From NCBI GenBank assembly GCA_963847575.1, contig CAWKAL010000072.1, positions 1-60,943 of the forward strand: a stretch of 60,943 nt of DNA. Direction: 5' to 3'. Shown here piece by piece: positions 1 to 60,943 of this stretch (its first letter is position 1; the number at the start of each line of letters is the position of its first letter). A program made the translations under genes and the position numbers. The DNA comes from an uncultured Gammaproteobacteria bacterium (lineage in GTDB: Bacteria; Pseudomonadota; Gammaproteobacteria; SZUA-229). The notes under the pieces were generated by a model. It did not search any database. It saw only the letters and a list, made by a program, of their open reading frames with translations, and was not told the DNA's origin.

Positions 1-395
1 ACGTAACGCGACACGTCATTGCCATAGCCCATGGCAACGTCCTGCAATTCACACTCGCCGCCCTGGTCACATATCGGGCAGTCCAGTGGATGATTTATCA
101 GCAGAAACTCCATCACCGATTGCTGGGCTTCGCGCGCCATGGCTGAATGCGTGTGCACGACCATGCCATCCATCACCGGCGTTGCACAGGCGGGTAGTGG
201 TTTCGGTGCTTTTTCCACTTCGACCAGGCACATGCGGCAATTGGCAGCGACCGAAAGTTTTTCATGATAACAAAAACGCGGCACACGAATATTCGCCTGG
301 TCGGTCAGCTCAATCAGCATCGCGCCCTTGCGCGCCTGCATCACGACGCCGTCGATTGTGATGGTGACCATGTCTGTATTAGTGTTTTCGCTCAT
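1..395 (-). CDS. nuoG: NADH-quinone oxidoreductase subunit G (5' part, runs off window)
   Basis: Manual translation from ATG 395: MSENTNTDMVTITIDG...PRFCYHEKLSVAANCRMCLVEVEK...ACATPV (2Fe-2S motif); follows nuoF. Confidence 0.95.
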   Translation of the reverse strand, partial: MSENTNTDMVTITIDGVVMQARKGAMLIELTDQANIRVPRFCYHEKLSVAANCRMCLVEVEKAPKPLPACATPVMDGMVVHTHSAMAREAQQSVMEFLLINHPLDCPICDQGGECELQDVAMGYGNDVSRY

Positions 396-414
396 AATAT
401 TCAGAAACTAATTT

Positions 415-519
415 GCCGCAAAGTACGCAAATGACGCGAATGTAAAACAGATACTATTTACGTAATTTGTTACGGATGCTTTCATATTACTAATTTGCGT
501 CTTTCGCGTTTTTCGCGGC
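415..519. repeat. GCCGC-arm inverted repeat cassette, copy 1 (no gene)
   Basis: Left arm 415-441 gccgcaaagtacgcaaatgacgcgaat; right arm 493-519 reverse-complements to gccgcgaaaaacgcgaaagacgcaaat (21/27). Confidence 0.85.
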
Positions 520-526
520 CAGTTTT

Positions 527-1807
527 TCATGCTGCCCTGACCATGCTGCGTTTGTTTTCTACGTAGTATTCAAACTCGGGCCTGAAGTGTTTGATGAAAC
601 TGCGTACCGGCATGGCCGCGGCGTCACCCAGCGCGCAAATGGTGCGGCCTTCGATCTTGCTGGCGACATCATCGAGTTTATCGATATCGTCGTAGGTGCC
701 CTTGCCTTCCACGATGCGTGTCAGCATGCGGTAGAGCCAGCCGGTACCTTCACGACAGGGTGTGCACTGGCCGCAGGATTCAGAAAAATAAAAACGCGAG
801 ATGCGGCGTAAAGCCTGCACCATGTCGGTGGTTTCATCCATCACGATGACCGCACCGGAGCCGAGCATGGAACCGGCGGCCACCACTGAATCGTAATCCA
901 TGTTGGCCTGCATCATGATCTCGGCGGGTACCACGGGCACGGAAGACCCGCCCGGAATCACGGCTTTAAGTTTTTTGCCACCGCGCACACCGCCGGCCAT
1001 TTCGAGCAGCTCGGCAAAGGGCGTACCCATCGGGATTTCAAAGTTACCGGGCTTGTTCACATGCCCGGAGACTGAAAACAGTTTGACACCGCCGCTGTTG
1101 GGCACACCGAAGTCTGCAAACCATTTCGCGCCATTGCGCATGATGGCCGGTACTGACGACAGGGTTTCGGTGTTATTTACCGTGGTGGGTTTGCCGTAGA
1201 GGCCGAAGTTGGCCGGGAACGGCGGCTTGAATCGCGGCAGGCCGCGCTCGCCTTCGAGCGAGTTGAGCAAGGCAGTTTCTTCGCCGCAAATATAGGCACC
1301 GGCGCCGAGTGACGGATAGATATCAATCGTGACATCGCTGCCGAGAATATTTTTACCCAGCAAGCCATTGTCGTAGGCTTCTTTCAATGCCTGTTCGAAA
1401 TGCTGCGCCGGCTCATCCATAAATTCGCCGCGCATGTAGTTGTAACCCACGGTCGCGCCCATGGAATAGCACGCAATCGCCATGCCTTCGACCAGCGCAT
1501 GCGGATTGAAGCGCAGAATATCGCGGTCTTTACAGGTGCCGGGTTCAGATTCATCCGAATTGCACACCAGGTATTTTTGTACCGGCGCATTACGCGGCAT
1601 GAAACTCCATTTAAGGCCGGCGGGAAAACCCGCACCACCACGACCGCGCAGGCCTGATGCCTTGACCTCCTCAATCACAGTCTCGGGGGTAATCTTTTCC
1701 TGCAAAATTTTGCGCCACGCCTGGTAACCACCGGTCTTGAGATAATTCTCGTAAGACCACGGCGTGTCTTCAAACTGCAAGGTCGCGAAACAAACTTCGT
1801 TAGCCAT
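527..1807 (-). CDS. nuoF: NADH-quinone oxidoreductase subunit F
   Basis: [44 protein letters not shown] motifs; start trimmed to MANEV. Confidence 0.97.
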
Positions 1808-1863
1808 CAGTCTGCAATCTCCATGCATTGAACACACATAAATCACGAATTAAAAAAATCTTT

Positions 1864-2000
1864 GCCGCAAATGAACGCAAATGAACGCAAATATCTTTAT
1901 CAGTACGGCAAACTACATGATGATCAGTAACATGCTTTAAAGCCCGAGCATAACTACCAGCAAATTTTTTACATTCGCGTTCATTTGCGTTCATTGGCGG
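1864..2000. repeat. GCCGC-arm inverted repeat cassette, copy 2 (no gene)
   Basis: Left 1864-1892 gccgcaaatgaacgcaaatgaacgcaaat; right 1973-2000 rc ccgccaatgaacgcaaatgaacgcgaat (26/28). Confidence 0.9.
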
Positions 2001-2008
2001 ACTCATCT

Positions 2009-2515
2009 TCATTCCAGTGCGTCCAGGATCTCGTCGACTTTTTCAGGCGTGAGATTCTCGTAGTATTTGTGATTGACCTGCATCATCGGGCCGCCGGCGC
2101 AGGCGGCGAGGCATTCTTCTTCCTTTTTCAGGTAGATCCTGCCGTCGGGCGTACTTTCACCGATCTTGATGCCGAATTTTTTCTCGACATGATCGACAAT
2201 AGTTTCAGACCCCATCAGCATGCACGAAATATTGGTGCATACCGCGACATTATGCCGAGCAACAGGTTTCAGTTCGTACATCGAATAAAAACTGGCGACT
2301 TCGTAGACTTCGATTTTCGCCAGCTCAAGAATCGCTGCCACTTCATCCATCAATGCAGTGGTGAGATAACCACCGTTCTCGTGCTGCGCCACATTGAGCG
2401 CACCCAGTAAGGCGGATTTTTTCCTGTCTTCCGGATAGCGCGCGAGCAAAACGTCGATCTCGTCGCATGCGTGTTTTGATAATTGATTTTCTTGGGCTTC
2501 GTTCATCGGATTCAC
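2009..2515 (-). CDS. nuoE: NADH-quinone oxidoreductase subunit E
   Basis: VASFYSMY, CTNISC...ECLAAC 2Fe-2S motif; operon position. Confidence 0.95.
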   Translation of the reverse strand: MNPMNEAQENQLSKHACDEIDVLLARYPEDRKKSALLGALNVAQHENGGYLTTALMDEVAAILELAKIEVYEVASFYSMYELKPVARHNVAVCTNISCMLMGSETIVDHVEKKFGIKIGESTPDGRIYLKKEEECLAACAGGPMMQVNHKYYENLTPEKVDEILDALE

Positions 2516-3769
2516 TTACCTGTCGACTTCGCCGAACACGATGTCCTGGGTACCAATAATCGCCACCACGTCGGCCAGCATGTGGCCTTTTGACATTTCA
2601 TCCATCGCTGACAAATGCGCAAATCCCGGCGCGCGGATTTTCAGTCGATAGGGTTTGTTGGCACCGTCAGAAATAATGTAGGTACCGAACTCTCCCTTGG
2701 GGTGTTCGATAGCGGCATAGGCTTCGCCCGCGGGCAAACAGAAACCTTCGGTGAACAGTTTAAAATGATGGATCAGCGATTCCATGTCGGCTTTCATGGT
2801 TTCACGATCGGGCGGGGTAATCTTATGGTCTTCAAGAATGACCGGGCCCGGGTTTTCGCGCAGCCAGTCGATGCATTGTTTAATAATGCGATTCGACTGG
2901 CGCATTTCTTCCATGCGGCACAGATAGCGGTCATAACAGTCGCCGTTGGTGCCGACAGGAATATCAAAATCCATCCGATCATACACTTCATAGGGCTGCT
3001 TCTTGCGCAAATCCCATTCCACGCCTGAACCGCGCAACATCGGCCCGGTGAATCCCAGCTCCATGGCACGTTCCGGTGTGACGATACCGATATCGACCGT
3101 ACGCTGTTTCCAGATGCGGTTATCGGTCAGCAGGGTTTCGTATTCATCGACATAGGCCGGGAAGCGTACAGTGAAATCTTCAAGGAAATCGAGCAGCGAG
3201 CCCTGGCGGTTTTCATTGAGTTTGCGCACTTCGCGTTCGTTATGCCATTTCGACGCCTTGTAATGCGGCATGCTGTCGGGCAGATCGCGCGCGACACCAC
3301 CGGGGCGGTAATAGGTTGCATGCAATCGTGCACCGGAAACCGCTTCGTAGCAGTCCATTAAATCTTCGCGTTCGCGGAAAGCATAGAGGAACATGGTCAT
3401 GGCGCCGACATCGAGTGCGTGCGCGCCTATCCACAACAGGTGGTTAAGAATTCGCGTGACTTCATCGAACATCACACGAATGTACTGCGCGCGCTCCGGG
3501 CATTCGACACCAAGCAGTTTTTCGATGGCCAGCACATAACCGTGCTCATTACACATCATCGATACATAATCGAGCCGGTCCATGTAACCGATGCTCTGGT
3601 TATAGGGTTTGCTTTCGGCAAGTTTTTCAGTCGCGCGGTGCAACAGGCCGATATGCGGGTCGGCACGTTGAATCACTTCACCGTCCATTTCCAGCACCAG
3701 GCGCAATACCCCGTGTGCAGCCGGATGTTGCGGGCCAAAGTTGAGCGTGTAATTACGAATTTCAGGCAT
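2516..3769 (-). CDS. nuoD: NADH-quinone oxidoreductase subunit D
   Basis: [17 protein letters not shown]-terminal GEVDR; start trimmed to MPEIRNY. Confidence 0.97.
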
Positions 3770-4493
3770 TGCTGTTTTCCTGCTCGCTCTGACCGGGTTC
3801 TGCGGCCTGCGCTTTGTCATCGCGAATCACCCGCGGCACCAGCACGCGTGGTTCGATCGTCACCGGCTGGTAGATCACGCGTTTCTGTTCCGGGTCATAG
3901 CGCATTTCGACGTGACCAATCAGCGGGAAGTCCTTGCGGAAAGGATGACCGACAAAACCATAGTCGGTGAGAATACGGCGCAGATCCGGGTGGCCTTCGA
4001 AAAGAATACCGAACAGGTCGAAAGCTTCGCGCTCGTACCAGTTGGCAGATGCCCACAATGAAATCACCGAGGGCACCACCGGCACGGCATCGTTCTCGCA
4101 ATAACAACGCACGCGCAGGCGCTGGTTGTTACGGATGGACAACAAATGGTAAACCGCGGCGTAACGCTGACGATCATTGTTTTTATAAGACGGTACATCA
4201 CCAAAGCGCATGCGCGCGTTTACGCCCGGGGTAACGCCACGACTGAAACCTGTACTGGTTGACGATGTCGTAGTCCACTCCGCACTACCGTACTCGGAAT
4301 AATCCACACCGCAGACGTCAATCAATTGTTCGAAACCAAATGCAGTGTCGTCGCGCAGCTGCTGGCACACGGCTATCAGCTCGGTGGCTGACACTTCAAT
4401 CGTGACTTCACCTGCCGCAACCACGTTCGATACCAGGCGAGCACCAAATGCGCGCTGGAGGGCTTCAGAGAGTTGCTGAACTTTGCTCGACAT
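3762..4493 (-). CDS. nuoC: NADH-quinone oxidoreductase subunit C (unfused from NuoD)
   Basis: [37 protein letters not shown]. Confidence 0.96.
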
Positions 4494-4505
4494 AATGATT
4501 CCTTT

Positions 4506-4982
4506 CTAACGAGCGATGGTATTGGTGCGGCGGATTTTGTTCTGCAACTGGATAATTCCGTAGAGCAGCGCTTCCGCTGTCGGCGGGCAACCGGGGACGT
4601 ATATATCGACCGGCACGATACGGTCACAACCGCGCACCACCGAATAGGAATAATGATAATAGCCGCCGCCGTTGGCGCATGAGCCCATGGAAATCACCCA
4701 GCGCGGTTCCGCCATCTGGTCATAGACCTTGCGCAGTGCAGGCGCCATCTTGTTGCACAGGGTGCCGGCAACAATCATCACGTCGGACTGGCGCGGTGAC
4801 GGCCGGAAAATAATACCGAAACGGTCGAGGTCATAACGCGAAGCACCTGCCTGCATCATTTCCACCGCACAACAGGCAAGACCAAAGGTCATCGGCCACA
4901 GCGAACCGGTGCGCGCCCAGTTGATCAGCTTGTCGGCTGAAGTGGTAACAAAGCCTTTTTCGAGTACGCCTTCTATTCCCAT
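4506..4982 (-). CDS. nuoB: NADH-quinone oxidoreductase subunit B
   Basis: [23 protein letters not shown]; start trimmed to MGIEG. Confidence 0.97.
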
Positions 4983-5332
4983 TCCAGCGCTCCTTTTTTC
5001 CACTCGTATATAAAGCCGATCACCAGGATGCCGAGGAACACGGCCATGGCAAGAATACCGAACATGCCGATCTCGTCGAGCACGATGGCCCAGGGAAACA
5101 GGAAAGCAATTTCCAGATCGAATACGATGAACAGGATGGCAACGAGGTAATAACGCACATCGAATTTCATGCGCGAATCTTCAAATGCCTCGAAGCCACA
5201 TTCGAAAGGAGAATTCTTGGCGGCGTCAGGGCGATGCGGCGCCAGCAGGAAACCGCCCATAAACATGGCAATGACACCCACGCCCACGCCGATGGCGAGA
5301 AAAATCAGAATTGGCAAATAATTTTCGAGCAT
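4973..5332 (-). CDS. nuoA: NADH-quinone oxidoreductase subunit A
   Basis: [29 protein letters not shown]. Confidence 0.97.
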
Positions 5333-5458
5333 TTTAACTCCGCATAGGCCCGGTACATTGCCGGCCCTGTTCGTTATGTTGCTCCGCCCTGGAGACGTCC
5401 TCTGGACTTTTTCCCTTTTAGCGTCGACTTATCACCGACGTATTATCGTCTTGTTATA

Positions 5459-5543
5459 TGGTGCCGACGGCCGGACTCGAACCGGCACAGCTTTCGCCAC
5501 TACCCCCTCAAGATAGCGTGTCTACCAATTTCACCACGTCGGC
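5459..5543 (-). tRNA. tRNA-Leu (GAG)
   Basis: GCCGACGTGGTGAAATTGGTAGACACG...CTATC-TTGAGGG-GGTAG...GGTTCGAGTCC...CACCA; 85 nt with long variable arm; standard position after secG. Confidence 0.95.
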
Positions 5544-5563
5544 TATTGATCTAACAGTGATCG

Positions 5564-5956
5564 TTACTCTGCAGCCGGTGGTGGTATAGCACTGTCGGCT
5601 TCGGCAGGAAGCTCGGCGGGTTGAGGCACATTGTCCTCGACCGCATTAAACAGGGGTGCTTCTACTGCCGGAGTATCACTTTGTAACTGAATTTGCTCAA
5701 TGCTATCAATAACGCTGGTAGGCATATCGCGGTTAGCCGCCAGGTAAGCGAGCGCGAGGCTGTTGAGGAAAAAACCGGTGGCAAGGATTGCCGTGGTTTT
5801 GCTCAGAAAATTCGACGAGCCGCTGGCACCGAATACCGAGGTTGCACCGCCGCCAAATGTTGCGCCTTCACTCGCGCCTTTGCCTTTTTGCAGCAGTACC
5901 AGGGTAATGATACCGAACGCAAGACATACATGAAGTACCAGCAGAATTATATCCAC
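5564..5956 (-). CDS. secG: Preprotein translocase subunit SecG
   Basis: VLLQKGKGA..GATFGGGA.SVFGASGSSNFLSKTT; tpiA-secG-tRNA-Leu synteny. Confidence 0.95.
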   Translation of the reverse strand: MDIILLVLHVCLAFGIITLVLLQKGKGASEGATFGGGATSVFGASGSSNFLSKTTAILATGFFLNSLALAYLAANRDMPTSVIDSIEQIQLQSDTPAVEAPLFNAVEDNVPQPAELPAEADSAIPPPAAE

Positions 5957-5961
5957 TTAAA

Positions 5962-6711
5962 TTAACCGCCCGCTTTACAAATTGTTAAAAAATCTTCAGC
6001 CTTGAGTGAAGCGCCGCCGATCAGACCGCCATCGATGTCCGCCTGGCCGATGAGCTCAGCCGCGTTGGCGGGGTTCATGCTGCCACCGTAGAGGATGCGC
6101 AGGCCTGCCGCTATGTCCTCATCCAGTTTAGCAATCTTGTTGCGAATGAATGCGTGTACTTCCTGCGCCTGTTCGGGCGAAGCTGTCTTGCCGGTACCAA
6201 TCGCCCAGACCGGCTCGTAGGCCAGCACTGCGTTGGCCAGCGAGCCCACACCTTCGGCGTACAGTAAGGCGTCCAGCTGGCGCGCGATGACTTTCTCGGT
6301 GACGCCGGATTCGCGCTCTTCCAGGGTTTCGCCGATACAGAAAATCGGTTTCAGACCGTGCTTTAATACTGCGCTGTATTTGATCGCGGTAACAGCGTCA
6401 GTTTCACCGTACAGGCTGCGACGCTCGGAATGGCCGATAATGACATATTCGACACCAAAGTCTTTCAGCATGGGGCCGGCAACTTCACCGGTAAATGCGC
6501 CTGAATCCTGGTCGCACATGTTCTGCGCACCCAGCTTGATGCCAGAACCGGCAATGGCGTCGGCAACGCCGGGGATGAATACATAGGTGGGACAGACGAC
6601 AACTTCGGCTTTTACGCCGGCAGCACCTGCCTTGATTCCCTCAATGAGCTGTTTGACGCTTTCCCTGGATCCGTTCATCTTCCAGTTGCCAGCTACCATC
6701 ACCTGCCGCAT
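5962..6711 (-). CDS. tpiA: Triosephosphate isomerase
   Basis: AGNWKMNG, IIGHSERR, AYEPVWAIGTG, GGLIGGASL. Confidence 0.98.
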   Translation of the reverse strand: MRQVMVAGNWKMNGSRESVKQLIEGIKAGAAGVKAEVVVCPTYVFIPGVADAIAGSGIKLGAQNMCDQDSGAFTGEVAGPMLKDFGVEYVIIGHSERRSLYGETDAVTAIKYSAVLKHGLKPIFCIGETLEERESGVTEKVIARQLDALLYAEGVGSLANAVLAYEPVWAIGTGKTASPEQAQEVHAFIRNKIAKLDEDIAAGLRILYGGSMNPANAAELIGQADIDGGLIGGASLKAEDFLTICKAGG

Positions 6712-6886
6712 TACGCACTCCACCTGATTCTAAAGGGGGGCAAGGATACCTGTCGGCACTGAATAAATCAATGACGCGAATGGGTATATATGCCCGCCAC
6801 CGTCGCCAAAATTGATGTGAAGGGCCTCAGATAAACAAAGACTTAGTTTATTGGCGCGCAGCGCCGGCAGGCAAAGACGGGCAGAC

Positions 6887-8221
6887 TTACAAGGCGGCCT
6901 GAACTGAAGTGGCGATAGATTGCGTAAGTTCGTTGACCTGGGCCTCGTTTTCACCTTCCACCATCACCCGCACCAGCGGCTCGGTGCCGGAGGGGCGCAA
7001 CAGCACGCGGCCACTGCCATTGAGGACTTTTTCGGCATTTTTCACTGCCGCTTTGACCGCGCTTGAGTTCAGCGGATCGCCCTGCCCGCTGAGTTTCACA
7101 TTGATCATGCACTGCGGCAGCTTGTGCATGCTGCCAAGCGCGTCGCTGAGCGACTGCCCGGTTTCAGCCAGGTGCTCCAGCACCTGCAAGGCCGACACGA
7201 TGCCGTCACCCGTGGTGGTACGATCAAGACAGATGATATGCCCGGAGGATTCACCACCGAAGCTCCATTGTCTTTGATTGAGCGCTTCCAGCACGTAACG
7301 GTCGCCGACGGCCGCGCGTACAAACTCCAGCCCCATGCGCCGGATCGCCAGCTCCAGCCCCATGTTGCTCATCTGCGTGCCCACCACGCCGCCAGGCTGG
7401 GCACCGCTGCGCACCCGCGAACAGGTAATGATGTAGAGCAGCTCGTCGCCATCGACAATATTACCGCTGGCATCGACCATCACCACGCGATCGCCATCAC
7501 CGTCGAACGCGATACCAAGGTCGGCTTTTTCAGCCAGTACTTTTTCACGCAGCGCACGTGGTGAGGTCGAGCCGATATCGGCATTGATATTGAGGCCATC
7601 GGGCTCGTCACCGATGGTAATCACCTCGGCACCCAGCTCGATAAACACGCTGGGCGCGATGTGATAGGTCGCGCCGTTGGCGCAATCGAGCACTATTTTC
7701 ATGCCGGTGAAACGCGTGCCGATTGGAATACTCGCCTTGCAGGCTTCGATATAGCGGCCATAGGCATCGGCCACGCGCTGGGCCTTGCCGAGTTGCGCCG
7801 AATCAACGGTGGTCATGGGCGATTCGAACATGTCTTCGATGCGGTGTTCGATATCATCTGGCAGCTTGGTGCCCTGCGCCGAGAAAAACTTGAGCCCGTT
7901 ATCGTAGTAAGGATTGTGCGAGGCACTGATCACTATGCCTGCCGATGCGCGCAGCGTGCGCGTGAGATAGGCAATGCCCGGCGTCGGCATCGGCCCGAGC
8001 AGGCGCACATTGACACCGGCCGCTGACAGGCCCGCTTCCAGCGCGGATTCGAACATATACCCGGAAATGCGCGTGTCCTTGCCTATCACGACCAGGCGTT
8101 CACCCTGGCTGGCAAGTACACGGCCAACGGCCCAGCCGAGCTTGAGTACCTGGTCGGCCGTCATCATGCCTTCACCGACACGCCCACGAATACCATCGGT
8201 TCCAAAATATTTACGCGCCAT
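6887..8221 (-). CDS. glmM: Phosphoglucosamine mutase
   Basis: [36 protein letters not shown]. Confidence 0.97.
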
Positions 8222-8270
8222 TATCAATTCACTTCTGTTCTGAGGTTTCTGTTTATCGTATTCACTTTTC

Positions 8271-8301
8271 CCCGGATGCGGTAGAACTGCATCCGGGCTA
8301 C
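8271..8301 (-). repeat. GTAG-family REP-like palindrome
   Basis: Minus strand GTAG-CCCGGATGC-AGTTCTACC-GCATCCGGG: GTAG tetranucleotide followed by a 9-bp perfect stem. Confidence 0.6.
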
Positions 8302-8304
8302 ATT

Positions 8305-8346
8305 CTATTCACTATTCACTATTCACTATTCATTATTCATTGCTTT
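8305..8346 (-). repeat. 7-bp tandem array (TGAATAG)n overlapping the folP stop
   Basis: Plus strand (CTATTCA)x4 at 8305-8332 then TTATTCA; minus strand reads AAGCAATGAATAATGAATAGTGAATAG... Confidence 0.9.
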
Positions 8347-9168
8347 TCTAACTGCGTCGCACAGCTTTAATGCATCAACCGTTTCCGTGACATCGTGCAC
8401 CCGGAAAAACCGCACGCCCTTGATGCACGCGATCACTGCTGCGGTCACACTACCGATGACTCGGTCATTGACCGGCCGTTCCAGTAACTCGCCCAGCATG
8501 CTCTTGCGTGAAATACCCACCAGTACCGGAAAGTCTAGACCACAAAATGCGTCGATGTTGGCCAGCATTTGCAGATTATGTTCGAGGCTTTTGCCAAAAC
8601 CGAAACCCGGGTCGAGAATAATATGCTGTTCGGATATCCCGCGCTCGACACAGGCCTGGGCACGTTCGCGCAAAAACTTGCGCACCTCGGCCACCACGTT
8701 CTGATACTCCGGCCTGTGCTGCATGGTACGCGGCTCGCCCTGCATGTGCATCAGGCATACCGGCACATTCAGCTCGGCACAGGCTTCCACGGCACCGGGC
8801 GCACGCAGGGCATAAACATCATTGATCAAATTGGCGCCGGCGGCGACAGCGGCGCGCATCACTTCGGGCTTGCTGGTATCGATCGAAACGGGCACATCAC
8901 TGTGCTGGCGAATCGCCTCGATCACAGGTACCACCCGGTGGATTTCTTCATCTGCAGTCACCGGCTCGGCGCCGGGACGGGTGGACTCACCACCGACATC
9001 GATCATATCGGCACCCTGGAGTTCCATTTCACGCGCACGCTCGAGCGCGATTTCCACGCCGCTGAACTGTCCGCCATCCGAGAACGAATCCGGCGTGACA
9101 TTGAGCACCCCCAGAATCACCGGCCGATGCGAGCGCAACAGCTCCAGGGTTTTATCAACACTGCTCAT
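8326..9168 (-). CDS. folP: Dihydropteroate synthase
   Basis: GVLNVTPDSFSDGG, GGESTRPGA, DPGFGFGK, SRKS, RVHDV. Confidence 0.97.
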   Translation of the reverse strand: MSSVDKTLELLRSHRPVILGVLNVTPDSFSDGGQFSGVEIALERAREMELQGADMIDVGGESTRPGAEPVTADEEIHRVVPVIEAIRQHSDVPVSIDTSKPEVMRAAVAAGANLINDVYALRAPGAVEACAELNVPVCLMHMQGEPRTMQHRPEYQNVVAEVRKFLRERAQACVERGISEQHIILDPGFGFGKSLEHNLQMLANIDAFCGLDFPVLVGISRKSMLGELLERPVNDRVIGSVTAAVIACIKGVRFFRVHDVTETVDALKLCDAVRKAMNNE

Positions 9169-9203
9169 TAAATATCACTACCCATGTATCTGTAAGGTAT
9201 CAA

Positions 9204-9228
9204 TAAAAAAGGGAGCCAAGCTCCCTTT
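9204..9228 (-). terminator. Rho-independent terminator downstream of ftsH
   Basis: Minus strand AAAGGGAGC-TTG-GCTCCCTTTTTT. Confidence 0.75.
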
Positions 9229-9269
9229 AATATCTTTTCACACCCGGCAAAAACATTCGAGCCCGGCAT

Positions 9270-9312
9270 TTCATTTTTCATTATTCACTATTCATTATTA
9301 ATTGCTCAATGA
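9270..9312 (-). repeat. Degenerate 7-bp tandem array at the 3' end of ftsH
   Basis: Plus strand ttcattt ttcatta ttcacta ttcatta ttaattg; minus strand GCAATTAATAATGAATAGTGAATAATG, a few nt after the ftsH stop. Confidence 0.75.
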
Positions 9313-11250
9313 TCAGTGCTGATTTGCCGTGCCACCAATTGAGCCTTTATGTTTATCGGCTTTTTCACCGATGTCTGCACTGGCACCACCACTTGGGCCA
9401 GTCGGCGGCTCTGGCGTGTCGTGCCAGTCTCTCGGTGGCGGCGGCTCGCGGCGTTCCATCAGCGCGTCAATCATGGCCACGTCAATGGTTTCATATTTGA
9501 TCAGTGCTTCCGCCATGTTATTGAGTATATCGAGATTATCGCTCAGCATTTTGTGCGCGCGTTCGTAATTACGGTCGATGAAAGTGCGCACTTCTTCGTC
9601 GATAATGCGCGCGGTATCGTCACCCATGTTCTTGTGCTTGGTCACCGAGCGACCGAGGAACACTTCGCCTTCGTCCTCGATATAGGTCAGCGGGCCGAGA
9701 CGTTCTGACAGGCCCCACTTGGTCACCATGTTGCGCGCAATTTCGGTGGCGCGCTCGATATCATTCGAAGCGCCGGTGGTCACGCTGTCAGCACCAAAAA
9801 TCAGCTCTTCGGCAATACGCCCGCCGAACAGGCTGGAGATCATGCTTTCGAGATGTTTCTTGCTGTGGCTGTAGCGGTCGGCTTCGGGCAGGAACATGGT
9901 AATACCCAGCGCGCGGCCACGCGGAATAATGCTGACCTTGTAGACCGGATCATGTTCCGGCACCAGTCGACCGACAATCGCATGACCGGCTTCGTGGTAA
10001 GCCGTGAGTTTTTTCTCGTCTTCCGACATCACCATGGAGCGACGCTCGGTGCCCATCATGATCTTGTCCTTGGCGCGTTCGAAATGGCGCATCTCGACCT
10101 GCTTGCAGTTTTCGCGCGCGGCAAACAACGCGGCTTCGTTCACCAGGTTGGCCAGATCGGCACCGGAGAAACCGGGTGTGCCACGGGCAATAATCGCCGG
10201 ATTGACATCACGTGCTTCCGGCACCTTGCGGATATGGACTTTCAGAATCTGTTCGCGACCACGGATGTCGGGCAGCGGCACCACCACCTGGCGGTCGAAA
10301 CGACCGGGGCGCAGCAGCGCCGGATCGAGCACATCGGGACGGTTGGTGGCAGCAATGACAATCACGCCTTCGTTGCCTTCGAAACCATCCATTTCGACCA
10401 GCAACTGGTTGAGGGTCTGCTCGCGCTCGTCGTGACCACCGCCGAGACCGGCACCGCGATGACGACCGACAGCATCGATTTCGTCGATGAAGATAATACA
10501 GGGCGCGTGTTTTTTCGCCGTCTCGAACATGTCACGTACGCGCGAGGCACCGACGCCGACAAACATTTCAACAAAGTCGGAACCTGAAATAGTGAAGAAC
10601 GGCACCTTGGCTTCACCGGCGATGGCACGTGCCAGCAGGGTTTTACCGGTACCCGGCGAACCCACCATGAGCACGCCCTTGGGAATCTTGCCGCCCAGTT
10701 TCTGGAATCGGCCCGGGTCGCGCAGAAATTCGACCAGCTCGGAAACTTCTTCCTTGGCCTCGTCTGCACCGGCAACATCATTGAATGTGACCTTGATCTG
10801 GTCTTCACCCAGCATGCGCGCCTTGCTCTTGCCGAACGACATGGCGCCACGGCCACCCGCACCGCCCTGCATCTGGCGCATGAAGAATATCCAGATGCCT
10901 ATCAGCAGCAGGAACGGAAACCATGAAATAAATATGGTCATCAGCAAAGACTGGCTTTCCGGCGGCATCGCCTTGATTTCAACACCGTTGCTGAGCAGGT
11001 CACCCACCATGGCGCTATTGTTGGTTTCGGGGCTGTAGGTGCTGAACGGCGTACCGTTGGACAATCGGCCCTTGATATCACGGCCATCGATCACAACTTC
11101 GCTGACCTGTGACTGTTTCACCATATCAATGAACGCGGAATACGCGACCATCTGTGGGCTGGTGCCGGTTTTGCTGAAATTACTGAAAACTGACAGCAGT
11201 ACTACCGCTATGACAGCCCACAGGATGAGATTCTTGGCCAGATCGTTCAA
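9313..11250 (-). CDS. ftsH: ATP-dependent zinc metalloprotease FtsH
   Basis: Two TM segments, GSPGTGKT Walker [14 protein letters not shown] zinc motif. Confidence 0.98.
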
Positions 11251-11315
11251 GTTAGCGCTCCGAATGTATCCGCGAATAAATAACGAATATTAGATGTTGT
11301 TAAACTTACTATAGT

Positions 11316-11954
11316 TCACTGCCTGTTGCCAGCAAAGCCCGTGGCGACTGCATATATTTCTCGGCTGCGGTTTCGCGAAGCTTTAGGCTTGCGCATCACC
11401 ACCCTGGCAAAATTCTGCTTCAGGCTTTTATTGTAGGCCTCGAAGCCTTCACCCTGAAACAGCTTGACCAGCAGCCCTCCACCGGGTTTGAGCACCTGCC
11501 TGGCAAGTTCCAGCGCCAGTTCGGCGAGATAATACGCACGCGGCATGTCCACCACGCCCATGCCACTTATATTGGGTGCCATGTCCGAAATTACAAGGTC
11601 GGCGCGATCATCACCCATGAGTTTCATCAATTGCGTATAAACACTTTCTTCGCGGAAATCACCCTCGATGATTTCCACACCTTCGATGGGTTCCATCGGC
11701 AAAATATCCAGCGCGATAATACGGCCCTTTCCCCCCAGCTGGGTCAGCACGTATTCCGACCAGCCACCCGGCGCGGCGCCGAGATCGATCACCGTCATGC
11801 CCGGTTTGAGCAGCCGGTCCTTTTGCTGGATTTCGATCAGTTTGTAAATCGCGCGCGAACGATAACCGTCCTGCTGCGAGCGCAACACGTACTCGTCTTC
11901 GAAGTGTTCCTTGAGCCACTGCCTGCTGGATTTACTCCTGCCCTTCTTACTCAT
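11316..11954 (-). CDS. rlmE: 23S rRNA Um2552 methyltransferase RlmE
   Basis: [32 protein letters not shown]; rlmE-ftsH synteny. Confidence 0.96.
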
Positions 11955-12012
11955 GTTCCGCTCACTCGTGCTATAGTTCGCCGCCGTTCAGCTTTACACC
12001 GTGGGTGTTCAG

Positions 12013-12309
12013 ATGTCACTTACAAAAAACCAGATTAAACATTTACGCGGATTGTGTCACGCCCTGCACCCGATCGTCATGCTCGGTCAAAAAGGCCTGA
12101 GCCAGGAAGTACTGGATGAACTGGAAATTGCACTCAATCACCACGAACTGGTAAAAATTAAAGTCGCCGTGGATGACCGCGACATGCGTCGGCAAGTCAT
12201 CGAATCGCTGTGTGATACCAGCCAGTCAGAAATCGTGCAGTCAATCGGCAAAACCGTTTGCGTGTTTCGCCGCAACACCAAAAATCCCGTGGTTGAATTG
12301 CCAAAGTAA
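12013..12309 (+). CDS. yhbY: Ribosome assembly RNA-binding protein YhbY (CRM domain)
   Basis: HLRGLCHALHPIVMLGQKGL, HELVKIK, VQSIGK; divergent from rlmE. Confidence 0.93.
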   Translation: MSLTKNQIKHLRGLCHALHPIVMLGQKGLSQEVLDELEIALNHHELVKIKVAVDDRDMRRQVIESLCDTSQSEIVQSIGKTVCVFRRNTKNPVVELPK

Positions 12310-12318
12310 ATAATAAAT

Positions 12319-12527
12319 AGCCGCGAATGAACGCGAATGAACGCAAATTAAATAATTTATCTAACGAATCTTCAGATCTGAAGACGCTGAGGTTAACCAT
12401 AATTGCTGCTCCCATACGAACAGAAAAATGAAAACTGCGTCGTATCCAGCATTTCTAACCAGACAGCAGCATCTGGTTTCACATATATAATTTTTTAATT
12501 CGCGTTCATTCGCGTTCATTTGCGGCT
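12319..12527. repeat. GCCGC-arm inverted repeat cassette, copy 3 (no gene)
   Basis: Left 12319-12352 agccgcgaatgaacgcgaatgaacgcaaattaaa; right 12494-12527 matches 32/34 as reverse complement. Confidence 0.92.
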
Positions 12528-12534
12528 GAATTTT

Positions 12535-13011
12535 TTATATGTATTTCACTTCGACGATTTCGAATGAACGCACACCGCCCGGAGTTTGCACATCTACCAC
12601 ATCACCTTCCACTTTGCCGATGAATGCGCGCGCTATCGGTGAGCTGTAGGAAATCTTGTTGGCCTTGATATCGGCCTCGTCTTCACCGACGATTTGGTAG
12701 GTCAGTTCATCGCCGGTTTCTTCGTCGGCCACATCCACGGTAGCGCCGAACACCACCTTGCCGTCAGCCGCCAGGCTGGTGACATCGATAATGGTGGCGT
12801 TGCCGAGTTTGCCTTCGATGTCCTTGATACGGCCTTCGATAAAACCCTGCTGTTCACGCGCGGCGTGATACTCGGCGTTTTCTTTTAAATCACCGTGTGC
12901 ACGTGCTTCTGCAATTGCTTCGATCACGCGCGGACGATCCACGGATTTCAGCTGCTGCAGTTCCTGCTGAAGTTTTTCTGCACCCTGTACAGTAATAGGC
13001 ACCTTGCTCAT
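12535..13011 (-). CDS. greA: Transcription elongation factor GreA
   Basis: [26 protein letters not shown]; follows carB. Confidence 0.97.
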
Positions 13012-16000
13012 GCTGCGACCTCTTTCTTGATTGCCGCGTGCAGGTCCTGCAAACGGGTAACCGCGTTCTGTTCCAGATAATCCAGCGCATTGCAGGTTGC
13101 ACGCGCGCCGGCAATCGTGGTGGTGTAGCTTACCTTATGCTGCAGTGCCGATGCGCGAATCGTGTATGAATCGGCGATGGCCTTTTTGCCTTCAGTGGTA
13201 TTGATAATCAGTTTAATTTCTTCGTTCTTGATCATGTCAACAATATGCGGCCGGCCTTCATATACCTTGTTGACCAGCGCGCATTCGATGCCCGCTTCTT
13301 TCAACGCCCTGCCGGTACCCCGCGTGGCTATCAGCTTGAAGCCATGTTCAGCCAGGCTGCGGCCGAGTTCAACAGCATACTTGCGATCACGTTCACGCAC
13401 ACTGATAAAAACATTGCCCGCGGTCGGCAACACCACGCCGGCACCGAGTTGCGCTTTTGCAAACGCCATGCCGAAGGAACTGCCCACGCCCATGACTTCG
13501 CCGGTGGATTTCATTTCCGGCCCCAGCAGGGGATCGACTCCGGGGAATTTCACAAACGGGAACACCGATTCTTTCACTGCGTAAGTCGACGGAATCACTT
13601 CGCGGGTGACACCCTGCGATGCGAGACTGCGCCCGGCCATACAACGTGCAGCAATTTTTGCCAGCGGTAGCCCGGTGGCTTTTGACACGAACGGCACCGT
13701 GCGCGATGCGCGCGGATTCACTTCGAGCAAATAAATATTGTCGCCCTGTATCGCAAACTGGATATTCATCAAACCCACGACGCCGAGTTTGAGTGCGAGC
13801 TGGCGGGTTTGTTCACGCAACTCGTCCTGAATTTTTTTAGACAGCGAATACGGCGGCAATGAACATGCCGAATCACCGGAATGCACACCGGCCTGCTCGA
13901 TATGTTCCATGATGCTGCCGATGAGCACGTCTTTGCCATCACAGATCGCATCGACATCGACTTCAACGGCATCATCCAGGAAACGATCGAGCAATACCGG
14001 GGCGTCGTTCGACACACTGACCGCGGTGCGCATGTAATGTTTCAGATCGGTTTCATCGTAGACAATTTCCATGGCGCGGCCACCGAGCACATACGACGGG
14101 CGCACCACCAGCGGGTAACCGATTTCGGCCGCGCGCGAGACCGCTTCGTCAGCCGAACGTGCGAGCCGGTTTGGTGGCTGTTTCAAACCGAGTTCTTCGA
14201 CCAGTTGCTGGAAACGCTCGCGGTCTTCGGCCAGGTCGATACAGTCGGGCGTGGTACCAATAATGGGTGCGCCGGCGGCTTCGAGTGCGCGCGCAAGCTT
14301 CAACGGGGTCTGGCCACCGTACTGCACGATGACGCCTTTGGGTTTTTCCACTTCGAGCACTTCGAGCACGTCTTCGAGCGTGAGCGGTTCGAAATACAGC
14401 CGGTCGGAAGTATCGTAATCGGTCGACACGGTTTCGGGATTGCAGTTGATCATGATGGTTTCATAACCATCTTCACGCATCGCCAGCACTGCATGCACGC
14501 AGCAATAGTCAAATTCGATGCCCTGGCCGATACGGTTCGGCCCGCCACCGAGCACGACAATTTTGTCACGCGTAGACGGCAGCGCTTCGCATTCTTCCTC
14601 GTAGGTCGAATACATGTAGGCGGTCGAGGTGGAAAATTCTGCGGCGCAGGTATCGACGCGCTTGAATACCGGCGTGACCCCGAGCTGGTGGCGGCGCTGG
14701 TACACCGCGTTCATTTTTGTGCCGAGTAATAGTGCCAGCCTGCTGTCGGAAAAACCCTTGCGCTTGAGTATTCTGAGTTCGTCGGCGTCCACCTGTTCCA
14801 GCGTTTTGCCGACCAGGCCCTGCTCAAGCGTGATCAGTTCTTCGATCTGGACCAGGAACCACGGATCGATTTTACTCAGTTCGAACATGCGCTCGCGGCT
14901 ATAACCGCGGCGGAAAGCATCGCCGACATAACGCAGGCGGTCTGCGCCGGCGAGACTGATTTCCTGGTTGAGTCTGGCTTCGGCCTCGTCATCCGATAAA
15001 CCTTCTTCCAGCACCGGCGTCAGGCCGTCGATATCGACTTCGAGTCCGCGCAGGGCTTTTTGCAATGATTCCTGGAAGGTACGGCCAATCGCCATGACTT
15101 CACCGACAGATTTCATCTGCGTAGTCAGACGGTTTTCAGCCTGCGGGAATTTTTCAAAGGTGAAGCGCGGGATCTTGGTGACGACGTAATCTATCGTCGG
15201 TTCGAACGATGCCGGGGTGGCGCCACCGGTAATATCATTTTGCAATTCATCCAGGGTGAAGCCCACCGCCAGCTTGGCGGCGACCTTGGCGATCGGGAAA
15301 CCGGTCGCTTTCGACGCCAGCGCGGATGAACGCGACACCCGCGGGTTCATTTCGATAATGGTCATGCGGCCATCATCGGGGCAGACCGAGAACTGTACGT
15401 TGGAACCGCCGGTGTCGACACCGATTTTGCGCAGCACTGCAATCGAGGCATCGCGCATGCGCTGGTATTCCTTGTCGGTGAGGGTTTGCGCCGGCGCCAC
15501 GGTAATCGAATCACCGGTGTGAATGCCCATCGGGTCAAGGTTTTCGATCGAGCAGATAATGATGCAGTTGTCCTTGTTATCGCGCACCACTTCCATTTCG
15601 TATTCTTTCCAGCCGAGCACGGACTCTTCCACCAGCAGTTCATTCACCGGCGACATATCCAGGCCGCGGCGGCAGATTTCTTCGAACTCGTCACGGTTGT
15701 AGGCGATGCCGCCACCGCTGCCGCCCATGGTGAACGATGGCCGGATGATAGTGGGATAACCGACCATGGCCTGCACCTGGTAGGCTTCTTCCATGCTGTG
15801 CGCGATGGCTGCGCGCGGCATGTCGAGGCCGATGTCTTCCATCGCGATCTTGAATTTTTCGCGGTCCTCGGCCATGTCGATGGCTTCCTTTCTGGCGCCG
15901 ATCATTTCGACGCCGAATTTTTCCAGCACACCTTCACGATCGAGATCAAGCGCACAGTTGAGCGCAGTCTGTCCACCCATGGTGGGCAGCAGGGCGTCAG

Positions 16001-16247
16001 GTTTTTCCAGCTCGATTATTTTTGCCACGGTCTGCCAGGTAATCGGCTCGATATAGGTAGCGTCGGCCATCTCCGGGTCGGTCATGATGGTCGCCGGGTT
16101 CGAGTTGACCAGGATAACGCGGAAGCCTTCCTCGCGCAGCGCCTTGCAGGCCTGTGCACCAGAATAATCAAACTCGCAGGCCTGGCCGATCACAATCGGG
16201 CCGGCGCCGATGATCAGGATGCTGTGTATGTCGGTTCTTTTAGGCAT
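13008..16247 (-). CDS. carB: Carbamoyl-phosphate synthase large subunit
   Basis: [17 protein letters not shown], two ATP-grasp halves, 1079 aa. Confidence 0.99.
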
Positions 16248-16296
16248 ATTCTAGGTATCACTTGCGCACTATTGCACGTCCAGATAAAGAACCTTT

Positions 16297-16772
16297 GCCG
16301 CAAAATACGCAAAGGACGCAAAATTAAATGTTATCTTTTTCACTGTATTCCCAGACTATTCGTTTTATACCCAATGGTGCCATTCCAAAATTTAGTAACA
16401 GCGCCACGCTTAGACCACTTGCACGAAGATAATTAATTACTTGCGCTTTATGGTTGGCGTTAAATGATGGAACTGCCTTTAATTCAACTATTAATTTATC
16501 CTCGATAACAATATCCGCTTGATATTGACCAATGAGTTTTCGCTTATAGAAAACATCAAGCGGCTGTTGTCTGGAAAAAGAAATACCATTTTGTTCCAGT
16601 TCGTATGCAAGTGCATTTTCGTACACGGCCTCAAGAAATCCAGGGCCAAGTTCACGACTCACATTTTGAGCACACCCAATAACCATTTCAGATATCCTTT
16701 TTCTGATTCGCATCCTTCATCCCTATTAACAATTACTTCGCTTTTTTTTGCGTCCTTTGCGATATTCGCGGC
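16297..16772 (-). mobile_element. Putative element: GxxExxY gene bounded by GCCGC-arm inverted repeats (copy 4, gene-containing)
   Basis: Left arm 16297-16323 gccgcaaaatacgcaaaggacgcaaaa; right arm 16746-16772 rc gccgcgaatatcgcaaaggacgcaaaa (23/27); mobility is inferred. Confidence 0.65.
16324..16713 (-). CDS. GxxExxY family protein (PD-(D/E)xK nuclease-like fold)
   Basis: 129 aa; LGPGFLEAVY (GxxExxY), ADIVIEDKLIVELKA (D...ExK), QVINYL, LLLNFG; AT-richer than flanking car genes. Confidence 0.92.
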   Translation of the reverse strand: MRIRKRISEMVIGCAQNVSRELGPGFLEAVYENALAYELEQNGISFSRQQPLDVFYKRKLIGQYQADIVIEDKLIVELKAVPSFNANHKAQVINYLRASGLSVALLLNFGMAPLGIKRIVWEYSEKDNI

Positions 16773-17909
16773 TATTTTTTTACCATCATTTCAATGAACC
16801 GGTCAAAGATCGGGGCGATGTCGTGCGGGCCCGGGCTGGCTTCGGGGTGGCCCTGGAAACTGAATGCCGGGGTGTCGGTGCGCGCTATTCCCTGCAGCGA
16901 ACCATCGAACAATGAGCGGTGGGTTGCGCACAGGTTGGCCGGCAGCGTGGATTCGTCGACCGCGAAGCCGTGGTTCTGGCTGGTGATCATCACCTGCCCG
17001 GTGGTTAGATCCTGTACCGGGTGGTTGGCACCGTGATGACCGAATTTCATTTTCAGGGTTTTGGCGCCGCAGGCCAGTGCCAGCAGCTGGTGGCCCAGGC
17101 AAATACCGAATACCGGGAGTCGGGTTTGCAAAATCTGGCGGATGGCCTCGATCGCGTAATCACAGGGCTCGGGATCGCCGGGGCCGTTCGACAGGAAGAT
17201 ACCGTCGGGCTTCATCGCCAGTACGTCGGCCGCGGGGGTTTTCGCCGGCACCACCGAAACCCGGCAGCCGCGCGACGCCAGCATGCGCAGGATGTTGCGC
17301 TTGACGCCGTAATCGTAGGCCACGACGTGGTAGTGCACATCGCTGGCGGCAATGGCATTGGCCGCGTTGGTGTCGAGGTTCCATTCACCGTCGCGCCACG
17401 GGTAGGCTTGCTGACGCGCTCACCACCTGGGCCAGGTCGAGGCCCTTGAGGCCGCCGAACGCCGTGGCCTTGTTCAGCGCGGCAGCTTCGTCACAGTCAC
17501 CCGCCATGATGCAGCCATTCATCGCGCCCTTGTCGCGCAATAATCGTGTCAGCCGGCGGGTGTCGATTTCTGCAATGGCGACCACGTTTTCGGATTGCAG
17601 GTATTCCTGCAGGCTCTGCTGGCCGCGCCAGTTGCTCATCAGCATCGCGGCATCACGCACCACCAGCCCGGCAGCGTGTACACGGTCGGCTTCGCAGTCA
17701 CCGTCATTGCAGCCGACATTGCCGATATGCGGATACGTCAGGGTGACAATCTGGGACGAATAGGACGGGTCAGTGAGAATTTCCTGGTAACCGGTCATCG
17801 CGGTGTTGAACACGACTTCGCCGACGGTTTCACCGCTTACCCCGATCGAAAGGCCTCTGAAGACACTGCCGTCTTCGAGAACCAGGACGGCGGGCTGCGT
17901 TGTGTTCAC
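16772..17909 (-). CDS. carA: Carbamoyl-phosphate synthase small subunit (single frameshift near 17415)
   Basis: N-half [21 protein letters not shown] and C-half [26 protein letters not shown] lie in different frames. Confidence 0.95.
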
Positions 17910-18013
17910 GGGGTTTGCTCCATGCTGATTTGTTTATGGGCAAAAAAAACGGGAGCATCGATGGTAATTTCACCATCGAAGCTCCCGTTTTTACATAATG
18001 AACACGTGTTCAT
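17906..18013 (-). promoter_or_regulatory. Candidate carA leader peptide plus attenuator hairpin
   Basis: 35-codon [38 protein letters not shown] reads through the hairpin ACGGGAGCTTCGATGGT-GAAATT-ACCATCGATGCTCCCGT followed by a T8 run (17942-17992); its TGA overlaps the carA GTG. Confidence 0.6.
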
Positions 18014-18108
18014 ATAAGCGTCGTTCTCAACCTCTGCGCGGCATTACACCACACGACTGCGGACATGAAAAAGGCCGGAACGGTAGCGTAGCTCCAGCCT
18101 TGAATTAG

Positions 18109-18184
<76 letters not shown>

Positions 18185-18309
18185 GCAGCGATACAACGGG
18201 CATCGTCACCCCTGTCACATCGGGCGGGAAGTCTACGTGGATGAGGATTTGTCGTCAATAGCACCAGTGGCTAAAGTCACTGAAATATACCGATAATTTC
18301 GGCCTTCTC

Positions 18310-19740
18310 TCAGTAGGCGTTGCGGTGAATAAGACCTCTGAACACGGTCATCACAATAATTTTAATATCCAGCCATAACGACCAGTTTTCAATGTAATAC
18401 AGGTCATGCTCGATGCGCGTATGCAGGCAGGTATTGCCGCGCCAGCCGTGTACCTGCGCCCAGCCGGTGAGGCCGGCCTTGACCAGGTGCTTCTTGTTGT
18501 AATGCGGAATTTCGTTTTTGTATTTTTCGACGAACACCGGGCGCTCGGGCCGCGGGCCGATCAGCGACATCTCGCCCAGCAGCACGTTAAACAGCTGCGG
18601 CAGTTCATCCATGCTGGTGTTGCGTAAAAAAGTGCCGAAGGGCGTCGCGCGCTTTTCACCTTTTTGCGCCCACACCGGCCCGGTCTGGTTTTCGACATCG
18701 ACCGGCATGGTGCGGAACTTGAACATGGTGAATTCCTGGCCGTTCCAGCCGACACGCCGCTGGCGGTAGAGTACTGGCCCGGGTGAGCTCAGCTTCACGC
18801 CAATGGCGATCAGCAGCATCAGCGGGCTGGCGAACACCAGCAATACGAAGGCAAGTACATAGTCTTCAATCATCTTCAGAAACCGGTTGGCGCCGTCGAT
18901 GGCCGAGTACGAAATATTCACCACCGGGATACCTGCCATTTCAGTCAGTGAGTGATGCATCAACTGGTATTCGAAAATATCCGGCACATAGCGAATTTCA
19001 ACCGCCGAACCATCCAGCGCACCGATCACCCGACGGATGGTTTCTTCTTCGCTGTGGGGCAATGAGATCCAGACCTGGTCGACCTGCATGTCATCGACAT
19101 GCTGACGCAAGGTGGCAAAATCGTCGATGATTTTTGTACCGCTAAGCCACGCGGGTAATAACTGGTCACTCGATCTAAACATGGCCGAAATCTCGAGTCC
19201 GAACCAGGTGGATTTGCGCAGCCTGTCAGCCACCACCACTGCCTGCTCGCCGGTACCCACGATGACGATATGGCGGTGATTGAAACCACTGCTGCGCAGC
19301 CAGCGCAGCACCAGGCGCAAGATAACGCGCGAACCGACCAGCGCTATCCAGCCACTGGCGAACCAGATGCCCATCCATGATCTCGAATAGTCAGCGCCGG
19401 TCCTGGTCATGAAGGCCAGAATTGCCAGGGTGAGCGCAACCATGGTCCACGCCATGGTTAAATGTTTAATTTCCGTGAGCGTAGACGCACCTCGCCAGAC
19501 ACGATACACAGAAAATAGAGGGAATATTAGTCCGACAAGTAATACCGCAAGCAGCAATACTTTGATGTAATGATCTGGAATACCCTCTACGCCTAAGGCT
19601 GTGTAGAACTCATAGGCATTCGAGCTATAAAAAGCCAGCAGGCCACAAAATGCAATCGCCAGCAAATCACTGAACCTTAGAACCAGATTGAGGATATTCG
19701 CGTGGCCTTTCAGGAAGCCTTTAAAATACATACCAGTCAA
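18310..19740 (-). CDS. Undecaprenyl-phosphate glucose/hexose-1-phosphate transferase (WcaJ/WbaP family)
   Basis: N-terminal TM segments, CoA-binding-like middle region, KFRTM, DELPQLFNVLLGEMSLIGPRPE, GLTGWAQV, DLYYIENWS. Confidence 0.92.
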   Translation of the reverse strand: MTGMYFKGFLKGHANILNLVLRFSDLLAIAFCGLLAFYSSNAYEFYTALGVEGIPDHYIKVLLLAVLLVGLIFPLFSVYRVWRGASTLTEIKHLTMAWTMVALTLAILAFMTRTGADYSRSWMGIWFASGWIALVGSRVILRLVLRWLRSSGFNHRHIVIVGTGEQAVVVADRLRKSTWFGLEISAMFRSSDQLLPAWLSGTKIIDDFATLRQHVDDMQVDQVWISLPHSEEETIRRVIGALDGSAVEIRYVPDIFEYQLMHHSLTEMAGIPVVNISYSAIDGANRFLKMIEDYVLAFVLLVFASPLMLLIAIGVKLSSPGPVLYRQRRVGWNGQEFTMFKFRTMPVDVENQTGPVWAQKGEKRATPFGTFLRNTSMDELPQLFNVLLGEMSLIGPRPERPVFVEKYKNEIPHYNKKHLVKAGLTGWAQVHGWRGNTCLHTRIEHDLYYIENWSLWLDIKIIVMTVFRGLIHRNAY

Positions 19741-19779
19741 TTTTCCGTTTTATACGGCGATTATAGTCAAGCGTTTTTA

Positions 19780-20701
19780 TTATTTAAAATATCGTGGGTT
19801 CATGCTGATTTTTCTTTTTAAATACAGAGGGATATATCGCTCTGCCAGCCCCAGTCTAAAGCCCGTGTAGCGCATAACATTTCTGAGCAGGATTTCAGGC
19901 AATCTCCAGAAAGCATGCTGTACCAGATAGTTTAGCTCCGAAATCACGAATCGGGAGCCTGCACCTTCTGCACTTCCAAAGGTCTCTCGTATCCACGGCT
20001 CGCGGGCATGAAACACCCCCATATCAAAGTAGCGCTTCATTTCCTGAACCAGGGAATAATCATGCGAATGATACACTCTTGCATCGGCAGCGTAAGCAAT
20101 TTTATGACCTGCGAGTAACAACCTGGCCGCTGCATACATGTCCTCACCAAAAATCACATCTTTCGGGAACCCTCCCACGCTCAAAAAGGCATCGCGACGA
20201 TAGGCCGCAAATGAATTCGACAGGAAAGCGGTTTTTATACCCAGGCTTTCAGCATCCTTGATTGATCTGATATTCGATGTGTCCGGATAACTATAAAACC
20301 TGGCATGCGCTTCAACTGGATCTGCTTTTTCACGCGGCAGCTGCCTGCCACATACAGCGGCCACATCGGCATCATCAAACGCAGACAACAATAGACTTAA
20401 CGCATGGCGATCATATAAAACCGCATCCTGTGTAAGAAATATTATGTAGTCGAATCCCGCGTTATCATCAACAGCTCGTTGACGTGTGCCGCCGTGACTG
20501 AATTGCGCCCTGTCAATGACTTTCACCCTGAAGCCTGATTTTTTCGCTATTTCAACTGAACCATCATCAGAGGCCGAGTCAATTATCAACGCTGCCGCAG
20601 GCTTGTCCTGCTGACTGTTATATGCCCTGAGCCAATCCTCGAAGCATATCGCCGGGATTAAGCGTGGGACAAACGAGTAATGTCCGCTCTAGTCTTGACA
20701 T
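19780..20701 (-). CDS. GT2 rhamnosyltransferase-like (RfbN/WbaN-like); N-terminal frameshift
   Basis: CPTLNPG / IIDSASDDGS, FSHGGTRQ, FLTQDA, GRQLPR, FGEDM, VYHSHDY. Confidence 0.8.
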
Positions 20702-20778
20702 AAGCGACGCATTACGAAAACGAACAACGCACAGATCATAAATCAAGAGCAAGCTTAAGCCTGTACTCGCGAAATGAC

Positions 20779-22233
20779 TTACCACCACGCCCTCAAACGC
20801 CTGAACGCTCGGTAGGTGGCTCTCGATAGCACTCTTTTTATTGTCAGCTGGCGCTCCATCCACAGCGCCCACTCGTCACTTTCGACAAAAAACTTATCGG
20901 ATAGATCGGCAGGTCCTGGGTTGTCATTAACATCATCATTTAGTATTGCATGAAGAATCTTCCAGGAATGAAATTTCTCATATTGCATACGGCCAGCACG
21001 GCTGGCTTTCTCGAGATCATCAGTAGATACAGAAGCGCAGAAATTTAACAGCTCATTCGGTGAACGCCAGCTGAAGGCCGACTCATAGGCAAGCTCAATT
21101 CCGCTTAGAACTCGGGAAAAAATATGCCTGTGCAAGGCCACGGGAATACCCGCCCCCATTGCTTCAATCAAGGTCAAACCACCTCCGTACGGGAATGAAG
21201 CAACATACAGTCCACTCGGTACTCATGCAGAGCTTTCCAGACACTTGATACCCAGGGTATGTAAATGAAGCGATCAGGACGAATGCCATTGCGCTTCAGC
21301 CCCCAACGGATTTTTAAAAGGGCCCATGGTGTCAGGCGTCCAATATGGATGTGTCTTCCGCCAGTTGCTTTCAGTAGCTTGGGCAGTAGCTCAAGATAAC
21401 TTACGAAATAGGGAATTTCAATTTTGTTTGATTTCGCTGCTGTGCAGGTTGTGAGCACCCCATTTTGACGGAATGACCAGTCAGCAGGGCGCGATCTCCC
21501 TTGTCGTCGACAGTGAGCGGGATATAGGTATTATCAATGCCCAGTGCGTCACGGCAATTGTGGTATCCCATTGGATGAGGATCGATGTGCTCAAGATGTG
21601 ACAAGTACACCCCCAGGCACAAATGATGATCACCGTGATGATAAAAACTGGCATCAAGTTTCATCTCAGGCTGAATTGCTGCAACAGCTACACTATCCTG
21701 ATGATGATTGAACAGGTAGACTTTTTTCGGGTGGATTTTCAGTAAGACGCTGTTGCAACCAGGTCAGTCGCTGTTGATAAGTTTTCTTTCGGTGCTTGCT
21801 CGAAGCTGATCTTGGCCAGTCTCGTCAGTCCATTTATCAAATAGTCGGTATCAGACCTCCCTATCAACTCTGTCGACAAGATAATATGTTGCGCATCAGG
21901 CTGCGCCCTGATGAAGTCCTCAATGACTCGTGTGTGTCCGCCTGATTTTTGCAGTTTAGTGACAATATAAACAATGGCTAGTCGGCCGGGCTGACTTTCA
22001 TTATTTTCAGAAGTTAAGTAGTTAATTGTCGCAAGGTTAGTTTTGCCAATACACTGACACTGGCCATCGAGTGTTCTTGATCCGTACACCTGTGAGGTGC
22101 ATAAAGGCTCAGTAATGATGCGTTCAACACAACCATGGATTAACCGCAGTGACTTATCCAAATCGCCATTATCCGTGAAAACAGCAACAGCTTCAGCCAG
22201 GGAATGTATAGAAGCATAGTTTTCAAACTTCAC
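20779..22233 (-). CDS. Putative GT-B glycosyltransferase, split into about four fragments by frameshifts
   Basis: GGHTRVIEDF near N-terminus and LTLIEAMGAGIPV near C-terminus; consecutive ORFs at 21739, 21401, 21174, 20779. Confidence 0.65.
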
Positions 22234-22278
22234 TTACAACTCCCCAACCATACCTGATAATGATACATTATCAACACG

Positions 22279-22956
22279 TTATGATGACGACTCAGAACTA
22301 CTCAATTGGTGCACAAAGTGTTGCGCTGCGCTTAAATCATCAGGTGTATCAACCTCTGCCAGTTCGAGCATGTGCCCCTGTAAAGGCAGATGCTCGATCA
22401 AACGCTCAAAAACATAGCCTGGAGCGCCATGCATTAAATCATTTGGAGCTGAAATTATATTCGCCCACTCGAATTTTGTTTTCTGTTCACGCGAAAAACC
22501 TGAAATATTAATACAATCACCAGCTTCCTCAGCAAGCACATAGACTGCATTCTCACTTTTTGCATTTGTTAGACCAACCAGGATATCTCGCTGTTTCGCA
22601 GCCGTCAGAAATTTTTTCAGACTAGCAGCAGAAACTAATAAATCGCCATCAAGGTAGAGCACCTTTCCTGGTAGATGCTGAGACCCCATAGAAAGACTGT
22701 AAGCCGTATTTGTAGTGCGGAAATCGGGATTGCGAACCAACACAACATCGCGGTGGTGCAATGAACAATATTCAACTACCATTTCTTCACGATAACCGAC
22801 GACCACGTGAATCGCTGAAACATGTGGGCGCAGGGTGTTTATGAGTCTCGACAATATTGTCTGCCCACCAATTTCGATCATGCACTTGGGCATACCAAGG
22901 CCTATTCTGGTACCCAGACCCGCCGCAGCTATTACAGCGCTTGTAACATCCTGCAC
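22279..22956 (-). CDS. NTP transferase (LicC-like phospho-base/sugar cytidylyltransferase)
   Basis: AVIAAAGLGTR..PKC, VVVGY, NPDFRTTNTAYSL, YLDGD, EVDTPDDL. Confidence 0.85.
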   Translation of the reverse strand: MQDVTSAVIAAAGLGTRIGLGMPKCMIEIGGQTILSRLINTLRPHVSAIHVVVGYREEMVVEYCSLHHRDVVLVRNPDFRTTNTAYSLSMGSQHLPGKVLYLDGDLLVSAASLKKFLTAAKQRDILVGLTNAKSENAVYVLAEEAGDCINISGFSREQKTKFEWANIISAPNDLMHGAPGYVFERLIEHLPLQGHMLELAEVDTPDDLSAAQHFVHQLSSSESSS

Positions 22957-23558
22957 AGCACATCCCCCTCATGAATTATATAATCAGATACCGATACGGC
23001 AGATGGTGACGGCGAGTGTACTCCACCGAATGATATTCCAATATCAGCAGCCGCAAGCATCGGAACGTCATTGACACCATCGCCAATTGCGACTACTCGC
23101 TCATAACCGCGGGCCCTTATTTCTGAGACCGCATCACCTTTATTTAAAACAGTTGTCAGCTTCAACTCACCTGATTCATTGAAAGCCTTTGAAGAATACA
23201 TATTGCAGCCACATTTTTCAGCAATAGGTCGAACCCAGATATCCAGATTTCCTGTCACCAGGAAACAATCAGCTTTGTTAAGCTGTATGAAAGACAAAAT
23301 AGATTCGTTAAGTGGAATACCTTCAACCACCTCCTGCACTCTCGCGACAGGTACCTGACCTAAAATAAGGCAGCGTAATCTAAAACTTGGTTCAAACCCT
23401 ATATGACCATCCATTGTGGCACGAGTAAGCGTAGCGATTTCATCGGAAACACCAATTTCGGATGCAATACATGGCAACACTTCGGTTGTAGTAACTGTAC
23501 CATCAAGATCAAAACAAAAAGCAGTACGCATAGTTGTCAACGCTCCCATAAAAACCAT
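22932..23558 (-). CDS. HAD-IB family phosphatase (phosphoserine phosphatase-like)
   Basis: FDLDGT, TRATMDG..F..SFRLR, NKG, IGDGVNDVPML. Confidence 0.88.
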   Translation of the reverse strand: MVFMGALTTMRTAFCFDLDGTVTTTEVLPCIASEIGVSDEIATLTRATMDGHIGFEPSFRLRCLILGQVPVARVQEVVEGIPLNESILSFIQLNKADCFLVTGNLDIWVRPIAEKCGCNMYSSKAFNESGELKLTTVLNKGDAVSEIRARGYERVVAIGDGVNDVPMLAAADIGISFGGVHSPSPSAVSVSDYIIHEGDVLCRMLQAL

Positions 23559-24289
23559 CGTTGTTTTGTTTCAGCGCGATTATTCAACTCCGACTCGGCA
23601 TAAACATCCCCACAATCTAGTAACTGGAACCCAACGGAACCTATTGTTGCATCGAAAATTGATAAAAGCTCAGATTCAGTGCGATAAATTGCGTTGTAAT
23701 ACTGATCCATATCCTCCGAAAAGTGCTCCTTGAGGGTCAACCGATTCTGAACCGCGACAGGCTCACGAAAGAGTATCCTGGCATTTGGCGCTGCAACTAA
23801 AGAAAATCTGCGCAGGGCCTCCAGTACTGCATCATCATTTAGATATATATAAACACCAAATGACAAAATATGAGAAAACAAGTCTTGTGCACCGATAGCT
23901 TCGAGCGAAATATCATCAAGTGAGCACACTGAAAAATTCGCGTTACTACAATCACCGAAGCGCTGCCTGGCAACCCGCACCAGCCCGGGACTAACGTCGA
24001 CACCGTAGTATGTGCCGCATGCCGGGATAACCAGCTCAGCCCATCTCCCCGTACCACACCCAGCGTCGAGGACGCGGGCTTCCTTATCTATATGGAGCAT
24101 TGGATATAACAAAGCCTTCTCAGCAGCATCCCGACGCTCAGCTAACACCGGGTTCTTATCCTGGTATATCACTGCACGCGATGGCCCAAGAGTTTCAACT
24201 TTTTCGGCCCGTTTTTCGAAGAAATCAAGCACAGCCGCTTCGTCAATTACTAACTCTTCGTCACCCGGTTTCGTAAATGTTCTGCTCAT
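23537..24289 (-). CDS. Class I SAM-dependent methyltransferase
   Basis: VLDAGCGTGRW, GVDVS, YIYLND...ILFREP. Confidence 0.88.
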   Translation of the reverse strand: MSRTFTKPGDEELVIDEAAVLDFFEKRAEKVETLGPSRAVIYQDKNPVLAERRDAAEKALLYPMLHIDKEARVLDAGCGTGRWAELVIPACGTYYGVDVSPGLVRVARQRFGDCSNANFSVCSLDDISLEAIGAQDLFSHILSFGVYIYLNDDAVLEALRRFSLVAAPNARILFREPVAVQNRLTLKEHFSEDMDQYYNAIYRTESELLSIFDATIGSVGFQLLDCGDVYAESELNNRAETKQRWFLWER

Positions 24290-24291
24290 AT

Positions 24292-26448
24292 TTATGTTCC
24301 AGCGGTGGAATTGATTATTTCGTCTGAATGATTAAACTCGCCGAGCGTCAGTGAGCCAGGCTCATTAAACTCAAACAGAAATAATTTATTGACCAGTTTT
24401 CTTTCAGAAATTTCCTTGATTAATATCTCTTCCTGAAGAACATAACCCCGTCGTGCAATGAGTGCACGATAATCACTTATGGATCGGTACTTGGCAATGT
24501 AGCCATTCTGGTCTGTAGCCACCTGCTCTTGAGCAGATGAAAGCGTGTCGATCAACAGTAGATGCCCCCCATTTCTGGACAACATTTTGAGCTTGTCAAG
24601 AAAGGATAGAAACTTTGTATCCATGAAAATGCAACTGGTAACCCCCATACACGCAACCAGATCATACTTTTCGAATGGCGCTATGGTTTCTAGCTCCTGA
24701 GTCACAAACCGGACGTTACTGATGTTTTCTGCAGCAGCCGTTGCAACGGCCTGCTCAGTCAGGGATGGTGAGATATCATAACCCGTAATAGTATTGGCAT
24801 TCTTCGCTAGCAGGAATGTATAGCGACCGTCACCGCAGCCGATATCGATTGCATTTTTAAACGGCGGAAGTCGAGCCAGCAAGTCATTAAGTATGGCTTC
24901 CTTGGTGTCGTAGTAATCAGCTGGTGCAAGATATGTATCGCTTGCATCCTTCCAGTAGTTCTCAGAGCACATTTGTTCCGTTGTGGCCGGTGACACTGTG
25001 GGCGAGCCAATATCCCCCGCACTTATCGCTGTATAGATATGTTGACTGATGTTTTCGCCAACATTGGTATCCAGTCCAAACAGAAACTCAGGCAGCACAG
25101 CTTCACGTTCGGATTTTTGAGGATCTTCACTGTGTGTAACCATATCCATAAATTTAGCGATATCCTTAGAACCCGTAGCTGTATAGAGATAGCGAACCAG
25201 GTCTCTGTCATCGTTCATTCCAAGACCGTCCGGATGGTGTAAATACAAAAGAGGCTTACCGGTAGGGAGGTATTCCAGCAGGAATGATCCCACATCGGTC
25301 ATCAGTGCATCAGAAACAGAAAATGATAGTCGATGGTCTGAATTCTCATCAAGCGCCATGTTGCTGCTCTCGTTAATCATCCGCCGAAATTTCTGCTCGC
25401 CGTCCTCATCCAAAACACTGTGTTGCTGCATCGCCTGAAAAAACATGGGGTGAGGGCGAATTAGTAAAAACAGGTCAACCCTGCGAGCCATTTCGGCAAG
25501 AATAAACTCACTGTATAATTTATAGGTCGACCATGTTGGTGGGTCGCCCACAGAAAAATGCGGCGTCCAGAGCACTACCTTTCGCTGAGCAATCTTTTCA
25601 GCAAGTGTTGCAGGTAATTGATCCGCAATATCCGTCACGAGCAAATCAAATTTAGGATGCCCTGTCACAACAACATGGTCATTACCGGCTCGACAATATT
25701 TGCCGAACATCTTCTTATGTCGTTCTGAGCGGGCAAATATTCTCCATGCAGATCGATGCATAACCGTATCAAACTGCGCAGCTATGTTCCATGCACCACC
25801 ACCCATTTCCAGACCATAGGGGATATACGCGACTCTCGCTCCTGAACTATTTATACGCTCGATCTGCAGAGATTGTGGACGCGTTTCTTCATAGGGATTT
25901 TGCACGAAGACAACATGCGGCCTGAATGCGTTCAAATCAAAATATTCCGCACTATTAAAAGGTATATTTTCACTTATCAGGAATTGCCTCACATCATCGT
26001 AGGTTAGCGCCTCCGATGAAAAAGGATGCCTGAATGGCGTTAATACAATCTTCGTATGGAATCGTGGATCATTTTTCGCAGCATCCCAAACACTGCGCCA
26101 ACCAGGCCAAACTGAAAGGTGCTGCAATATAAATACAACCCTGATTGCCTCGTTCGGCTGCAGCACGTTGTGCGCCACATTTCCGTAAGGAATATCGATA
26201 GTTTGAAAATTTGCCATCGATTCTGACTTATTTGCCGACTGCGAACCCACCGAATCAGAATGTATATTCATTATCTCCGGCTGATTATGGGTATTTTTTC
26301 CGCCACCCTCGGATGAGCTGAGCGTGCCTGACAGTACATCCAGCCTGGATTGCAAACTGTCACATCTGGCATGCATGGCGCTTACTCCGGTCAACTTATC
26401 GCGGAGCCTGCGGAAAAAATTAATGACCTTCATGTGGTATCTGCTCAC
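24292..26448 (-). CDS. CDP-glycerol glycerophosphotransferase (TagF-like) family protein fused to a C-terminal SAM methyltransferase
   Basis: VTGHPKFD, LWTPH, IRPHP, SDALMTDVGSFLLEYLPTGKP; C-terminal IDIGCGDGRY, GYDIS. Confidence 0.8.
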   Translation of the reverse strand: MSRYHMKVINFFRRLRDKLTGVSAMHARCDSLQSRLDVLSGTLSSSEGGGKNTHNQPEIMNIHSDSVGSQSANKSESMANFQTIDIPYGNVAHNVLQPNEAIRVVFILQHLSVWPGWRSVWDAAKNDPRFHTKIVLTPFRHPFSSEALTYDDVRQFLISENIPFNSAEYFDLNAFRPHVVFVQNPYEETRPQSLQIERINSSGARVAYIPYGLEMGGGAWNIAAQFDTVMHRSAWRIFARSERHKKMFGKYCRAGNDHVVVTGHPKFDLLVTDIADQLPATLAEKIAQRKVVLWTPHFSVGDPPTWSTYKLYSEFILAEMARRVDLFLLIRPHPMFFQAMQQHSVLDEDGEQKFRRMINESSNMALDENSDHRLSFSVSDALMTDVGSFLLEYLPTGKPLLYLHHPDGLGMNDDRDLVRYLYTATGSKDIAKFMDMVTHSEDPQKSEREAVLPEFLFGLDTNVGENISQHIYTAISAGDIGSPTVSPATTEQMCSENYWKDASDTYLAPADYYDTKEAILNDLLARLPPFKNAIDIGCGDGRYTFLLAKNANTITGYDISPSLTEQAVATAAAENISNVRFVTQELETIAPFEKYDLVACMGVTSCIFMDTKFLSFLDKLKMLSRNGGHLLLIDTLSSAQEQVATDQNGYIAKYRSISDYRALIARRGYVLQEEILIKEISERKLVNKLFLFEFNEPGSLTLGEFNHSDEIINSTAGT

Positions 26449-26517
26449 CTGGCTTTATGACGTCAAAATAAATTAACGCGTCAGAATCTTTTATTAACTT
26501 GATCATCGGGTGTGCTC

Positions 26518-26725
26518 CTATGATGCAAAGAAATCTTGAAGTACACTCGCCGCGCGCCGAAGTTCATCAACTTCCATATCCTGAAACATCGGCCAACTCA
26601 ATACTTCCTACATTAATATTTCTACGATACTAAGCATAGACCAGCAAAACCTGATATCTGGCTTCACGATGCGGCGAGATCGCCAATACTCCCAAGTTTT
26701 TTCCATTATTATATGCGCCTGATTC
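26518..26725 (-). pseudogene. Heavily deleted DegT/DnrJ aminotransferase remnant
   Basis: Fragments QAH, KNLG(-1)IGD and EVLSWPMFQDMEVDELRRAASVLQDFFAS* parallel [12 protein letters not shown] and EVLSLPI in the intact aminotransferase at 35294-36394. Confidence 0.5.
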
Positions 26726-26734
26726 CCGAGACGC

Positions 26735-27372
26735 ATTTTAAAGAGCTTTTCGCATACCTGGTAAATATAAACACTCAGCAATGGCACTGCCATTGCTTAT
26801 CTTAATAATGCGTAGTTTGTAACTCGGCGCTTATGCCATTAATAGTGGCCCAACATTCACTCCAGTAAAACTGAAACACAACACCCGGTATAAATGTCAA
26901 TGGTAATAATCTATCGCCACATGCATCGCCGTAACTACTTTTGTTCAACACGCGTGTCTCGCACAAAAGCCACAACCCGATCATAGGAGCCGGTATAGCC
27001 AATTACACCAGATTATAAAACAGCTGTTAACCTGATTGTCGCTAATTACGTGGTCGCTGAGACTCAGTGTTAAACCAGCAGGCTAAAGCCCTGGGATTCC
27101 AATACTGGGACTTTACGCTTTGGATACTGGTGATCAGCCGCGCCACTGGCTTGGCATTTGCGAACATTGTGGCGAGACTACCCGGTTCTACCAGCAATCG
27201 TATGCATGGACATACCATCACGAAGATGCCAGCGTCGAATCACACTTAATAATTTCATGTCCATCACTCCTGCTATCCCCTGCTAACTGATCAGCACTAT
27301 AGGATTTAACATGGGCCAATCTCAGCTGCCAATTTACGGGGTTGGTGGGTCAGTTGTGGATGCAATCCGACA
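26735..27372 (-). mobile_element. istA: Degenerate IS21-family element (left IR plus 5' istA pseudogene)
   Basis: End TGTCGGATTGCATCCACAACTGACCCA at 27372; broken translation MDMKLLSVIRRWHLRDGMS...RTG*SRHNVRK...GYTGSYDRVVAF...PLTFIPGVVFQFYWSE, typical of the IstA N-terminus. Confidence 0.8.
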
Positions 27373-27408
27373 ACAAATGGGATCGCCTTACCGAAATCCC
27401 CGTATTTT

Positions 27409-28398
27409 TTAAAAATCAAGGATAATTTCATCCACTATATAAGTTGGTATACCATGCACACCTTCTTCTGTGAAAAACCAGATATCAAAGCTGCCCGTTA
27501 GCTGTAACATAAGAGAATTGATGTATTCCAGGTATAACTCTGGTGACCTACCCGAGAAACAACATGGATCCATCTCGTTAAAGACCTGAACTTGCCGCCT
27601 TCCAGTAGAAGCCAGTAAAAAGAGTTCGAGATAGCCCGGTGTTTCAGGGTACAAATTTGACACCAGCCGTTGTTCATAATCTCCATATGAGTTCGGATCC
27701 AGTTGCCTCAACAACTCGGGATAAACCCCAGATATTGGGTAACTTGCCGTAATCCGTGAATCTAATGCGGAGACTAAAGCTGTAGTCCATCCACCGCCAC
27801 TAATACCTATCATCGCAGTCGACTGAGGCGCCAGAACAGACTCAACCCAGTTAAGGCTTACGATAACAGGTAGAATAAATATATGCAGGGGCAAGTCAAT
27901 ATGCGCAGCAGTTCCAGATCCGCTACCGTTCATACCAAGCTCAGGCATTGCCAAAGCCAATACTGTTAAATTGGACTCCAATAGACGGTCAATCGTCTCC
28001 TTTCCGTAAATTCTGAAATCTCCTTTGTGACCCTGATGATATATGACAAGTTTTCCGTTTGAAGATATTGGATGAAGCAGATAAGCCACGCTTAGGTGCC
28101 CATCTGTCATAACTTCTATGCGATCTATCTGATAACCTGGCCATATCGGGTCTGAAATTGACTCTACTAGATCAGGCATACGGGTAGGCCACTGACCTAA
28201 CCATTCCGAAATAGCAATTTGTCGGTAATGCTCAACATCAAACGGATTAGAGATTCTGTTCCACTGAGACCAATCTAATTCAGTCTCATCAATTGTAGTT
28301 TCTGTATTATCAACAGAACTATCGCAAGCAATCAAAAGAAGTGAAAATATAAGCATGAGTGGAATAATGCTTATACACCATGATGATTTTTGCTTCAT
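27409..28398 (-). CDS. Putative lipoprotein, alpha/beta hydrolase fold
   Basis: Signal peptide with lipobox LIAC; YHQGH; GISGGG nucleophile elbow; DPCCF; C-terminal His. Confidence 0.7.
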   Translation of the reverse strand: MKQKSSWCISIIPLMLIFSLLLIACDSSVDNTETTIDETELDWSQWNRISNPFDVEHYRQIAISEWLGQWPTRMPDLVESISDPIWPGYQIDRIEVMTDGHLSVAYLLHPISSNGKLVIYHQGHKGDFRIYGKETIDRLLESNLTVLALAMPELGMNGSGSGTAAHIDLPLHIFILPVIVSLNWVESVLAPQSTAMIGISGGGWTTALVSALDSRITASYPISGVYPELLRQLDPNSYGDYEQRLVSNLYPETPGYLELFLLASTGRRQVQVFNEMDPCCFSGRSPELYLEYINSLMLQLTGSFDIWFFTEEGVHGIPTYIVDEIILDF

Positions 28399-28562
28399 AT
28401 TGATATCTTTCCAGGCGACCTGATCAGTTATTTATAACGCTTAATTATAGACTACAGCGTCGCTGAGGTGTATACCTTCAAATCAGAATGGGCGAGCCGG
28501 TAAGGCCATAGATGAAAAACCAGCCATGGGTTTACTTGATGGCATTTAGCCAAAATACAAAA

Positions 28563-30017
28563 TCACGGATTTATTAATCTCATGCCGGCTTTTCTTAATA
28601 ATGGCCTGCCAATCGAGGTCATAACTACCAATATCCATAACACGCCGAATAATTTTATCGGCAGCAAATAACGCGCTTCGAAGTGCACAATAAAACAGAA
28701 CAACGTAGAGCCAACGAATAAGGCAGAAAAAATAGTAGCCTCAACTAGCCCTTGTGATCGATTTTGAATAATACGAAGAACAGCTACAATAAGAATCGAA
28801 ATAAACAGCAGTGTATTAAACATCACCTCCCCTGTTTGTTTAAAGAAATCATCAAAGCTACCACCCCATGCTTTCCAGAAATAGGGTAACTTGAAGCTTA
28901 ACAAAGCTATTGGCTGGGTAATCGCAACCTTAATTGCCGAATTTCTATATTCTTCAATGGTGATGGTCTCACCCTGATCTCGACGATTTTCAAATTCTCG
29001 ACATTTTTGCGGGGAGACTGCACACATCGAATGCCCTCCACCAGCACTTATGAAACCCGCACCATGCTGAATGAGCCAGTCTTCATCTCTCCACAAACTC
29101 TCAAATATATAGGAAACACTTGCCATAGCAATGGCATGCCCGTATTGATGCATATAAATCTTGTATGGCAAAACACATGCCTGATAAAAAACGAAAATGA
29201 TAAATAAGCTCCTAGATAGCTTTATCAACTCCTGGCGCCGCCGAGTATCAGTGTTTTTTTTCAAATAAAAGTAATAGATTGCAATCAAGAAAACCGATGC
29301 GCCCGCCAGAGCGTGAACAATGAGATCAAATTGTGCACGGATGTACGCTGCTACCGCAAGCAGGATCCCTATGAAGATTGCTCTGCCTATGGTAATTGCA
29401 ACCTTAGCTGACACCAACCGCCAAATATCTAGTAATGCGATTGCGAAAATCGCGGTAGAAATTGGCTCCGACATTAATATAGCATTCCATAAATAGTAAT
29501 CAGAAATAAACGGCACTAACAGGAGAAGCAAGGGCAATCCAGCTGTATATACAGCGCCGATCCCGATTGATTGCTTCAACAACGTGAACACACGATAAAA
29601 TACAATTGCCCAGAGAAATGCCGATATCAAAAACAATGCCAGGGGCAGCGGGACAAGATTTGCCCGAATAAGAACCAGCTCGATAAATGAAAAACCCGGA
29701 GGCCATGTGCCATACCCCAAAGATCTAAATGCGTTAAGCCCATGCTCTTCAAGTGCATAGGTGCTTCTGACATAAGAAGCAATATCACTACCCCCATAAC
29801 ACTGAATAATTTCAGCTGGTGTGGAATAAAGCGTTATAGCACCAAATTGAGGACAAGCTGAATTGGATATTATTCCTGCATCATGTGTCAATAATTCGAA
29901 CAAACAGATCAGAGAAAAATAGAACGAAATAAGTATTAACGCCGATCCTCCTTCAATTAATCTTGCAAAATAATTTATCGTCCAATGGTCGACGATTTTA
30001 TAATTACTACCTGGCAT
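28563..30017 (-). CDS. Polytopic membrane protein, possible GT-C glycosyltransferase
   Basis: 484 aa with many hydrophobic segments; D..SY loop, WPPGF, MSEP, EARYLLP. Confidence 0.55.
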   Translation of the reverse strand: MPGSNYKIVDHWTINYFARLIEGGSALILISFYFSLICLFELLTHDAGIISNSACPQFGAITLYSTPAEIIQCYGGSDIASYVRSTYALEEHGLNAFRSLGYGTWPPGFSFIELVLIRANLVPLPLALFLISAFLWAIVFYRVFTLLKQSIGIGAVYTAGLPLLLLLVPFISDYYLWNAILMSEPISTAIFAIALLDIWRLVSAKVAITIGRAIFIGILLAVAAYIRAQFDLIVHALAGASVFLIAIYYFYLKKNTDTRRRQELIKLSRSLFIIFVFYQACVLPYKIYMHQYGHAIAMASVSYIFESLWRDEDWLIQHGAGFISAGGGHSMCAVSPQKCREFENRRDQGETITIEEYRNSAIKVAITQPIALLSFKLPYFWKAWGGSFDDFFKQTGEVMFNTLLFISILIVAVLRIIQNRSQGLVEATIFSALFVGSTLFCFIVHFEARYLLPIKLFGVLWILVVMTSIGRPLLRKAGMRLINP

Positions 30018-30208
30018 TTCAATCTACCCCGCCCAATTGAAATACACTCCTACCATGCCACTCAGGCCAGTAGCGTGTTTATTACAAGCATCGAAGATTG
30101 TAAAAAAGTCAAGCAAGGTTTTCATAAATACCCCCAACATAGCTGGCATTTAATGTCGGATATTTTCATAAATGTAAACCTCATATTATTACGCATAAAA
30201 ATATCGAC

Positions 30209-30559
30209 CTAGCCGTGAGACCAGCCAACAATAGCGATACCAAAAGCTATGCATGCAATCCCAGTCCATTGTACGCCGTTGATAGGCTCAGATAATATGA
30301 ATGATGATGCCAATATCACCGCAACGAATTGTGCTGCAGCGAATGATTGCGCGACATTTAGAGGTATCCAGCTCAATATAATCAAATAAAATATCGCTGA
30401 TGTGCCGAAAAAACCTAAACCAAGTAGAACGCGAGTTGAAAACAGGCGATCTATAAAACCAGCGCCGCCTACATCTAACCCTGTTGCACCCATTTTCATA
30501 AACAGGTTAGCGATTACGGTACATGTAATCATGGCCATGAAGGTAAGTACAATTTTCAT
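30209..30559 (-). CDS. EamA/SMR-type small membrane protein (ArnE/ArnF-like flippase)
   Basis: 116 aa, four hydrophobic helices, PLNVAQS, ILSEPI...GI. Confidence 0.75.
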   Translation of the reverse strand: MKIVLTFMAMITCTVIANLFMKMGATGLDVGGAGFIDRLFSTRVLLGLGFFGTSAIFYLIILSWIPLNVAQSFAAAQFVAVILASSFILSEPINGVQWTGIACIAFGIAIVGWSHG

Positions 30560-31539
30560 TTTGACACCTGCGAAGGTTTTTCTGCGACACTAACGACCTG
30601 TAATCCTGCACGACTTAAGCCCGGAAGCTTTACCATAAAATCATCAAAATAAGTCGCCAGTCGTGTAATCGTCCGTATGCCTGGTATGAATCTAAACAGC
30701 CTGTTAAATACCAGCACGTCACTGTTCATAAAAAAACAAAATCCTAAAAACCCGTAAGTCTTCCAGGATATCAATCGAAATCCGGCCTTTTCAAGAACCG
30801 GTACTGTTTCATCCCAAAGCAGAGGACGCTCCGTTTCCGCATCAAGAGCAGGTGATGCAGAATAAATTACAGCACGTATCCAACGCCATAAAAAAAAGTC
30901 GCTAACCGGCTCGCGAAAATAGAATCGACCTCCAGGCTTAAGGATTCTGAATATTTCAGCGAATAATGCTTCCCTATCTGGTACATGGTGAATCCCGCCG
31001 AATATAAAAACACTGCTAAATTGATCACCTTGCAAAGGTAACTTTGTGGCATCACCTTGCACAAAAATAAAATCTTTATTTTCCTTATACTTGTCTTGAG
31101 CAATTTCGAGCATATTACTCGATATATCCACACCAACCCCTCCTATATCATTTCTTTTCAGCAAGGTCAGTAATTCCCCATGCCCGCAACATATTTCTGC
31201 CACGTCTGACAAATCAGCATTATCAATTTGCTCAAGAAACACCCTGTCCAGGTAACCAAGATATTCTATTGTATGAGGATAACCGAGATTTTCAACATAC
31301 TTGGCGGCCACTTCATCATAATGTGCACGCTGTCTTTCGGCATTCGCTGACAGAAACGTCTCAGCAAAAAGAGGTATGTCCGTAGAGGATAATGCATAAC
31401 GATAAACCCCGTCAGCACTGACAAACTCATCATTTTCTCTATGTAATACTTGATGAGATATAGGGCAACATAACTTATCAATGATATTGTTATCATGATG
31501 ATAGCCCGCTTCAGGAATTGCGTTTATCTTCTTAATCAT
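30556..31539 (-). CDS. Class I SAM-dependent methyltransferase (Trm112-like N-terminus)
   Basis: LCCPIS N-terminus; EICCGHG, GVDIS, GDATKLP, GIHHVPD, RILKPGG. Confidence 0.85.
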   Translation of the reverse strand: MIKKINAIPEAGYHHDNNIIDKLCCPISHQVLHRENDEFVSADGVYRYALSSTDIPLFAETFLSANAERQRAHYDEVAAKYVENLGYPHTIEYLGYLDRVFLEQIDNADLSDVAEICCGHGELLTLLKRNDIGGVGVDISSNMLEIAQDKYKENKDFIFVQGDATKLPLQGDQFSSVFIFGGIHHVPDREALFAEIFRILKPGGRFYFREPVSDFFLWRWIRAVIYSASPALDAETERPLLWDETVPVLEKAGFRLISWKTYGFLGFCFFMNSDVLVFNRLFRFIPGIRTITRLATYFDDFMVKLPGLSRAGLQVVSVAEKPSQVSK

Positions 31540-31725
31540 ATTAAATAATCTCTCTAAAATTCAATCTGCTGAGACTGGATTGAATCTTCTCTAAATCTGG
31601 AACCATGTATCTCTTCCACTCAGTGATGATGACAGTGATTTTCAAAAAAACACCTCTAACTTTAGTTAATAAACTATTAATAAAACACAGAACAGCCCTA
31701 AAGATAGATAAATTAAACAAGACGT

Positions 31726-32460
31726 TCATGCCGACTTCCGAACCACCGCAAGTAATGATACTCCAAATGGCGGAGATATTTTTTTAGCAGTCGCTATATC
31801 CACCAAAAATAATTTTGTTAAAAAACTGTTAATCCAGGGTGAATTTAATTCATTCTCACTAGCAAGATTAATTTTAAATACTCGGATTGCTTGCCTCACG
31901 ATCCATATAGGTAAAAAGAATAAATAGTTAAAATAAAAACATTCGTCCACTTCTAATCCGGCACTATTCAGTTTATCAATTAATTCTTGTTTTCTGTATC
32001 GGCGTTTATGGTGAGAAACAGTATCTTGCAGGCCCCACAATGACTGGAAAGCAGGAACGGTAATTATGGCATGGCCACCAGACTTTAGGACCCGCTCAAT
32101 CTCACGTAATGCAGTGACATCATCATCCACATGTTCAATGATGTCGGTTGCCATTACCAGGTCATAAACATTCTCGAGGCTTGGGATGTCACATATATCT
32201 CCCTTATCAACTAACCCTAAGCCTTTATCAGCACACCAACGAATTGCCTCCTCATATAAATCCAAGCCACGAACATTAACAAACCCAGCATCTCGAAGCA
32301 TTCTTAAATTTGTTCCCGTACTTGTGCCAATGTCTAGAATCGCAGCTGTATGAGATAATTGGATAGTTTCAATAACCGATCTAAAAAGTTTGCGTCGACC
32401 AACGAACCACCAGTGGGTGGCCTCAACCTGAGCTTCAACTTCATATGTAGAGTAATCCAT
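31726..32460 (-). CDS. Class I SAM-dependent methyltransferase
   Basis: HWWFVGRR, LDIGTSTG, DIIEHVDDD, TVPAFQSLWG..D...HHKRRY. Confidence 0.88.
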   Translation of the reverse strand: MDYSTYEVEAQVEATHWWFVGRRKLFRSVIETIQLSHTAAILDIGTSTGTNLRMLRDAGFVNVRGLDLYEEAIRWCADKGLGLVDKGDICDIPSLENVYDLVMATDIIEHVDDDVTALREIERVLKSGGHAIITVPAFQSLWGLQDTVSHHKRRYRKQELIDKLNSAGLEVDECFYFNYLFFLPIWIVRQAIRVFKINLASENELNSPWINSFLTKLFLVDIATAKKISPPFGVSLLAVVRKSA

Positions 32461-32466
32461 AGTGAA

Positions 32467-34332
32467 CTATCCGATTGAATTGTTAAGTGTATTTATGTGT
32501 TGATGAAGCACAATCCAATTCCAAAGAAATAAACGATTATCATGTGATCCCTTTCGATGTTCATCGAGCATTTTTTTTACAAAAGAACTATCACAACCTG
32601 CTATGCCTGACTCTGCAATCGGCCAGGATTTTAGCCAGGTTGTTAGTGGTATGCCGAAACCTTTCTTTGGACGATAAAGCAAATCATCGGGAAGAACACC
32701 TTGCATGGCTTTTTTGAGCAGGTATTTAGATGTACCTTTACGGTATTTCAGATCGGAAGGTAAACGCTGGGCAAAATCCACAACATCATTATCCAGAAAT
32801 GGCGCACGAACCTCCAGCCCAACCATCATCGAGGCCCGGTCTACCTTGGTCAGCACGCCATCCTGTAAGTAGAAGCGCCCATAAAATTCAATGGAACGCC
32901 CTAGCATGTCGTCTGCCTCGCTGGTTTGCCATGCATTGATGGCATCGGCATATACTTCATCCCACTCAACAGGTGTATTCATCAGATCGGCTATTTCGTC
33001 TGGACTGAGGGGACTGAGCCATACCGGATTCCATACTGAGGGCGGATACTCCAGTCCTCGTAATGTACGTTTGAGCTTGAAATCCAGACTCAGGTAACCT
33101 TCCGAAGCAGGCAAACGATTTACCTGTTTGAGGATAAAGCTTCGTACAGCTTTGGGCAACATATTGCTGTAGAGCCGCGCAGTTTTAAGCGCACGAAAGG
33201 GTGCATAACCAGCAAAGAGCTCATCGCCACCATCTCCACCCAACGCTACAGTGACCGATTGCCTTGCAAAACGAGAGAGTAAATATGTTGGCAAAATCGA
33301 GCTGTCTCCCATCGGCTCATCAAGCATATTCAGCACATGGTCCGCAACATCCCTGGCCGAATCGATACCAAATATTTCTTCATAATGATCAGAACCAAAT
33401 TGCCCGGCGATCGCCCTCGCGAGATCAGACTCATCAAATTCCTTTTCATGAAATCCTATGGAAAATGTTTTAATCCGATCAGCAGCCTCCCCCTGGGAGG
33501 CACACGCGAGAATAGTGCTCGAGTCGATACCTCCAGAGAGAAAAACACCTACGGGCACGTCCGCAACCATGCGGCGATTTACCGCATTGGTTAGTAATGT
33601 GCGCAGCTCCAGCCCCAGTTCCTGTTCTGAACTTTTTGCGTAGTCGCTATCCGGTGTAACACGGAACTGCCAGTAACTAATAATTTTTTTCTGTGCCGAT
33701 GCAATGTCATAAAACATATAATGGCCGCCCGGCAACTTCGATATATTCCTGTATAGCGAGTACGGCGCCGGAATAAAACCGTAAGCAAAATATTTTTGCA
33801 GACTGACAGGATCAATCTCACGTTTCACCCCAGGATGAGAAAGCAATGGTTTAAGTTCTGATGAAAAAACCAGCTGTTGATTGAACAAGGTGTAATAAAG
33901 TGGTTTTTTACCAAATCGGTCCCTGGCAAAAAATAGACATTTTTTATTCTGATCGTAAATACAGAAGGCAAACATGCCATTCAGTCGAATAAGCAAGTCA
34001 GCCCCCCATTCTTCATATCCATGAATAAGGACTTCTGTATCTGAATGATCTGACTTGAAGACATGCCCTTTGCGCAGCAACTCGCTGCGTAGCTCCAGGT
34101 GGTTATAAATCTCGCCATTGAAGACAATGCCTACGGTGTCATCTTCATTCCACATCGGCTGGTGGCCACCGGCAATGTCGGTAACAGATAACCTGCGATG
34201 CGCCAGGCTCACACCATTTTGGGAGCAGAAATAAAAACCCTCTCCATCGGGTCCGCGATGACGCAGGGCATCTGCCATCGTTCGCAGCGCCTTAGTATTT
34301 TCCGGCCCAACAAATCCGGCTATTCCACACAC
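32467..34332 (-). CDS. asnB: Asparagine synthase-like amidotransferase (WbpS-type, glycan amidation)
   Basis: MCGIAG, HRGPD, FNGEIYN, LSGGIDSS, DGGDELFAGY, EVRAPFLD, KKGF. Confidence 0.92.
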   Translation of the reverse strand: MCGIAGFVGPENTKALRTMADALRHRGPDGEGFYFCSQNGVSLAHRRLSVTDIAGGHQPMWNEDDTVGIVFNGEIYNHLELRSELLRKGHVFKSDHSDTEVLIHGYEEWGADLLIRLNGMFAFCIYDQNKKCLFFARDRFGKKPLYYTLFNQQLVFSSELKPLLSHPGVKREIDPVSLQKYFAYGFIPAPYSLYRNISKLPGGHYMFYDIASAQKKIISYWQFRVTPDSDYAKSSEQELGLELRTLLTNAVNRRMVADVPVGVFLSGGIDSSTILACASQGEAADRIKTFSIGFHEKEFDESDLARAIAGQFGSDHYEEIFGIDSARDVADHVLNMLDEPMGDSSILPTYLLSRFARQSVTVALGGDGGDELFAGYAPFRALKTARLYSNMLPKAVRSFILKQVNRLPASEGYLSLDFKLKRTLRGLEYPPSVWNPVWLSPLSPDEIADLMNTPVEWDEVYADAINAWQTSEADDMLGRSIEFYGRFYLQDGVLTKVDRASMMVGLEVRAPFLDNDVVDFAQRLPSDLKYRKGTSKYLLKKAMQGVLPDDLLYRPKKGFGIPLTTWLKSWPIAESGIAGCDSSFVKKMLDEHRKGSHDNRLFLWNWIVLHQHINTLNNSIG

Positions 34333-35282
34333 GGGCGCGTACCTTCAAGGTTGTGCGTGGTCTTCACAAGATAAACCGGCTTATCCTGTGATTCGTAATA
34401 AGTTCTCATCACAAGCTCTGCCAGCAAACCCATCAGGATGGACATGATTCCAGTAATAAATATCATGACACTTAACAATGGTAATGGCGTCTGAATAAAA
34501 GATGTGTTCTCAAATAACTTGAGGTAGACAGCGTAAGAACCAGCTAAAAAAGAAATCCCTATGTTTATAATTCCAAATCCACCAAAAACATAAATTGGCT
34601 TGGTTGCATACTTGGCCAGGAACTTCACGACCAGCAGATCCAGCACGACTTTCGCCGCGCGCTCAAGACCATACTTGGATGTGCCATGGATTCGAGGATG
34701 ATGTGTTACTGGAATTTCAGCTACGCGCGCACCAAACCAGCTAGCGTATATCGGAATAAAACGATGCATTTCGCCGTAAAGCTTCACCCCCTTGATGACG
34801 TCACGGTGATAGGCCTTAAGTGAGCATCCATAGTCATGCAGGTGGACACCTGAAATCCATGAAATAAGACGGTTGGCAACGCGACTGGGGAAATTTCGTT
34901 TCAAGGCAGCGTCTTTTCTGTCCTTCCGCCATCCGGAAACCACATCAAAACCTTCATCGAGTTTTTCTATCAGACGACAAATATCTGCTGGATCATTTTG
35001 AAGATCACCATCCATCGGCACTATGATTTCACCGCGGGCGTAATCAATACCCGCCATCATGGCGGCAGTTTGTCCAAAATTTCGGCGCAAATTGACAACT
35101 TTGAAGCGAGCATCCTTCTCTGCAACGTCGGCAAGCAGCTTATCACTTCCGTCCACACTGCCGTCATTGACAAGAATCACTTCGAATTCCCTGTTGAGCA
35201 ACAGCAGCTCTTTAGACAGCTTTTCATAAAGCAGCGCGATGTTTTCGTACTCATTATAAATTGGTATAACTATCGATATCAT
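34320..35282 (-). CDS. GT2 polyprenyl-phosphate glycosyltransferase (GtrB/ArnC-like)
   Basis: VIPIYNE, RNFGQTAA, MDGDLQNDP, LYGEMHRFIP, two C-terminal TM segments. Confidence 0.88.
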   Translation of the reverse strand: MISIVIPIYNEYENIALLYEKLSKELLLLNREFEVILVNDGSVDGSDKLLADVAEKDARFKVVNLRRNFGQTAAMMAGIDYARGEIIVPMDGDLQNDPADICRLIEKLDEGFDVVSGWRKDRKDAALKRNFPSRVANRLISWISGVHLHDYGCSLKAYHRDVIKGVKLYGEMHRFIPIYASWFGARVAEIPVTHHPRIHGTSKYGLERAAKVVLDLLVVKFLAKYATKPIYVFGGFGIINIGISFLAGSYAVYLKLFENTSFIQTPLPLLSVMIFITGIMSILMGLLAELVMRTYYESQDKPVYLVKTTHNLEGTRPCVE

Positions 35283-35293
35283 TTTCTTTACTC

Positions 35294-36394
35294 TTATATT
35301 CGTTCGAATGTAATGACTGATTCCGACACTATCTTCACATCGTTATCATTGATAACTGGCGATATCGGCAAACTCAACACCTCGGCTGCCAGCATCTCCG
35401 ATATGGGTAAATCATACTTTTGATCACCTTGATAACAGGCTTGACGATGCGGAGGTATGGGATAATGAACTACTGTCGACACGCCCTGCAGTTTCAAATA
35501 ATCTTGTAACGCATCACGCTGCTTACTGCGAATAACGTATTGATGCCATACAGGTTCAGCGTAGTCGGGAACAAACGGCAGCCCGACACATGCCCCTGCC
35601 AGGTGCTTCGAGTACTCACTTGCAATTTCTCTGCGGCGCAGGTTCCATTCATCGAGCACGGCCAGCTTTACACGAAGGAAAGCCGCTTGCATCTCATCCA
35701 GACGACTATTGTACCCGGTAATATCATGCTGGTACTTTACTTTTGATCCATAGTTTCGAAGCTGTTTGACCTTTTCAGCTATTGCATCGTCGTTGGTGAG
35801 GACAGCACCACCGTCACCGAGTGCGCCAAGATTTTTACCAGGATAAAAACTGGTCGCAGCTGCGTGCCCCAAAGAACCTGCACGACGACCTTTATAACGC
35901 GCGCCTTGCGCCTGGGCGGCATCTTCGATAACTACCAGGCCGTGCTTGTCAGCGAGCGCATTGATAGCATCCATGTCTGCCGGCAGCCCATACAGGTGAA
36001 CCGGAAGAATAGCGCGAGTGCGGCTGGTGATTACACTGGAGATCAAGGCCGGGTCGATGTTGTGGGTGTTTATGTCTGGCTCAACCGGGACCGGGATTGC
36101 GCCACACTCAGTAACAGCTAGCCAGGTGGCAATAAACGTGTTCGAGGGTACAATTACTTCATCGCCAGGTCCGATATCATAAGCCCGCAATAAAAGATGA
36201 AGTGCTTCTAAACCATTACCTACACCAACGCAGTGCTTAACCTCACAATACCGTGCAAATTCAGCCTCGAAAGCTTCCAGCTCCGGGCCCATAATAAACC
36301 AGCCCGAGTCAACCACTCGTCGGTAGGCTGAATCAAGCGGCTCTCGTATTGTCTGGTGTAATCGGCCTAGATCAAAAAATGGAACTGAATTCAT
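35294..36394 (-). CDS. DegT/DnrJ family dTDP-3-amino-sugar aminotransferase (FdtB/QdtB-like)
   Basis: [38 protein letters not shown]. Confidence 0.9.
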
Positions 36395-36804
36395 TTCACT
36401 ACCATCTGCGCATCAGTAATAAACTGGTCGTAGTCTCTGTAGTAATCCATTTCATCGTAATAATCCGAGGCCAGCACCATGCATACCGCACCGGATGAAA
36501 AGTTATCGATCTCTCGCCAGATCATTGGACACACATAGAGACCGTAGTAACTGCGATCCATGTGCACAGTTTTTTTTGAGTACCCGTCATCCAGGTGAAT
36601 GTCGAACGACCCCGACATGGCAATGATTAACTGATGCAATGCTTTATGTGCATGCCCGCCTCTTTCCGCGCCACCTGGGACATCGTACAAGTAGTAAACT
36701 CGCTGGATAGAAAACGGGATATGGCGCTTTGATTCGACAAAGGTCAAATTACCTCTTGGATCATTGACTCTCGGCAGGTCAATAATTCTACACTCATCAA
36801 TCAC
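36391..36804 (-). CDS. dTDP-6-deoxy-3,4-keto-hexulose isomerase (FdtA/QdtA cupin)
   Basis: [36 protein letters not shown]; GTG start overlaps the upstream stop. Confidence 0.9.
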
Positions 36805-37556
36805 TTGTTCTCTCCATCGCTTATCGCCCAATCTGCTATCACGGAATCCGGATAGCCTCGCGTAAAGTGTTGTGTCCACGGATATGCCGGCCTGTTAGAT
36901 CCATCTCGCAACTTGATCGCACTCGTATCGCCAATGACCTGTGCTGGCACACCTGCAACAACTGTATTCGGTGGAACATTCCTGGTAACACATGCTTTTG
37001 CAGCCACCAGTGAATGATGGCCAACTGTCACACCAGGTAATATGACTGAAGCTGCCGCTACGCTTGCATAGTCTTCGATAGTGCACCCTAACAGCACATT
37101 ACTCGGAGGCGTTGGGTCATTGGTAAGCACTACGTAAGGTAATATCCAGACAAAGTTGCCAATCGTGGTTTTTTTGCCAACGAATACATTCGACTGAAAG
37201 CGAGCATATTCTCCCACAATACAGTCGCCCTGTATTTCGCTCTGCGTACCTATTTGAAACCCGGTGCCGGCAATTGTATTTTCTCTTACGGTTACGTGAT
37301 GGCCCGTTACTAAACCAGCACCAAATGAAGATGATTCGTAGAAAACCGAGTGAGACCGTATTAATGAGTCATCACTGATCATAAGTGGCGCACCATTACC
37401 GAGCGGAGTCGATATACCAAGCTCACAGTATGCGCCAATCGTGACCCGATTTCCCAGGACCACATTCTCATGAATAATGGTAAAAGGACCTATTTCAACG
37501 TCTTCACCAAGTTTCGCTGTCGATGAAACATAAGCGGATGGATGCACATTGATCAT
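36801..37556 (-). CDS. Hexapeptide-repeat N-acyltransferase (WxcM/QdtC-like)
   Basis: HPSAYV, left-handed beta-helix repeats, LTNDPTPPS, VVAGVPA. Confidence 0.85.
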   Translation of the reverse strand: MINVHPSAYVSSTAKLGEDVEIGPFTIIHENVVLGNRVTIGAYCELGISTPLGNGAPLMISDDSLIRSHSVFYESSSFGAGLVTGHHVTVRENTIAGTGFQIGTQSEIQGDCIVGEYARFQSNVFVGKKTTIGNFVWILPYVVLTNDPTPPSNVLLGCTIEDYASVAAASVILPGVTVGHHSLVAAKACVTRNVPPNTVVAGVPAQVIGDTSAIKLRDGSNRPAYPWTQHFTRGYPDSVIADWAISDGENK

Positions 37557-39147
37557 TTTATTTTCAGAGACTCCAGTAATTTTTCAACAACGTCAGTGTC
37601 TACGATAAAATCACCGTGAATTCCAAGGTCGCGGTTATTTACGATATTGCCAGAGCACATAGACTGACGCTGATCTGGACAGGGGTTAGCATGTTACACC
37701 AATACCTGTAAATCATATTCTCATGCTTGGCCATCAAAATAGTCACATGTGTTCCAGGCGCGCAGAAAATCGCATTGGACAACGCCGCGCCTGTAGGCGC
37801 AACAATCTGTTTTGCATTTTTGAATAATTGAACCTGCTGTAAGAAGGTCAATCTCTCCGGTTCAACAATCACGTATCCTCTGGAAACCAGCAGCTTTTCA
37901 ATCTCGTCCGCATTAGTGACTTTTCTTGTTCCCGAGTTGCGGCGCAGGAATATCTTCTCTGGCCAGACATGATGCTTCATTATCCTGACACAGCACATTT
38001 AGATACTTGCGAAGTGTTTCGAAGGCTCGCGGACTGAACATGCCATGAGAATGGTTCGTTAGTTTGTTTTTGCGACGTTCGAACGGCACATATCCAGCCA
38101 CCGACGTGAGATAAAGCTTATCTACGACCAGCGCTCTACCAATTGGCAGGGTAATGATTTCACGATCAACGCCCGTCACCAGCAACAACGACTCCATGAT
38201 GTTTTGATGTAAACCATCGTTTACGATGACAGGTACACCTTCAAATCTTTTGTCCATACAAAACATAACCACGCGAGGCAGCACCTCTGACATCCAGTGG
38301 GCATAGTTTGCCGCACAGGCATCGACAAATGTGGCGGCCTCAGCGATTGATTCTGGTTCTTCGTCTGTATTAACCAGCGAATACGGCTGCTTCTGGGGTG
38401 AATGCGTATACGGCCATGCAGTTCTTCACTGGTGTAATCACGTTCGAAGATCATACAAATCATGGCAGACAACTTCACCATCGGCCAGAACCATGTTCGA
38501 ACCACCGTAGATCATTGCATTATTTAAGGTTGCAACGATATATTTCTGGAAATGTGTGTCGGTCAATGGGTGACATTAGAAAATCTCGATCACACTTCGG
38601 GAAAACCTTCGGCTCCGATGTTTTAGCAATTGAGCGTCTGCCAGTTTAAACACAGGCACGCTGCCTCTTTTGGCAAAATCACTCTGTTTCGTAAGTGGAC
38701 GCCATCGCTTCTCTTTCCTGTTTCCGAAATGTGTGGCAATGTAATTAACATATACGGGATATCCATTGCGCCAGACCCACTGTGCTGCCGAACGGAAAAC
38801 ATCATACTGTTTCAGATTGTTCTGTATAGACCCGCCCTGACCATGAATTGCGTAATCTGGTAATGATGTCCTGCGAACTGGCATGAAGAGGCGCGACCTT
38901 CCTGATTTTTGCGCAGGATTCAGTGACCTCAAGCACGCCACTTTTTTCTGAAGAAGGCATCCATGCAGCGTGAGCGCTGATGTCTCCACCCTGGCGTATG
39001 TCGTTTGCGACTGCTCAGGCTTTTTCTGAAGAGAAGCCATGACTATTTCCAGTAATTGACTGTGATTCGATGCATACTCGCAGGACTCGCGAATGATGTA
39101 TGAAAAACTCTCCTCGAGCAAATGTGGGCAGCAGACATCTTATCCAT
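37553..39147 (-). CDS. Glycosyltransferase family 61 (DUF563-like), broken by several frameshifts
   Basis: NYAHW/SEVLPR, KIFLRR...RKVTNADEIE..L...GY.IVEPE.LTF.QQVQLF..A..IVAPTGAALSN.IFC.PGT across ORFs at 38576, 38221, 37913, 37639. Confidence 0.75.
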
Positions 39148-39883
39148 TTTGTTTACCAGCCAGGTATCGTTCCACGATATCATTCGGTGCACCATCTGCC
39201 ACCAGCTTGCCATGATCCATCCAGATGACACGGTTACAGAGTGATTTCACCAGCATATGGTCATGTGAAACCATGATCATGATGTTGGCTTTGTCGATCA
39301 GGTTATGCATTCTGGCTTTTGCTTTCACCATAAAGGCCGCATCGCCGCCAGCAAAGACTTCGTCAAGCACGAGTATGTCGGGATGCATTGCCGTGGCAAG
39401 GGAGAACGCCAGGCGCATGTACATACCAGTTGAATAATACTTCACCGGTGTATCGATAAATTCCTCCAGCTCAGCAAATGCAATCACTTCTGGTTCGATT
39501 TCAATAAGTTGCTGTCTGGTGTAACCAAGAATCGCGCCGTTCAGGTATATGTTTTCCCTGCCAGTGAACTCAGGGTGAAAACCAGCCCCGATTTCCAGTA
39601 GCGGCGCAATGCGGCCATCAACTGAAACAAGCCCGTCAGAAGACTCATAAACCCTGCACAAAGCCTTGAGCAAGGTACTTTTCCCCGCTCCGTTATGACC
39701 GACGATGCCGACTCGATCGCCCGCCCTGATCTCAAAAGAAACATTCTCAACTGCTGAAAAATCTGAATAGGCAATATGGCACTTGCGCTTGAACAGATTG
39801 GCAAAATAGTCTTTTAACGACGGCGATCTATCGTGGTATATACGGAACTTGATCGACAGGTTTTCAACGCGAATACTTGACAT
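39140..39883 (-). CDS. wzt: Polysaccharide ABC exporter ATP-binding subunit Wzt (no C-terminal carbohydrate-binding domain)
   Basis: GHNGAGKSTLL, YSTGMYMRLAFS, LDEV, VSHD; 247 aa. Confidence 0.93.
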   Translation of the reverse strand: MSSIRVENLSIKFRIYHDRSPSLKDYFANLFKRKCHIAYSDFSAVENVSFEIRAGDRVGIVGHNGAGKSTLLKALCRVYESSDGLVSVDGRIAPLLEIGAGFHPEFTGRENIYLNGAILGYTRQQLIEIEPEVIAFAELEEFIDTPVKYYSTGMYMRLAFSLATAMHPDILVLDEVFAGGDAAFMVKAKARMHNLIDKANIMIMVSHDHMLVKSLCNRVIWMDHGKLVADGAPNDIVERYLAGKQNG

Positions 39884-39889
39884 ATCTGC

Positions 39890-40678
39890 TCACAACCTGA
39901 ATACGATTTTTTTCTCTTGCTGGAGAAACACCAGCAAGCCGATCAACATGGCTAACACAGAAAACAGCAATGCCTGAATGATGATACCCGCGCTCGGCAA
40001 GCTGGCCTGAAAAAGCGGGGCCCGAAAGAGCTCGATAAACGGCACGACCGGATTCAATTCGACAAGCCACGCAACCTTACCTACTAGTGATTCTGGCTTA
40101 TAAAGAATTGGTGTCAGGAAAAACAGCGCCTGCATGACAATCAGGATGACATGCTGCAGGTCGCGAAAAAACACAGTCGCGACTGACATGATTAAACCAA
40201 TCCCCAGCGCAAAGAAAAACAGCATCAGATAGGCAACCGGTATGAATAGCACTGCCCATGACAATGAACCGCCGATCGCGAGAATGATGGCAAATAGAGC
40301 AAGAAATGAGAGCGCGCTATCTATCATAAGCGAAAAGGCAATACTCAGCGGGAAAATCATCTTGGGCAGGTAGATTTTTTTGATGAGACTTTCGTTATTG
40401 ATAAATGAAGTACCTGACTGCGTCACCACCGAGCTGAAAAAATTCCAGGGGATCATCCCCGCGAACAGAAAAACCGTAAAAGTCTTCAGATCTGCTTTGA
40501 ACAATGTAGCAAACACCACCGCCATGATAGTCATCATTACCAGTGGATTAATGAGTGTCCACAAATATCCCAGCGCGGTGCGCCTGTATCGCAGTATCAG
40601 CTGCTGGGAAATGAGTTGCCGCAAGACTGCACGGTCCGCCCGTAACTCAGTCATATGCCTGATGAGTTGCTTGATCAT
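39890..40678 (-). CDS. wzm: Polysaccharide ABC exporter permease Wzm
   Basis: RYRRTALGYLWTLINP, GMIPWNFF, FRDLQH, FLTPILY, LNP. Confidence 0.93.
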   Translation of the reverse strand: MIKQLIRHMTELRADRAVLRQLISQQLILRYRRTALGYLWTLINPLVMMTIMAVVFATLFKADLKTFTVFLFAGMIPWNFFSSVVTQSGTSFINNESLIKKIYLPKMIFPLSIAFSLMIDSALSFLALFAIILAIGGSLSWAVLFIPVAYLMLFFFALGIGLIMSVATVFFRDLQHVILIVMQALFFLTPILYKPESLVGKVAWLVELNPVVPFIELFRAPLFQASLPSAGIIIQALLFSVLAMLIGLLVFLQQEKKIVFRL

Positions 40679-40835
40679 TCAAACACCTCGACATAATTCG
40701 CTCTATGACTCATCAATTTATAGACGCGCGTGAAGCTCACAAGCAACCCTGCTGAACAATGGCTGTCATCAGCTAGTCCTTTGTACACTCCAAGGTCAAA
40801 AGTAAACGGGGTTTTGCGTATCGCATCAATGTGTT

Positions 40836-41733
40836 TCATGCGATAGCATCGGATCGGGTTAACTGGTCAACAACACGATTAACGTGTACTTTCCAGTCAG
40901 GTAAATGCAAATTGAGTGCACGTGACAGTGCATTTGTGTTCAAACATGAGTTAGCCGGGCGTTTAGCCGGCAGTGGGTACTCCTCGGTTTTGATGGCATG
41001 AATCATCTGTGGCTGGAGTGCGAGCGATGCACCGTTGTCTATTGCACGCGACACCACGTAACGCGCCAATCCATGCCAGGTGGTTTCCCCCGCGGCCGTC
41101 AGGTGGTAAATGCCACTCGATAGCGACTGGTTGCGCAGTCCTGAAATCGCCAGTGCGGTCACTTCTGCCAGCAATTCTGCCGAAGTGGGCGCACCATGTT
41201 GATCTGCAACCACATTGATGCTTTCTTGCTCTCTGGCAAGTCTTAATATCGTTTTTATGAAATTACTGCCGCGCGTTGAAAACACCCAGCTGGTACGAAA
41301 TACCAGGGCATTGCAGCCACTCTTTACAATTGCCTCTTCTCCCGCACGTTTAGATCTACCATATACGCTCAATGGATTAGTCGCATCTGTTTCAACGTAA
41401 GCGCTGGATTTCGCGCCATCGAAAACATAATCTGTTGAGTAATGTACCAGCAGGGCTCCGCTTTGCTGTAGCGTAACTTGCCATCACGCCGACAGCCTCC
41501 GAGTTAATTTTGCAGGCCATGGCCTCATCTTGTTCTGCCTTGTCCACCGCAGTGTAAGCCGCCGCATTTACGATCAAGTCCGGCCTGTGGCTATGCATAA
41601 ATTCACGCAAGCCGACGAGGTTTTCCAGATCGACTTCGTCTCTTCCAGGTGTAACCAGCTCCCCTAACGGAAGCAACGACCGACCAAGCTCCCAGCCGAC
41701 CTGGCCGTCTTTACCCAACAGCAGGATTTTCAC
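40836..41733 (-). CDS. rmlD: dTDP-4-dehydrorhamnose reductase (frameshift near 41450)
   Basis: GKDGQVGWEL, NAAAYTAVDKAE / VYGRSKRAGE, DQHGAPT, PAKRPANS. Confidence 0.92.
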
Positions 41734-42275
41734 TGGAACACCTCGGCCGACTTAAAGTTTTCGCCGCTGGCATCCTTTTCCGACACAGTTGGCGCTACTG
41801 GTAATGGCCATGCAATGCCAAGTGCTTCGTCATCCCAGCGTATGCATCTCTCAAATTCCGGGGAGTAGTAATCTGATGTTTTGTATAAAACCTCGGCACT
41901 GTCCGATAACACCAGGAAGCCATGCGCAAATCCTTCGGGTATCCACATCTGTTTTTTATTCTCTGCCGATAGATTTACACCCACCCATTTCCCAAATGTG
42001 GCAGAGCTTTTTCGAATGTCGACAACGACATCAAATACTTCGCCACTGGTTACACTCACCAGCTTGCCCTGTGGATGTTTGATCTGATAATGCAATCCGC
42101 GTAACACGCCTTTCGATGAATGCGAAAGATTATCCTGCAAAAAATCACGCCTGATTCCAGTTGCCTGCTCGAAATCACGTTTGTTATAACTTTCATAAAA
42201 AAAACCGCGCTCATCTTCGTACACTGTCGGCTCAAGTATCAATACATCTGGAATCGCAGTTTCGACAACCTTCAT
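41730..42275 (-). CDS. rmlC: dTDP-4-dehydrorhamnose 3,5-epimerase
   Basis: [30 protein letters not shown]. Confidence 0.96.
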
Positions 42276-43150
42276 GAATACACCGGATTTTCGATGAGAT
42301 CCAGCAGGTATTTACCATAGTCATTCTTCACCAGTGGCTCGGCGAGCTGCTTTAATTGCGCCTCATCAATGTATTTAAGTCGATAAGCAATTTCTTCCGG
42401 GCATGCAATCTTGAGACCCTGGCGTTTTTCGATGGTCTCGATGTACGATGCCGCTTCAATCAATGATGCGTGCGTGCCCGTATCGAGCCATGCCATACCA
42501 CGACCCATAATTTCAACATCGAGTTTTCCGGCTTGCAGGTAAGCATTATTAACATCGGTTATCTCAAGCTCACCGCGCGCAGAAGGTTTAACGTTACATG
42601 CAATATCAACCACATCGTTATCGTAAAAGTACAAACCGGTAACAGCATAGCGTGACTTCGGCTTAGTCGGCTTTTCTTCGATGCTCAGCACTTTCTGGTT
42701 TTTATCGAAAGACACCACACCATAGCGTTCTGGATCCTGTACCGGATAAGCAAATACGGTTGCGCCATCACGCTTACCAGCAGCATGCAGCAGCGCATCC
42801 GAAAAATCATGCCCATAAAAGATATTGTCGCCAAGAATCAGCGCACAGGAATCATTGCCGATAAATTCCTTGCCCAGAATAAATGCCTGTGCAAGGCCTT
42901 CGGGCGATGGCTGAACTTTATATTGAAAATCCAGCCCCCACTGACTACCGTCACCCAGCAACTCTTCAAATCTTGGCGTATCATTTGGCGTCGAAATAAT
43001 CAAAATTTCACGAATACCTGCCAGCATTAAAGTTGTCAGCGGGTAATAAATCATCGGCTTGTCATACACCGGCAACAACTGCTTGGACACCACCTGGGTC
43101 ACTGGATACAGGCGCGTGCCTGATCCACCCGCTAAAATTATTCCTTTCAT
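42272..43150 (-). CDS. rmlA: Glucose-1-phosphate thymidylyltransferase
   Basis: [39 protein letters not shown]. Confidence 0.97.
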
Positions 43151-44211
43151 TTGGCCACCTTCATCGTGCCGAGGCGTTCGCGTTGATACGAACCGTCCTG
43201 CACATGCTGACACCACTGCGCATTATCGAGATACCACTGCACGGTTTTGCGTATGCCTGTGACGTAGGATTCATCCGGCACCCAGCCAAGTTCACGTTCG
43301 ATCTTGCCGGCATCAATCGCATAGCGTTTGTCGTGACCGGGTCGGTCCTGCACATAGGTAATGAGCGAGGTATGCGGTTTATAGTTTGAATCCGGCACCA
43401 GTTCGTCGAGTAATTCGCACACCGTGTTTACGATATCGATGTTCTTCACTTCGTTATGACCACCGATGTTATACACCTCGCCGATCACGCCCTGCTCCAG
43501 CACCAGGCAGAGTGCACGTGCATGGTCTTCGACGTAGAGCCAGTCACGCACATTGTCGCCCTTGCCGTAGATCGGCAGCGGCTTGCCTTCGAGCGCATTT
43601 AATATAATCAGCGGGATGAGTTTTTCCGGGAACTGGTACGGCCCGTAATTATTGGAACAATTGGTCGTCACCACCGGGAATCCGTAGGTGTGATGCCAGC
43701 CACGCACTAGATGATCTGATGACGCCTTGCTCGCAGAATATGGCGAGTTGGGTGCATAGGCCGTCTGCTCGGTGAACAAACCCTCGTCACCCAGGCTGCC
43801 ATAGACTTCATCGGTCGAAACATGGTGAAAACGGAAGCTGCTTTTCGCCTCTGGGTTCAATGTATTCCAGTATGCACGCGCGACTTCCAGTAACTGATAG
43901 GTGCCGACGATATTGGTTTCGATAAAATCCGCCGGGCCATCGATCGAACGATCAACGTGCGACTCGGCAGCCAGATGCATGATGGCGTCTGGTTTAAAAG
44001 TATCAAATATACGCTGCATCGCAGCCGCATCGCAGATATCGGCACGCTCGAACTGGTAACGATCGCTGTGTTCGACTAATTTGAGTGATTCAAGATTGCC
44101 GGCGTACGTCAGCTTGTCAACATTGAACACATGATGCTGCGTGTTATTGATGAAATGACGGATAAGCGCTGAGCCAATAAAGCCCGCACCGCCTGTGACG
44201 ATAATTTTCAT
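43147..44211 (-). CDS. rmlB: dTDP-glucose 4,6-dehydratase
   Basis: [33 protein letters not shown]. Confidence 0.97.
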
Positions 44212-44221
44212 GAGATGGAAT

Positions 44222-44297
<76 letters not shown>

Positions 44298-44363
44298 TGA
44301 AACATATGGATTCATGCGTGGGTATGAATGGGGTCGTGAATCTAAGGGATGCATCATGCTATG

Positions 44364-45773
44364 TCAAGCAGCTTCCTGCGCGGCGATGTAGTTAATGGCA
44401 TGTTTCAGCCGTGACAGTGTTTTGCTTTTGCCCAGCGCTTCCAGCGTGATATCGATCGACGGCGATGAACCGCTGCCGGTGGCGGCGACGCGCAACGGCA
44501 TGCCCACCTTGCCCATGCCAACGCCGAGACTTGCAGCGGTCTGTTCCACCACCTGGTGGATCGCCGCCGCCTTCCAGTCGTCCAGCGCTTCGAACGCTGT
44601 CAACAATTCATCCAGCACTTTCGCTGCCGCTGCTTTCAGATGTTTTTTCGCCGCGTTAGAGTCATAGCTTTCAAAATCACGATATAAATACAGGCTTTCG
44701 TCCACCAGCGCATGCAGCGTGCTGCTGCGCTCGCGCATGAGCTCGGCAACCACTTCGACTGCCGGGCCGTCATTCACATTGATACCGCGTGCATTCAGGC
44801 CAGAGCGCAGAGCATCCGCAAGCTGGTCTGCAGGCAAATCCATAATGTATTGCTGGTTGAGCCAGATAAGCTTGTCCGGATTAAATGTCGACGCCGCTGA
44901 ATTGACATTGCCGATGTCGAAAAATTCGATCATCTCGGCGCGGCTGAACAGTTCCTGGTCGCCATGCGACCAGCCGAGGCGCACCAGGTAATTCATCAGC
45001 GCCTCGGGCAAATAACCTTCGTCGCGGTATTGCAGCACACTGACCGCGCCGTGGCGTTTCGATAACCGCTTGCCATCGGCACCCAGGATCATCGGCACAT
45101 GCGCGTACACCGGCAGGTTTGCGCCGAGTGCGTTCAGGATATTGATCTGGCGCGGGGTGTTATTGAGGTGATCATCACCGCGGATCACGTGGCTGATGTT
45201 CATGTCCCAGTCGTCTACCACCACGGTGAAATTATACGTCGGGGTGCCGTCGGGGCGCGCGATCACCAGGTCATCCAGCTCGCGGTTATTGATCACCACC
45301 CGGCCCTTGACCTTGTCGTCGATGATCACATCGCCGTCCAGCGGATTTTTAAAACGCACCACGGTACGATCATTTGGCGCCAGTCCGCGTTCGCGACAGC
45401 AGCCGTCATAGCGCGGTTTCTGCTTGTCCGCCATCTGTTGCTCGCGCAGTTTATCCAGCCGCTCGCGCGAGCAATCACAGTGATAGGCGTGCCCGGTCTC
45501 GATCAGTTGCTCGATGACTTCGCGGTAACGCTCGAAACGCTGCGTCTGGTAGAACGGGCCTTCATCGTAATCCAGCCCCAGCCAGTCCATGCCCTGCAAA
45601 ATGACATCGACCGAGGCCTGGGTGGAGCGTTCGCGGTCGGTATCTTCAATCCGCAATACAAATGTGCCACCGAGCTTGCGCGCGTATAACCAGGCGAACA
45701 GCGCGGTGCGGGCGCCTCCAATATGAAGGTAACCGGTCGGGCTGGGGGCAAAGCGGGTGCGTACAGTTGTCAT
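44364..45773 (-). CDS. gltX: Glutamate--tRNA ligase
   Basis: RFAPSPTGYLHIGG, LRIEDTD, KRLSKR. Confidence 0.97.
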   Translation of the reverse strand: MTTVRTRFAPSPTGYLHIGGARTALFAWLYARKLGGTFVLRIEDTDRERSTQASVDVILQGMDWLGLDYDEGPFYQTQRFERYREVIEQLIETGHAYHCDCSRERLDKLREQQMADKQKPRYDGCCRERGLAPNDRTVVRFKNPLDGDVIIDDKVKGRVVINNRELDDLVIARPDGTPTYNFTVVVDDWDMNISHVIRGDDHLNNTPRQINILNALGANLPVYAHVPMILGADGKRLSKRHGAVSVLQYRDEGYLPEALMNYLVRLGWSHGDQELFSRAEMIEFFDIGNVNSAASTFNPDKLIWLNQQYIMDLPADQLADALRSGLNARGINVNDGPAVEVVAELMRERSSTLHALVDESLYLYRDFESYDSNAAKKHLKAAAAKVLDELLTAFEALDDWKAAAIHQVVEQTAASLGVGMGKVGMPLRVAATGSGSSPSIDITLEALGKSKTLSRLKHAINYIAAQEAA

Positions 45774-45881
45774 GCCAGGGTCCAAAAAAAGTGCGCCTAT
45801 TCTAACGGCTCAGCCGCCACGGTGACAGCCTGATGATGCCTGTCCTGCCCCTTGATTGCCCGAGACCGTTACAATAGGCCA

Positions 45882-47006
45882 ATGTCCGCCACCGAAACAC
45901 CCGCAGAATCCAGCCTGGATTATTCCGACCTCGCCCGCCAGATCCGGCACTGGGCGCGCGAACTCGGGTTTCAGCAGGCCGAAATCAGCGGTACCGACCT
46001 GGCTGCTGACGAAGCCCATTTGCTCAACTGGCTCGATCAGGGCCGTCATGGCGAAATGGACTATATGCAACGCCACGGCAGCAAACGCAGCCGTCCTGCT
46101 GAACTGGTCCCGGGCACGCTGCGGGTGATCTCGGTACGCATGGATTATTTCCCGCCCGACGCCGAGCTCGCCGAAAGCGTACTGGCTAATCCACAGCTGG
46201 GCTATATTTCGCGCTACGCGCTGGGCCGCGACTACCACAGGCTGATGCGCAAACGCCTGCAGAAACTGGCGGATAAAATCCAGGCCAACAGCGGCGAATT
46301 CGGCTACCGCGTGTTCGTCGACAGCGCCCCGGTGCTGGAAAAAGCCCTGGCGCAAAGCGCCGGGCTCGGCTGGATCGGCAAGCACACCAACCTGATCAAT
46401 CGAAACGCCGGCTCGTGGTTTTTTCTCGGCGAGCTCTACACTGACCTGCCGTTACCGCTATCCTCGGCCGCCACCGAAGCCGCCACCGAAACCGATATCG
46501 ATGTCGAGCACGACAACAGTAACCACTGCGGCAGCTGCAGCGCGTGTATCGATATCTGCCCGACCCGGGCCATCGTCGCGCCCTACCAGCTCGACGCCCG
46601 GCGCTGTATTTCCTATCTCACGATTGAATACCAGGGCGTGATCGCGCCCGAGTTTCACGCCGGCATCGGCAACCGTATCTACGGCTGCGACGACTGCCAG
46701 CTGTGCTGCCCGTGGAACCGGTTCGCAAGTCCCACAGTCGAGCCGGATTTTTTCAGCCGGCACCCGCTGGACGCGCCGGATTTACTCGAACTGTTTGGCT
46801 GGACAGAAGACGAATTCCTGCGCCGCACCGAAGGCTCGGCGATGCGCCGCATCGGTTATGAACAATGGCAACGCAATCTCGCAGTCGCACTCGGCAATGC
46901 GCCGTATTCAGAACAGATTATCGAACGCCTGAAAACCGCCCTGCCCGACGCATCAGCGGTGGTGACCACACAGATAGGGATGGCACTGGCAAAACTAAAA
47001 AGCTAA
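45882..47006 (+). CDS. queG: Epoxyqueuosine reductase
   Basis: ISRYALGRDYH, VDSAPVLEK, CGSCSACIDICPT, GCDDCQLCCPWN. Confidence 0.95.
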   Translation: MSATETPAESSLDYSDLARQIRHWARELGFQQAEISGTDLAADEAHLLNWLDQGRHGEMDYMQRHGSKRSRPAELVPGTLRVISVRMDYFPPDAELAESVLANPQLGYISRYALGRDYHRLMRKRLQKLADKIQANSGEFGYRVFVDSAPVLEKALAQSAGLGWIGKHTNLINRNAGSWFFLGELYTDLPLPLSSAATEAATETDIDVEHDNSNHCGSCSACIDICPTRAIVAPYQLDARRCISYLTIEYQGVIAPEFHAGIGNRIYGCDDCQLCCPWNRFASPTVEPDFFSRHPLDAPDLLELFGWTEDEFLRRTEGSAMRRIGYEQWQRNLAVALGNAPYSEQIIERLKTALPDASAVVTTQIGMALAKLKS

Positions 47007-47011
47007 TTATT

Positions 47012-47151
47012 GCCGCGAATTACGCAAAGAACGCAATTTAAAGTCAGATTTTTTCCTGACAAGTAAGCTACCAGCTAACTATGCGGCGTATTTTTCATTT
47101 CCGTAATCAGAACTACAATTCTTAATTTGCGTTCTTTGCGTAATTCGCGGC
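47012..47151. repeat. GCCGC-arm inverted repeat cassette, copy 5 (no gene)
   Basis: Left 47012-47041 gccgcgaattacgcaaagaacgcaatttaa; right 47122-47151 rc gccgcgaattacgcaaagaacgcaaattaa (29/30). Confidence 0.92.
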
Positions 47152-47172
47152 CAAAATTAGTTTTGCAAACAC

Positions 47173-48831
47173 CTACTCATCACCCTCGCCATAACGCAAG
47201 CGGTAGTAATGGCCGATTAATCCATTGGTTGAACTGTCGTAATTTTCTGAACCGGTGCGCGCCAGCAGTTTCTGGTGAATATCGCCCGCCAGTTGTTTGC
47301 CGAGTTCCACGCCCCATTGATCGAATGAATTGATATTCCAGATCACGCCCTGGACAAATACCTTGTGTTCATACATGGCGATGAGCGCGCCCAGGGTTTT
47401 CGGATCGAGCTGTTCGAACAGAATTGAATTGGTCGGCTTGTTGCCTTCGAAGATTTTGTGCGGCAGCACGGCATCTATTTTGTCCTTGTCCATGCCACTC
47501 GCTTCCATTTCAAGCCGAGCTTCTTCGCGGGTTTTACCCACCATCAGCGCGCGCGTCTGCGCGAAGAAATTCGACAGCAACACGCGGTGCTGGCCGCCGA
47601 GTGGATTGCGGGTGCGTGCCGGAATCAGGAAATCGGCCGGCACCGGGTTAGCGCCCTGGTGCAACAGCTGAAAAAAAGCGTGCTGGCAGTTACTGCCGGT
47701 TTCACCCCAGATGATCGGGCCGGTGAGATAATTCACCCGCTCGCCCTGGCGGTTGATGGTTTTGCCGTTGCTCTCCATGTCGAGCTGCTGCAAATAGGAC
47801 GGCAGGCGCCGCAGGTACTGGCTATAGGAAATGACCGCGTGGCTCTGGGCGCCGAAGAAATTGTTGTACCAGATACCCAGCATCGCCAGCAGTACCGGAA
47901 GATTTTTCTCCAGCGGAGTGTTTTTAAAATGCAGGTCCATGGCGTGCGCGCCGCCCAGCATTTCTTCGAAGCGATCCATACCGATATACAGCACGATGGG
48001 CAAACCGATCGCCGACCAGAGCGAATAGCGGCCACCGACCCAGTCCCAGAACTCAAACATGTTTTCCGGCAGTATGCCGAACTCGGTGGCTTTTTCCCGG
48101 TTGGTGGTCACTGCCACGAAATGCTTTGCCACTGCGTTCTCGTTATTGGTGAGATCGACAAACCACTGGCGCGCACTGTGTGCGTTCATCATGGTTTCCT
48201 GGGTGGTAAAGGTTTTTGAAGCGATGATGAACAGGCAGGATTCCGGGCGCACCAGTTTTAAAATTTCGGTGAGATGCGTGGGATCGATATTGGAGACAAA
48301 ATGCACCCGCATGCCGCGCTGGGAAAACGGCTTCAGCGCATCGCAGACCACGTGCGGGCCCAGGTCTGAGCCGCCGATGCCGATATTAATCACATCGGTA
48401 ATCACCTGCCCGCTATAACCGCGCCAGTGACCGCCGCGCACACGCTCGGAAAAATAACGCAGCTGCGCCAGCACCCGGTTAACCTTGGGCATAACATTTT
48501 CGCCGTCGACGATCACCGGCGTATTGCTGCGGTTGCGCAGCGCGGTATGCAGCGCCGGGCGATATTCGGACACATTGATCGGCTCGCCTGAAAACATGCT
48601 GTCTCGCCAGCGTTCGATATCCACTTCGCGTGCCAGTGCCATCAACAGGCGCATGGTCTCGTCGGTAATACGGTTCTTGGAATAATCCAGCAAAATATCA
48701 TCCATGTGCGCGCTGAATTTTTCAAATCGGCCAGAATCTGCGCTAAACAGCTCACGCATATGCTGATTTTTGACTTCACTGAAATGCGTTTCTAAGGCAC
48801 TCCAGGCATTTAATTCGGTGAGTCTGGTCAT
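47173..48831 (-). CDS. pgi: Glucose-6-phosphate isomerase
   Basis: [44 protein letters not shown]. Confidence 0.98.
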
Positions 48832-49133
48832 GTTATTCCTGTATACAGATGTTGTAGGACTGCGCGCTCGGTGTGCTCTTTATAGCGCGAACCGCCCGGT
48901 GATTCACTGTTTTCGATCAAGCCAGAATCGAACTGGCTGGCTCAGCGCCCGGACTGCACCATAGCTGTGCAACAAGGCTGCGCAACAACTGACCGCCCCG
49001 GCCGGCACACACGTCGCTGCGCTCAAGTATCTACCGACCGCGCCTTGGGCTATAATACCGCGCCTTACGGCACCGCGATGGCCGGCTCACGGGCACTTTA
49101 AACCGGGCACACACCCGACCTCACAGGCTATGC

Positions 49134-52015
49134 ATGTTAACTGATAACAACCAGAAAAATACAACCGAAACCCACCCGCCACGGGCGGCCGGGCTGCTCA
49201 ATACTGCGTCGATTGACAAGCAGTTGCGTGCCCGCGTCAAACTGTTCGGCAACCTGCTGGGGAATGTGCTGCTGACCCAGGCGGGCGCAGGTGTATACGA
49301 TGCAGTCGAAAAGCTGCGTACTGGATTCATCAGCCTGCACAAATCGAACAACCCGCACAAACGCGCACGCCTGATGGCCGTGATTGAAGCCCTTGATCCG
49401 CGCACGCTGGCGCTGGTGGTGCGCGCATTTAGCACTTATTTCAGCCTGGTCAATATCGCCGAAGAAGCCTCGCAACACCAGCAGCGCCGCCGCCAGATGC
49501 GCGACCGCCTCAAGGGCCACGGCCTGTGGCGCGGGTCGTTCGACTCCGTGCTCGTCGAACTCGAACATGACAAGGTCAGTGCCGAGCAAATGCAGGCCCT
49601 GCTCAATCGCCTCGCCTACATCCCGGTGATCACCGCACACCCGACCGAAGCCAAGCGCCGCAGCATCATGTATGCACTGCGCCGCATCTTTTTGACCAAC
49701 GAAAAACTCAACGACACCCGCCTTGGCAAATCACAACGCCAGGAAATTGTCGACGAACTCGAAACCCAGATCCAAATTCTGTGGCGCACCGACGAAGTGC
49801 GCGAAACCCGCCCGCAGGTACGCGACGAAATCAAGAACGGACTGTATTATTTCCGCGAAAGCCTGTTCCAGGCTGTGCCGGTGATTTACCGCAATCTTGA
49901 ATGCCGCATCAACGAACATTTCAAGGATACGCATATCCATGTACCGAGTTTTCTGCACTTTGGTTCATGGATCGGCGGCGACCGCGACGGCAACCCCAAT
50001 GTACAAACCCGAAACCACCGAACTGGCGCTGCGCCTGCAATCCAAAACAGCACTGCAGGAATATATTCGCCGCCTCACCGAAATTTTTAAGCAGCTGACA
50101 CATTCCAGCCAGTTGTGCACACCGAGCAGCGAATTTACCGAAAGCCTGAATCACGACGAAAACCTGCGCTTTGAAGTATTTACCACCAAGCCGACGATCT
50201 ACAGCGAAGCGCCTTATCGCCGCAAGATTGCCTTCATGCGCTACCGTCTGCAGCAAAACCTCGACCGGATTCGCGCGCAGATCGAACAATAATTACCAGG
50301 ACAAGGCCAGTTACAAGCATGCCTATGCGTCAGAAGAGGGTTTCTCAAGGACCTCTACCTGATTCGCGATTCGCTCTACAGCCACGGCGACCACAAGGTG
50401 GCCGACATGGTGCTGAAAGACCTGATACGCCTGGTCGAGTCATTCGGTTTTTACCTGATGCACCTCGATGTGCGCCAGGAATCGACCCGGCATACCGATG
50501 CAGTGGCCGAGATTCTGCAACAAATAGACGCCCGCCACGGATTACCACGCACTGGATGAAAACGCGCGCCTCGCGCTGCTGGCCGAGCTGCTGGAAAACC
50601 CGCGCGCAGGATTTCAAACTGGACAAGACCCATCTCGAGCGAACTCCATCGCGAAACCATGGAGGTGTTCGAAGTGATGGAAAGAATGCACTCGGAAATC
50701 AGCCCGAAAGCATTCGGTACCTACGTGATTTCGATGACCCACGCAGGCCAGCCATATCATGGAAGTCATGTGGCTGGCATCGCTGGTCGGGCTCGCCGGC
50801 AAGGACGCGCACGGCTGGCAATGCCGCATCCAGATCTCGCCGCTGTTTGAAACCATCGACGATCTCAACCACATCGAAACTGTACTCAGCGCACTGCTCG
50901 ATAACCCGGTGTACCGCGCCTGCTCGAGGCGTCAGGCAACCTGCAGGAAGTCATGCTGGGCTATTCCGATTCCTGCAAGGACGGCGGCATCCTGGCCTCC
51001 TCCTGGCAGCTGTTCGAAGCCCAGCGCAAGGTGATCGCGCTGACCGACAAGCACGGCATTGACTGCCGCCTGTTCCACGGCCGCGGCGGCACCATCGGCC
51101 GTGGCGGCGGCCCGACCTTCGAATCCATTCTGTCGCAGCCGGAAGGCACGGTGCACGGCGAAATCAAGTTCACCGAACAGGGTGAAGTGCTGTCGAACAA
51201 ATACAGCAACCCGGAAACCGCGGTGTACGAGCTCACCATGGGTATCACCGGGCTGATGCTGGCGAGCCGTCACAACGTGATGCCGGGCACTGACACCACC
51301 ACGCATGAACGCATGGAAATCATGCACGAGCTGATGAAAATCGGCGAAGACACCTATCGCGAACTCACCGACCGCACCGACGGCTTCCTCGATTATTTCT
51401 ACGAAGCCACACCGGTGAGTGAAATCGCGCCTGATGAATATTGGCTCACGGCCTTCACACCGCAAGAAAGGCGACCGCTCCAAGACCTCGGTGCGTGCCA
51501 TCGGCTGGGTATTCGGCTGGGCGCAGTCCCGCCATACCCTGCCCGCCTGGTACGGCATTGGCTCGGCACTGCAACAATGGTCGGGGAATGACGAAAGCCG
51601 TCTGCGTAAACTGCAGGAACTCTACGACCGCTGGCCGTATTTCCGCGCCCTGCTCAGCAATACCGAGATGGCGCTGTACAAGGCCGATATTGTCACCGCG
51701 GAAGAATATTCCGAACTTTGCCTGTCGGACGAGATGCGCAAACGTGTGTTCAGCATGGTCAGGGATGAATACCTGCGCACCCGTGACTTCACTCTCAAGG
51801 TGGCAAGAATGAACGCCCTGCTGGAAGATATCCCGGTATTGCAACTGTCATTAATGCGCCGCAATCCCTACCTCGACCCGCTCAACCACATCCAGATCAT
51901 GCTGCTGAAACGTTATCGCGATGAAAACCTGCCGCAGGAAGAACGTGATGAGTGGCTCAACCCGTTGTTACGCAGCATTAATGCCGTGGCCGCGGGAATG
52001 CGAAACACGGGATAA
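49134..52015 (+). CDS. ppc: Phosphoenolpyruvate carboxylase (several frameshifts)
   Basis: TAHPTE, WIGGDRDGNPNV, PLFET, MLGYSDSCKDGG, FHGRGGTIGRGGGP, NIGSRP, AAGMRNTG spread over different frames. Confidence 0.93.
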
Positions 52016-52139
52016 AAGCAATGAATAATTAATAAGTGAATAGCGAATAGCGAATAGCGAATGATAAAAAAACCCGGATAAATCCGGGTTTTTTTATGGC
52101 TTTAATTATTAATTATTAATTATTAATTATTCATTGCTT
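52016..52139. repeat. Inverted heptamer arrays filling the whole ppc/panD intergenic region
   Basis: Perfect 20-bp IR aagcaatgaataattaataa (52016-52035 and 52120-52139); (GAATAGC)n on the left, (TTAATTA)n on the right. Confidence 0.9.
52064..52097. terminator. Bidirectional Rho-independent terminator (ppc/panD)
   Basis: ATAAAAAAACCCGGAT-AA-ATCCGGGTTTTTTTAT, perfect IR with T-tracts on both strands, between convergent genes. Confidence 0.9.
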
Positions 52140-52520
52140 CTAAGCTACTTGTACCGGTATCCGGTCAGACGTATGCGTAATCGTATTATTAGCGTCAAGA
52201 TAAACCAGGGTGGGTTTAAAGTTGGCGACTTCGTGCTGCGCGAGGCGCGCATAGGCACAGATAATCACGCGATCACCCGGGCTGGCCTTGTGGGCCGCGG
52301 CACCGTTGACCGAGATGATCCCGGTGTTTTTCTCGGCACGAATGGCATAGGTGGTGAAACGCTCACCGTTATTCATATTATATATATGAATCTGCTCGTA
52401 CTCGTGAATGCCCGCACAATCCAGCAAGGCACCGTCGATGGCGCACGAACCCTCGTATTCCAGCTCGGAATGGGTGACGCGTGCTTGATGCAATTTGGCT
52501 TTTAATAGTGTCAGCTGCAT
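52140..52520 (-). CDS. panD: Aspartate 1-decarboxylase
   Basis: [18 protein letters not shown] (G-S cleavage site), [17 protein letters not shown]. Confidence 0.96.
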
Positions 52521-52625
52521 GGAATTTGAGTCTTGGGTGTGGTGGATCGACTAAGCTTAGAGTACGTATTATCGGTCATCGTTCCGTTTGCATCAAGCAG
52601 GCCCGAAACCCCGTCAGGGCGGGCT

Positions 52626-53481
52626 TCAGGCGGCCTCGAGCACGAACGGTATGCTGTCTATCAGCCGGGTATCGCCCAGATGCACCGCGGCCAGCGCGAC
52701 CAGCTCGGTGTCACCGTCTTCGGGGGTTTGTAAATCGCGCTGCCTGCGCACCACCACGTAATCCACCTCAAAACCCTGTGCCTCGAGCGCCTGGCTGGCA
52801 TGGATCACCGCAAAACTGACACCGCTGGCAAGCCGGACCGTGTCCGCCAGCTGCTGCAGACACCGGCTCAGCTCGGCCGCGATTTTGCGCTGCGCGTGGT
52901 CGAGATAGGCGTTGCGTGAGCTCATTGCCAGGCCGTCGATTTCGCGTACCGTGGGCAGGCTGATGATTTCGATCGGCATCGCCAGGTCGCGCACCATGCG
53001 GCGAATCACCAGGCACTGCTGAAAATCTTTCTCGCCGAAAATGGCGACATCGGGCTGCACGATATTGAACAGCTTGTTCACCACGGTGGCGACACCGGTA
53101 AAAAAGCCCGGGCGGTACTCGCCTTCGAGAACATCAGACAGCCCGGGCACGTTGACACTGGTGCAGGCATCCTTGCCCTCGGGATACATGTCCTCGACCC
53201 CGGGGGCGAACACGCAATCCACCAAGGCAGCCTTGAGTCGCTCGCTATCAGCTTCGAAACTCCGCGGATAGGTCGCAAAATCTTCTTTCGGGCCAAACTG
53301 TTTAGGATTGACGAAAATACTCACCACGCAGCGTTTGCCACGATCGCGCGCGGCCTTCACCAGCGCCATGTGGCCGTTGATGCAGGTTGCCCATGGTGGG
53401 CACAAAGGCGATACGCTCGCCGGCCTGTTTCCACTGTCGAACCTGCTGCTGCATCGCCTTGGTGTTGTCGATAATCTGCAT
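52626..53481 (-). CDS. panC: Pantoate--beta-alanine ligase (frameshift near 53380)
   Basis: MQIIDN...FVPTMGNLH / GHMALV, SIFVNPKQF, FGEKDFQQ, GLAMSSRN, RLID. Confidence 0.93.
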
Positions 53482-53487
53482 ACAGGT

Positions 53488-54309
53488 TTATTCGAAGCTT
53501 TGCGCCTTCGCCGGAAAACTGCCGTCACGCACCGCGGCGATATAGGCCCTGACCGCGTCTTCGACACTGCCGCGACCGTGGAGGAAATCCTCGCTGAACT
53601 TCGGCCGGCGCCCGGGACTGACACCCAGAATGTCGTACAGCACCAGGATCTGGCCATCACAGCTATTGCCCGCACCGATACCGATCACCGGGATCGAAAG
53701 TTCGGCAGTGATCAGTGTCGCCAGTGGTGCCGGCACGCATTCCAGCAACATCATGTCGGCACCGGCTTGCTGCAGTATTTTGGCTTCGTGCAGCATGTGT
53801 TCTGCAGCCGACGCTTCGCGCCCCTGTACCCGGTAGCCGCCGAGTTTGTGCACGCGTTGCGGCTGCAGGCCCAGGTGTGCGCACACCGGGATACCGTGCT
53901 TGCTCAGCGCGCTGACGATGTCGGCCTGGTCGGCACCGCCTTCGAGCTTGACCATCTCGGCACCGGCCTGCTTCATGAAACGACCGGCGTTTTCCAGCGC
54001 CTGCGCGACCGTGGTGTAACTCAGAAACGGCATGTCGACCATGAGCAGTGCGTGCTCGACCCCGCGTCGCACCAGCTGGCTGTGATACAGCATGTCATCG
54101 ACACTCACCGGCAGCGTGGTTTCCAGTCCCTGCACCACCATGCCCAGCGAATCGCCGACCAGCACCACGTCGACACCGGCGTCATCGAGCACGCGCGCAA
54201 AACTGGCGTCGTACGCAGTCAGGCAGGCGATTTTTTCGCCCGCCGACTTGCGCGCCTGCAGGCTGCGTACGGTTATTTTTTTTGGCGAAGTTTCGCTATG
54301 CGCACTCAT
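53488..54309 (-). CDS. panB: 3-methyl-2-oxobutanoate hydroxymethyltransferase
   Basis: LTAYD, LVGDSLGM, VKLEGG, HLGLQPQ, GIGAG. Confidence 0.97.
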   Translation of the reverse strand: MSAHSETSPKKITVRSLQARKSAGEKIACLTAYDASFARVLDDAGVDVVLVGDSLGMVVQGLETTLPVSVDDMLYHSQLVRRGVEHALLMVDMPFLSYTTVAQALENAGRFMKQAGAEMVKLEGGADQADIVSALSKHGIPVCAHLGLQPQRVHKLGGYRVQGREASAAEHMLHEAKILQQAGADMMLLECVPAPLATLITAELSIPVIGIGAGNSCDGQILVLYDILGVSPGRRPKFSEDFLHGRGSVEDAVRAYIAAVRDGSFPAKAQSFE

Positions 54310-54980
54310 AACACCTGCCCCGGGTTGAAATAATGCCGGCCACTGCGATTTTTTAGAATGCGTTCGAGCAACATCTGGTAATCATCTTCGTTGTGGGCAA
54401 AATCGATATCGGTTGCATTCACGATCAGTAACGGCGCCTCCGCATACTGGTAAAAAAACTGCACGTAAGAATCACTCAGGCGTTGCAGGTAAGCGGCTTC
54501 GATCAGCTGCTCGTGACGAATGCCGCGCTGCTGGATACGATCAAGCAGCACTTCGACCGGCGCCTGCAGGTAAACCACGAGATCAGGTTTTGGCGTGTCA
54601 ATAGTGAGCGTGGCATACACCTGGTTGTATAAATCGAGTTCATCATCATCCAGTGTCAGCTCGGCGAACAGGCGATCTTTTTCGATCAGGTAATCCGCCA
54701 CCCGCACCGGTGAAAACATGTCATCCTGCCGAATTCCCCTGAGCTGGCGCGCACGTTGCAGCAAAAAATGCAGCTGCGTCGGCAACGCCGCAGCGCGCGG
54801 GTCTTCGTAAAATTTTTCCAGGAAGGGGTTATGTTCAGCGCCTTCCAGCACCAGGTCGCTGCCAAAACTCTGCGCCAGCTTGCGCGCCAGCGTGGTTTTA
54901 CCGACGCCGATCGGGCCTTCGACAACCACGAATCCGGGCCATGACCCGGTTAAAGGCAAACTTGCATTCGCCGGCTTCAT
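54306..54980 (-). CDS. Deoxynucleoside kinase family protein
   Basis: VEGPIGVGKTTLA, NPFLEKFY, PDLVVYLQA; located between folK and panB. Confidence 0.9.
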   Translation of the reverse strand: MKPANASLPLTGSWPGFVVVEGPIGVGKTTLARKLAQSFGSDLVLEGAEHNPFLEKFYEDPRAAALPTQLHFLLQRARQLRGIRQDDMFSPVRVADYLIEKDRLFAELTLDDDELDLYNQVYATLTIDTPKPDLVVYLQAPVEVLLDRIQQRGIRHEQLIEAAYLQRLSDSYVQFFYQYAEAPLLIVNATDIDFAHNEDDYQMLLERILKNRSGRHYFNPGQVL

Positions 54981-55486
54981 GCAATCTCTCCAACATAATG
55001 CAGACCATTCTGCGGGCACTGCTCAATCAATGTAGAAAGCTTACCACGACCCGGAATCAGCAAGGCCGGATTCAGCCGTTGAAGCGGATACAAGACGAAT
55101 TCGCGCAGTTCGATGCCGGGGTGCGGCACATGTAGATCTGGTTCATCAATCAAGTGTTCACCAAACAGCAGGATATCAAGATCGATTATTCTCGGCCCCC
55201 AGTGCTCGCCAAGGGTTCGTCCCATGCGGTTTTCGATCTGCTGCATACGACTGAGTAATTGCGCCGCATCTAGCCGGGTTTCAAGCTGCGCCACGGCATT
55301 GAGGTAATCGGGCTGGTCCTGAGGCCCCATGGGTTTGCTGCTAAACAGTCCGGAATCGGCAATATAGCGCGTGTCTTCCAGCTGTTTTAACTCGGCGACA
55401 GCACGTGCGATATTCTGTTTCGGTTGTTCGAGGTTGCTGCCGAGACCTATGTACACGGTCTCGAAAACCGCCACAGGCTCACTCAT
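54977..55486 (-). CDS. folK: 2-amino-4-hydroxy-6-hydroxymethyldihydropteridine diphosphokinase
   Basis: YIGLGSNL, QPDYLNAV, WGPRIIDLDIL, PHP. Confidence 0.96.
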   Translation of the reverse strand: MSEPVAVFETVYIGLGSNLEQPKQNIARAVAELKQLEDTRYIADSGLFSSKPMGPQDQPDYLNAVAQLETRLDAAQLLSRMQQIENRMGRTLGEHWGPRIIDLDILLFGEHLIDEPDLHVPHPGIELREFVLYPLQRLNPALLIPGRGKLSTLIEQCPQNGLHYVGEIA

Positions 55487-56919
55487 GTGTTCGGTGGCGA
55501 TGAACGCCGGCGGCGTTTGCGCGGTGGCCGGCGACGGCGTTTACTACCATCAGAATTATCCGCATCGTCATGCTGTTGCGCGATCGAAGTATGGCCCACC
55601 TGTTTCTGCGTCCACCATTCACAATCGTCCTTGACGGGCTCGCCGGCCTGCGCGCGCAAGCACAAAAAATCATAACCGGCGCGGAACTTGGGATGCGCCA
55701 GCACGGCTTCCATGCGCTTGCCCTTGCGATATGAAAACCGGGTTTGCAGCGCCCAGATATCGCGCATCACCGTGGTAAAGCGTCGCGGTATCGAGACGTA
55801 ACGCACCTGATCGCTGAGCAGGCTGGTGGCTGCTTTCTGAATTGCAATCGAATACGGCATGCCTTCATCGACGCGTTTTTGTGCGGCCGCCTGCAATGGC
55901 GCCCAAAGCAATGCAGCAAACAGGAACGCCGGTGTAATCGGTAAATCTTTCTGCACGCGTGCATCGGTGCTCTGCATTGCCAGTTCGAGAAACTTGCTCG
56001 CCACCGGATCAGTGTCCAGTGCTTTCATCGCAGACGGGAATAAATATTGCATCAGGTTATACTCACGCAAACTTTCAAGACTCGCCATCGCATGACCGGA
56101 ATGAAACATCTTGAGCACTTCATCATAGAGCCGTGCAGCAGGGATATCTTTTAACAAATCACCGTTTTGATAAATAAAATCACGACAACTTTCATCAATG
56201 GTAAAATCCAGCTTGGCGGCAAAACGGATCGCGCGCAACATGCGTACCGGGTCTTCGCGGTAGCGTGTATCAGGATCACCAATCAGGCGCAGGCGTTTTT
56301 GCTGGATGTCTTCCATGCCATCAACATAATCGATCACGCTAAAGTTTGAAATGTCGTAGTACAGTGCGTTTGCGGTGAAGTCGCGTCGCCATACATCTTC
56401 GCCGATATCGCCATAGACATTGTCGCGCAGGATGCGGCCCTCATCGGTCTGTTTGGCAGAGGCCGAATCATCATGTGCTGCGCGGAAGGTGGCGACTTCG
56501 ATAATCATGCGGCCGAACTGCACATGCGCGAGCCGAAACCGGCGCCCGATCAAACGGCTGTTACGAAACAGTTCGGACACCTGTTCAGGGGTGGCGTCGG
56601 TGGCGACGTCAAAATCCTTGGGCGTACGCCGCAGCAGCAAATCACGCACCGCACCACCGACCAGGCAGGCCTTGAAACCTGCCTTGTTGAGCCGGTGCAG
56701 CACCTTGAGTGCGGAATCATCGATATGCTGGCGTGAAATACTGTGTTCGGCGCGGGGAATGACCCTGAGGTGTTCGAGGTGTTGTACCTGCTTTGCTGAC
56801 ACCGCTGGCGGGTGTGCACTTCGCGTAACTTTGTCAGCCTTTGTTTTTGGTTTACGCCTGCCTTTTTTTTCGTCCCTGGCAGTGGCTTTGCGCACACGAT
56901 TTTTTAACCAGCCTAGCAT
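55483..56919 (-). CDS. pcnB: Poly(A) polymerase I
   Basis: VGGAVRDLLL, PKDFDVAT, LIGRRFRLAHV, RRDFTANALY, EDPVRMLRA, HPKFRAGYDFL, basic tail. Confidence 0.96.
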   Translation of the reverse strand: MLGWLKNRVRKATARDEKKGRRKPKTKADKVTRSAHPPAVSAKQVQHLEHLRVIPRAEHSISRQHIDDSALKVLHRLNKAGFKACLVGGAVRDLLLRRTPKDFDVATDATPEQVSELFRNSRLIGRRFRLAHVQFGRMIIEVATFRAAHDDSASAKQTDEGRILRDNVYGDIGEDVWRRDFTANALYYDISNFSVIDYVDGMEDIQQKRLRLIGDPDTRYREDPVRMLRAIRFAAKLDFTIDESCRDFIYQNGDLLKDIPAARLYDEVLKMFHSGHAMASLESLREYNLMQYLFPSAMKALDTDPVASKFLELAMQSTDARVQKDLPITPAFLFAALLWAPLQAAAQKRVDEGMPYSIAIQKAATSLLSDQVRYVSIPRRFTTVMRDIWALQTRFSYRKGKRMEAVLAHPKFRAGYDFLCLRAQAGEPVKDDCEWWTQKQVGHTSIAQQHDDADNSDGSKRRRRPPRKRRRRSSPPNT

Positions 56920-56959
56920 GTAATTGTTCCGTGTAAATGTAAGTTGTGTATTTGCATCA

Positions 56960-57625
56960 TTATGCAGGTTTCAGTAACAGTGTCAGGCCATCGCCAATCG
57001 GCACCAGGCTTTTAATAACGCGCGCATCCTGTTTGATGTGGTCATTGAAACGACGAATCGCGCGCGTACTCGGTTCGATATTCTCTGCATTGGCAACATC
57101 ACCGGACCAGAGCGTGTTGTCGACGGCAATTAATCCGCCGGGACGCACCAGTTCGAGCGACAGCTCGTAATACTGCTGGTAATTCTGTTTGTCGGCATCA
57201 ATAAACACAAAATCATATTGCCCGGCCTCACCGGCATCGAGCAGCTGACGCAGGGTAACAAGCGCATCTTGCAGGCGAAAATCGATGCGTGCTTCAAGCC
57301 CGGCAAGCGCCCAGTATTTTTGCGCGATGCGGGTCCACTCGGCGGAGGCATCGCAACATACCAGGGTACCGTCTTGCGCCAGTGCACCGGCAATACATAT
57401 CGAGCTGTAGCCGGTGAAGGTACCGATTTCAATCGCGCGCGTGGCGCCCAGCAACTTTACCAGCAGCGACATAAACTGTCCCTGCTCGGGCGATATCTGC
57501 ATTTCGGAGAATTCTATGTTGGCAGTTTCAGCACGCAGTTGCGACAACAGCTCAGACTCATCCACGCTGACCGACAGAATATAGTCGTACAGCTGATCAT
57601 CGATGGACAAGGTGCGGTTACTCAA
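56960..57625 (-). CDS. O-methyltransferase (caffeoyl-CoA OMT-like family)
   Basis: MQISPEQGQF, EIGTFTGYS, FIDADK, VDNTLWSG, PIGDGLTL. Confidence 0.9.
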   Translation of the reverse strand: MSNRTLSIDDQLYDYILSVSVDESELLSQLRAETANIEFSEMQISPEQGQFMSLLVKLLGATRAIEIGTFTGYSSICIAGALAQDGTLVCCDASAEWTRIAQKYWALAGLEARIDFRLQDALVTLRQLLDAGEAGQYDFVFIDADKQNYQQYYELSLELVRPGGLIAVDNTLWSGDVANAENIEPSTRAIRRFNDHIKQDARVIKSLVPIGDGLTLLLKPA

Positions 57626-57749
57626 ATCTGCAAACTCCGGAGCTCAATCGCGGGCGGGAAGTCAGGCGCTGCAGGAGACTGCATCGACATGGGGCGAAAT
57701 CATAACAAAAAACAGCAGCTTATACAGCAAAGGATGGTGATTTTTAAGG

Positions 57750-58187
57750 CTATTTCGACAGCGATGGCAAATGCCCGGTATCCCGATAGCGCAAATAGTC
57801 GGCAAGGATTGCGCCATGATCGAATGCCAGCGGCACCTCGATATTGCGTGGATCAAAAATCGCCAGCCTGGCTGCATCATCGGCTGCAGCGGGCGTGCCA
57901 CTGGCATGTGCGACATAGACCAGGCCTACGGTATGGCCGCGCGGGTCACGCGCCGGGTCAGAATAACAGCCGAGCAAGACCTTCAGCTCGACATCGAGGC
58001 AGGTTTCTTCCAGCGCTTCGCGGCGCGCAGCATGCTCCACGGTTTCACCGACATCGACGAAGCCACCGGGAATGGCCCAGCCGGGCGGTGGATATTTACG
58101 TTCGATCAGCACCATCGGGCGATCGGGCCGGTCGATGAGTTCAATAATAATATCGACGGTGAGTTCAGGGGTTTTGGGACGCGGCAT
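57750..58187 (-). CDS. NUDIX hydrolase
   Basis: PGGFVDVGETVEHAARREALEET Nudix box; RDPRGH, LAFDH. Confidence 0.92.
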   Translation of the reverse strand: MPRPKTPELTVDIIIELIDRPDRPMVLIERKYPPPGWAIPGGFVDVGETVEHAARREALEETCLDVELKVLLGCYSDPARDPRGHTVGLVYVAHASGTPAAADDAARLAIFDPRNIEVPLAFDHGAILADYLRYRDTGHLPSLSK

Positions 58188-58571
58188 CAGTTGTCCTGTT
58201 TGAATCGAATAATATGCCGACGTTGTTTCTTGTTCGGCCGGCCCTCGGTCTGTGGTGTCGCCAGCGCAGCCAGTTTCTGGATTTCACGCAATTTCTCGCG
58301 CGCCTGCATGCTCGCCTCGGTTTCTGCATACAGCTGTGCAGCGGCTGTCGCCGGCCCGCGTTTATCCGACAACGCCAGCACTTCGATATCATACTCAAAA
58401 CCGGCACGCTGGATTTGCAAGCTGTCACCGACCTTTAAAGTCCGCCCCGGCTTGACCCGCTGACCACCGAGGTGCACCTTGCCCCCGCTGACGGCCGCAC
58501 GTCGCCAGCGGCCGGGTTTTAAAAAACCGCGCCGCCCACAACCACTTGTCAATTCTGAAGACTTTATCCAT
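58187..58571 (-). CDS. hslR: Ribosome-associated heat shock protein Hsp15 (S4 domain; frameshift near 58500)
   Basis: MDKVFRIDKWLWAARFFKTR / GGKVHLGGQRVKP, RGPA..A..LY.ET, GRPNKKQRR. Confidence 0.9.
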
Positions 58572-58695
58572 TGCCACATTCTAGCGTGTGTGAACACATA
58601 AAAACGATAAGCACCGAGGCCGCAAACGCCACTAACGAATGCAGCACTTCGCAGTAAGCATGGTGTTTAAGCTGGAAACAAAAGATTAAAATCAG

Positions 58696-58713
58696 GCCGC
58701 AAATAACGCAAAT
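58696..58713 (+). repeat. Lone partial GCCGC arm
   Basis: gccgcaaataacgcaaat: two CGCAAA units at 9-nt spacing; no partner arm seen. Confidence 0.5.
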
Positions 58714-58793
58714 GTTTTATTGAAGTAATCCAGAAAACATTAGCATGCTTCAGGCAGCCCCCACGGATAAAGCCAGTATAAACCCGCGGGCTC

Positions 58794-58861
58794 ATTCACT
58801 ATTCACTATTCACTATTCACTATTCACTATTCACTATTCATTATTCATTGTTCATTGTTCA
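58794..58861 (-). repeat. 7-bp tandem array starting in the stop codon of the FecR-like gene
   Basis: Plus strand (ATTCACT)x6, (ATTCATT)x2, GTTCATT, GTTCA. Confidence 0.95.
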
Positions 58862-59832
58862 AAGCGCCACCGCTATCAACGCCACACCCAGCACATACCA
58901 CCACCAGCTCACACCATCGTCATCGTCAGCTTCGGACTGCGCCGGTTCGAGTACGCGCGGGTCAATGTCTTTTTTGACCGGCGCTGCATCAGGCAGGGGA
59001 ATATAGAGTTGATTGCCTTTGGCGACCACGGTGGTCGCGGCTTCATTCTTCACATCCACCAGGCCCTTGATTACCTGCAGGAACAGGCCATCATCATCGG
59101 TATCAATCGTGCCGCCACAGCCTTTTGACTGGAATACGCGCAGGGCGTACTCGGTTCCACGCACACCGACACTGGCAACGGGTGTTTGCAGTTCATAAAC
59201 ATCATCGGCCAGTTTGCCGATTTCGCCGGTGACCTTGCGTAAACTGCCCTGCAGCAGTTTGAGAATACTGCGTCGGTCGGTATTTTGTATGGCGTATTCT
59301 TCAATCACCATGATACTGAAACAACGCAAATCAAGTTTGGCATTATCGATCATCGCCAGGCGCAGAAAACCGTCTTCGCCGGTAATCAGCTTGTCGCCAA
59401 CATACACGCCTTCACCGCTTTTCAGTTTACGCGACACCTTGTCGGGCCCACGGCAACCACCTGCCCGACGGCTGCCACCACGTCACCGACGCGCTTGAGC
59501 GCAATTGCGGGCACCTCCCTGGCGGGCAATGTCAGGCGCACGCCTGCCTTCATACCGGATTCATTTCCATTGACGAATGACGACGGATTGAGTCGCACGA
59601 TGTCACGACGAAGTTGGGGCCAGCGTGCCTCCTGCCCGGGATAAAGCCGGCGCACGATATTGTGCAGGGTCTGGCCGGGCTGTACGTAGAGAAAACGAAT
59701 ATCGGCCTTGATATCAGAGCCGTCGTTGGTGGAATCCGCGAAAGCCGGACTCACAAACATATAAAGACTCGCCGAGCACAGCAGCAGACGATAAAGTACA
59801 CGCGCGATTCGACTCGTACAGGTTTGCATCAT
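58859..59832 (-). CDS. Exported FimV/LysM-like plus FecR-domain protein with C-terminal TM anchor (frameshift near 59440)
   Basis: Signal peptide, YVQPGQTL..I...NPSSF...MKAGVRLTLP; VGDKLITG, LLQGSLR, TPVASVGVRGTEY; WWWYVLGVALIAVAL. Confidence 0.72.
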
Positions 59833-59976
59833 GACTGGAAATACCCGAGGATTGCAGCTTTTATTTTCATCACAAGTATAGACGCCCAGACCAGCAGCGC
59901 CCGGCATTTTGCCCAAAACCAGTGTGTCTATAATTCAAATAAATATAACCAAACCCTGAAACCAACCTGGATCATT

Positions 59977-60090
59977 ATGGAACAACTACTTACGCTGGAT
60001 AACCTGGTCAGTCTCGGCCTGCTGATATTACTGCAGGCCGTGCTCGGGTTTGACAACCTGCTCTATATCTCGCTCGAATCCACAAACTAG
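59977..60090 (+). pseudogene. TerC-family membrane protein, N-terminal stub only
   Basis: MEQLLTLDNLVSLGLLILLQAVLGFDNLLYISLESTN*; TerC signature L...LGxDN; no continuation seen. Confidence 0.7.
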
Positions 60091-60101
60091 GACTGGATAG
60101 C

Positions 60102-60943
60102 ATGCGTTAACCTTCACACTCCTTCTATCGGGCCGCCTTGCGCTGTGTTGCATACGTACTGCGTGTGCGCAGCGACCGTAGCGCTGCTGGCGTGGATGAC
60201 TGCGAGCAGATTACAGATGATCTCGAGCGCCTGGGGTGTTACGACGAAACTAGTCAGCGCCAGACAACCAGTGACGAGGCCTTGCTCCAACGTAACAAGT
60301 TATCGGAAGCCGCCCAGGTCAACCCGTTTACGCTTGCGCCCTACCGACCCAATTATCTGCTACCGCTGTCTTATGATACCAAACCGAATCGGGATCCGTT
60401 CGAGCAGTTTATCGATCCGGGCGGCACCATGGACACATAGAAGTCAAGTTCCAGTTCAGCTTCCAGGTCGATATTCACGCGACCTCTTCGACACCGGTAT
60501 CGGTCTTTACTTCGCCTACACCCAGCTCGCCTTCTGGCAGGCCTATAATTCAAGTGTTTCAACACCATTCAGAGAAACCAATTACGAACCGGAGATGGGT
60601 TTCAAGATGGATCCGCATTACGAGCTGTTCGGCCTGCGAAATTTCCAGGCTCGCCTCGGCATCGTGCATCAGTCGAACGGACGCAGCGATCCGCTGTCGC
60701 GCAGCTGGAACCGGGTCGTCGGCACCCTCATGTTCAGTCGCGGGAATTATGTTGCGGTGGTACGGCCGTGGGTTCGCATCCCCGAATCAGACGCTGACGA
60801 CAACAATCCCGATATCGAAGATTACCTGGGGAATTTTGAGTTCTACAATATCTACAAGAATGGCGAGTCCACCTACGCGGTGATGCTAAGGAACAACCTG
60901 CAAACCACCGACAACCGCGGCGCGATACAAATTGATATAAACG
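60102..60943 (+). CDS. pldA: Outer membrane phospholipase A1 (OMPLA), frameshifted, runs off window
   Basis: C..I.D..ERL.CYD, YRPNYLLP, EVKFQFSF, YTQ...WQ, PFRETNYEPE, catalytic HQSNG, SRSWNR, DDNNPDIEDYLG. Confidence 0.88.

Follow-up and report, generated by a model that had tools for sequence, protein, structure and literature searches.

Matched inverted arms of intergenic foldback elements linked to a GxxExxY nuclease gene: probable lineage inheritance with occasional arm-to-arm copying

The window analysed here, a stretch of 60,943 nucleotides from an uncultured gammaproteobacterium, carries five intergenic elements that are bounded by inverted arrays of CGC(A/G)AA (CGCRAA) units. The two arms of an element tend to match each other, including in the linkers between the units, and this raises the question of what keeps them matched: pairing that is selected in each copy, copying from one arm to the other, or descent from parent elements in which the arms already agreed. 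A pattern search of the window confirms all five copies (Table 1). The right terminus of copy 2 is degenerate (GGCGG) and that of copy 4 directly abuts the stop codon of carA. A foldback element with arms of a different word is also present, and members of its heptamer family are found elsewhere in the genome. At the gathering threshold, Rfam returns three tRNAs only and no rRNA for the whole window. According to a repeat search, the arms are complementary at 91% over 43 nt in copy 5, 92% over 39 nt in copy 3, 93% over 28 nt in copy 2 and 85% over 27 nt in copy 4, while those of copy 1 pair at just 20 of 27 positions. The initial annotation held that linkers largely match between the arms of one copy. 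This is correct for TGAA/TGAA in copies 2 and 3, for TTA/GAA in copy 5 and for the inner GGA of copy 4, but not for the outer linker of copy 4 (ATA versus TAT), and the linkers of copy 1, which it had left unmentioned, are discordant (GTA/TGA versus AAA/AGA).

Table 1. Foldback elements, arms and nuclease gene in the window (positions counted from its first nucleotide).
Feature	Position	Strand	Description
Copy 1	416..518	.	arms 416-442 and 492-518; 103 bp, gene-less, nuoG/nuoF spacer
Copy 2	1865..2000	.	136 bp, gene-less, nuoF/nuoE spacer; 10-nt period, TGAA linkers
Copy 3	12321..12525	.	205 bp, gene-less, adjoins greA; 10-nt period
Copy 4	16298..16771	.	474 bp, full cassette, carB/carA spacer; 9-nt period
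Nuclease gene of copy 4	16324..16713	-	129 aa, GxxExxY / PDDEXK_3
Copy 5	47013..47150	.	138 bp, gene-less, queG/pgi spacer; 9-nt period, TTA/GAA in both arms
Foldback element, other dialect	52013..52142	.	AATGAAT/AATTAAT heptamer arms, 23 nt, 96%
Solo two-unit arm	58697..58719	+	partner not found

The genome to which the window belongs (2.7 Mb) contains 77 paired elements of this kind. Searching it for the three-unit pattern gives 63 + 63 matches. Of 24 further genomes from its family 18 have the pattern too, as does 1 of 16 from other families, while the reversed pattern, used as a control, has no occurrence across all 41 genomes searched. Arms score 20.4 within copies and 14.6 between copies, and none of 10000 permutations reaches the within-copy score (z = 11), so that the expected closeness of an arm to its own partner is borne out genome-wide. 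The proposed co-variation of the arms is likewise recovered by a formal pair count, beyond both shuffled and slid controls. A MAFFT alignment (A1) placed the 3-nt linkers asymmetrically and was refitted by a covariance model (A2). In A2, which includes both strands of every element and, being fitted to structure, leans towards structure, 87.4% of cells are paired compared with 83.0% in shuffles, and 275 cells are changed on both sides compared with 151.6 (0 of 500 shuffles reach either value); slid controls on this alignment give 30-45% paired. The measure that is least sensitive to relatedness, the number of pairs in which both sides have changed, shows no excess (14 versus 13.7 in shuffles, 276 of 500 reaching it), and in the formal pair count the innermost unit lacks covariation. 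Mutual information between corresponding left and right positions exceeds permutations in each linker class (with 4, 24 and 0 of 500 at or above it), and within linker classes it also exceeds the off-diagonal and same-arm values.

The arms group into dialects, defined by unit word, linker and period, each of which is common to many copies, and identical or near-identical arms recur among copies and across genera. The arms had been set apart from ordinary IS ends as not being shared across copies; this distinction fails, since arm types are common property and an arm's best match (ties included) is its own partner in only 11 of 77 elements, the median rank of that partner being 10. More than ten sites of G003, a sister genome, are occupied by one lineage whose inner linkers disagree (GGA versus TAA), and within-copy similarity there is barely above between-copy similarity (z of 2.5). 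On the tree of the nuclease proteins discussed below, the dialect changes 8 times compared with 14.7 in shuffles, and none of 200 shuffles is as low. The arm-match signal is mainly lineage-level. The units repeat every 10, 9 and 8-9 nt in three CGCRAA classes and every 7 nt in a sister family; this range argues against the suggestion that three binding sites need to lie on one face of the helix. Nesting of elements is strictly two-tier, with CRCRGA words outside and CGCRAA words inside (21 to 0).

The gene of copy 4 matches Pfam PF13366 (E = 1.2e-40) and TIGR04256 (E = 1.3e-41). Asp67, Glu77 and Lys79 are invariant among 37 homologues, and with this acidic residue and E-x-K motif the product is predicted to belong to the PD-(D/E)XK nuclease superfamily. 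Its AlphaFold model (pLDDT 90.9) gives only generic superfamily matches in Foldseek (lambda exonuclease, Cas4, Hjc and restriction-like folds, TM about 0.5), and a sequence search of solved structures returned no relative. PDDEXK_3 is a very common family, with at least 7990 matches among 8000 candidates scored; a passage of PMC3424549 lists the function of the GxxExxY family as unknown, and a literature search by titles and abstract openings returned nothing on GxxExxY foldback cassettes. The gene is tied to the arms. GxxExxY genes were found in 19 of the 31 family genomes searched, and inverted tandem-word arms flank 26 of the 28 scorable loci; of the other two, one shows an inverted repeat that is long, non-periodic and has the same terminus, and one a 10-nt match only. 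In G004, G011, G021, G045, G001 and G003, nuclease genes are bordered by the words that make up the arms of copies 1-3 and 5, of the 10-nt and 9-nt CGCRAA types. In the window's genome, 76 of the 77 elements are 64-257 bp long and have no nuclease gene; beyond short hairpin cores, the interior of one copy mostly bears no relation to that of another. A six-frame hmmsearch of this genome with a local GxxExxY profile and filters off found no gene remnants in gene-less copies, returning the gene of copy 4 and one weak unrelated match only, so it is the shared arms alone that point to a derivation of these copies from cassettes.

The elements are mobile. Genome G019 holds three near-identical cassettes with unrelated flanks, one of them bracketed by an 8-nt direct repeat. 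Direct repeats of at least 9 nt are found at the ends of 3 of 97 outermost elements (0.5 expected), and at the remaining 94 nothing exceeds chance. Among 17 genomes, 5 have a filled carA|carB spacer and 10 a short one; no locus yielded an unambiguous empty site alongside its filled counterpart. Contigs from four sediment runs, compared with positions 1-17500 of the window, end at element borders, and their joints through the arms carry the interiors of other copies; at 12322 a single contig is short of one 10-nt unit, and none bridges an empty site. At 9 of 14 scorable sites shared between the window's genome and G003, the interiors cannot be aligned, despite flanks with about 90-95% identity. 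The nucleases at carA|carB share only 61% identity, next to a carB with 94% DNA identity. On account of these non-aligning interiors and diverged nucleases, most of the seemingly concerted arm differences between species may stem from replacement of the element and not from evolution in place. The site of copy 5 holds an element with different arms and a non-alignable interior in G003, and the greA-side spacer of copy 3 holds elements with CACAGAG-word arms in G004 and G002, whose interiors appear unrelated by eye. Over 17 sites shared with G003, which may hold replaced elements, similarity within the copy is higher than that between orthologous arms at nine, tied at one and lower at seven.

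Changes in place can be followed at a few loci. The element at C74:37355 and its G003 orthologue have collinear flanks, and about 250 nt of their interior are reverse-complemented relative to each other. Their arms differ by two compensatory double substitutions, both transversions, and one unilateral change. In one paralogous pair, a linker is matched in just one copy. At the other shared sites inspected, C81, C87 and C3, of which C87 and C3 have alignable interiors, the arm changes observed are unilateral or are rearrangements of the array. The case for homogenisation thus comprises one locus with two double changes and one paralogous pair. Template switching between inverted repeats is described in PMC8604942 and PMC8794818 as homogenising arms, inverting spacers and being able to maintain stems; the inversion and the compensatory doubles at C74 are as expected from such arm-to-arm switching, and template switching is the process that we infer for them. 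The proposal that selection or gene conversion keeps the stem within each copy therefore survives in part: some homogenisation in place is seen, but the signal as a whole follows lineage, with the arm type tracking the nuclease phylogeny.

We consider it probable that these are selfish, hairpin-ended elements, the arms of which match mostly by lineage inheritance and occasionally by copying of one arm onto the other. The full form is about 0.5 kb, with one GxxExxY nuclease gene between inverted arrays of 2-5 tandem units, and the majority of copies are gene-less miniatures. A dialect would be passed on with the element, both arms coming from one parent in which they were already matched, and separate dialects would correspond to separate cassette lineages, diverging in step with the nuclease gene. 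Now and then the arms would be homogenised at the DNA level, likely through template switching during replication or recombination between the inverted arms, which would also flip the interior. A pair of matching ends, or else a DNA hairpin that is extruded, is presumably what the nuclease or some other trans-acting factor requires.

Rather unlikely is a version in which lineage does everything, a cognate protein binding both ends as in an IS, with neither pairing nor homogenisation, and dialects being families with their own proteins. The clustering of dialects on the nuclease tree, the recurrence of the same or nearly the same arms across copies and genera, the weak signal in G003 and the relatedness-robust pair measure all agree with it. 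It does not explain why the linkers too agree between arms, with a position-specific coupling that exceeds same-arm coupling within classes, nor the mirrored substitutions and inversion at one orthologous locus. Moreover, each new symmetric dialect would still require a like change in both arms, and a single intact GxxExxY gene faces at least five dialects in the window's genome, which is 81% complete, an imbalance that also weighs on the preferred reading. Subfamily structure as the only explanation was also tried and found too simple, leaving over the within-class coupling and the events at C74. About equally doubtful is a scenario in which the arms are regenerated in a self-homing foldback element: the GxxExxY protein would cut the extruded hairpin or cruciform in a structure-specific manner and repair would copy arm to arm. 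Arms would then stay matched whatever their sequence, dialects would drift fast, interiors would flip, and new cassettes would be targeted to the centre of resident ones, giving the two-tier nesting described above.

Selection on an RNA stem is less probable still. It would mean that elements are co-transcribed with operons, that a long stem is needed, for example for excision by RNase III, and that compensation is kept on the transcript. Copies 1, 2 and 4 do lie within the nuoEFG and carAB gene rows, strong hairpins are predicted (z against shuffles of -4.2, -5.4, -7.9 and -8.4 for copies 1, 2, 3 and 5), and an ORF-bearing intervening sequence in Coxiella 23S rRNA is cut out by RNase III (PMC4990558). 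The mismatches speak otherwise. Many of those in the window are indeed transitions, as the initial annotation had remarked, but they are not in excess over transversions there (8 versus 9 among 17) or genome-wide (131 versus 143). The wobble argument built on them falls away: on the presumed transcript of the co-directional subset, with strands assigned crudely from the longest open frames, transition mismatches comprise 29 G·U and 31 A·C, and both compensatory changes in place, being transversions, could not have passed through a wobble pair. Spacers are convergent for 38 elements, co-directional for 35 and divergent for 2, so that for 38 of the 77 no single transcript strand is defined, and the G003 lineage with its two inner-linker mismatches spreads freely. 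RNA pairing is presumably not under selection here. That the elements are REP/REPIN sequences moved by a RAYT tyrosine transposase is highly improbable. The genome has three Y1_Tnp matches, and a GTAG-type REP hairpin (GGCGGGCAATGCCCGCC) lies within nine CGCRAA elements; yet the RAYT-like gene (C3:18300-18626) has inverted GTAG hairpins on its flanks in place of CGCRAA arms, arms are absent from the other two matches, 83 of 92 hairpin-pattern matches lie outside elements (with one mismatch allowed, not all of these are true repeat copies), and the CGCRAA arms are tandem-unit arrays devoid of GTAG.

The elements fill a large share of the intergenic spacers in the window's genome and in most of its family, also within the core operons nuo and carAB. 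Should a nuclease gene and its foldback arms form a distinct kind of mobile DNA, this would provide a role for the very common family PDDEXK_3, which is annotated as being of unknown function, and would account for the breaks in metagenome assemblies at element sites. For covariation analysis the elements carry a caution, as strong 'compensatory' signals may arise from lineage structure and DNA template switching in the absence of any selected RNA structure.

Several known systems share features with these elements. The Coxiella 23S rRNA intervening sequence (PMC4990558) is likewise a selfish insert of about 0.4-0.5 kb, whose inverted ends form a long stem around a small ORF; the inserts here lie in spacers of protein genes, their ORF is PDDEXK_3 and not S23p, and an RNA-level signature, looked for in the mismatch types, was not found. 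Template-switch mutation at quasipalindromes and inverted repeats (PMC8604942, PMC8794818; see also PMC7202029) produces both arm homogenisation and spacer inversion, the two changes seen at C74:37355 relative to G003; it is a process and not an element family, and here it would be acting on a mobile element, with few events documented. Like REP/REPIN-RAYT systems, the family has palindromic repeats in great number between genes, which flank an associated gene present in single copy, but a canonical REP-RAYT pair exists separately in the window's genome with another repeat, and the gene associated with the CGCRAA arms encodes a predicted PD-(D/E)XK nuclease. Bacterial MITEs such as Correia/NEMIS, ERIC, RUP and Nezha offer a further comparison. 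As in these, the CGCRAA elements are small, non-coding and intergenic, have terminal inverted repeats and many copies, lie downstream of genes and in some copies are flanked by direct repeats of 8-10 nt. Unlike in MITEs, each arm is built from tandem units of 7-10 nt, variable in word and period, the interiors are mostly unrelated instead of being shared sequence from a parent IS, the gene-bearing relative encodes a putative PD-(D/E)XK nuclease in place of a DDE transposase, and nesting follows a fixed order.

The genome to which the window belongs (2.70 Mb, 138 contigs, 81% complete) carries 77 paired CGC(A/G)AA (CGCRAA) elements, a count obtained by removing two false pairs inside genes from the 78 pairs found with a loose pattern and adding window copy 2 manually. 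Of these, 76 measure 64–257 bp; the exception is copy 4, with 474 bp. This genome contains 63 + 63 occurrences of the three-unit pattern. Of 24 further genomes in the family, 18 also have it, as does one of 16 genomes from other families of the class; read backwards, the pattern has no occurrence across all 41 genomes searched.

Genome-wide, as the initial annotation had anticipated, arms match better within than between copies. For the 28-nt left arm, the score with the right arm of the same copy is 20.4, compared with 14.6 for right arms taken from other copies (z = 11), and the within-copy score is reached by none of 10000 permutations of the 77 elements. In the window (see table), the arms consist of CCGC(A/G)AA followed by two further CGC(A/G)AA units. 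The linkers are those originally read; their agreement between arms holds for copies 2, 3 and 5 and for the inner linker of copy 4 (GGA), but not for the outer linker of copy 4 (ATA versus TAT) or for copy 1.

Paired elements and other repeats in the window and elsewhere in the same genome (C numbers are contigs of that genome)
Feature	Position	Location	Remarks
Copy 1	window 416–518	spacer nuoG/nuoF, minus-strand genes	arms pair 20/27 only; linkers disagree
Copy 2	window 1865–2000	spacer nuoF/nuoE, minus-strand genes	arms 28 nt, 93%; linkers TGAA/TGAA
Copy 3	window 12321–12525	spacer adjoining greA, minus-strand genes	arms 39 nt, 92%; linkers TGAA/TGAA
Copy 4	window 16298–16771	spacer carB/carA, minus-strand genes	arms 27 nt, 85%; nuclease gene inside
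Copy 5	window 47013–47150	spacer queG/pgi, minus-strand genes	arms 43 nt, 91%; linkers TTA/GAA
Solo arm	window 58697		no pair
Heptamer foldback	window 52013–52142
Heptamer foldback	window 58790–58862
Heptamer foldback	C9:27721–27809
Heptamer foldback	C24:14456–14548
Heptamer foldback	C74:20794–20891
Nested element	C3:7463–7669
Nested element	C26:1788–2020
Nested element	C45:45112–45269
Nested element	C76:24921–25179
Class-B element interior	C3:7510–7622		GTAG-type hairpin
Class-B element interior	C89:14260–14373		GTAG-type hairpin
REP–RAYT system	C3:17704–18860		Y1_Tnp gene at C3:18300–18626

Two local details of the window elements may be recorded here. The TAG stop codon of carA (16772–16774) directly abuts the arm terminus (CCGC or TCCGC), as it does in G003 and G004 and thus in all three genus members; a distance of 0–1 nt between stop codon and element is rare genome-wide (3/112 cases, with one further overlap of 28 nt; median about 55 nt). 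At 12322, the left arm of copy 3 is shorter by exactly one 10-nt unit in one metagenome contig (run X1; depth 3.7 of 15), which hints at slippage in unit number or may be due to another copy mapping there.

The arms fall into three classes: about 35 copies have TGAA-type linkers and a 10-nt period, about 26 have 3-nt linkers and a 9-nt period, and about 16 have linkers of 2 nt then 3 nt behind an ACC terminus. The own partner is the best match, ties included, for only 11 of 77 arms (median rank 10). Arms are therefore common to many copies, as with IS ends, and the distinction from IS ends that had been proposed is not supported. Some position-specific coupling persists inside the linker classes: the mutual information between paired positions of the left and right arms is 0.224, 0.341 and 0.268 compared with permuted values of 0.149, 0.269 and 0.179 (reached by 4, 24 and 0 of 500 permutations), and it also exceeds off-diagonal and same-arm values. 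From the sister genome G003, with flanks about 90–95% identical, 37 elements were recovered, and within-copy similarity is barely higher than between-copy similarity (18.24 versus 17.02, z = 2.5, 72/10000). This genome is dominated by one lineage with discordant inner linkers (GGA versus TAA), an asymmetry seen at more than ten sites.

A covariance model was built from 64 elements of at most 217 nt, and pairs were counted on the fitted alignment. In this alignment, which includes each element as both strands and was itself fitted to the structure, 87.4% of cells are paired compared with 83.0 ± 0.3 in shuffles, and 275 cells carry a change on both sides compared with 151.6; neither value is reached in 500 shuffles. 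The covariation score is 0.175 versus 0.108, and when partners are slid by 1–3 columns only 30–45% of cells pair. Covariation is strong at the base adjoining CCGC (G–C 76, A–T 23, T–A 13) and at the A/G of units 1 and 2. The predicted covariation is present as an excess over shuffles and slid controls, but it is absent from unit 3, and there is no increase in the number of pairs changed on both sides (14 versus 13.7; 276/500), the measure on which relatedness has the least influence.

The gene inside copy 4 encodes a 129-residue GxxExxY (PDDEXK_3) nuclease (E = 1e-40), with D67, E77 and K79 invariant across 37 homologues. Its confidently predicted structure (pLDDT 90.9) resembles only generic PD-(D/E)XK folds such as lambda exonuclease, Cas4 and Hjc (TM about 0.5), and a sequence search against solved structures found no relative; PMC3424549 gives the function of PDDEXK_3 as unknown. 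GxxExxY genes are present in 19 of 31 family genomes. Of 30 loci, two are cut by contig ends and 28 were scored: 26 are flanked by inverted arrays of words forming one series (CGCAAAT, CGCAAAG, CGCAGAG, CACAGAG and CACAGAT), one by a long inverted repeat that lacks periodicity but shares the terminus, and one by a 10-nt match only. On a tree of 28 nucleases (omitting one frameshifted gene, two cut by contig ends and one without a locus), the arm word, assigned by eye, changes eight times compared with 14.7 for shuffled labels (0/200 as low); because kin share labels, this fit shows linkage of gene and arm, not necessarily recognition. Two well-supported nuclease clades bear different word sets. 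No nuclease remnants were detected in the gene-less copies. In the G019 cassette lineage (L168, L178 and L183) the palindrome extends about 45 nt past the CACAGAG arms, with termini GGGTCTATG.../...CATAGACCC; the true ends of the element therefore need not coincide with the tandem-unit arms.

The carA/carB spacer holds a cassette of about 0.5 kb in five genomes (G000, the window's own, G003, G004, G010 and G011), measures 25–108 nt (including 20 flanking bases) in ten others and contains a different 303-nt insert in one; one genome could not be scored. At this site the nucleases of G000 and G003 share 61% identity, beside carB genes that are 94% identical in DNA, and closer relatives of each sit elsewhere; the cassette has therefore been replaced. 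At the G003 locus (L059) the cassette lies inside decayed outer arm remnants (GCCGCGAAGG... on one side, ...TTTGCGGACTAA on the other), which gives the impression that an older cassette there was invaded by a newer one. Among 22 G003 elements with both flanks on one G000 contig, 17 lie opposite a CGCRAA element and five opposite an other-word or degenerate one; of 14 sites that could be scored, only 5 have interiors whose alignment exceeds the 95th percentile of non-orthologous comparisons. The spacer of copy 3 contains CACAGAG-word elements instead in G004 and G002, and the G003 counterpart of copy 5 has other arms and an interior that does not align. G019 carries three almost identical cassettes (491 nt in common) in unrelated flanks, one of them bracketed by an 8-nt direct repeat. 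Direct repeats of at least 9 nt flank three of 97 outermost G000 elements (0.5 expected), the other 94 being not above chance.

Further repeats accompany the family in G000. In 21 cases a CGCRAA element lies inside a pair of C(A/G)C(A/G)GA-word arms (CACAGAG, CGCAGAG, CACAGATGAA), placed symmetrically at 37–67 nt from each outer end; the reverse order has no case genome-wide, and the two tiers nearly always agree in the base that precedes their first unit (ACC, GCC or TCC). Such nesting may reflect a single composite element, or else newcomers may insert directionally at the centre of elements already resident. Another foldback family, with arms of AATGAAT/AATTAAT heptamers, occupies about 20 places, and in the window the solo CGCRAA arm has an array of TTCACTA/TTCATTA heptamers at a distance of 75 nt. 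A canonical REP–RAYT system has its Y1_Tnp gene between inverted GTAG-type hairpins (GGCGGGCAATGCCCGCC), beside a tandem cluster of them; the same hairpin occurs inside nine CGCRAA elements in either orientation.

We consider it probable that these are foldback nuclease cassettes and miniatures derived from them, in which arm agreement would be mostly lineage identity, inherited and moving together with the nuclease gene, and would be topped up by occasional copying of one arm from the other at the DNA level. That they are REPIN/RAYT elements is scarcely credible, given that the separate REP–RAYT pair of G000 uses a different repeat. Selection on the stem at the RNA level is quite improbable. 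The window elements fold as RNA far more stably than shuffled sequence (z = −4.2 to −8.4). Of the 77 elements genome-wide, 38 have convergent, 35 co-directional and two divergent neighbour genes, and two are at contig edges; the wobble bias that this reading expects is missing. Arm alignments of the 77 elements contain 1795 matches, 131 transitions, 143 transversions and 20 gaps, and in the presumed transcripts of the co-directional subset the transition mismatches give 29 G·U and 31 A·C pairs, and the wobble argument of the initial annotation fails. The suggested placing of three sites on one helix face is not supported either: periods of 10, 9 and 8–9 nt occur side by side, with 7-nt units in a sister family, so no fixed helical phase is conserved.

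Lineages maintained by protein recognition alone, with no homogenisation, are an unlikely explanation, as they account neither for the linker agreement, nor for one nuclease gene serving at least five arm variants, nor for mirrored changes. The latter are seen at C74:37355, where G000 and G003 have collinear outer flanks and the inner 250 nt or so align only as the reverse complement. After the flip, linker 1 differs by T–A to A–T and the base adjoining CCGC by G–C to T–A, each on both arms, with one further unilateral transition in the inner arms; by a rough estimate, about 0.1 mirrored changes are expected by chance. C138:8318 and C138:22143 share a 39-nt interior stretch (92% identity), and one arm differs in a linker: one copy has AAA, the other TTA, in agreement with its own partner arm. 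At the other shared-site copies inspected (C81, C87 and C3) changes are unilateral or units are gained or lost. A literature search on GxxExxY, PDDEXK_3/PF13366 and broader foldback and MITE themes, judged from its listings, returned nothing on such cassettes. For the copying that we favour as a supplement to inheritance, the abstracts of PMC8604942 and PMC8794818 describe template switching between imperfect inverted repeats, by which arms become homogenised and the spacer inverted, and which can preserve stems without any selection; these published outcomes match those observed here.

Follow-up and report, generated by a model that had tools for sequence, protein, structure and literature searches.

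In RAYT/REPIN systems a REP-associated tyrosine transposase of the Y1 HUH type is accompanied by REP doublets, and the repeat unit is a small palindromic hairpin. Homing endonuclease genes, which may be free-standing or intron-borne, include PD-(D/E)xK types; we know of none that is bracketed by arrays of short motifs, and homing does not, to our knowledge, yield about 100 gene-less copies at other sites. In the ORF-bearing intervening sequences (IVS) of 23S rRNA (protein family PF05635) a small ORF is enclosed by inverted repeats, which pair into a stem once transcribed.

For RAYT/REPIN we refer to the accessible parts of PMC3116915, PMC3337134 and bioRxiv 10.1101/2021.07.10.451892. According to the accessible part of Aklujkar et al. 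2009 (PMC2700814), which deals with one Geobacter genome, class 2 repeats comprise 21 paired sites with three tandem repeats TCTCCGTS[Y] on opposite strands at a variable distance, paired arrays of octa- and heptanucleotides make up classes 1 and 3, one pair being located between proB and proA, and the repeats were taken to be sites bound by an unidentified global regulator, possibly IHF/HU. A 2012 survey of the nuclease superfamily, in the part available, listed the function of GxxExxY/PDDEXK_3 proteins as unknown and reported multiple transfers.

The locus described here lies in a window of 60,943 nucleotides, the whole stretch of DNA that was analysed, where an earlier note had pointed to a GxxExxY gene between carA and carB inside 27-bp inverted arms. 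Coordinates and complementarity confirm that this observation is real: the arms are 27 nt each, complementary at 23 of 27 positions (85%) and separated by 422 nt. The features of the element are as follows.

16297..16772, minus strand: whole gene-bearing element of 476 bp in the intercistronic spacer between carA and carB, comprising the 5' arm, the GxxExxY ORF and the 3' arm
16324..16713, minus strand: GxxExxY / PDDEXK_3 gene, 129 amino acids, D67, E77 and K79 intact (ORF and profile matches)
16746..16772, minus strand: 5' arm (upstream in gene orientation), units CGCGAAT, CGCAAAG and CGCAAAA with a 9-nt period
16297..16323, minus strand: 3' (downstream) arm, abutting the TAA stop of the GxxExxY gene

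Both carB (13008..16247) and carA (16772..17909, broken into two ORFs) are co-directional with the GxxExxY gene. The fit of the element between its neighbours was found as earlier described, with the TAA of the gene (16324-16326) touching the left arm (16297-16323) and the boundary of the right arm at base 16772, the final base of the carA TAG (1-base overlap). A sequence scan found no sigma-70-like promoter inside the element, and Rfam gave only three tRNAs in the window and no match on the element.

The 129-aa product matches PF13366 PDDEXK_3 (E 1.2e-40, 139 bits against a cut-off of 22) and TIGR04256 GxxExxY (E 1.3e-41, 141.6 bits against a cut-off of 35). The D...ELK motif, previously read from the translation, is present, and D67...E77-L-K79 as well as G25-x-x-E28-x-x-Y31 are invariant among 35 family sequences. 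Weak profile similarity was seen to Cas4 (12 of 35 members), T7 endonuclease I (3 of 35) and DUF559; PADLOC gave a single weak Cas4 match (E 7e-4), to a clade-2 member, PHROG gave no match for the protein, and a search by sequence found no homologue with a solved structure. The protein is probably a small PD-(D/E)xK nuclease, and it probably acts as a dimer. At a threshold of E 1e-3 the family counts 17,579 representative clusters, and about 30 of the best 150 representatives are tandem two-domain forms. Fusion partners were considered as a hint to the function and dropped, as the additional domains of the 49 longer proteins are a mixture drawn from neighbours and most likely reflect read-through calls.

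The arms had been described as tripartite and built on CGC(A/G)AA, but both features turned out to be special cases of a wider family, in which the arms are phased arrays, and not plain palindromes, of 2-5 tandem copies of a non-palindromic 7-nt unit, C-R-C-R-R-A-K, with a period of 8-10 nt. Within the window CGCRAA-N4-CGCRAA matches 7 times against 0.13 expected and CGCRAA-N3-CGCRAA 13 times against 0.22 expected, and none of 100 shuffles attained the observed count of either pattern; 18 of these 20 matches fall in five inward-facing pairs, one gene-bearing and four gene-less. The other two matches are single, one at 3221 within coding sequence and one at 58698. When left and right arms are compared, mismatches occur at 85 of 1631 unit positions (5.2%) versus 84 of 332 spacer positions (25.3%; p 2e-25), and at the two C positions of the unit the arms of one element differ in 0.4% of cases; an alignment of 23 carA-carB elements was kept out of the formal pair counts because 9-nt and 10-nt arm types misalign. 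Because the units match far better between the arms than the spacers do, the comparison favours recognition of the array units by sequence over mere pairing of the arms.

Pairing of the arms is nevertheless predicted at the RNA level. The fold of the gene-bearing element joins its arms with an MFE of -137.1 versus a shuffle mean of -110.8 (z -5.0), and across the predicted folds z ranges from -3.2 to -9.5. It would be logical to ask here about an RNA-level cassette similar to an rRNA intervening sequence, the stem of which would be cut, by RNase III or an enzyme of that kind, to remove or insulate the insert, with the ORF as a selfish passenger. In favour of such a cassette, the gene has the direction of the gene upstream of it in 55 of 75 diverse loci and a promoter-like site is absent, and genes of the 23S-rRNA-IVS protein family (PF05635) in the same bacterial class share the architecture, being likewise placed between inverted heptamer arrays. 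Mismatches of the sense-strand G.U type are also slightly in excess (90 versus 65), but this asymmetry is not significant (p 0.054), and transversions make up 100 of 255 mismatches. Pairing alone would not call for a fixed sequence, whereas the 7-nt unit is kept from phylum to phylum and the spacers inside the arms are mismatched at 25% of positions, and the cassette leaves the origin of the copies unexplained, which makes this explanation, in our opinion, quite unlikely.

The enrichment of GxxExxY genes between arm pairs, which the earlier note had proposed to look for, extends far beyond this locus. A flanking inverted repeat with a score of at least 15 is carried by 39 of 45 distinct PF13366 loci of the host's bacterial family and by 50 of 80 loci from many other phyla, archaea included, versus none of 80 shuffled controls (control maximum 10.5). 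The flanking arms at GxxExxY loci are always arrays of CRCRRAK units, and the unit type tracks the protein clade, not the host: K=T with period 10 holds for 14 of 15 in clade 1, and K=G for all 63 in clade 2, where the period is 8-9 in 60. One genome, G001, holds both unit types, each beside the matching gene (L004, L020). In a search for related loci with a 10-sequence clade-2 alignment, gene and arrays were found together in different phyla and domains, the proteins being 53-68% identical, and in clade 2 the two arms leave room for precisely the ORF.

Array counts follow the gene as well. At least 13 three-unit arrays were counted in 37 of 38 genomes with the gene versus 4 of 23 without it in the family sample, and at least 10 arrays in 13 of 20 versus 11 of 130 genomes in the class sample (odds ratio 20, p 6e-8), for which one genome per family was taken; fewer than 10 arrays are present in 7 of the 20 gene-bearing genomes of the class sample. 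Where genomes are related, they do not count as independent samples. Genomes of other phyla with the gene have 54, 79, 302 and 63 arrays versus 0-1 in controls, and many complete genomes of the class are devoid of both gene and arrays. Apparently intact arrays occur with no detectable gene in G083 (95), G204 (87) and G165 (79), G207 likewise has arrays and lacks the gene, and in G083, reported to be 100% complete, 13 of 16 arrays examined sit in well-formed pairs. The gene is present with few arrays of the two counted types in G054 (5 and 5) and G076 (11 and 6), where the generic three-unit pattern gives 61 and 38 arrays, respectively. Within-genus contrasts are few, and one genus, g11, shows the opposite, with 158 arrays in G014, which has no gene, and 140 in G042, which has it. 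G003 contains 130 matches of the CACAGAT type and a resident gene of the 9-nt arm type, G054 and G076 show 5-6 matches of this type beside their gene, and a one-to-one match of the resident gene's arm type to the genome-wide array types was dropped in view of G003, G054 and G076. Large gene expansions in other phyla were also sought as a source of element boundaries and abandoned, only 1-2 copies being present in each of three genomes.

The carA-carB site itself is polymorphic, and the filled and empty alleles anticipated at orthologous loci were both found together with intermediate ones: among 30 loci 19 are filled (one of them broken), one is a remnant that keeps 28 N-terminal codons, two have arms only and eight are empty. 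Broken and lost copies of the gene are common among the relatives. The AU test rejects monophyly of one genus, g1, for the GxxExxY gene (p 0.00135), and in the tree of the flanking carA/carB the same genus is supported at 99. As these data show, the gene-bearing unit has undergone horizontal exchange at this very site between carA and carB. It has also multiplied within one genome, G019, where three copies of a 490-bp unit, 97-99.6% identical and with sharp ends, occupy unrelated loci. Two sequence-based objections had been foreseen, namely GxxExxY genes lacking arms and arm sites fixed in all relatives, and neither of them refuted the idea.

The same arm pattern had been said to recur in the window as inward-facing pairs with no gene, and all four were recovered, together with a solo arm.

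415..519, no strand assigned: gene-less arm pair, interior about 53 nt, fold z -3.2; the orthologous site in G001, G002 and G004 holds pairs with other arm types
1864..2000, no strand assigned: gene-less arm pair, 10-nt period, interior about 82 nt, fold z -6.5; the orthologous site is occupied in G001, G002 and G004
12319..12527, no strand assigned: gene-less arm pair, 10-nt period, interior about 151 nt, fold z -7.8; CACAGAG-type pairs at the orthologous site in G002 and G004
47012..47151, no strand assigned: gene-less arm pair, 9-nt period, of the same arm subfamily as the gene's arms, fold z -9.5
58696..58715, plus strand: solo arm of two units from the pattern scan, partner not found

These pairs belong to a genome-wide family. 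The genome of the window contains at least 109 gene-less array pairs, 72-87% identical to one another, and 44 arms differ from the left arm of the gene by no more than 4 substitutions, versus none for the reversed sequence. One strong copy of the GxxExxY gene is present in this 81%-complete assembly, which also has abundant CACAGAG and CGCAGAG units and no matching clade-2 gene. C120 holds a weak PF13366-like ORF of 153 aa, which was left aside as it lacks arrays. At least 13 gene-less copies in G065, a complete genome, have arms equal to those of the gene. The absence of a visible target-site duplication, also noted before, holds for 13 complete elements of G065 and for the five of the window; at two of the three G019 copies there is an AT-rich stretch of 7-8 nt that might be duplicated, but it does not convince.

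The placement of the elements agrees with the earlier remark that they sit just downstream of stop codons, since 61 of 144 distances from an element to a 3' gene end in the window's genome are 28 nt or less; 49 of the 109 pairs lie between convergent genes and one between divergent genes (background 401 and 361 of 2402 spaces). Three of the gene-less sites of the window are occupied in the three congeners examined, with arms identical at 103 of 103 positions and interiors at 149 of 173, and in G065 the arms are near-identical, the whole elements being at most 80% identical. Such conservation of arms at shared sites with drifting interiors resembles constraint, not recent hopping, and the gene-less copies look old. 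The same data on placement and conservation would be expected if the inverted arrays were host cis elements, that is, selected 3'-end or intercistronic hairpins serving as bidirectional terminators, mRNA stabilisers or protein-binding sites, with the GxxExxY protein as a trans-acting factor that binds or processes them and whose own sites serve for autoregulation only; similar paired repeats of Geobacter metallireducens were also taken as regulator sites in the accessible part of the 2009 paper (PMC2700814). Host elements of this kind, however, would hardly travel jointly with the gene across phyla and domains, nor does the behaviour of the gene-bearing unit, which multiplies in G019 and is replaced horizontally at carA-carB, agree with such a role. 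The system is dispensable, as the many complete genomes of the class with neither gene nor arrays indicate, and broken and lost copies are common. We hold this explanation to be unlikely.

Gene-bearing and gene-less elements of the window's genome have only the arms in common, and for this reason the idea that the latter are recent internal deletions of the former was dropped; the sole clear deletion derivative is L040 in a relative, G051. Sharing of just the ends would also be seen if the array pairs were ordinary MITE-like elements moved by a host transposase, with the GxxExxY gene as captured cargo. Several complete genomes do hold arrays without the gene, and three Y1 transposase (PF01797) loci are present in the window's genome, but no arrays lie within 1.5 kb of any of them, and the target duplication typical for DDE enzymes is absent. 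One would also have to explain why a single gene family sits between similar arrays in many phyla with differing transposase repertoires, and why its ORF fits the inter-arm space of clade 2 so exactly. In the window's genome the arrays were found to enclose no further gene, and C118, the sole other interior longer than 220 nt, consists of nested repeats with no gene. Capture as cargo appears decidedly improbable to us.

The analysis suggests that the element is selfish or half-domesticated DNA of an undescribed kind. We give about an even chance to a partnership of the RAYT/REPIN type built on a PD-(D/E)xK nuclease, with the arrays as its putative recognition sites. The interpretation of the earlier note, which drew this analogy already, is supported in part: the linkage of gene and arrays, the genome-wide gene-less family and the site polymorphism are in its favour, and the arrays that persist with no detectable gene and the sites occupied in all three congeners count against it. 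According to this partnership model, the 476-bp unit would belong to a family of compact elements spread throughout the prokaryotes, each with a promoter-less GxxExxY gene and with ends made of inverted arrays of 2-5 phased C-R-C-R-R-A-K copies. The arrays would be recognition sites of the GxxExxY protein, which may bind the units and cut at or near the element ends, and the gene-less inverted pairs would be non-autonomous partners using the same sites. Between genomes the gene-bearing copy could spread in a homing-like manner with conserved flanking genes as homology. Its gene is presumably expressed via read-through from carA, and the stem formed by the arms in the transcript may limit harm to the operon and mask the ribosome site of the gene. 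The long-term conservation of arms at fixed sites suggests that the host at least tolerates the partnership and perhaps benefits from it, for example through 3'-end hairpins. A lone hydrolytic nuclease cannot by itself account for insertion at new sites, and movement of the arms by the nuclease is putative.

A broader generalisation is conceivable, though we lean towards doubting it. GxxExxY elements could constitute an unrecognised pan-prokaryotic class of mobile DNA, the sole protein of which, a PD-(D/E)xK nuclease of about 125 aa, would read phased 7-nt arrays at both ends, with insertion free of target duplication and with hundreds of non-autonomous pairs per genome. A sister class would combine heptamer arrays with the four-helix-bundle "23S rRNA IVS protein", and the two classes would jointly explain the paired hepta- and octanucleotide arrays long known from bacterial genomes and the ORF-bearing rRNA intervening sequences.

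The tie of GxxExxY/PDDEXK_3 proteins to an easily recognised array of DNA motifs gives them, for the first time, a testable candidate substrate. If the protein acts on the arrays, this would be a second, independent invention of the RAYT/REPIN life-style, with a restriction-like nuclease, and paired short-repeat arrays read earlier as regulator sites would need reinterpretation. In many phyla the arrays serve as markers of operon junctions and 3' ends, and they are relevant to annotation (fused or split gene calls), to assembly breaks in metagenome bins and possibly to the biology of transcript 3' ends.

A comparison with the known systems places the element near RAYT/REPIN. In both, a low-copy gene is flanked by repeats that also occur gene-less as inverted intergenic doublets, in tens to hundreds, with no target duplication and with long persistence at fixed sites, and the repeats can outlive the gene. 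Unlike in RAYT/REPIN, the place of the Y1 HUH transposase is taken by a PF13366 PD-(D/E)xK gene, each arm consists of non-palindromic 7-mers in a phased array instead of a small hairpin, and the gene is found within operons and has been exchanged between phyla. With IS/MITE pairs such as Correia elements it shares an intergenic location, long stems in transcripts and terminal inverted repeats common to gene-bearing and short gene-less units, but it has neither target-site duplication nor DDE transposase, its ends are tandem arrays, and its gene-less copies keep perfect arms while the interiors decay. Like a homing endonuclease gene, it offers a nuclease ORF in a highly conserved context, at a site that is filled, degenerate or empty in relatives, and a gene tree in conflict with the host tree (AU p 0.00135), but the array brackets and about a hundred gene-less pairs elsewhere set it apart. 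The small ORF between inverted repeats and the predicted stem in the transcript recall the 23S rRNA intervening sequences, which differ in protein family, in their units (heptamers of varied sequence) and in location, our element not being in rRNA. A literature search (GxxExxY/PF13366/TIGR04256, unit motifs, IVS-protein/heptamer, PDDEXK/MITE/REPIN) found no paper that links the gene to the repeats. Closest in the repeats themselves is Geobacter class 2, as the reverse complement of TCTCCGTS[Y] fits our CACGGAG unit, within CRCRRAK, and the pairs compared with it have 2-5 units and interiors between 16 and 255 nt, a comparison of consensus and layout only; the accessible text of that report (PMC2700814) connects the repeats neither with mobility or other phyla nor with a gene of the GxxExxY or four-helix-bundle kind. 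Gene-less arrays were already noted in Geobacter in 2009, as putative regulator sites, as far as the available part of that report goes.

According to our analysis, the open reading frame between carA and carB is a full-length GxxExxY/PDDEXK_3 gene (profile search: PF13366, E 1.2e-40; TIGR04256, E 1.3e-41), enclosed by inverted arms as the earlier note had described. One arm directly adjoins its stop codon and the other shares one base with the carA stop.

Features at the carA-carB junction
16297-16323 and 16746-16772: inverted arms, 27 nt each, 23/27 complementary
16324..16713, minus strand: GxxExxY ORF, 129 aa, between carA and carB
16772..17909, minus strand, same as the gene: carA
13008..16247, minus strand, same as the gene: carB

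In this window carA is read as two ORFs, of 188 aa and 174 aa, that lie in different frames with the break near 17338-17385, while relatives have a single open frame of about 380-400 aa; the split is a frameshift or a bin assembly error. The window contains 20 matches to the motif CGCRAA-N3/4-CGCRAA (about 0.35 expected), and five inward-facing pairs account for 18 of them; neither the N3 count (13) nor the N4 count (7) was reached in any of 100 shuffles. Besides the gene-bearing pair these are the gene-less pairs 415-519, 1864-2000, 12319-12527 and 47012-47151, at the positions proposed for them earlier.

A search of the draft genome (2.70 Mb in 138 contigs, 81% complete) with the strict pattern finds 175 arms and, among them, 73 inward-facing pairs. 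Placed side by side, the arms resolve into 2-5 tandem copies of a 7-nt unit with a period of 8-10 nt, preceded by a short outer cap, e.g. GCC or ACC. The generic unit, C-R-C-R-R-A-K, forms 318 arrays vs 18 in the reversed-sequence control, and both patterns merged yield 337 arms and 109 inward pairs. Pair interiors measure 16-203 nt, save for the gene-bearing element and a composite on another contig (C118:2841-3272), an array pair whose 364-nt interior holds nested GC-rich palindromic repeats and is without a notable ORF. Gene-less elements fall into dispersed families, whose members can be aligned from end to end with 72-87% identity; 44 arms of the genome lie within 4 substitutions of the gene's left arm, and none within that distance of the reversed arm. 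The same genome has one strong PF13366 gene and a weak, unrelated-looking match on contig C120. In the closest relative, G003, a fragmented assembly compared with window positions 1-20000, contigs end exactly at array elements, one of them (C2) beginning directly past element 12319-12527, so these repeats are among the reasons why contigs of metagenome bins break off.

Sampled genomes of the same bacterial family carry the gene in 38 of 61 cases, in two protein clades. Clade 1, to which the window's gene belongs, always stands between carA and carB in these genomes. Clade 2, about 40% identical to it, is found at trpG-trpD, between the RuBisCO large-subunit gene and cbbQ, between a MoxR-like ATPase gene and its VWA partner, and after secF, co-directional with its neighbours except for the convergent SCO1 gene after secF. 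Inverted-repeat flanks (score at least 15) are present at 39/45 distinct family loci, in every case made of CRCRRAK units. A cross-phylum scan with the clade-2 alignment as query, one genome per species, returned 80 loci at 53-68% identity in Acidobacteriota, Chloroflexota, Planctomycetota, Verrucomicrobiota, Desulfobacterota, Bacteroidota, Methanothrix, Methanosarcinales and others; 50/80 have a flanking repeat vs 0/80 shuffled controls (control maximum 10.5), and their arms are likewise arrays, e.g. ACC-ACAGAG-n-CACAGAG. The link of gene and arms, first claimed from a single locus, thus extends to relatives and to other phyla. The last unit position is T with a 10-nt period in 14/15 clade-1 loci having clear arrays on both sides, and G in 63/63 clade-2 loci, where the period is 8 or 9 in 60/63. 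The unit type thus goes with the protein clade and not with the host.

Genes of the PF05635 four-helix-bundle family in the same genomes also have inverted flanking arrays, but of heptamers; therefore the array type tracks the enclosed gene family. Among the PF05635 ('23S rRNA IVS protein') loci examined (L185-L214, L240-L268), heptamer flanks of varied sequence stand at 11/26 loci of the family, and in other families of the class at 19/27 vs 0/27 shuffles, an arrangement that seems to be a sister of the GxxExxY layout. In the window, too, heptamers (TTCACTA and relatives) stand in tandem arrays at operon junctions of the ftsH-folP region (8300-8345, 9263-9306), with another at 58786-58860, near 58.8 kb. 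Elsewhere in the genome a broken PF05635 remnant with 3 TGA and 1 TAA inside the match (C113:17775-18012) is closely followed on its downstream side by an (ATTATTC)4 array, at 18062-18089.

When an array is counted as three units in a row (controls 0-8 per genome), at least 13 arrays occur in 37/38 family genomes with the gene, the lone exception, G010, having a broken gene and no arrays beyond its own two arms; these genomes are kin and hence not independent. The 23 without the gene comprise 17 with at most 9 arrays, 2 with 11-12 and 4 with many (G014 158, G067 87, G057 75, G016 43). Among six genera mixed for gene presence four behave as expected, g6 is about even and g11 is opposite. In a class sample of 150 genomes, one per family and each at least 90% complete (the unpublished G182 among the 130 gene-less ones), at least 10 arrays are found in 13/20 with a strong gene match vs 11/130 without (odds ratio 20, Fisher p 6e-8). 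Gene-carrying genomes of other phyla have 54, 79, 302 and 63 arrays vs 0-1 in controls, and a Methanothrix bin has 3, all on a single contig. The association across genomes is strong and imperfect in both directions. In G083, reported as 100% complete, the gene was not found, and 13 of 16 inspected arrays form well-formed pairs with interiors of 27-255 nt; in its elements (L269-L284) the inverted repeat runs about 12 nt further outside the arrays.

Are the arms read as sequence or only as a stem? Predicted folds do pair them (z -3.2 to -9.5), and one could suggest that the arrays work as stems in the transcript, as rRNA intervening sequences do, and that the ORF is a passenger. Transition mismatches lean mildly to G.U on the sense strand (90 vs 65, p 0.054; transversions 100). 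Arm-to-arm mismatch among the arm-compared loci passing the unit filter is 85/1631 (5.2%) at unit positions vs 84/332 (25.3%) at spacers (p 2e-25), with 0.4% at the two C positions and 22.7% at the fourth position, although picking units by pattern on either arm biases the fixed letters towards low mismatch. Unit and phasing are kept within elements and from proteobacteria to archaea, and this conserved part points to a sequence-specific reader; we regard the passenger explanation as improbable. The enclosed protein, the sole factor constantly accompanying the arrays, may be that reader. In two carA-carB elements, L089 (genome G046) and L061 (G018), the arms are broken by an extra insert; in L089 both arms carry the same insert of about 37 nt in mirror image, so that the inverted repeat reaches 67 nt with 3 mismatches, a hint that one arm can serve as template for the other.

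The gene-bearing unit shows signs of movement. G019 has a 490-bp clade-2 unit in three sharply bounded copies (L021, L028, L031) that are 97-99.6% identical and lie at three unrelated loci; the inverted repeat there reaches about 40 nt outside the CACAGAG array, and a possible 7-8-nt AT-rich flank repeat accompanies 2/3 copies. The comparison of orthologous carA-carB loci proposed in the earlier note found several allele states among 30 genomes: 19 filled (one with a broken gene), 1 arm pair enclosing just the first 28 codons, 2 arms-only and 8 empty (spacer 13-97 nt). Compared with its neighbours the gene changes far more rapidly (protein identity 48-81% vs 90-96% for carB). Monophyly of the window's genus is rejected on the gene tree (AU test, p 0.00135, run after the odd gene identities had been noticed), while the flanking carA/carB tree recovers this genus at 99; the gene tree also splits genera g16 and g19. 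It conflicts with the host, and the site has therefore seen re-invasion or exchange between genera. G065, a complete genome, has at least 13 gene-less copies whose arms equal those of its gene copy, and no target duplication was found at the element ends (GTCCAC...GTGGAC). That the gene is cargo of MITEs mobilised by something else seems to us slightly less probable even than the passenger explanation; around three Y1 transposase (PF01797) matches of the window's genome (C45:80786-81109, C45:88653-88892, C3:18300-18626) no CGCRAA arrays lie within 1.5 kb.

The gene-less pairs give another picture. Three gene-less window sites are filled in 3/3 comparable congeners, at times by another arm type, and in clearly orthologous elements arms are identical at 103/103 positions vs 149/173 for interiors, the arms having been placed via strings common to both genomes. 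Gene-less elements of G065, compared as wholes, do not exceed 80% identity, although their arms are nearly the same. The resident gene's arm type does not generally predict a genome's array types. Fixed sites and arm conservation are evidence for constraint over recent hopping. By crude ORF calls, the 109 pairs occupy 49 convergent, 46 tandem and 1 divergent gene spaces, with 8 within called ORFs and 5 at contig edges, vs a background of 401, 1640 and 361; of the distances to a neighbouring 3' gene end, 61/144 do not exceed 28 nt. Hence comes a rival worth weighing, unlikely in our estimate though ahead of the other two: the arrays could function at host level, as 3'-end sites or regulator sites that the GxxExxY protein serves.

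Across 35 aligned family members, G25, E28, Y31, D67, E77 and K79 of the protein are invariant. It is a free-standing protein; 49 longer ones with assorted neighbour domains look like read-through calls. About 30 of the best 150 representatives (P0050-P0056 and others) have 250-295 aa with two tandem GxxExxY stretches, which suggests a dimer. Weak profile similarity was obtained to Cas4 (12/35 members, best E 0.002), DUF559 (7/35) and T7 endonuclease I (3/35, best E 3e-4), and a sequence search found no relative with a solved structure. The clade-2 ORF fully takes up the space between the arms, with a purine-rich last unit at the position expected for a ribosome-binding site and the stop codon inside or adjoining the other arm. 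With a co-directional upstream neighbour at 55/75 diverse loci and no promoter-like site found in the window element, expression is likely by read-through.

Gene-less paired arrays of this kind were seen earlier in Geobacter metallireducens (Aklujkar et al., 2009, PMC2700814), where passages of the main text also report paired octa- and heptanucleotide arrays and propose binding by an unidentified global regulator or IHF/HU. The CACGGAG unit is the reverse complement of the class 2 consensus printed there; those main-text passages make no mention of a GxxExxY gene. A 2012 superfamily survey lists the function of PDDEXK_3 as unknown and notes multiple transfers for it. Literature under the family names and six motif strings did not return the gene-repeat link, so the new part is this link and its spread across phyla, the gene-less arrays being already known.

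We propose that a low-copy nuclease gene would be flanked by its own recognition arrays, which the nuclease may bind and cleave; the gene-less pairs would be a population having these arrays in common, and the gene-bearing unit would spread horizontally into intercistronic spacers of conserved operons. The earlier analogy to autonomous and non-autonomous elements is favoured by the gene-array link, the gene-less pairs and the site alleles, and weakened by gene-less copies that look constrained, not recently hopping. A RAYT/REPIN-like partnership is the best-supported reading, with about even chances in our judgement, and the likeness to RAYT/REPIN lies in a low-copy gene between repeats that are also found as gene-less pairs.
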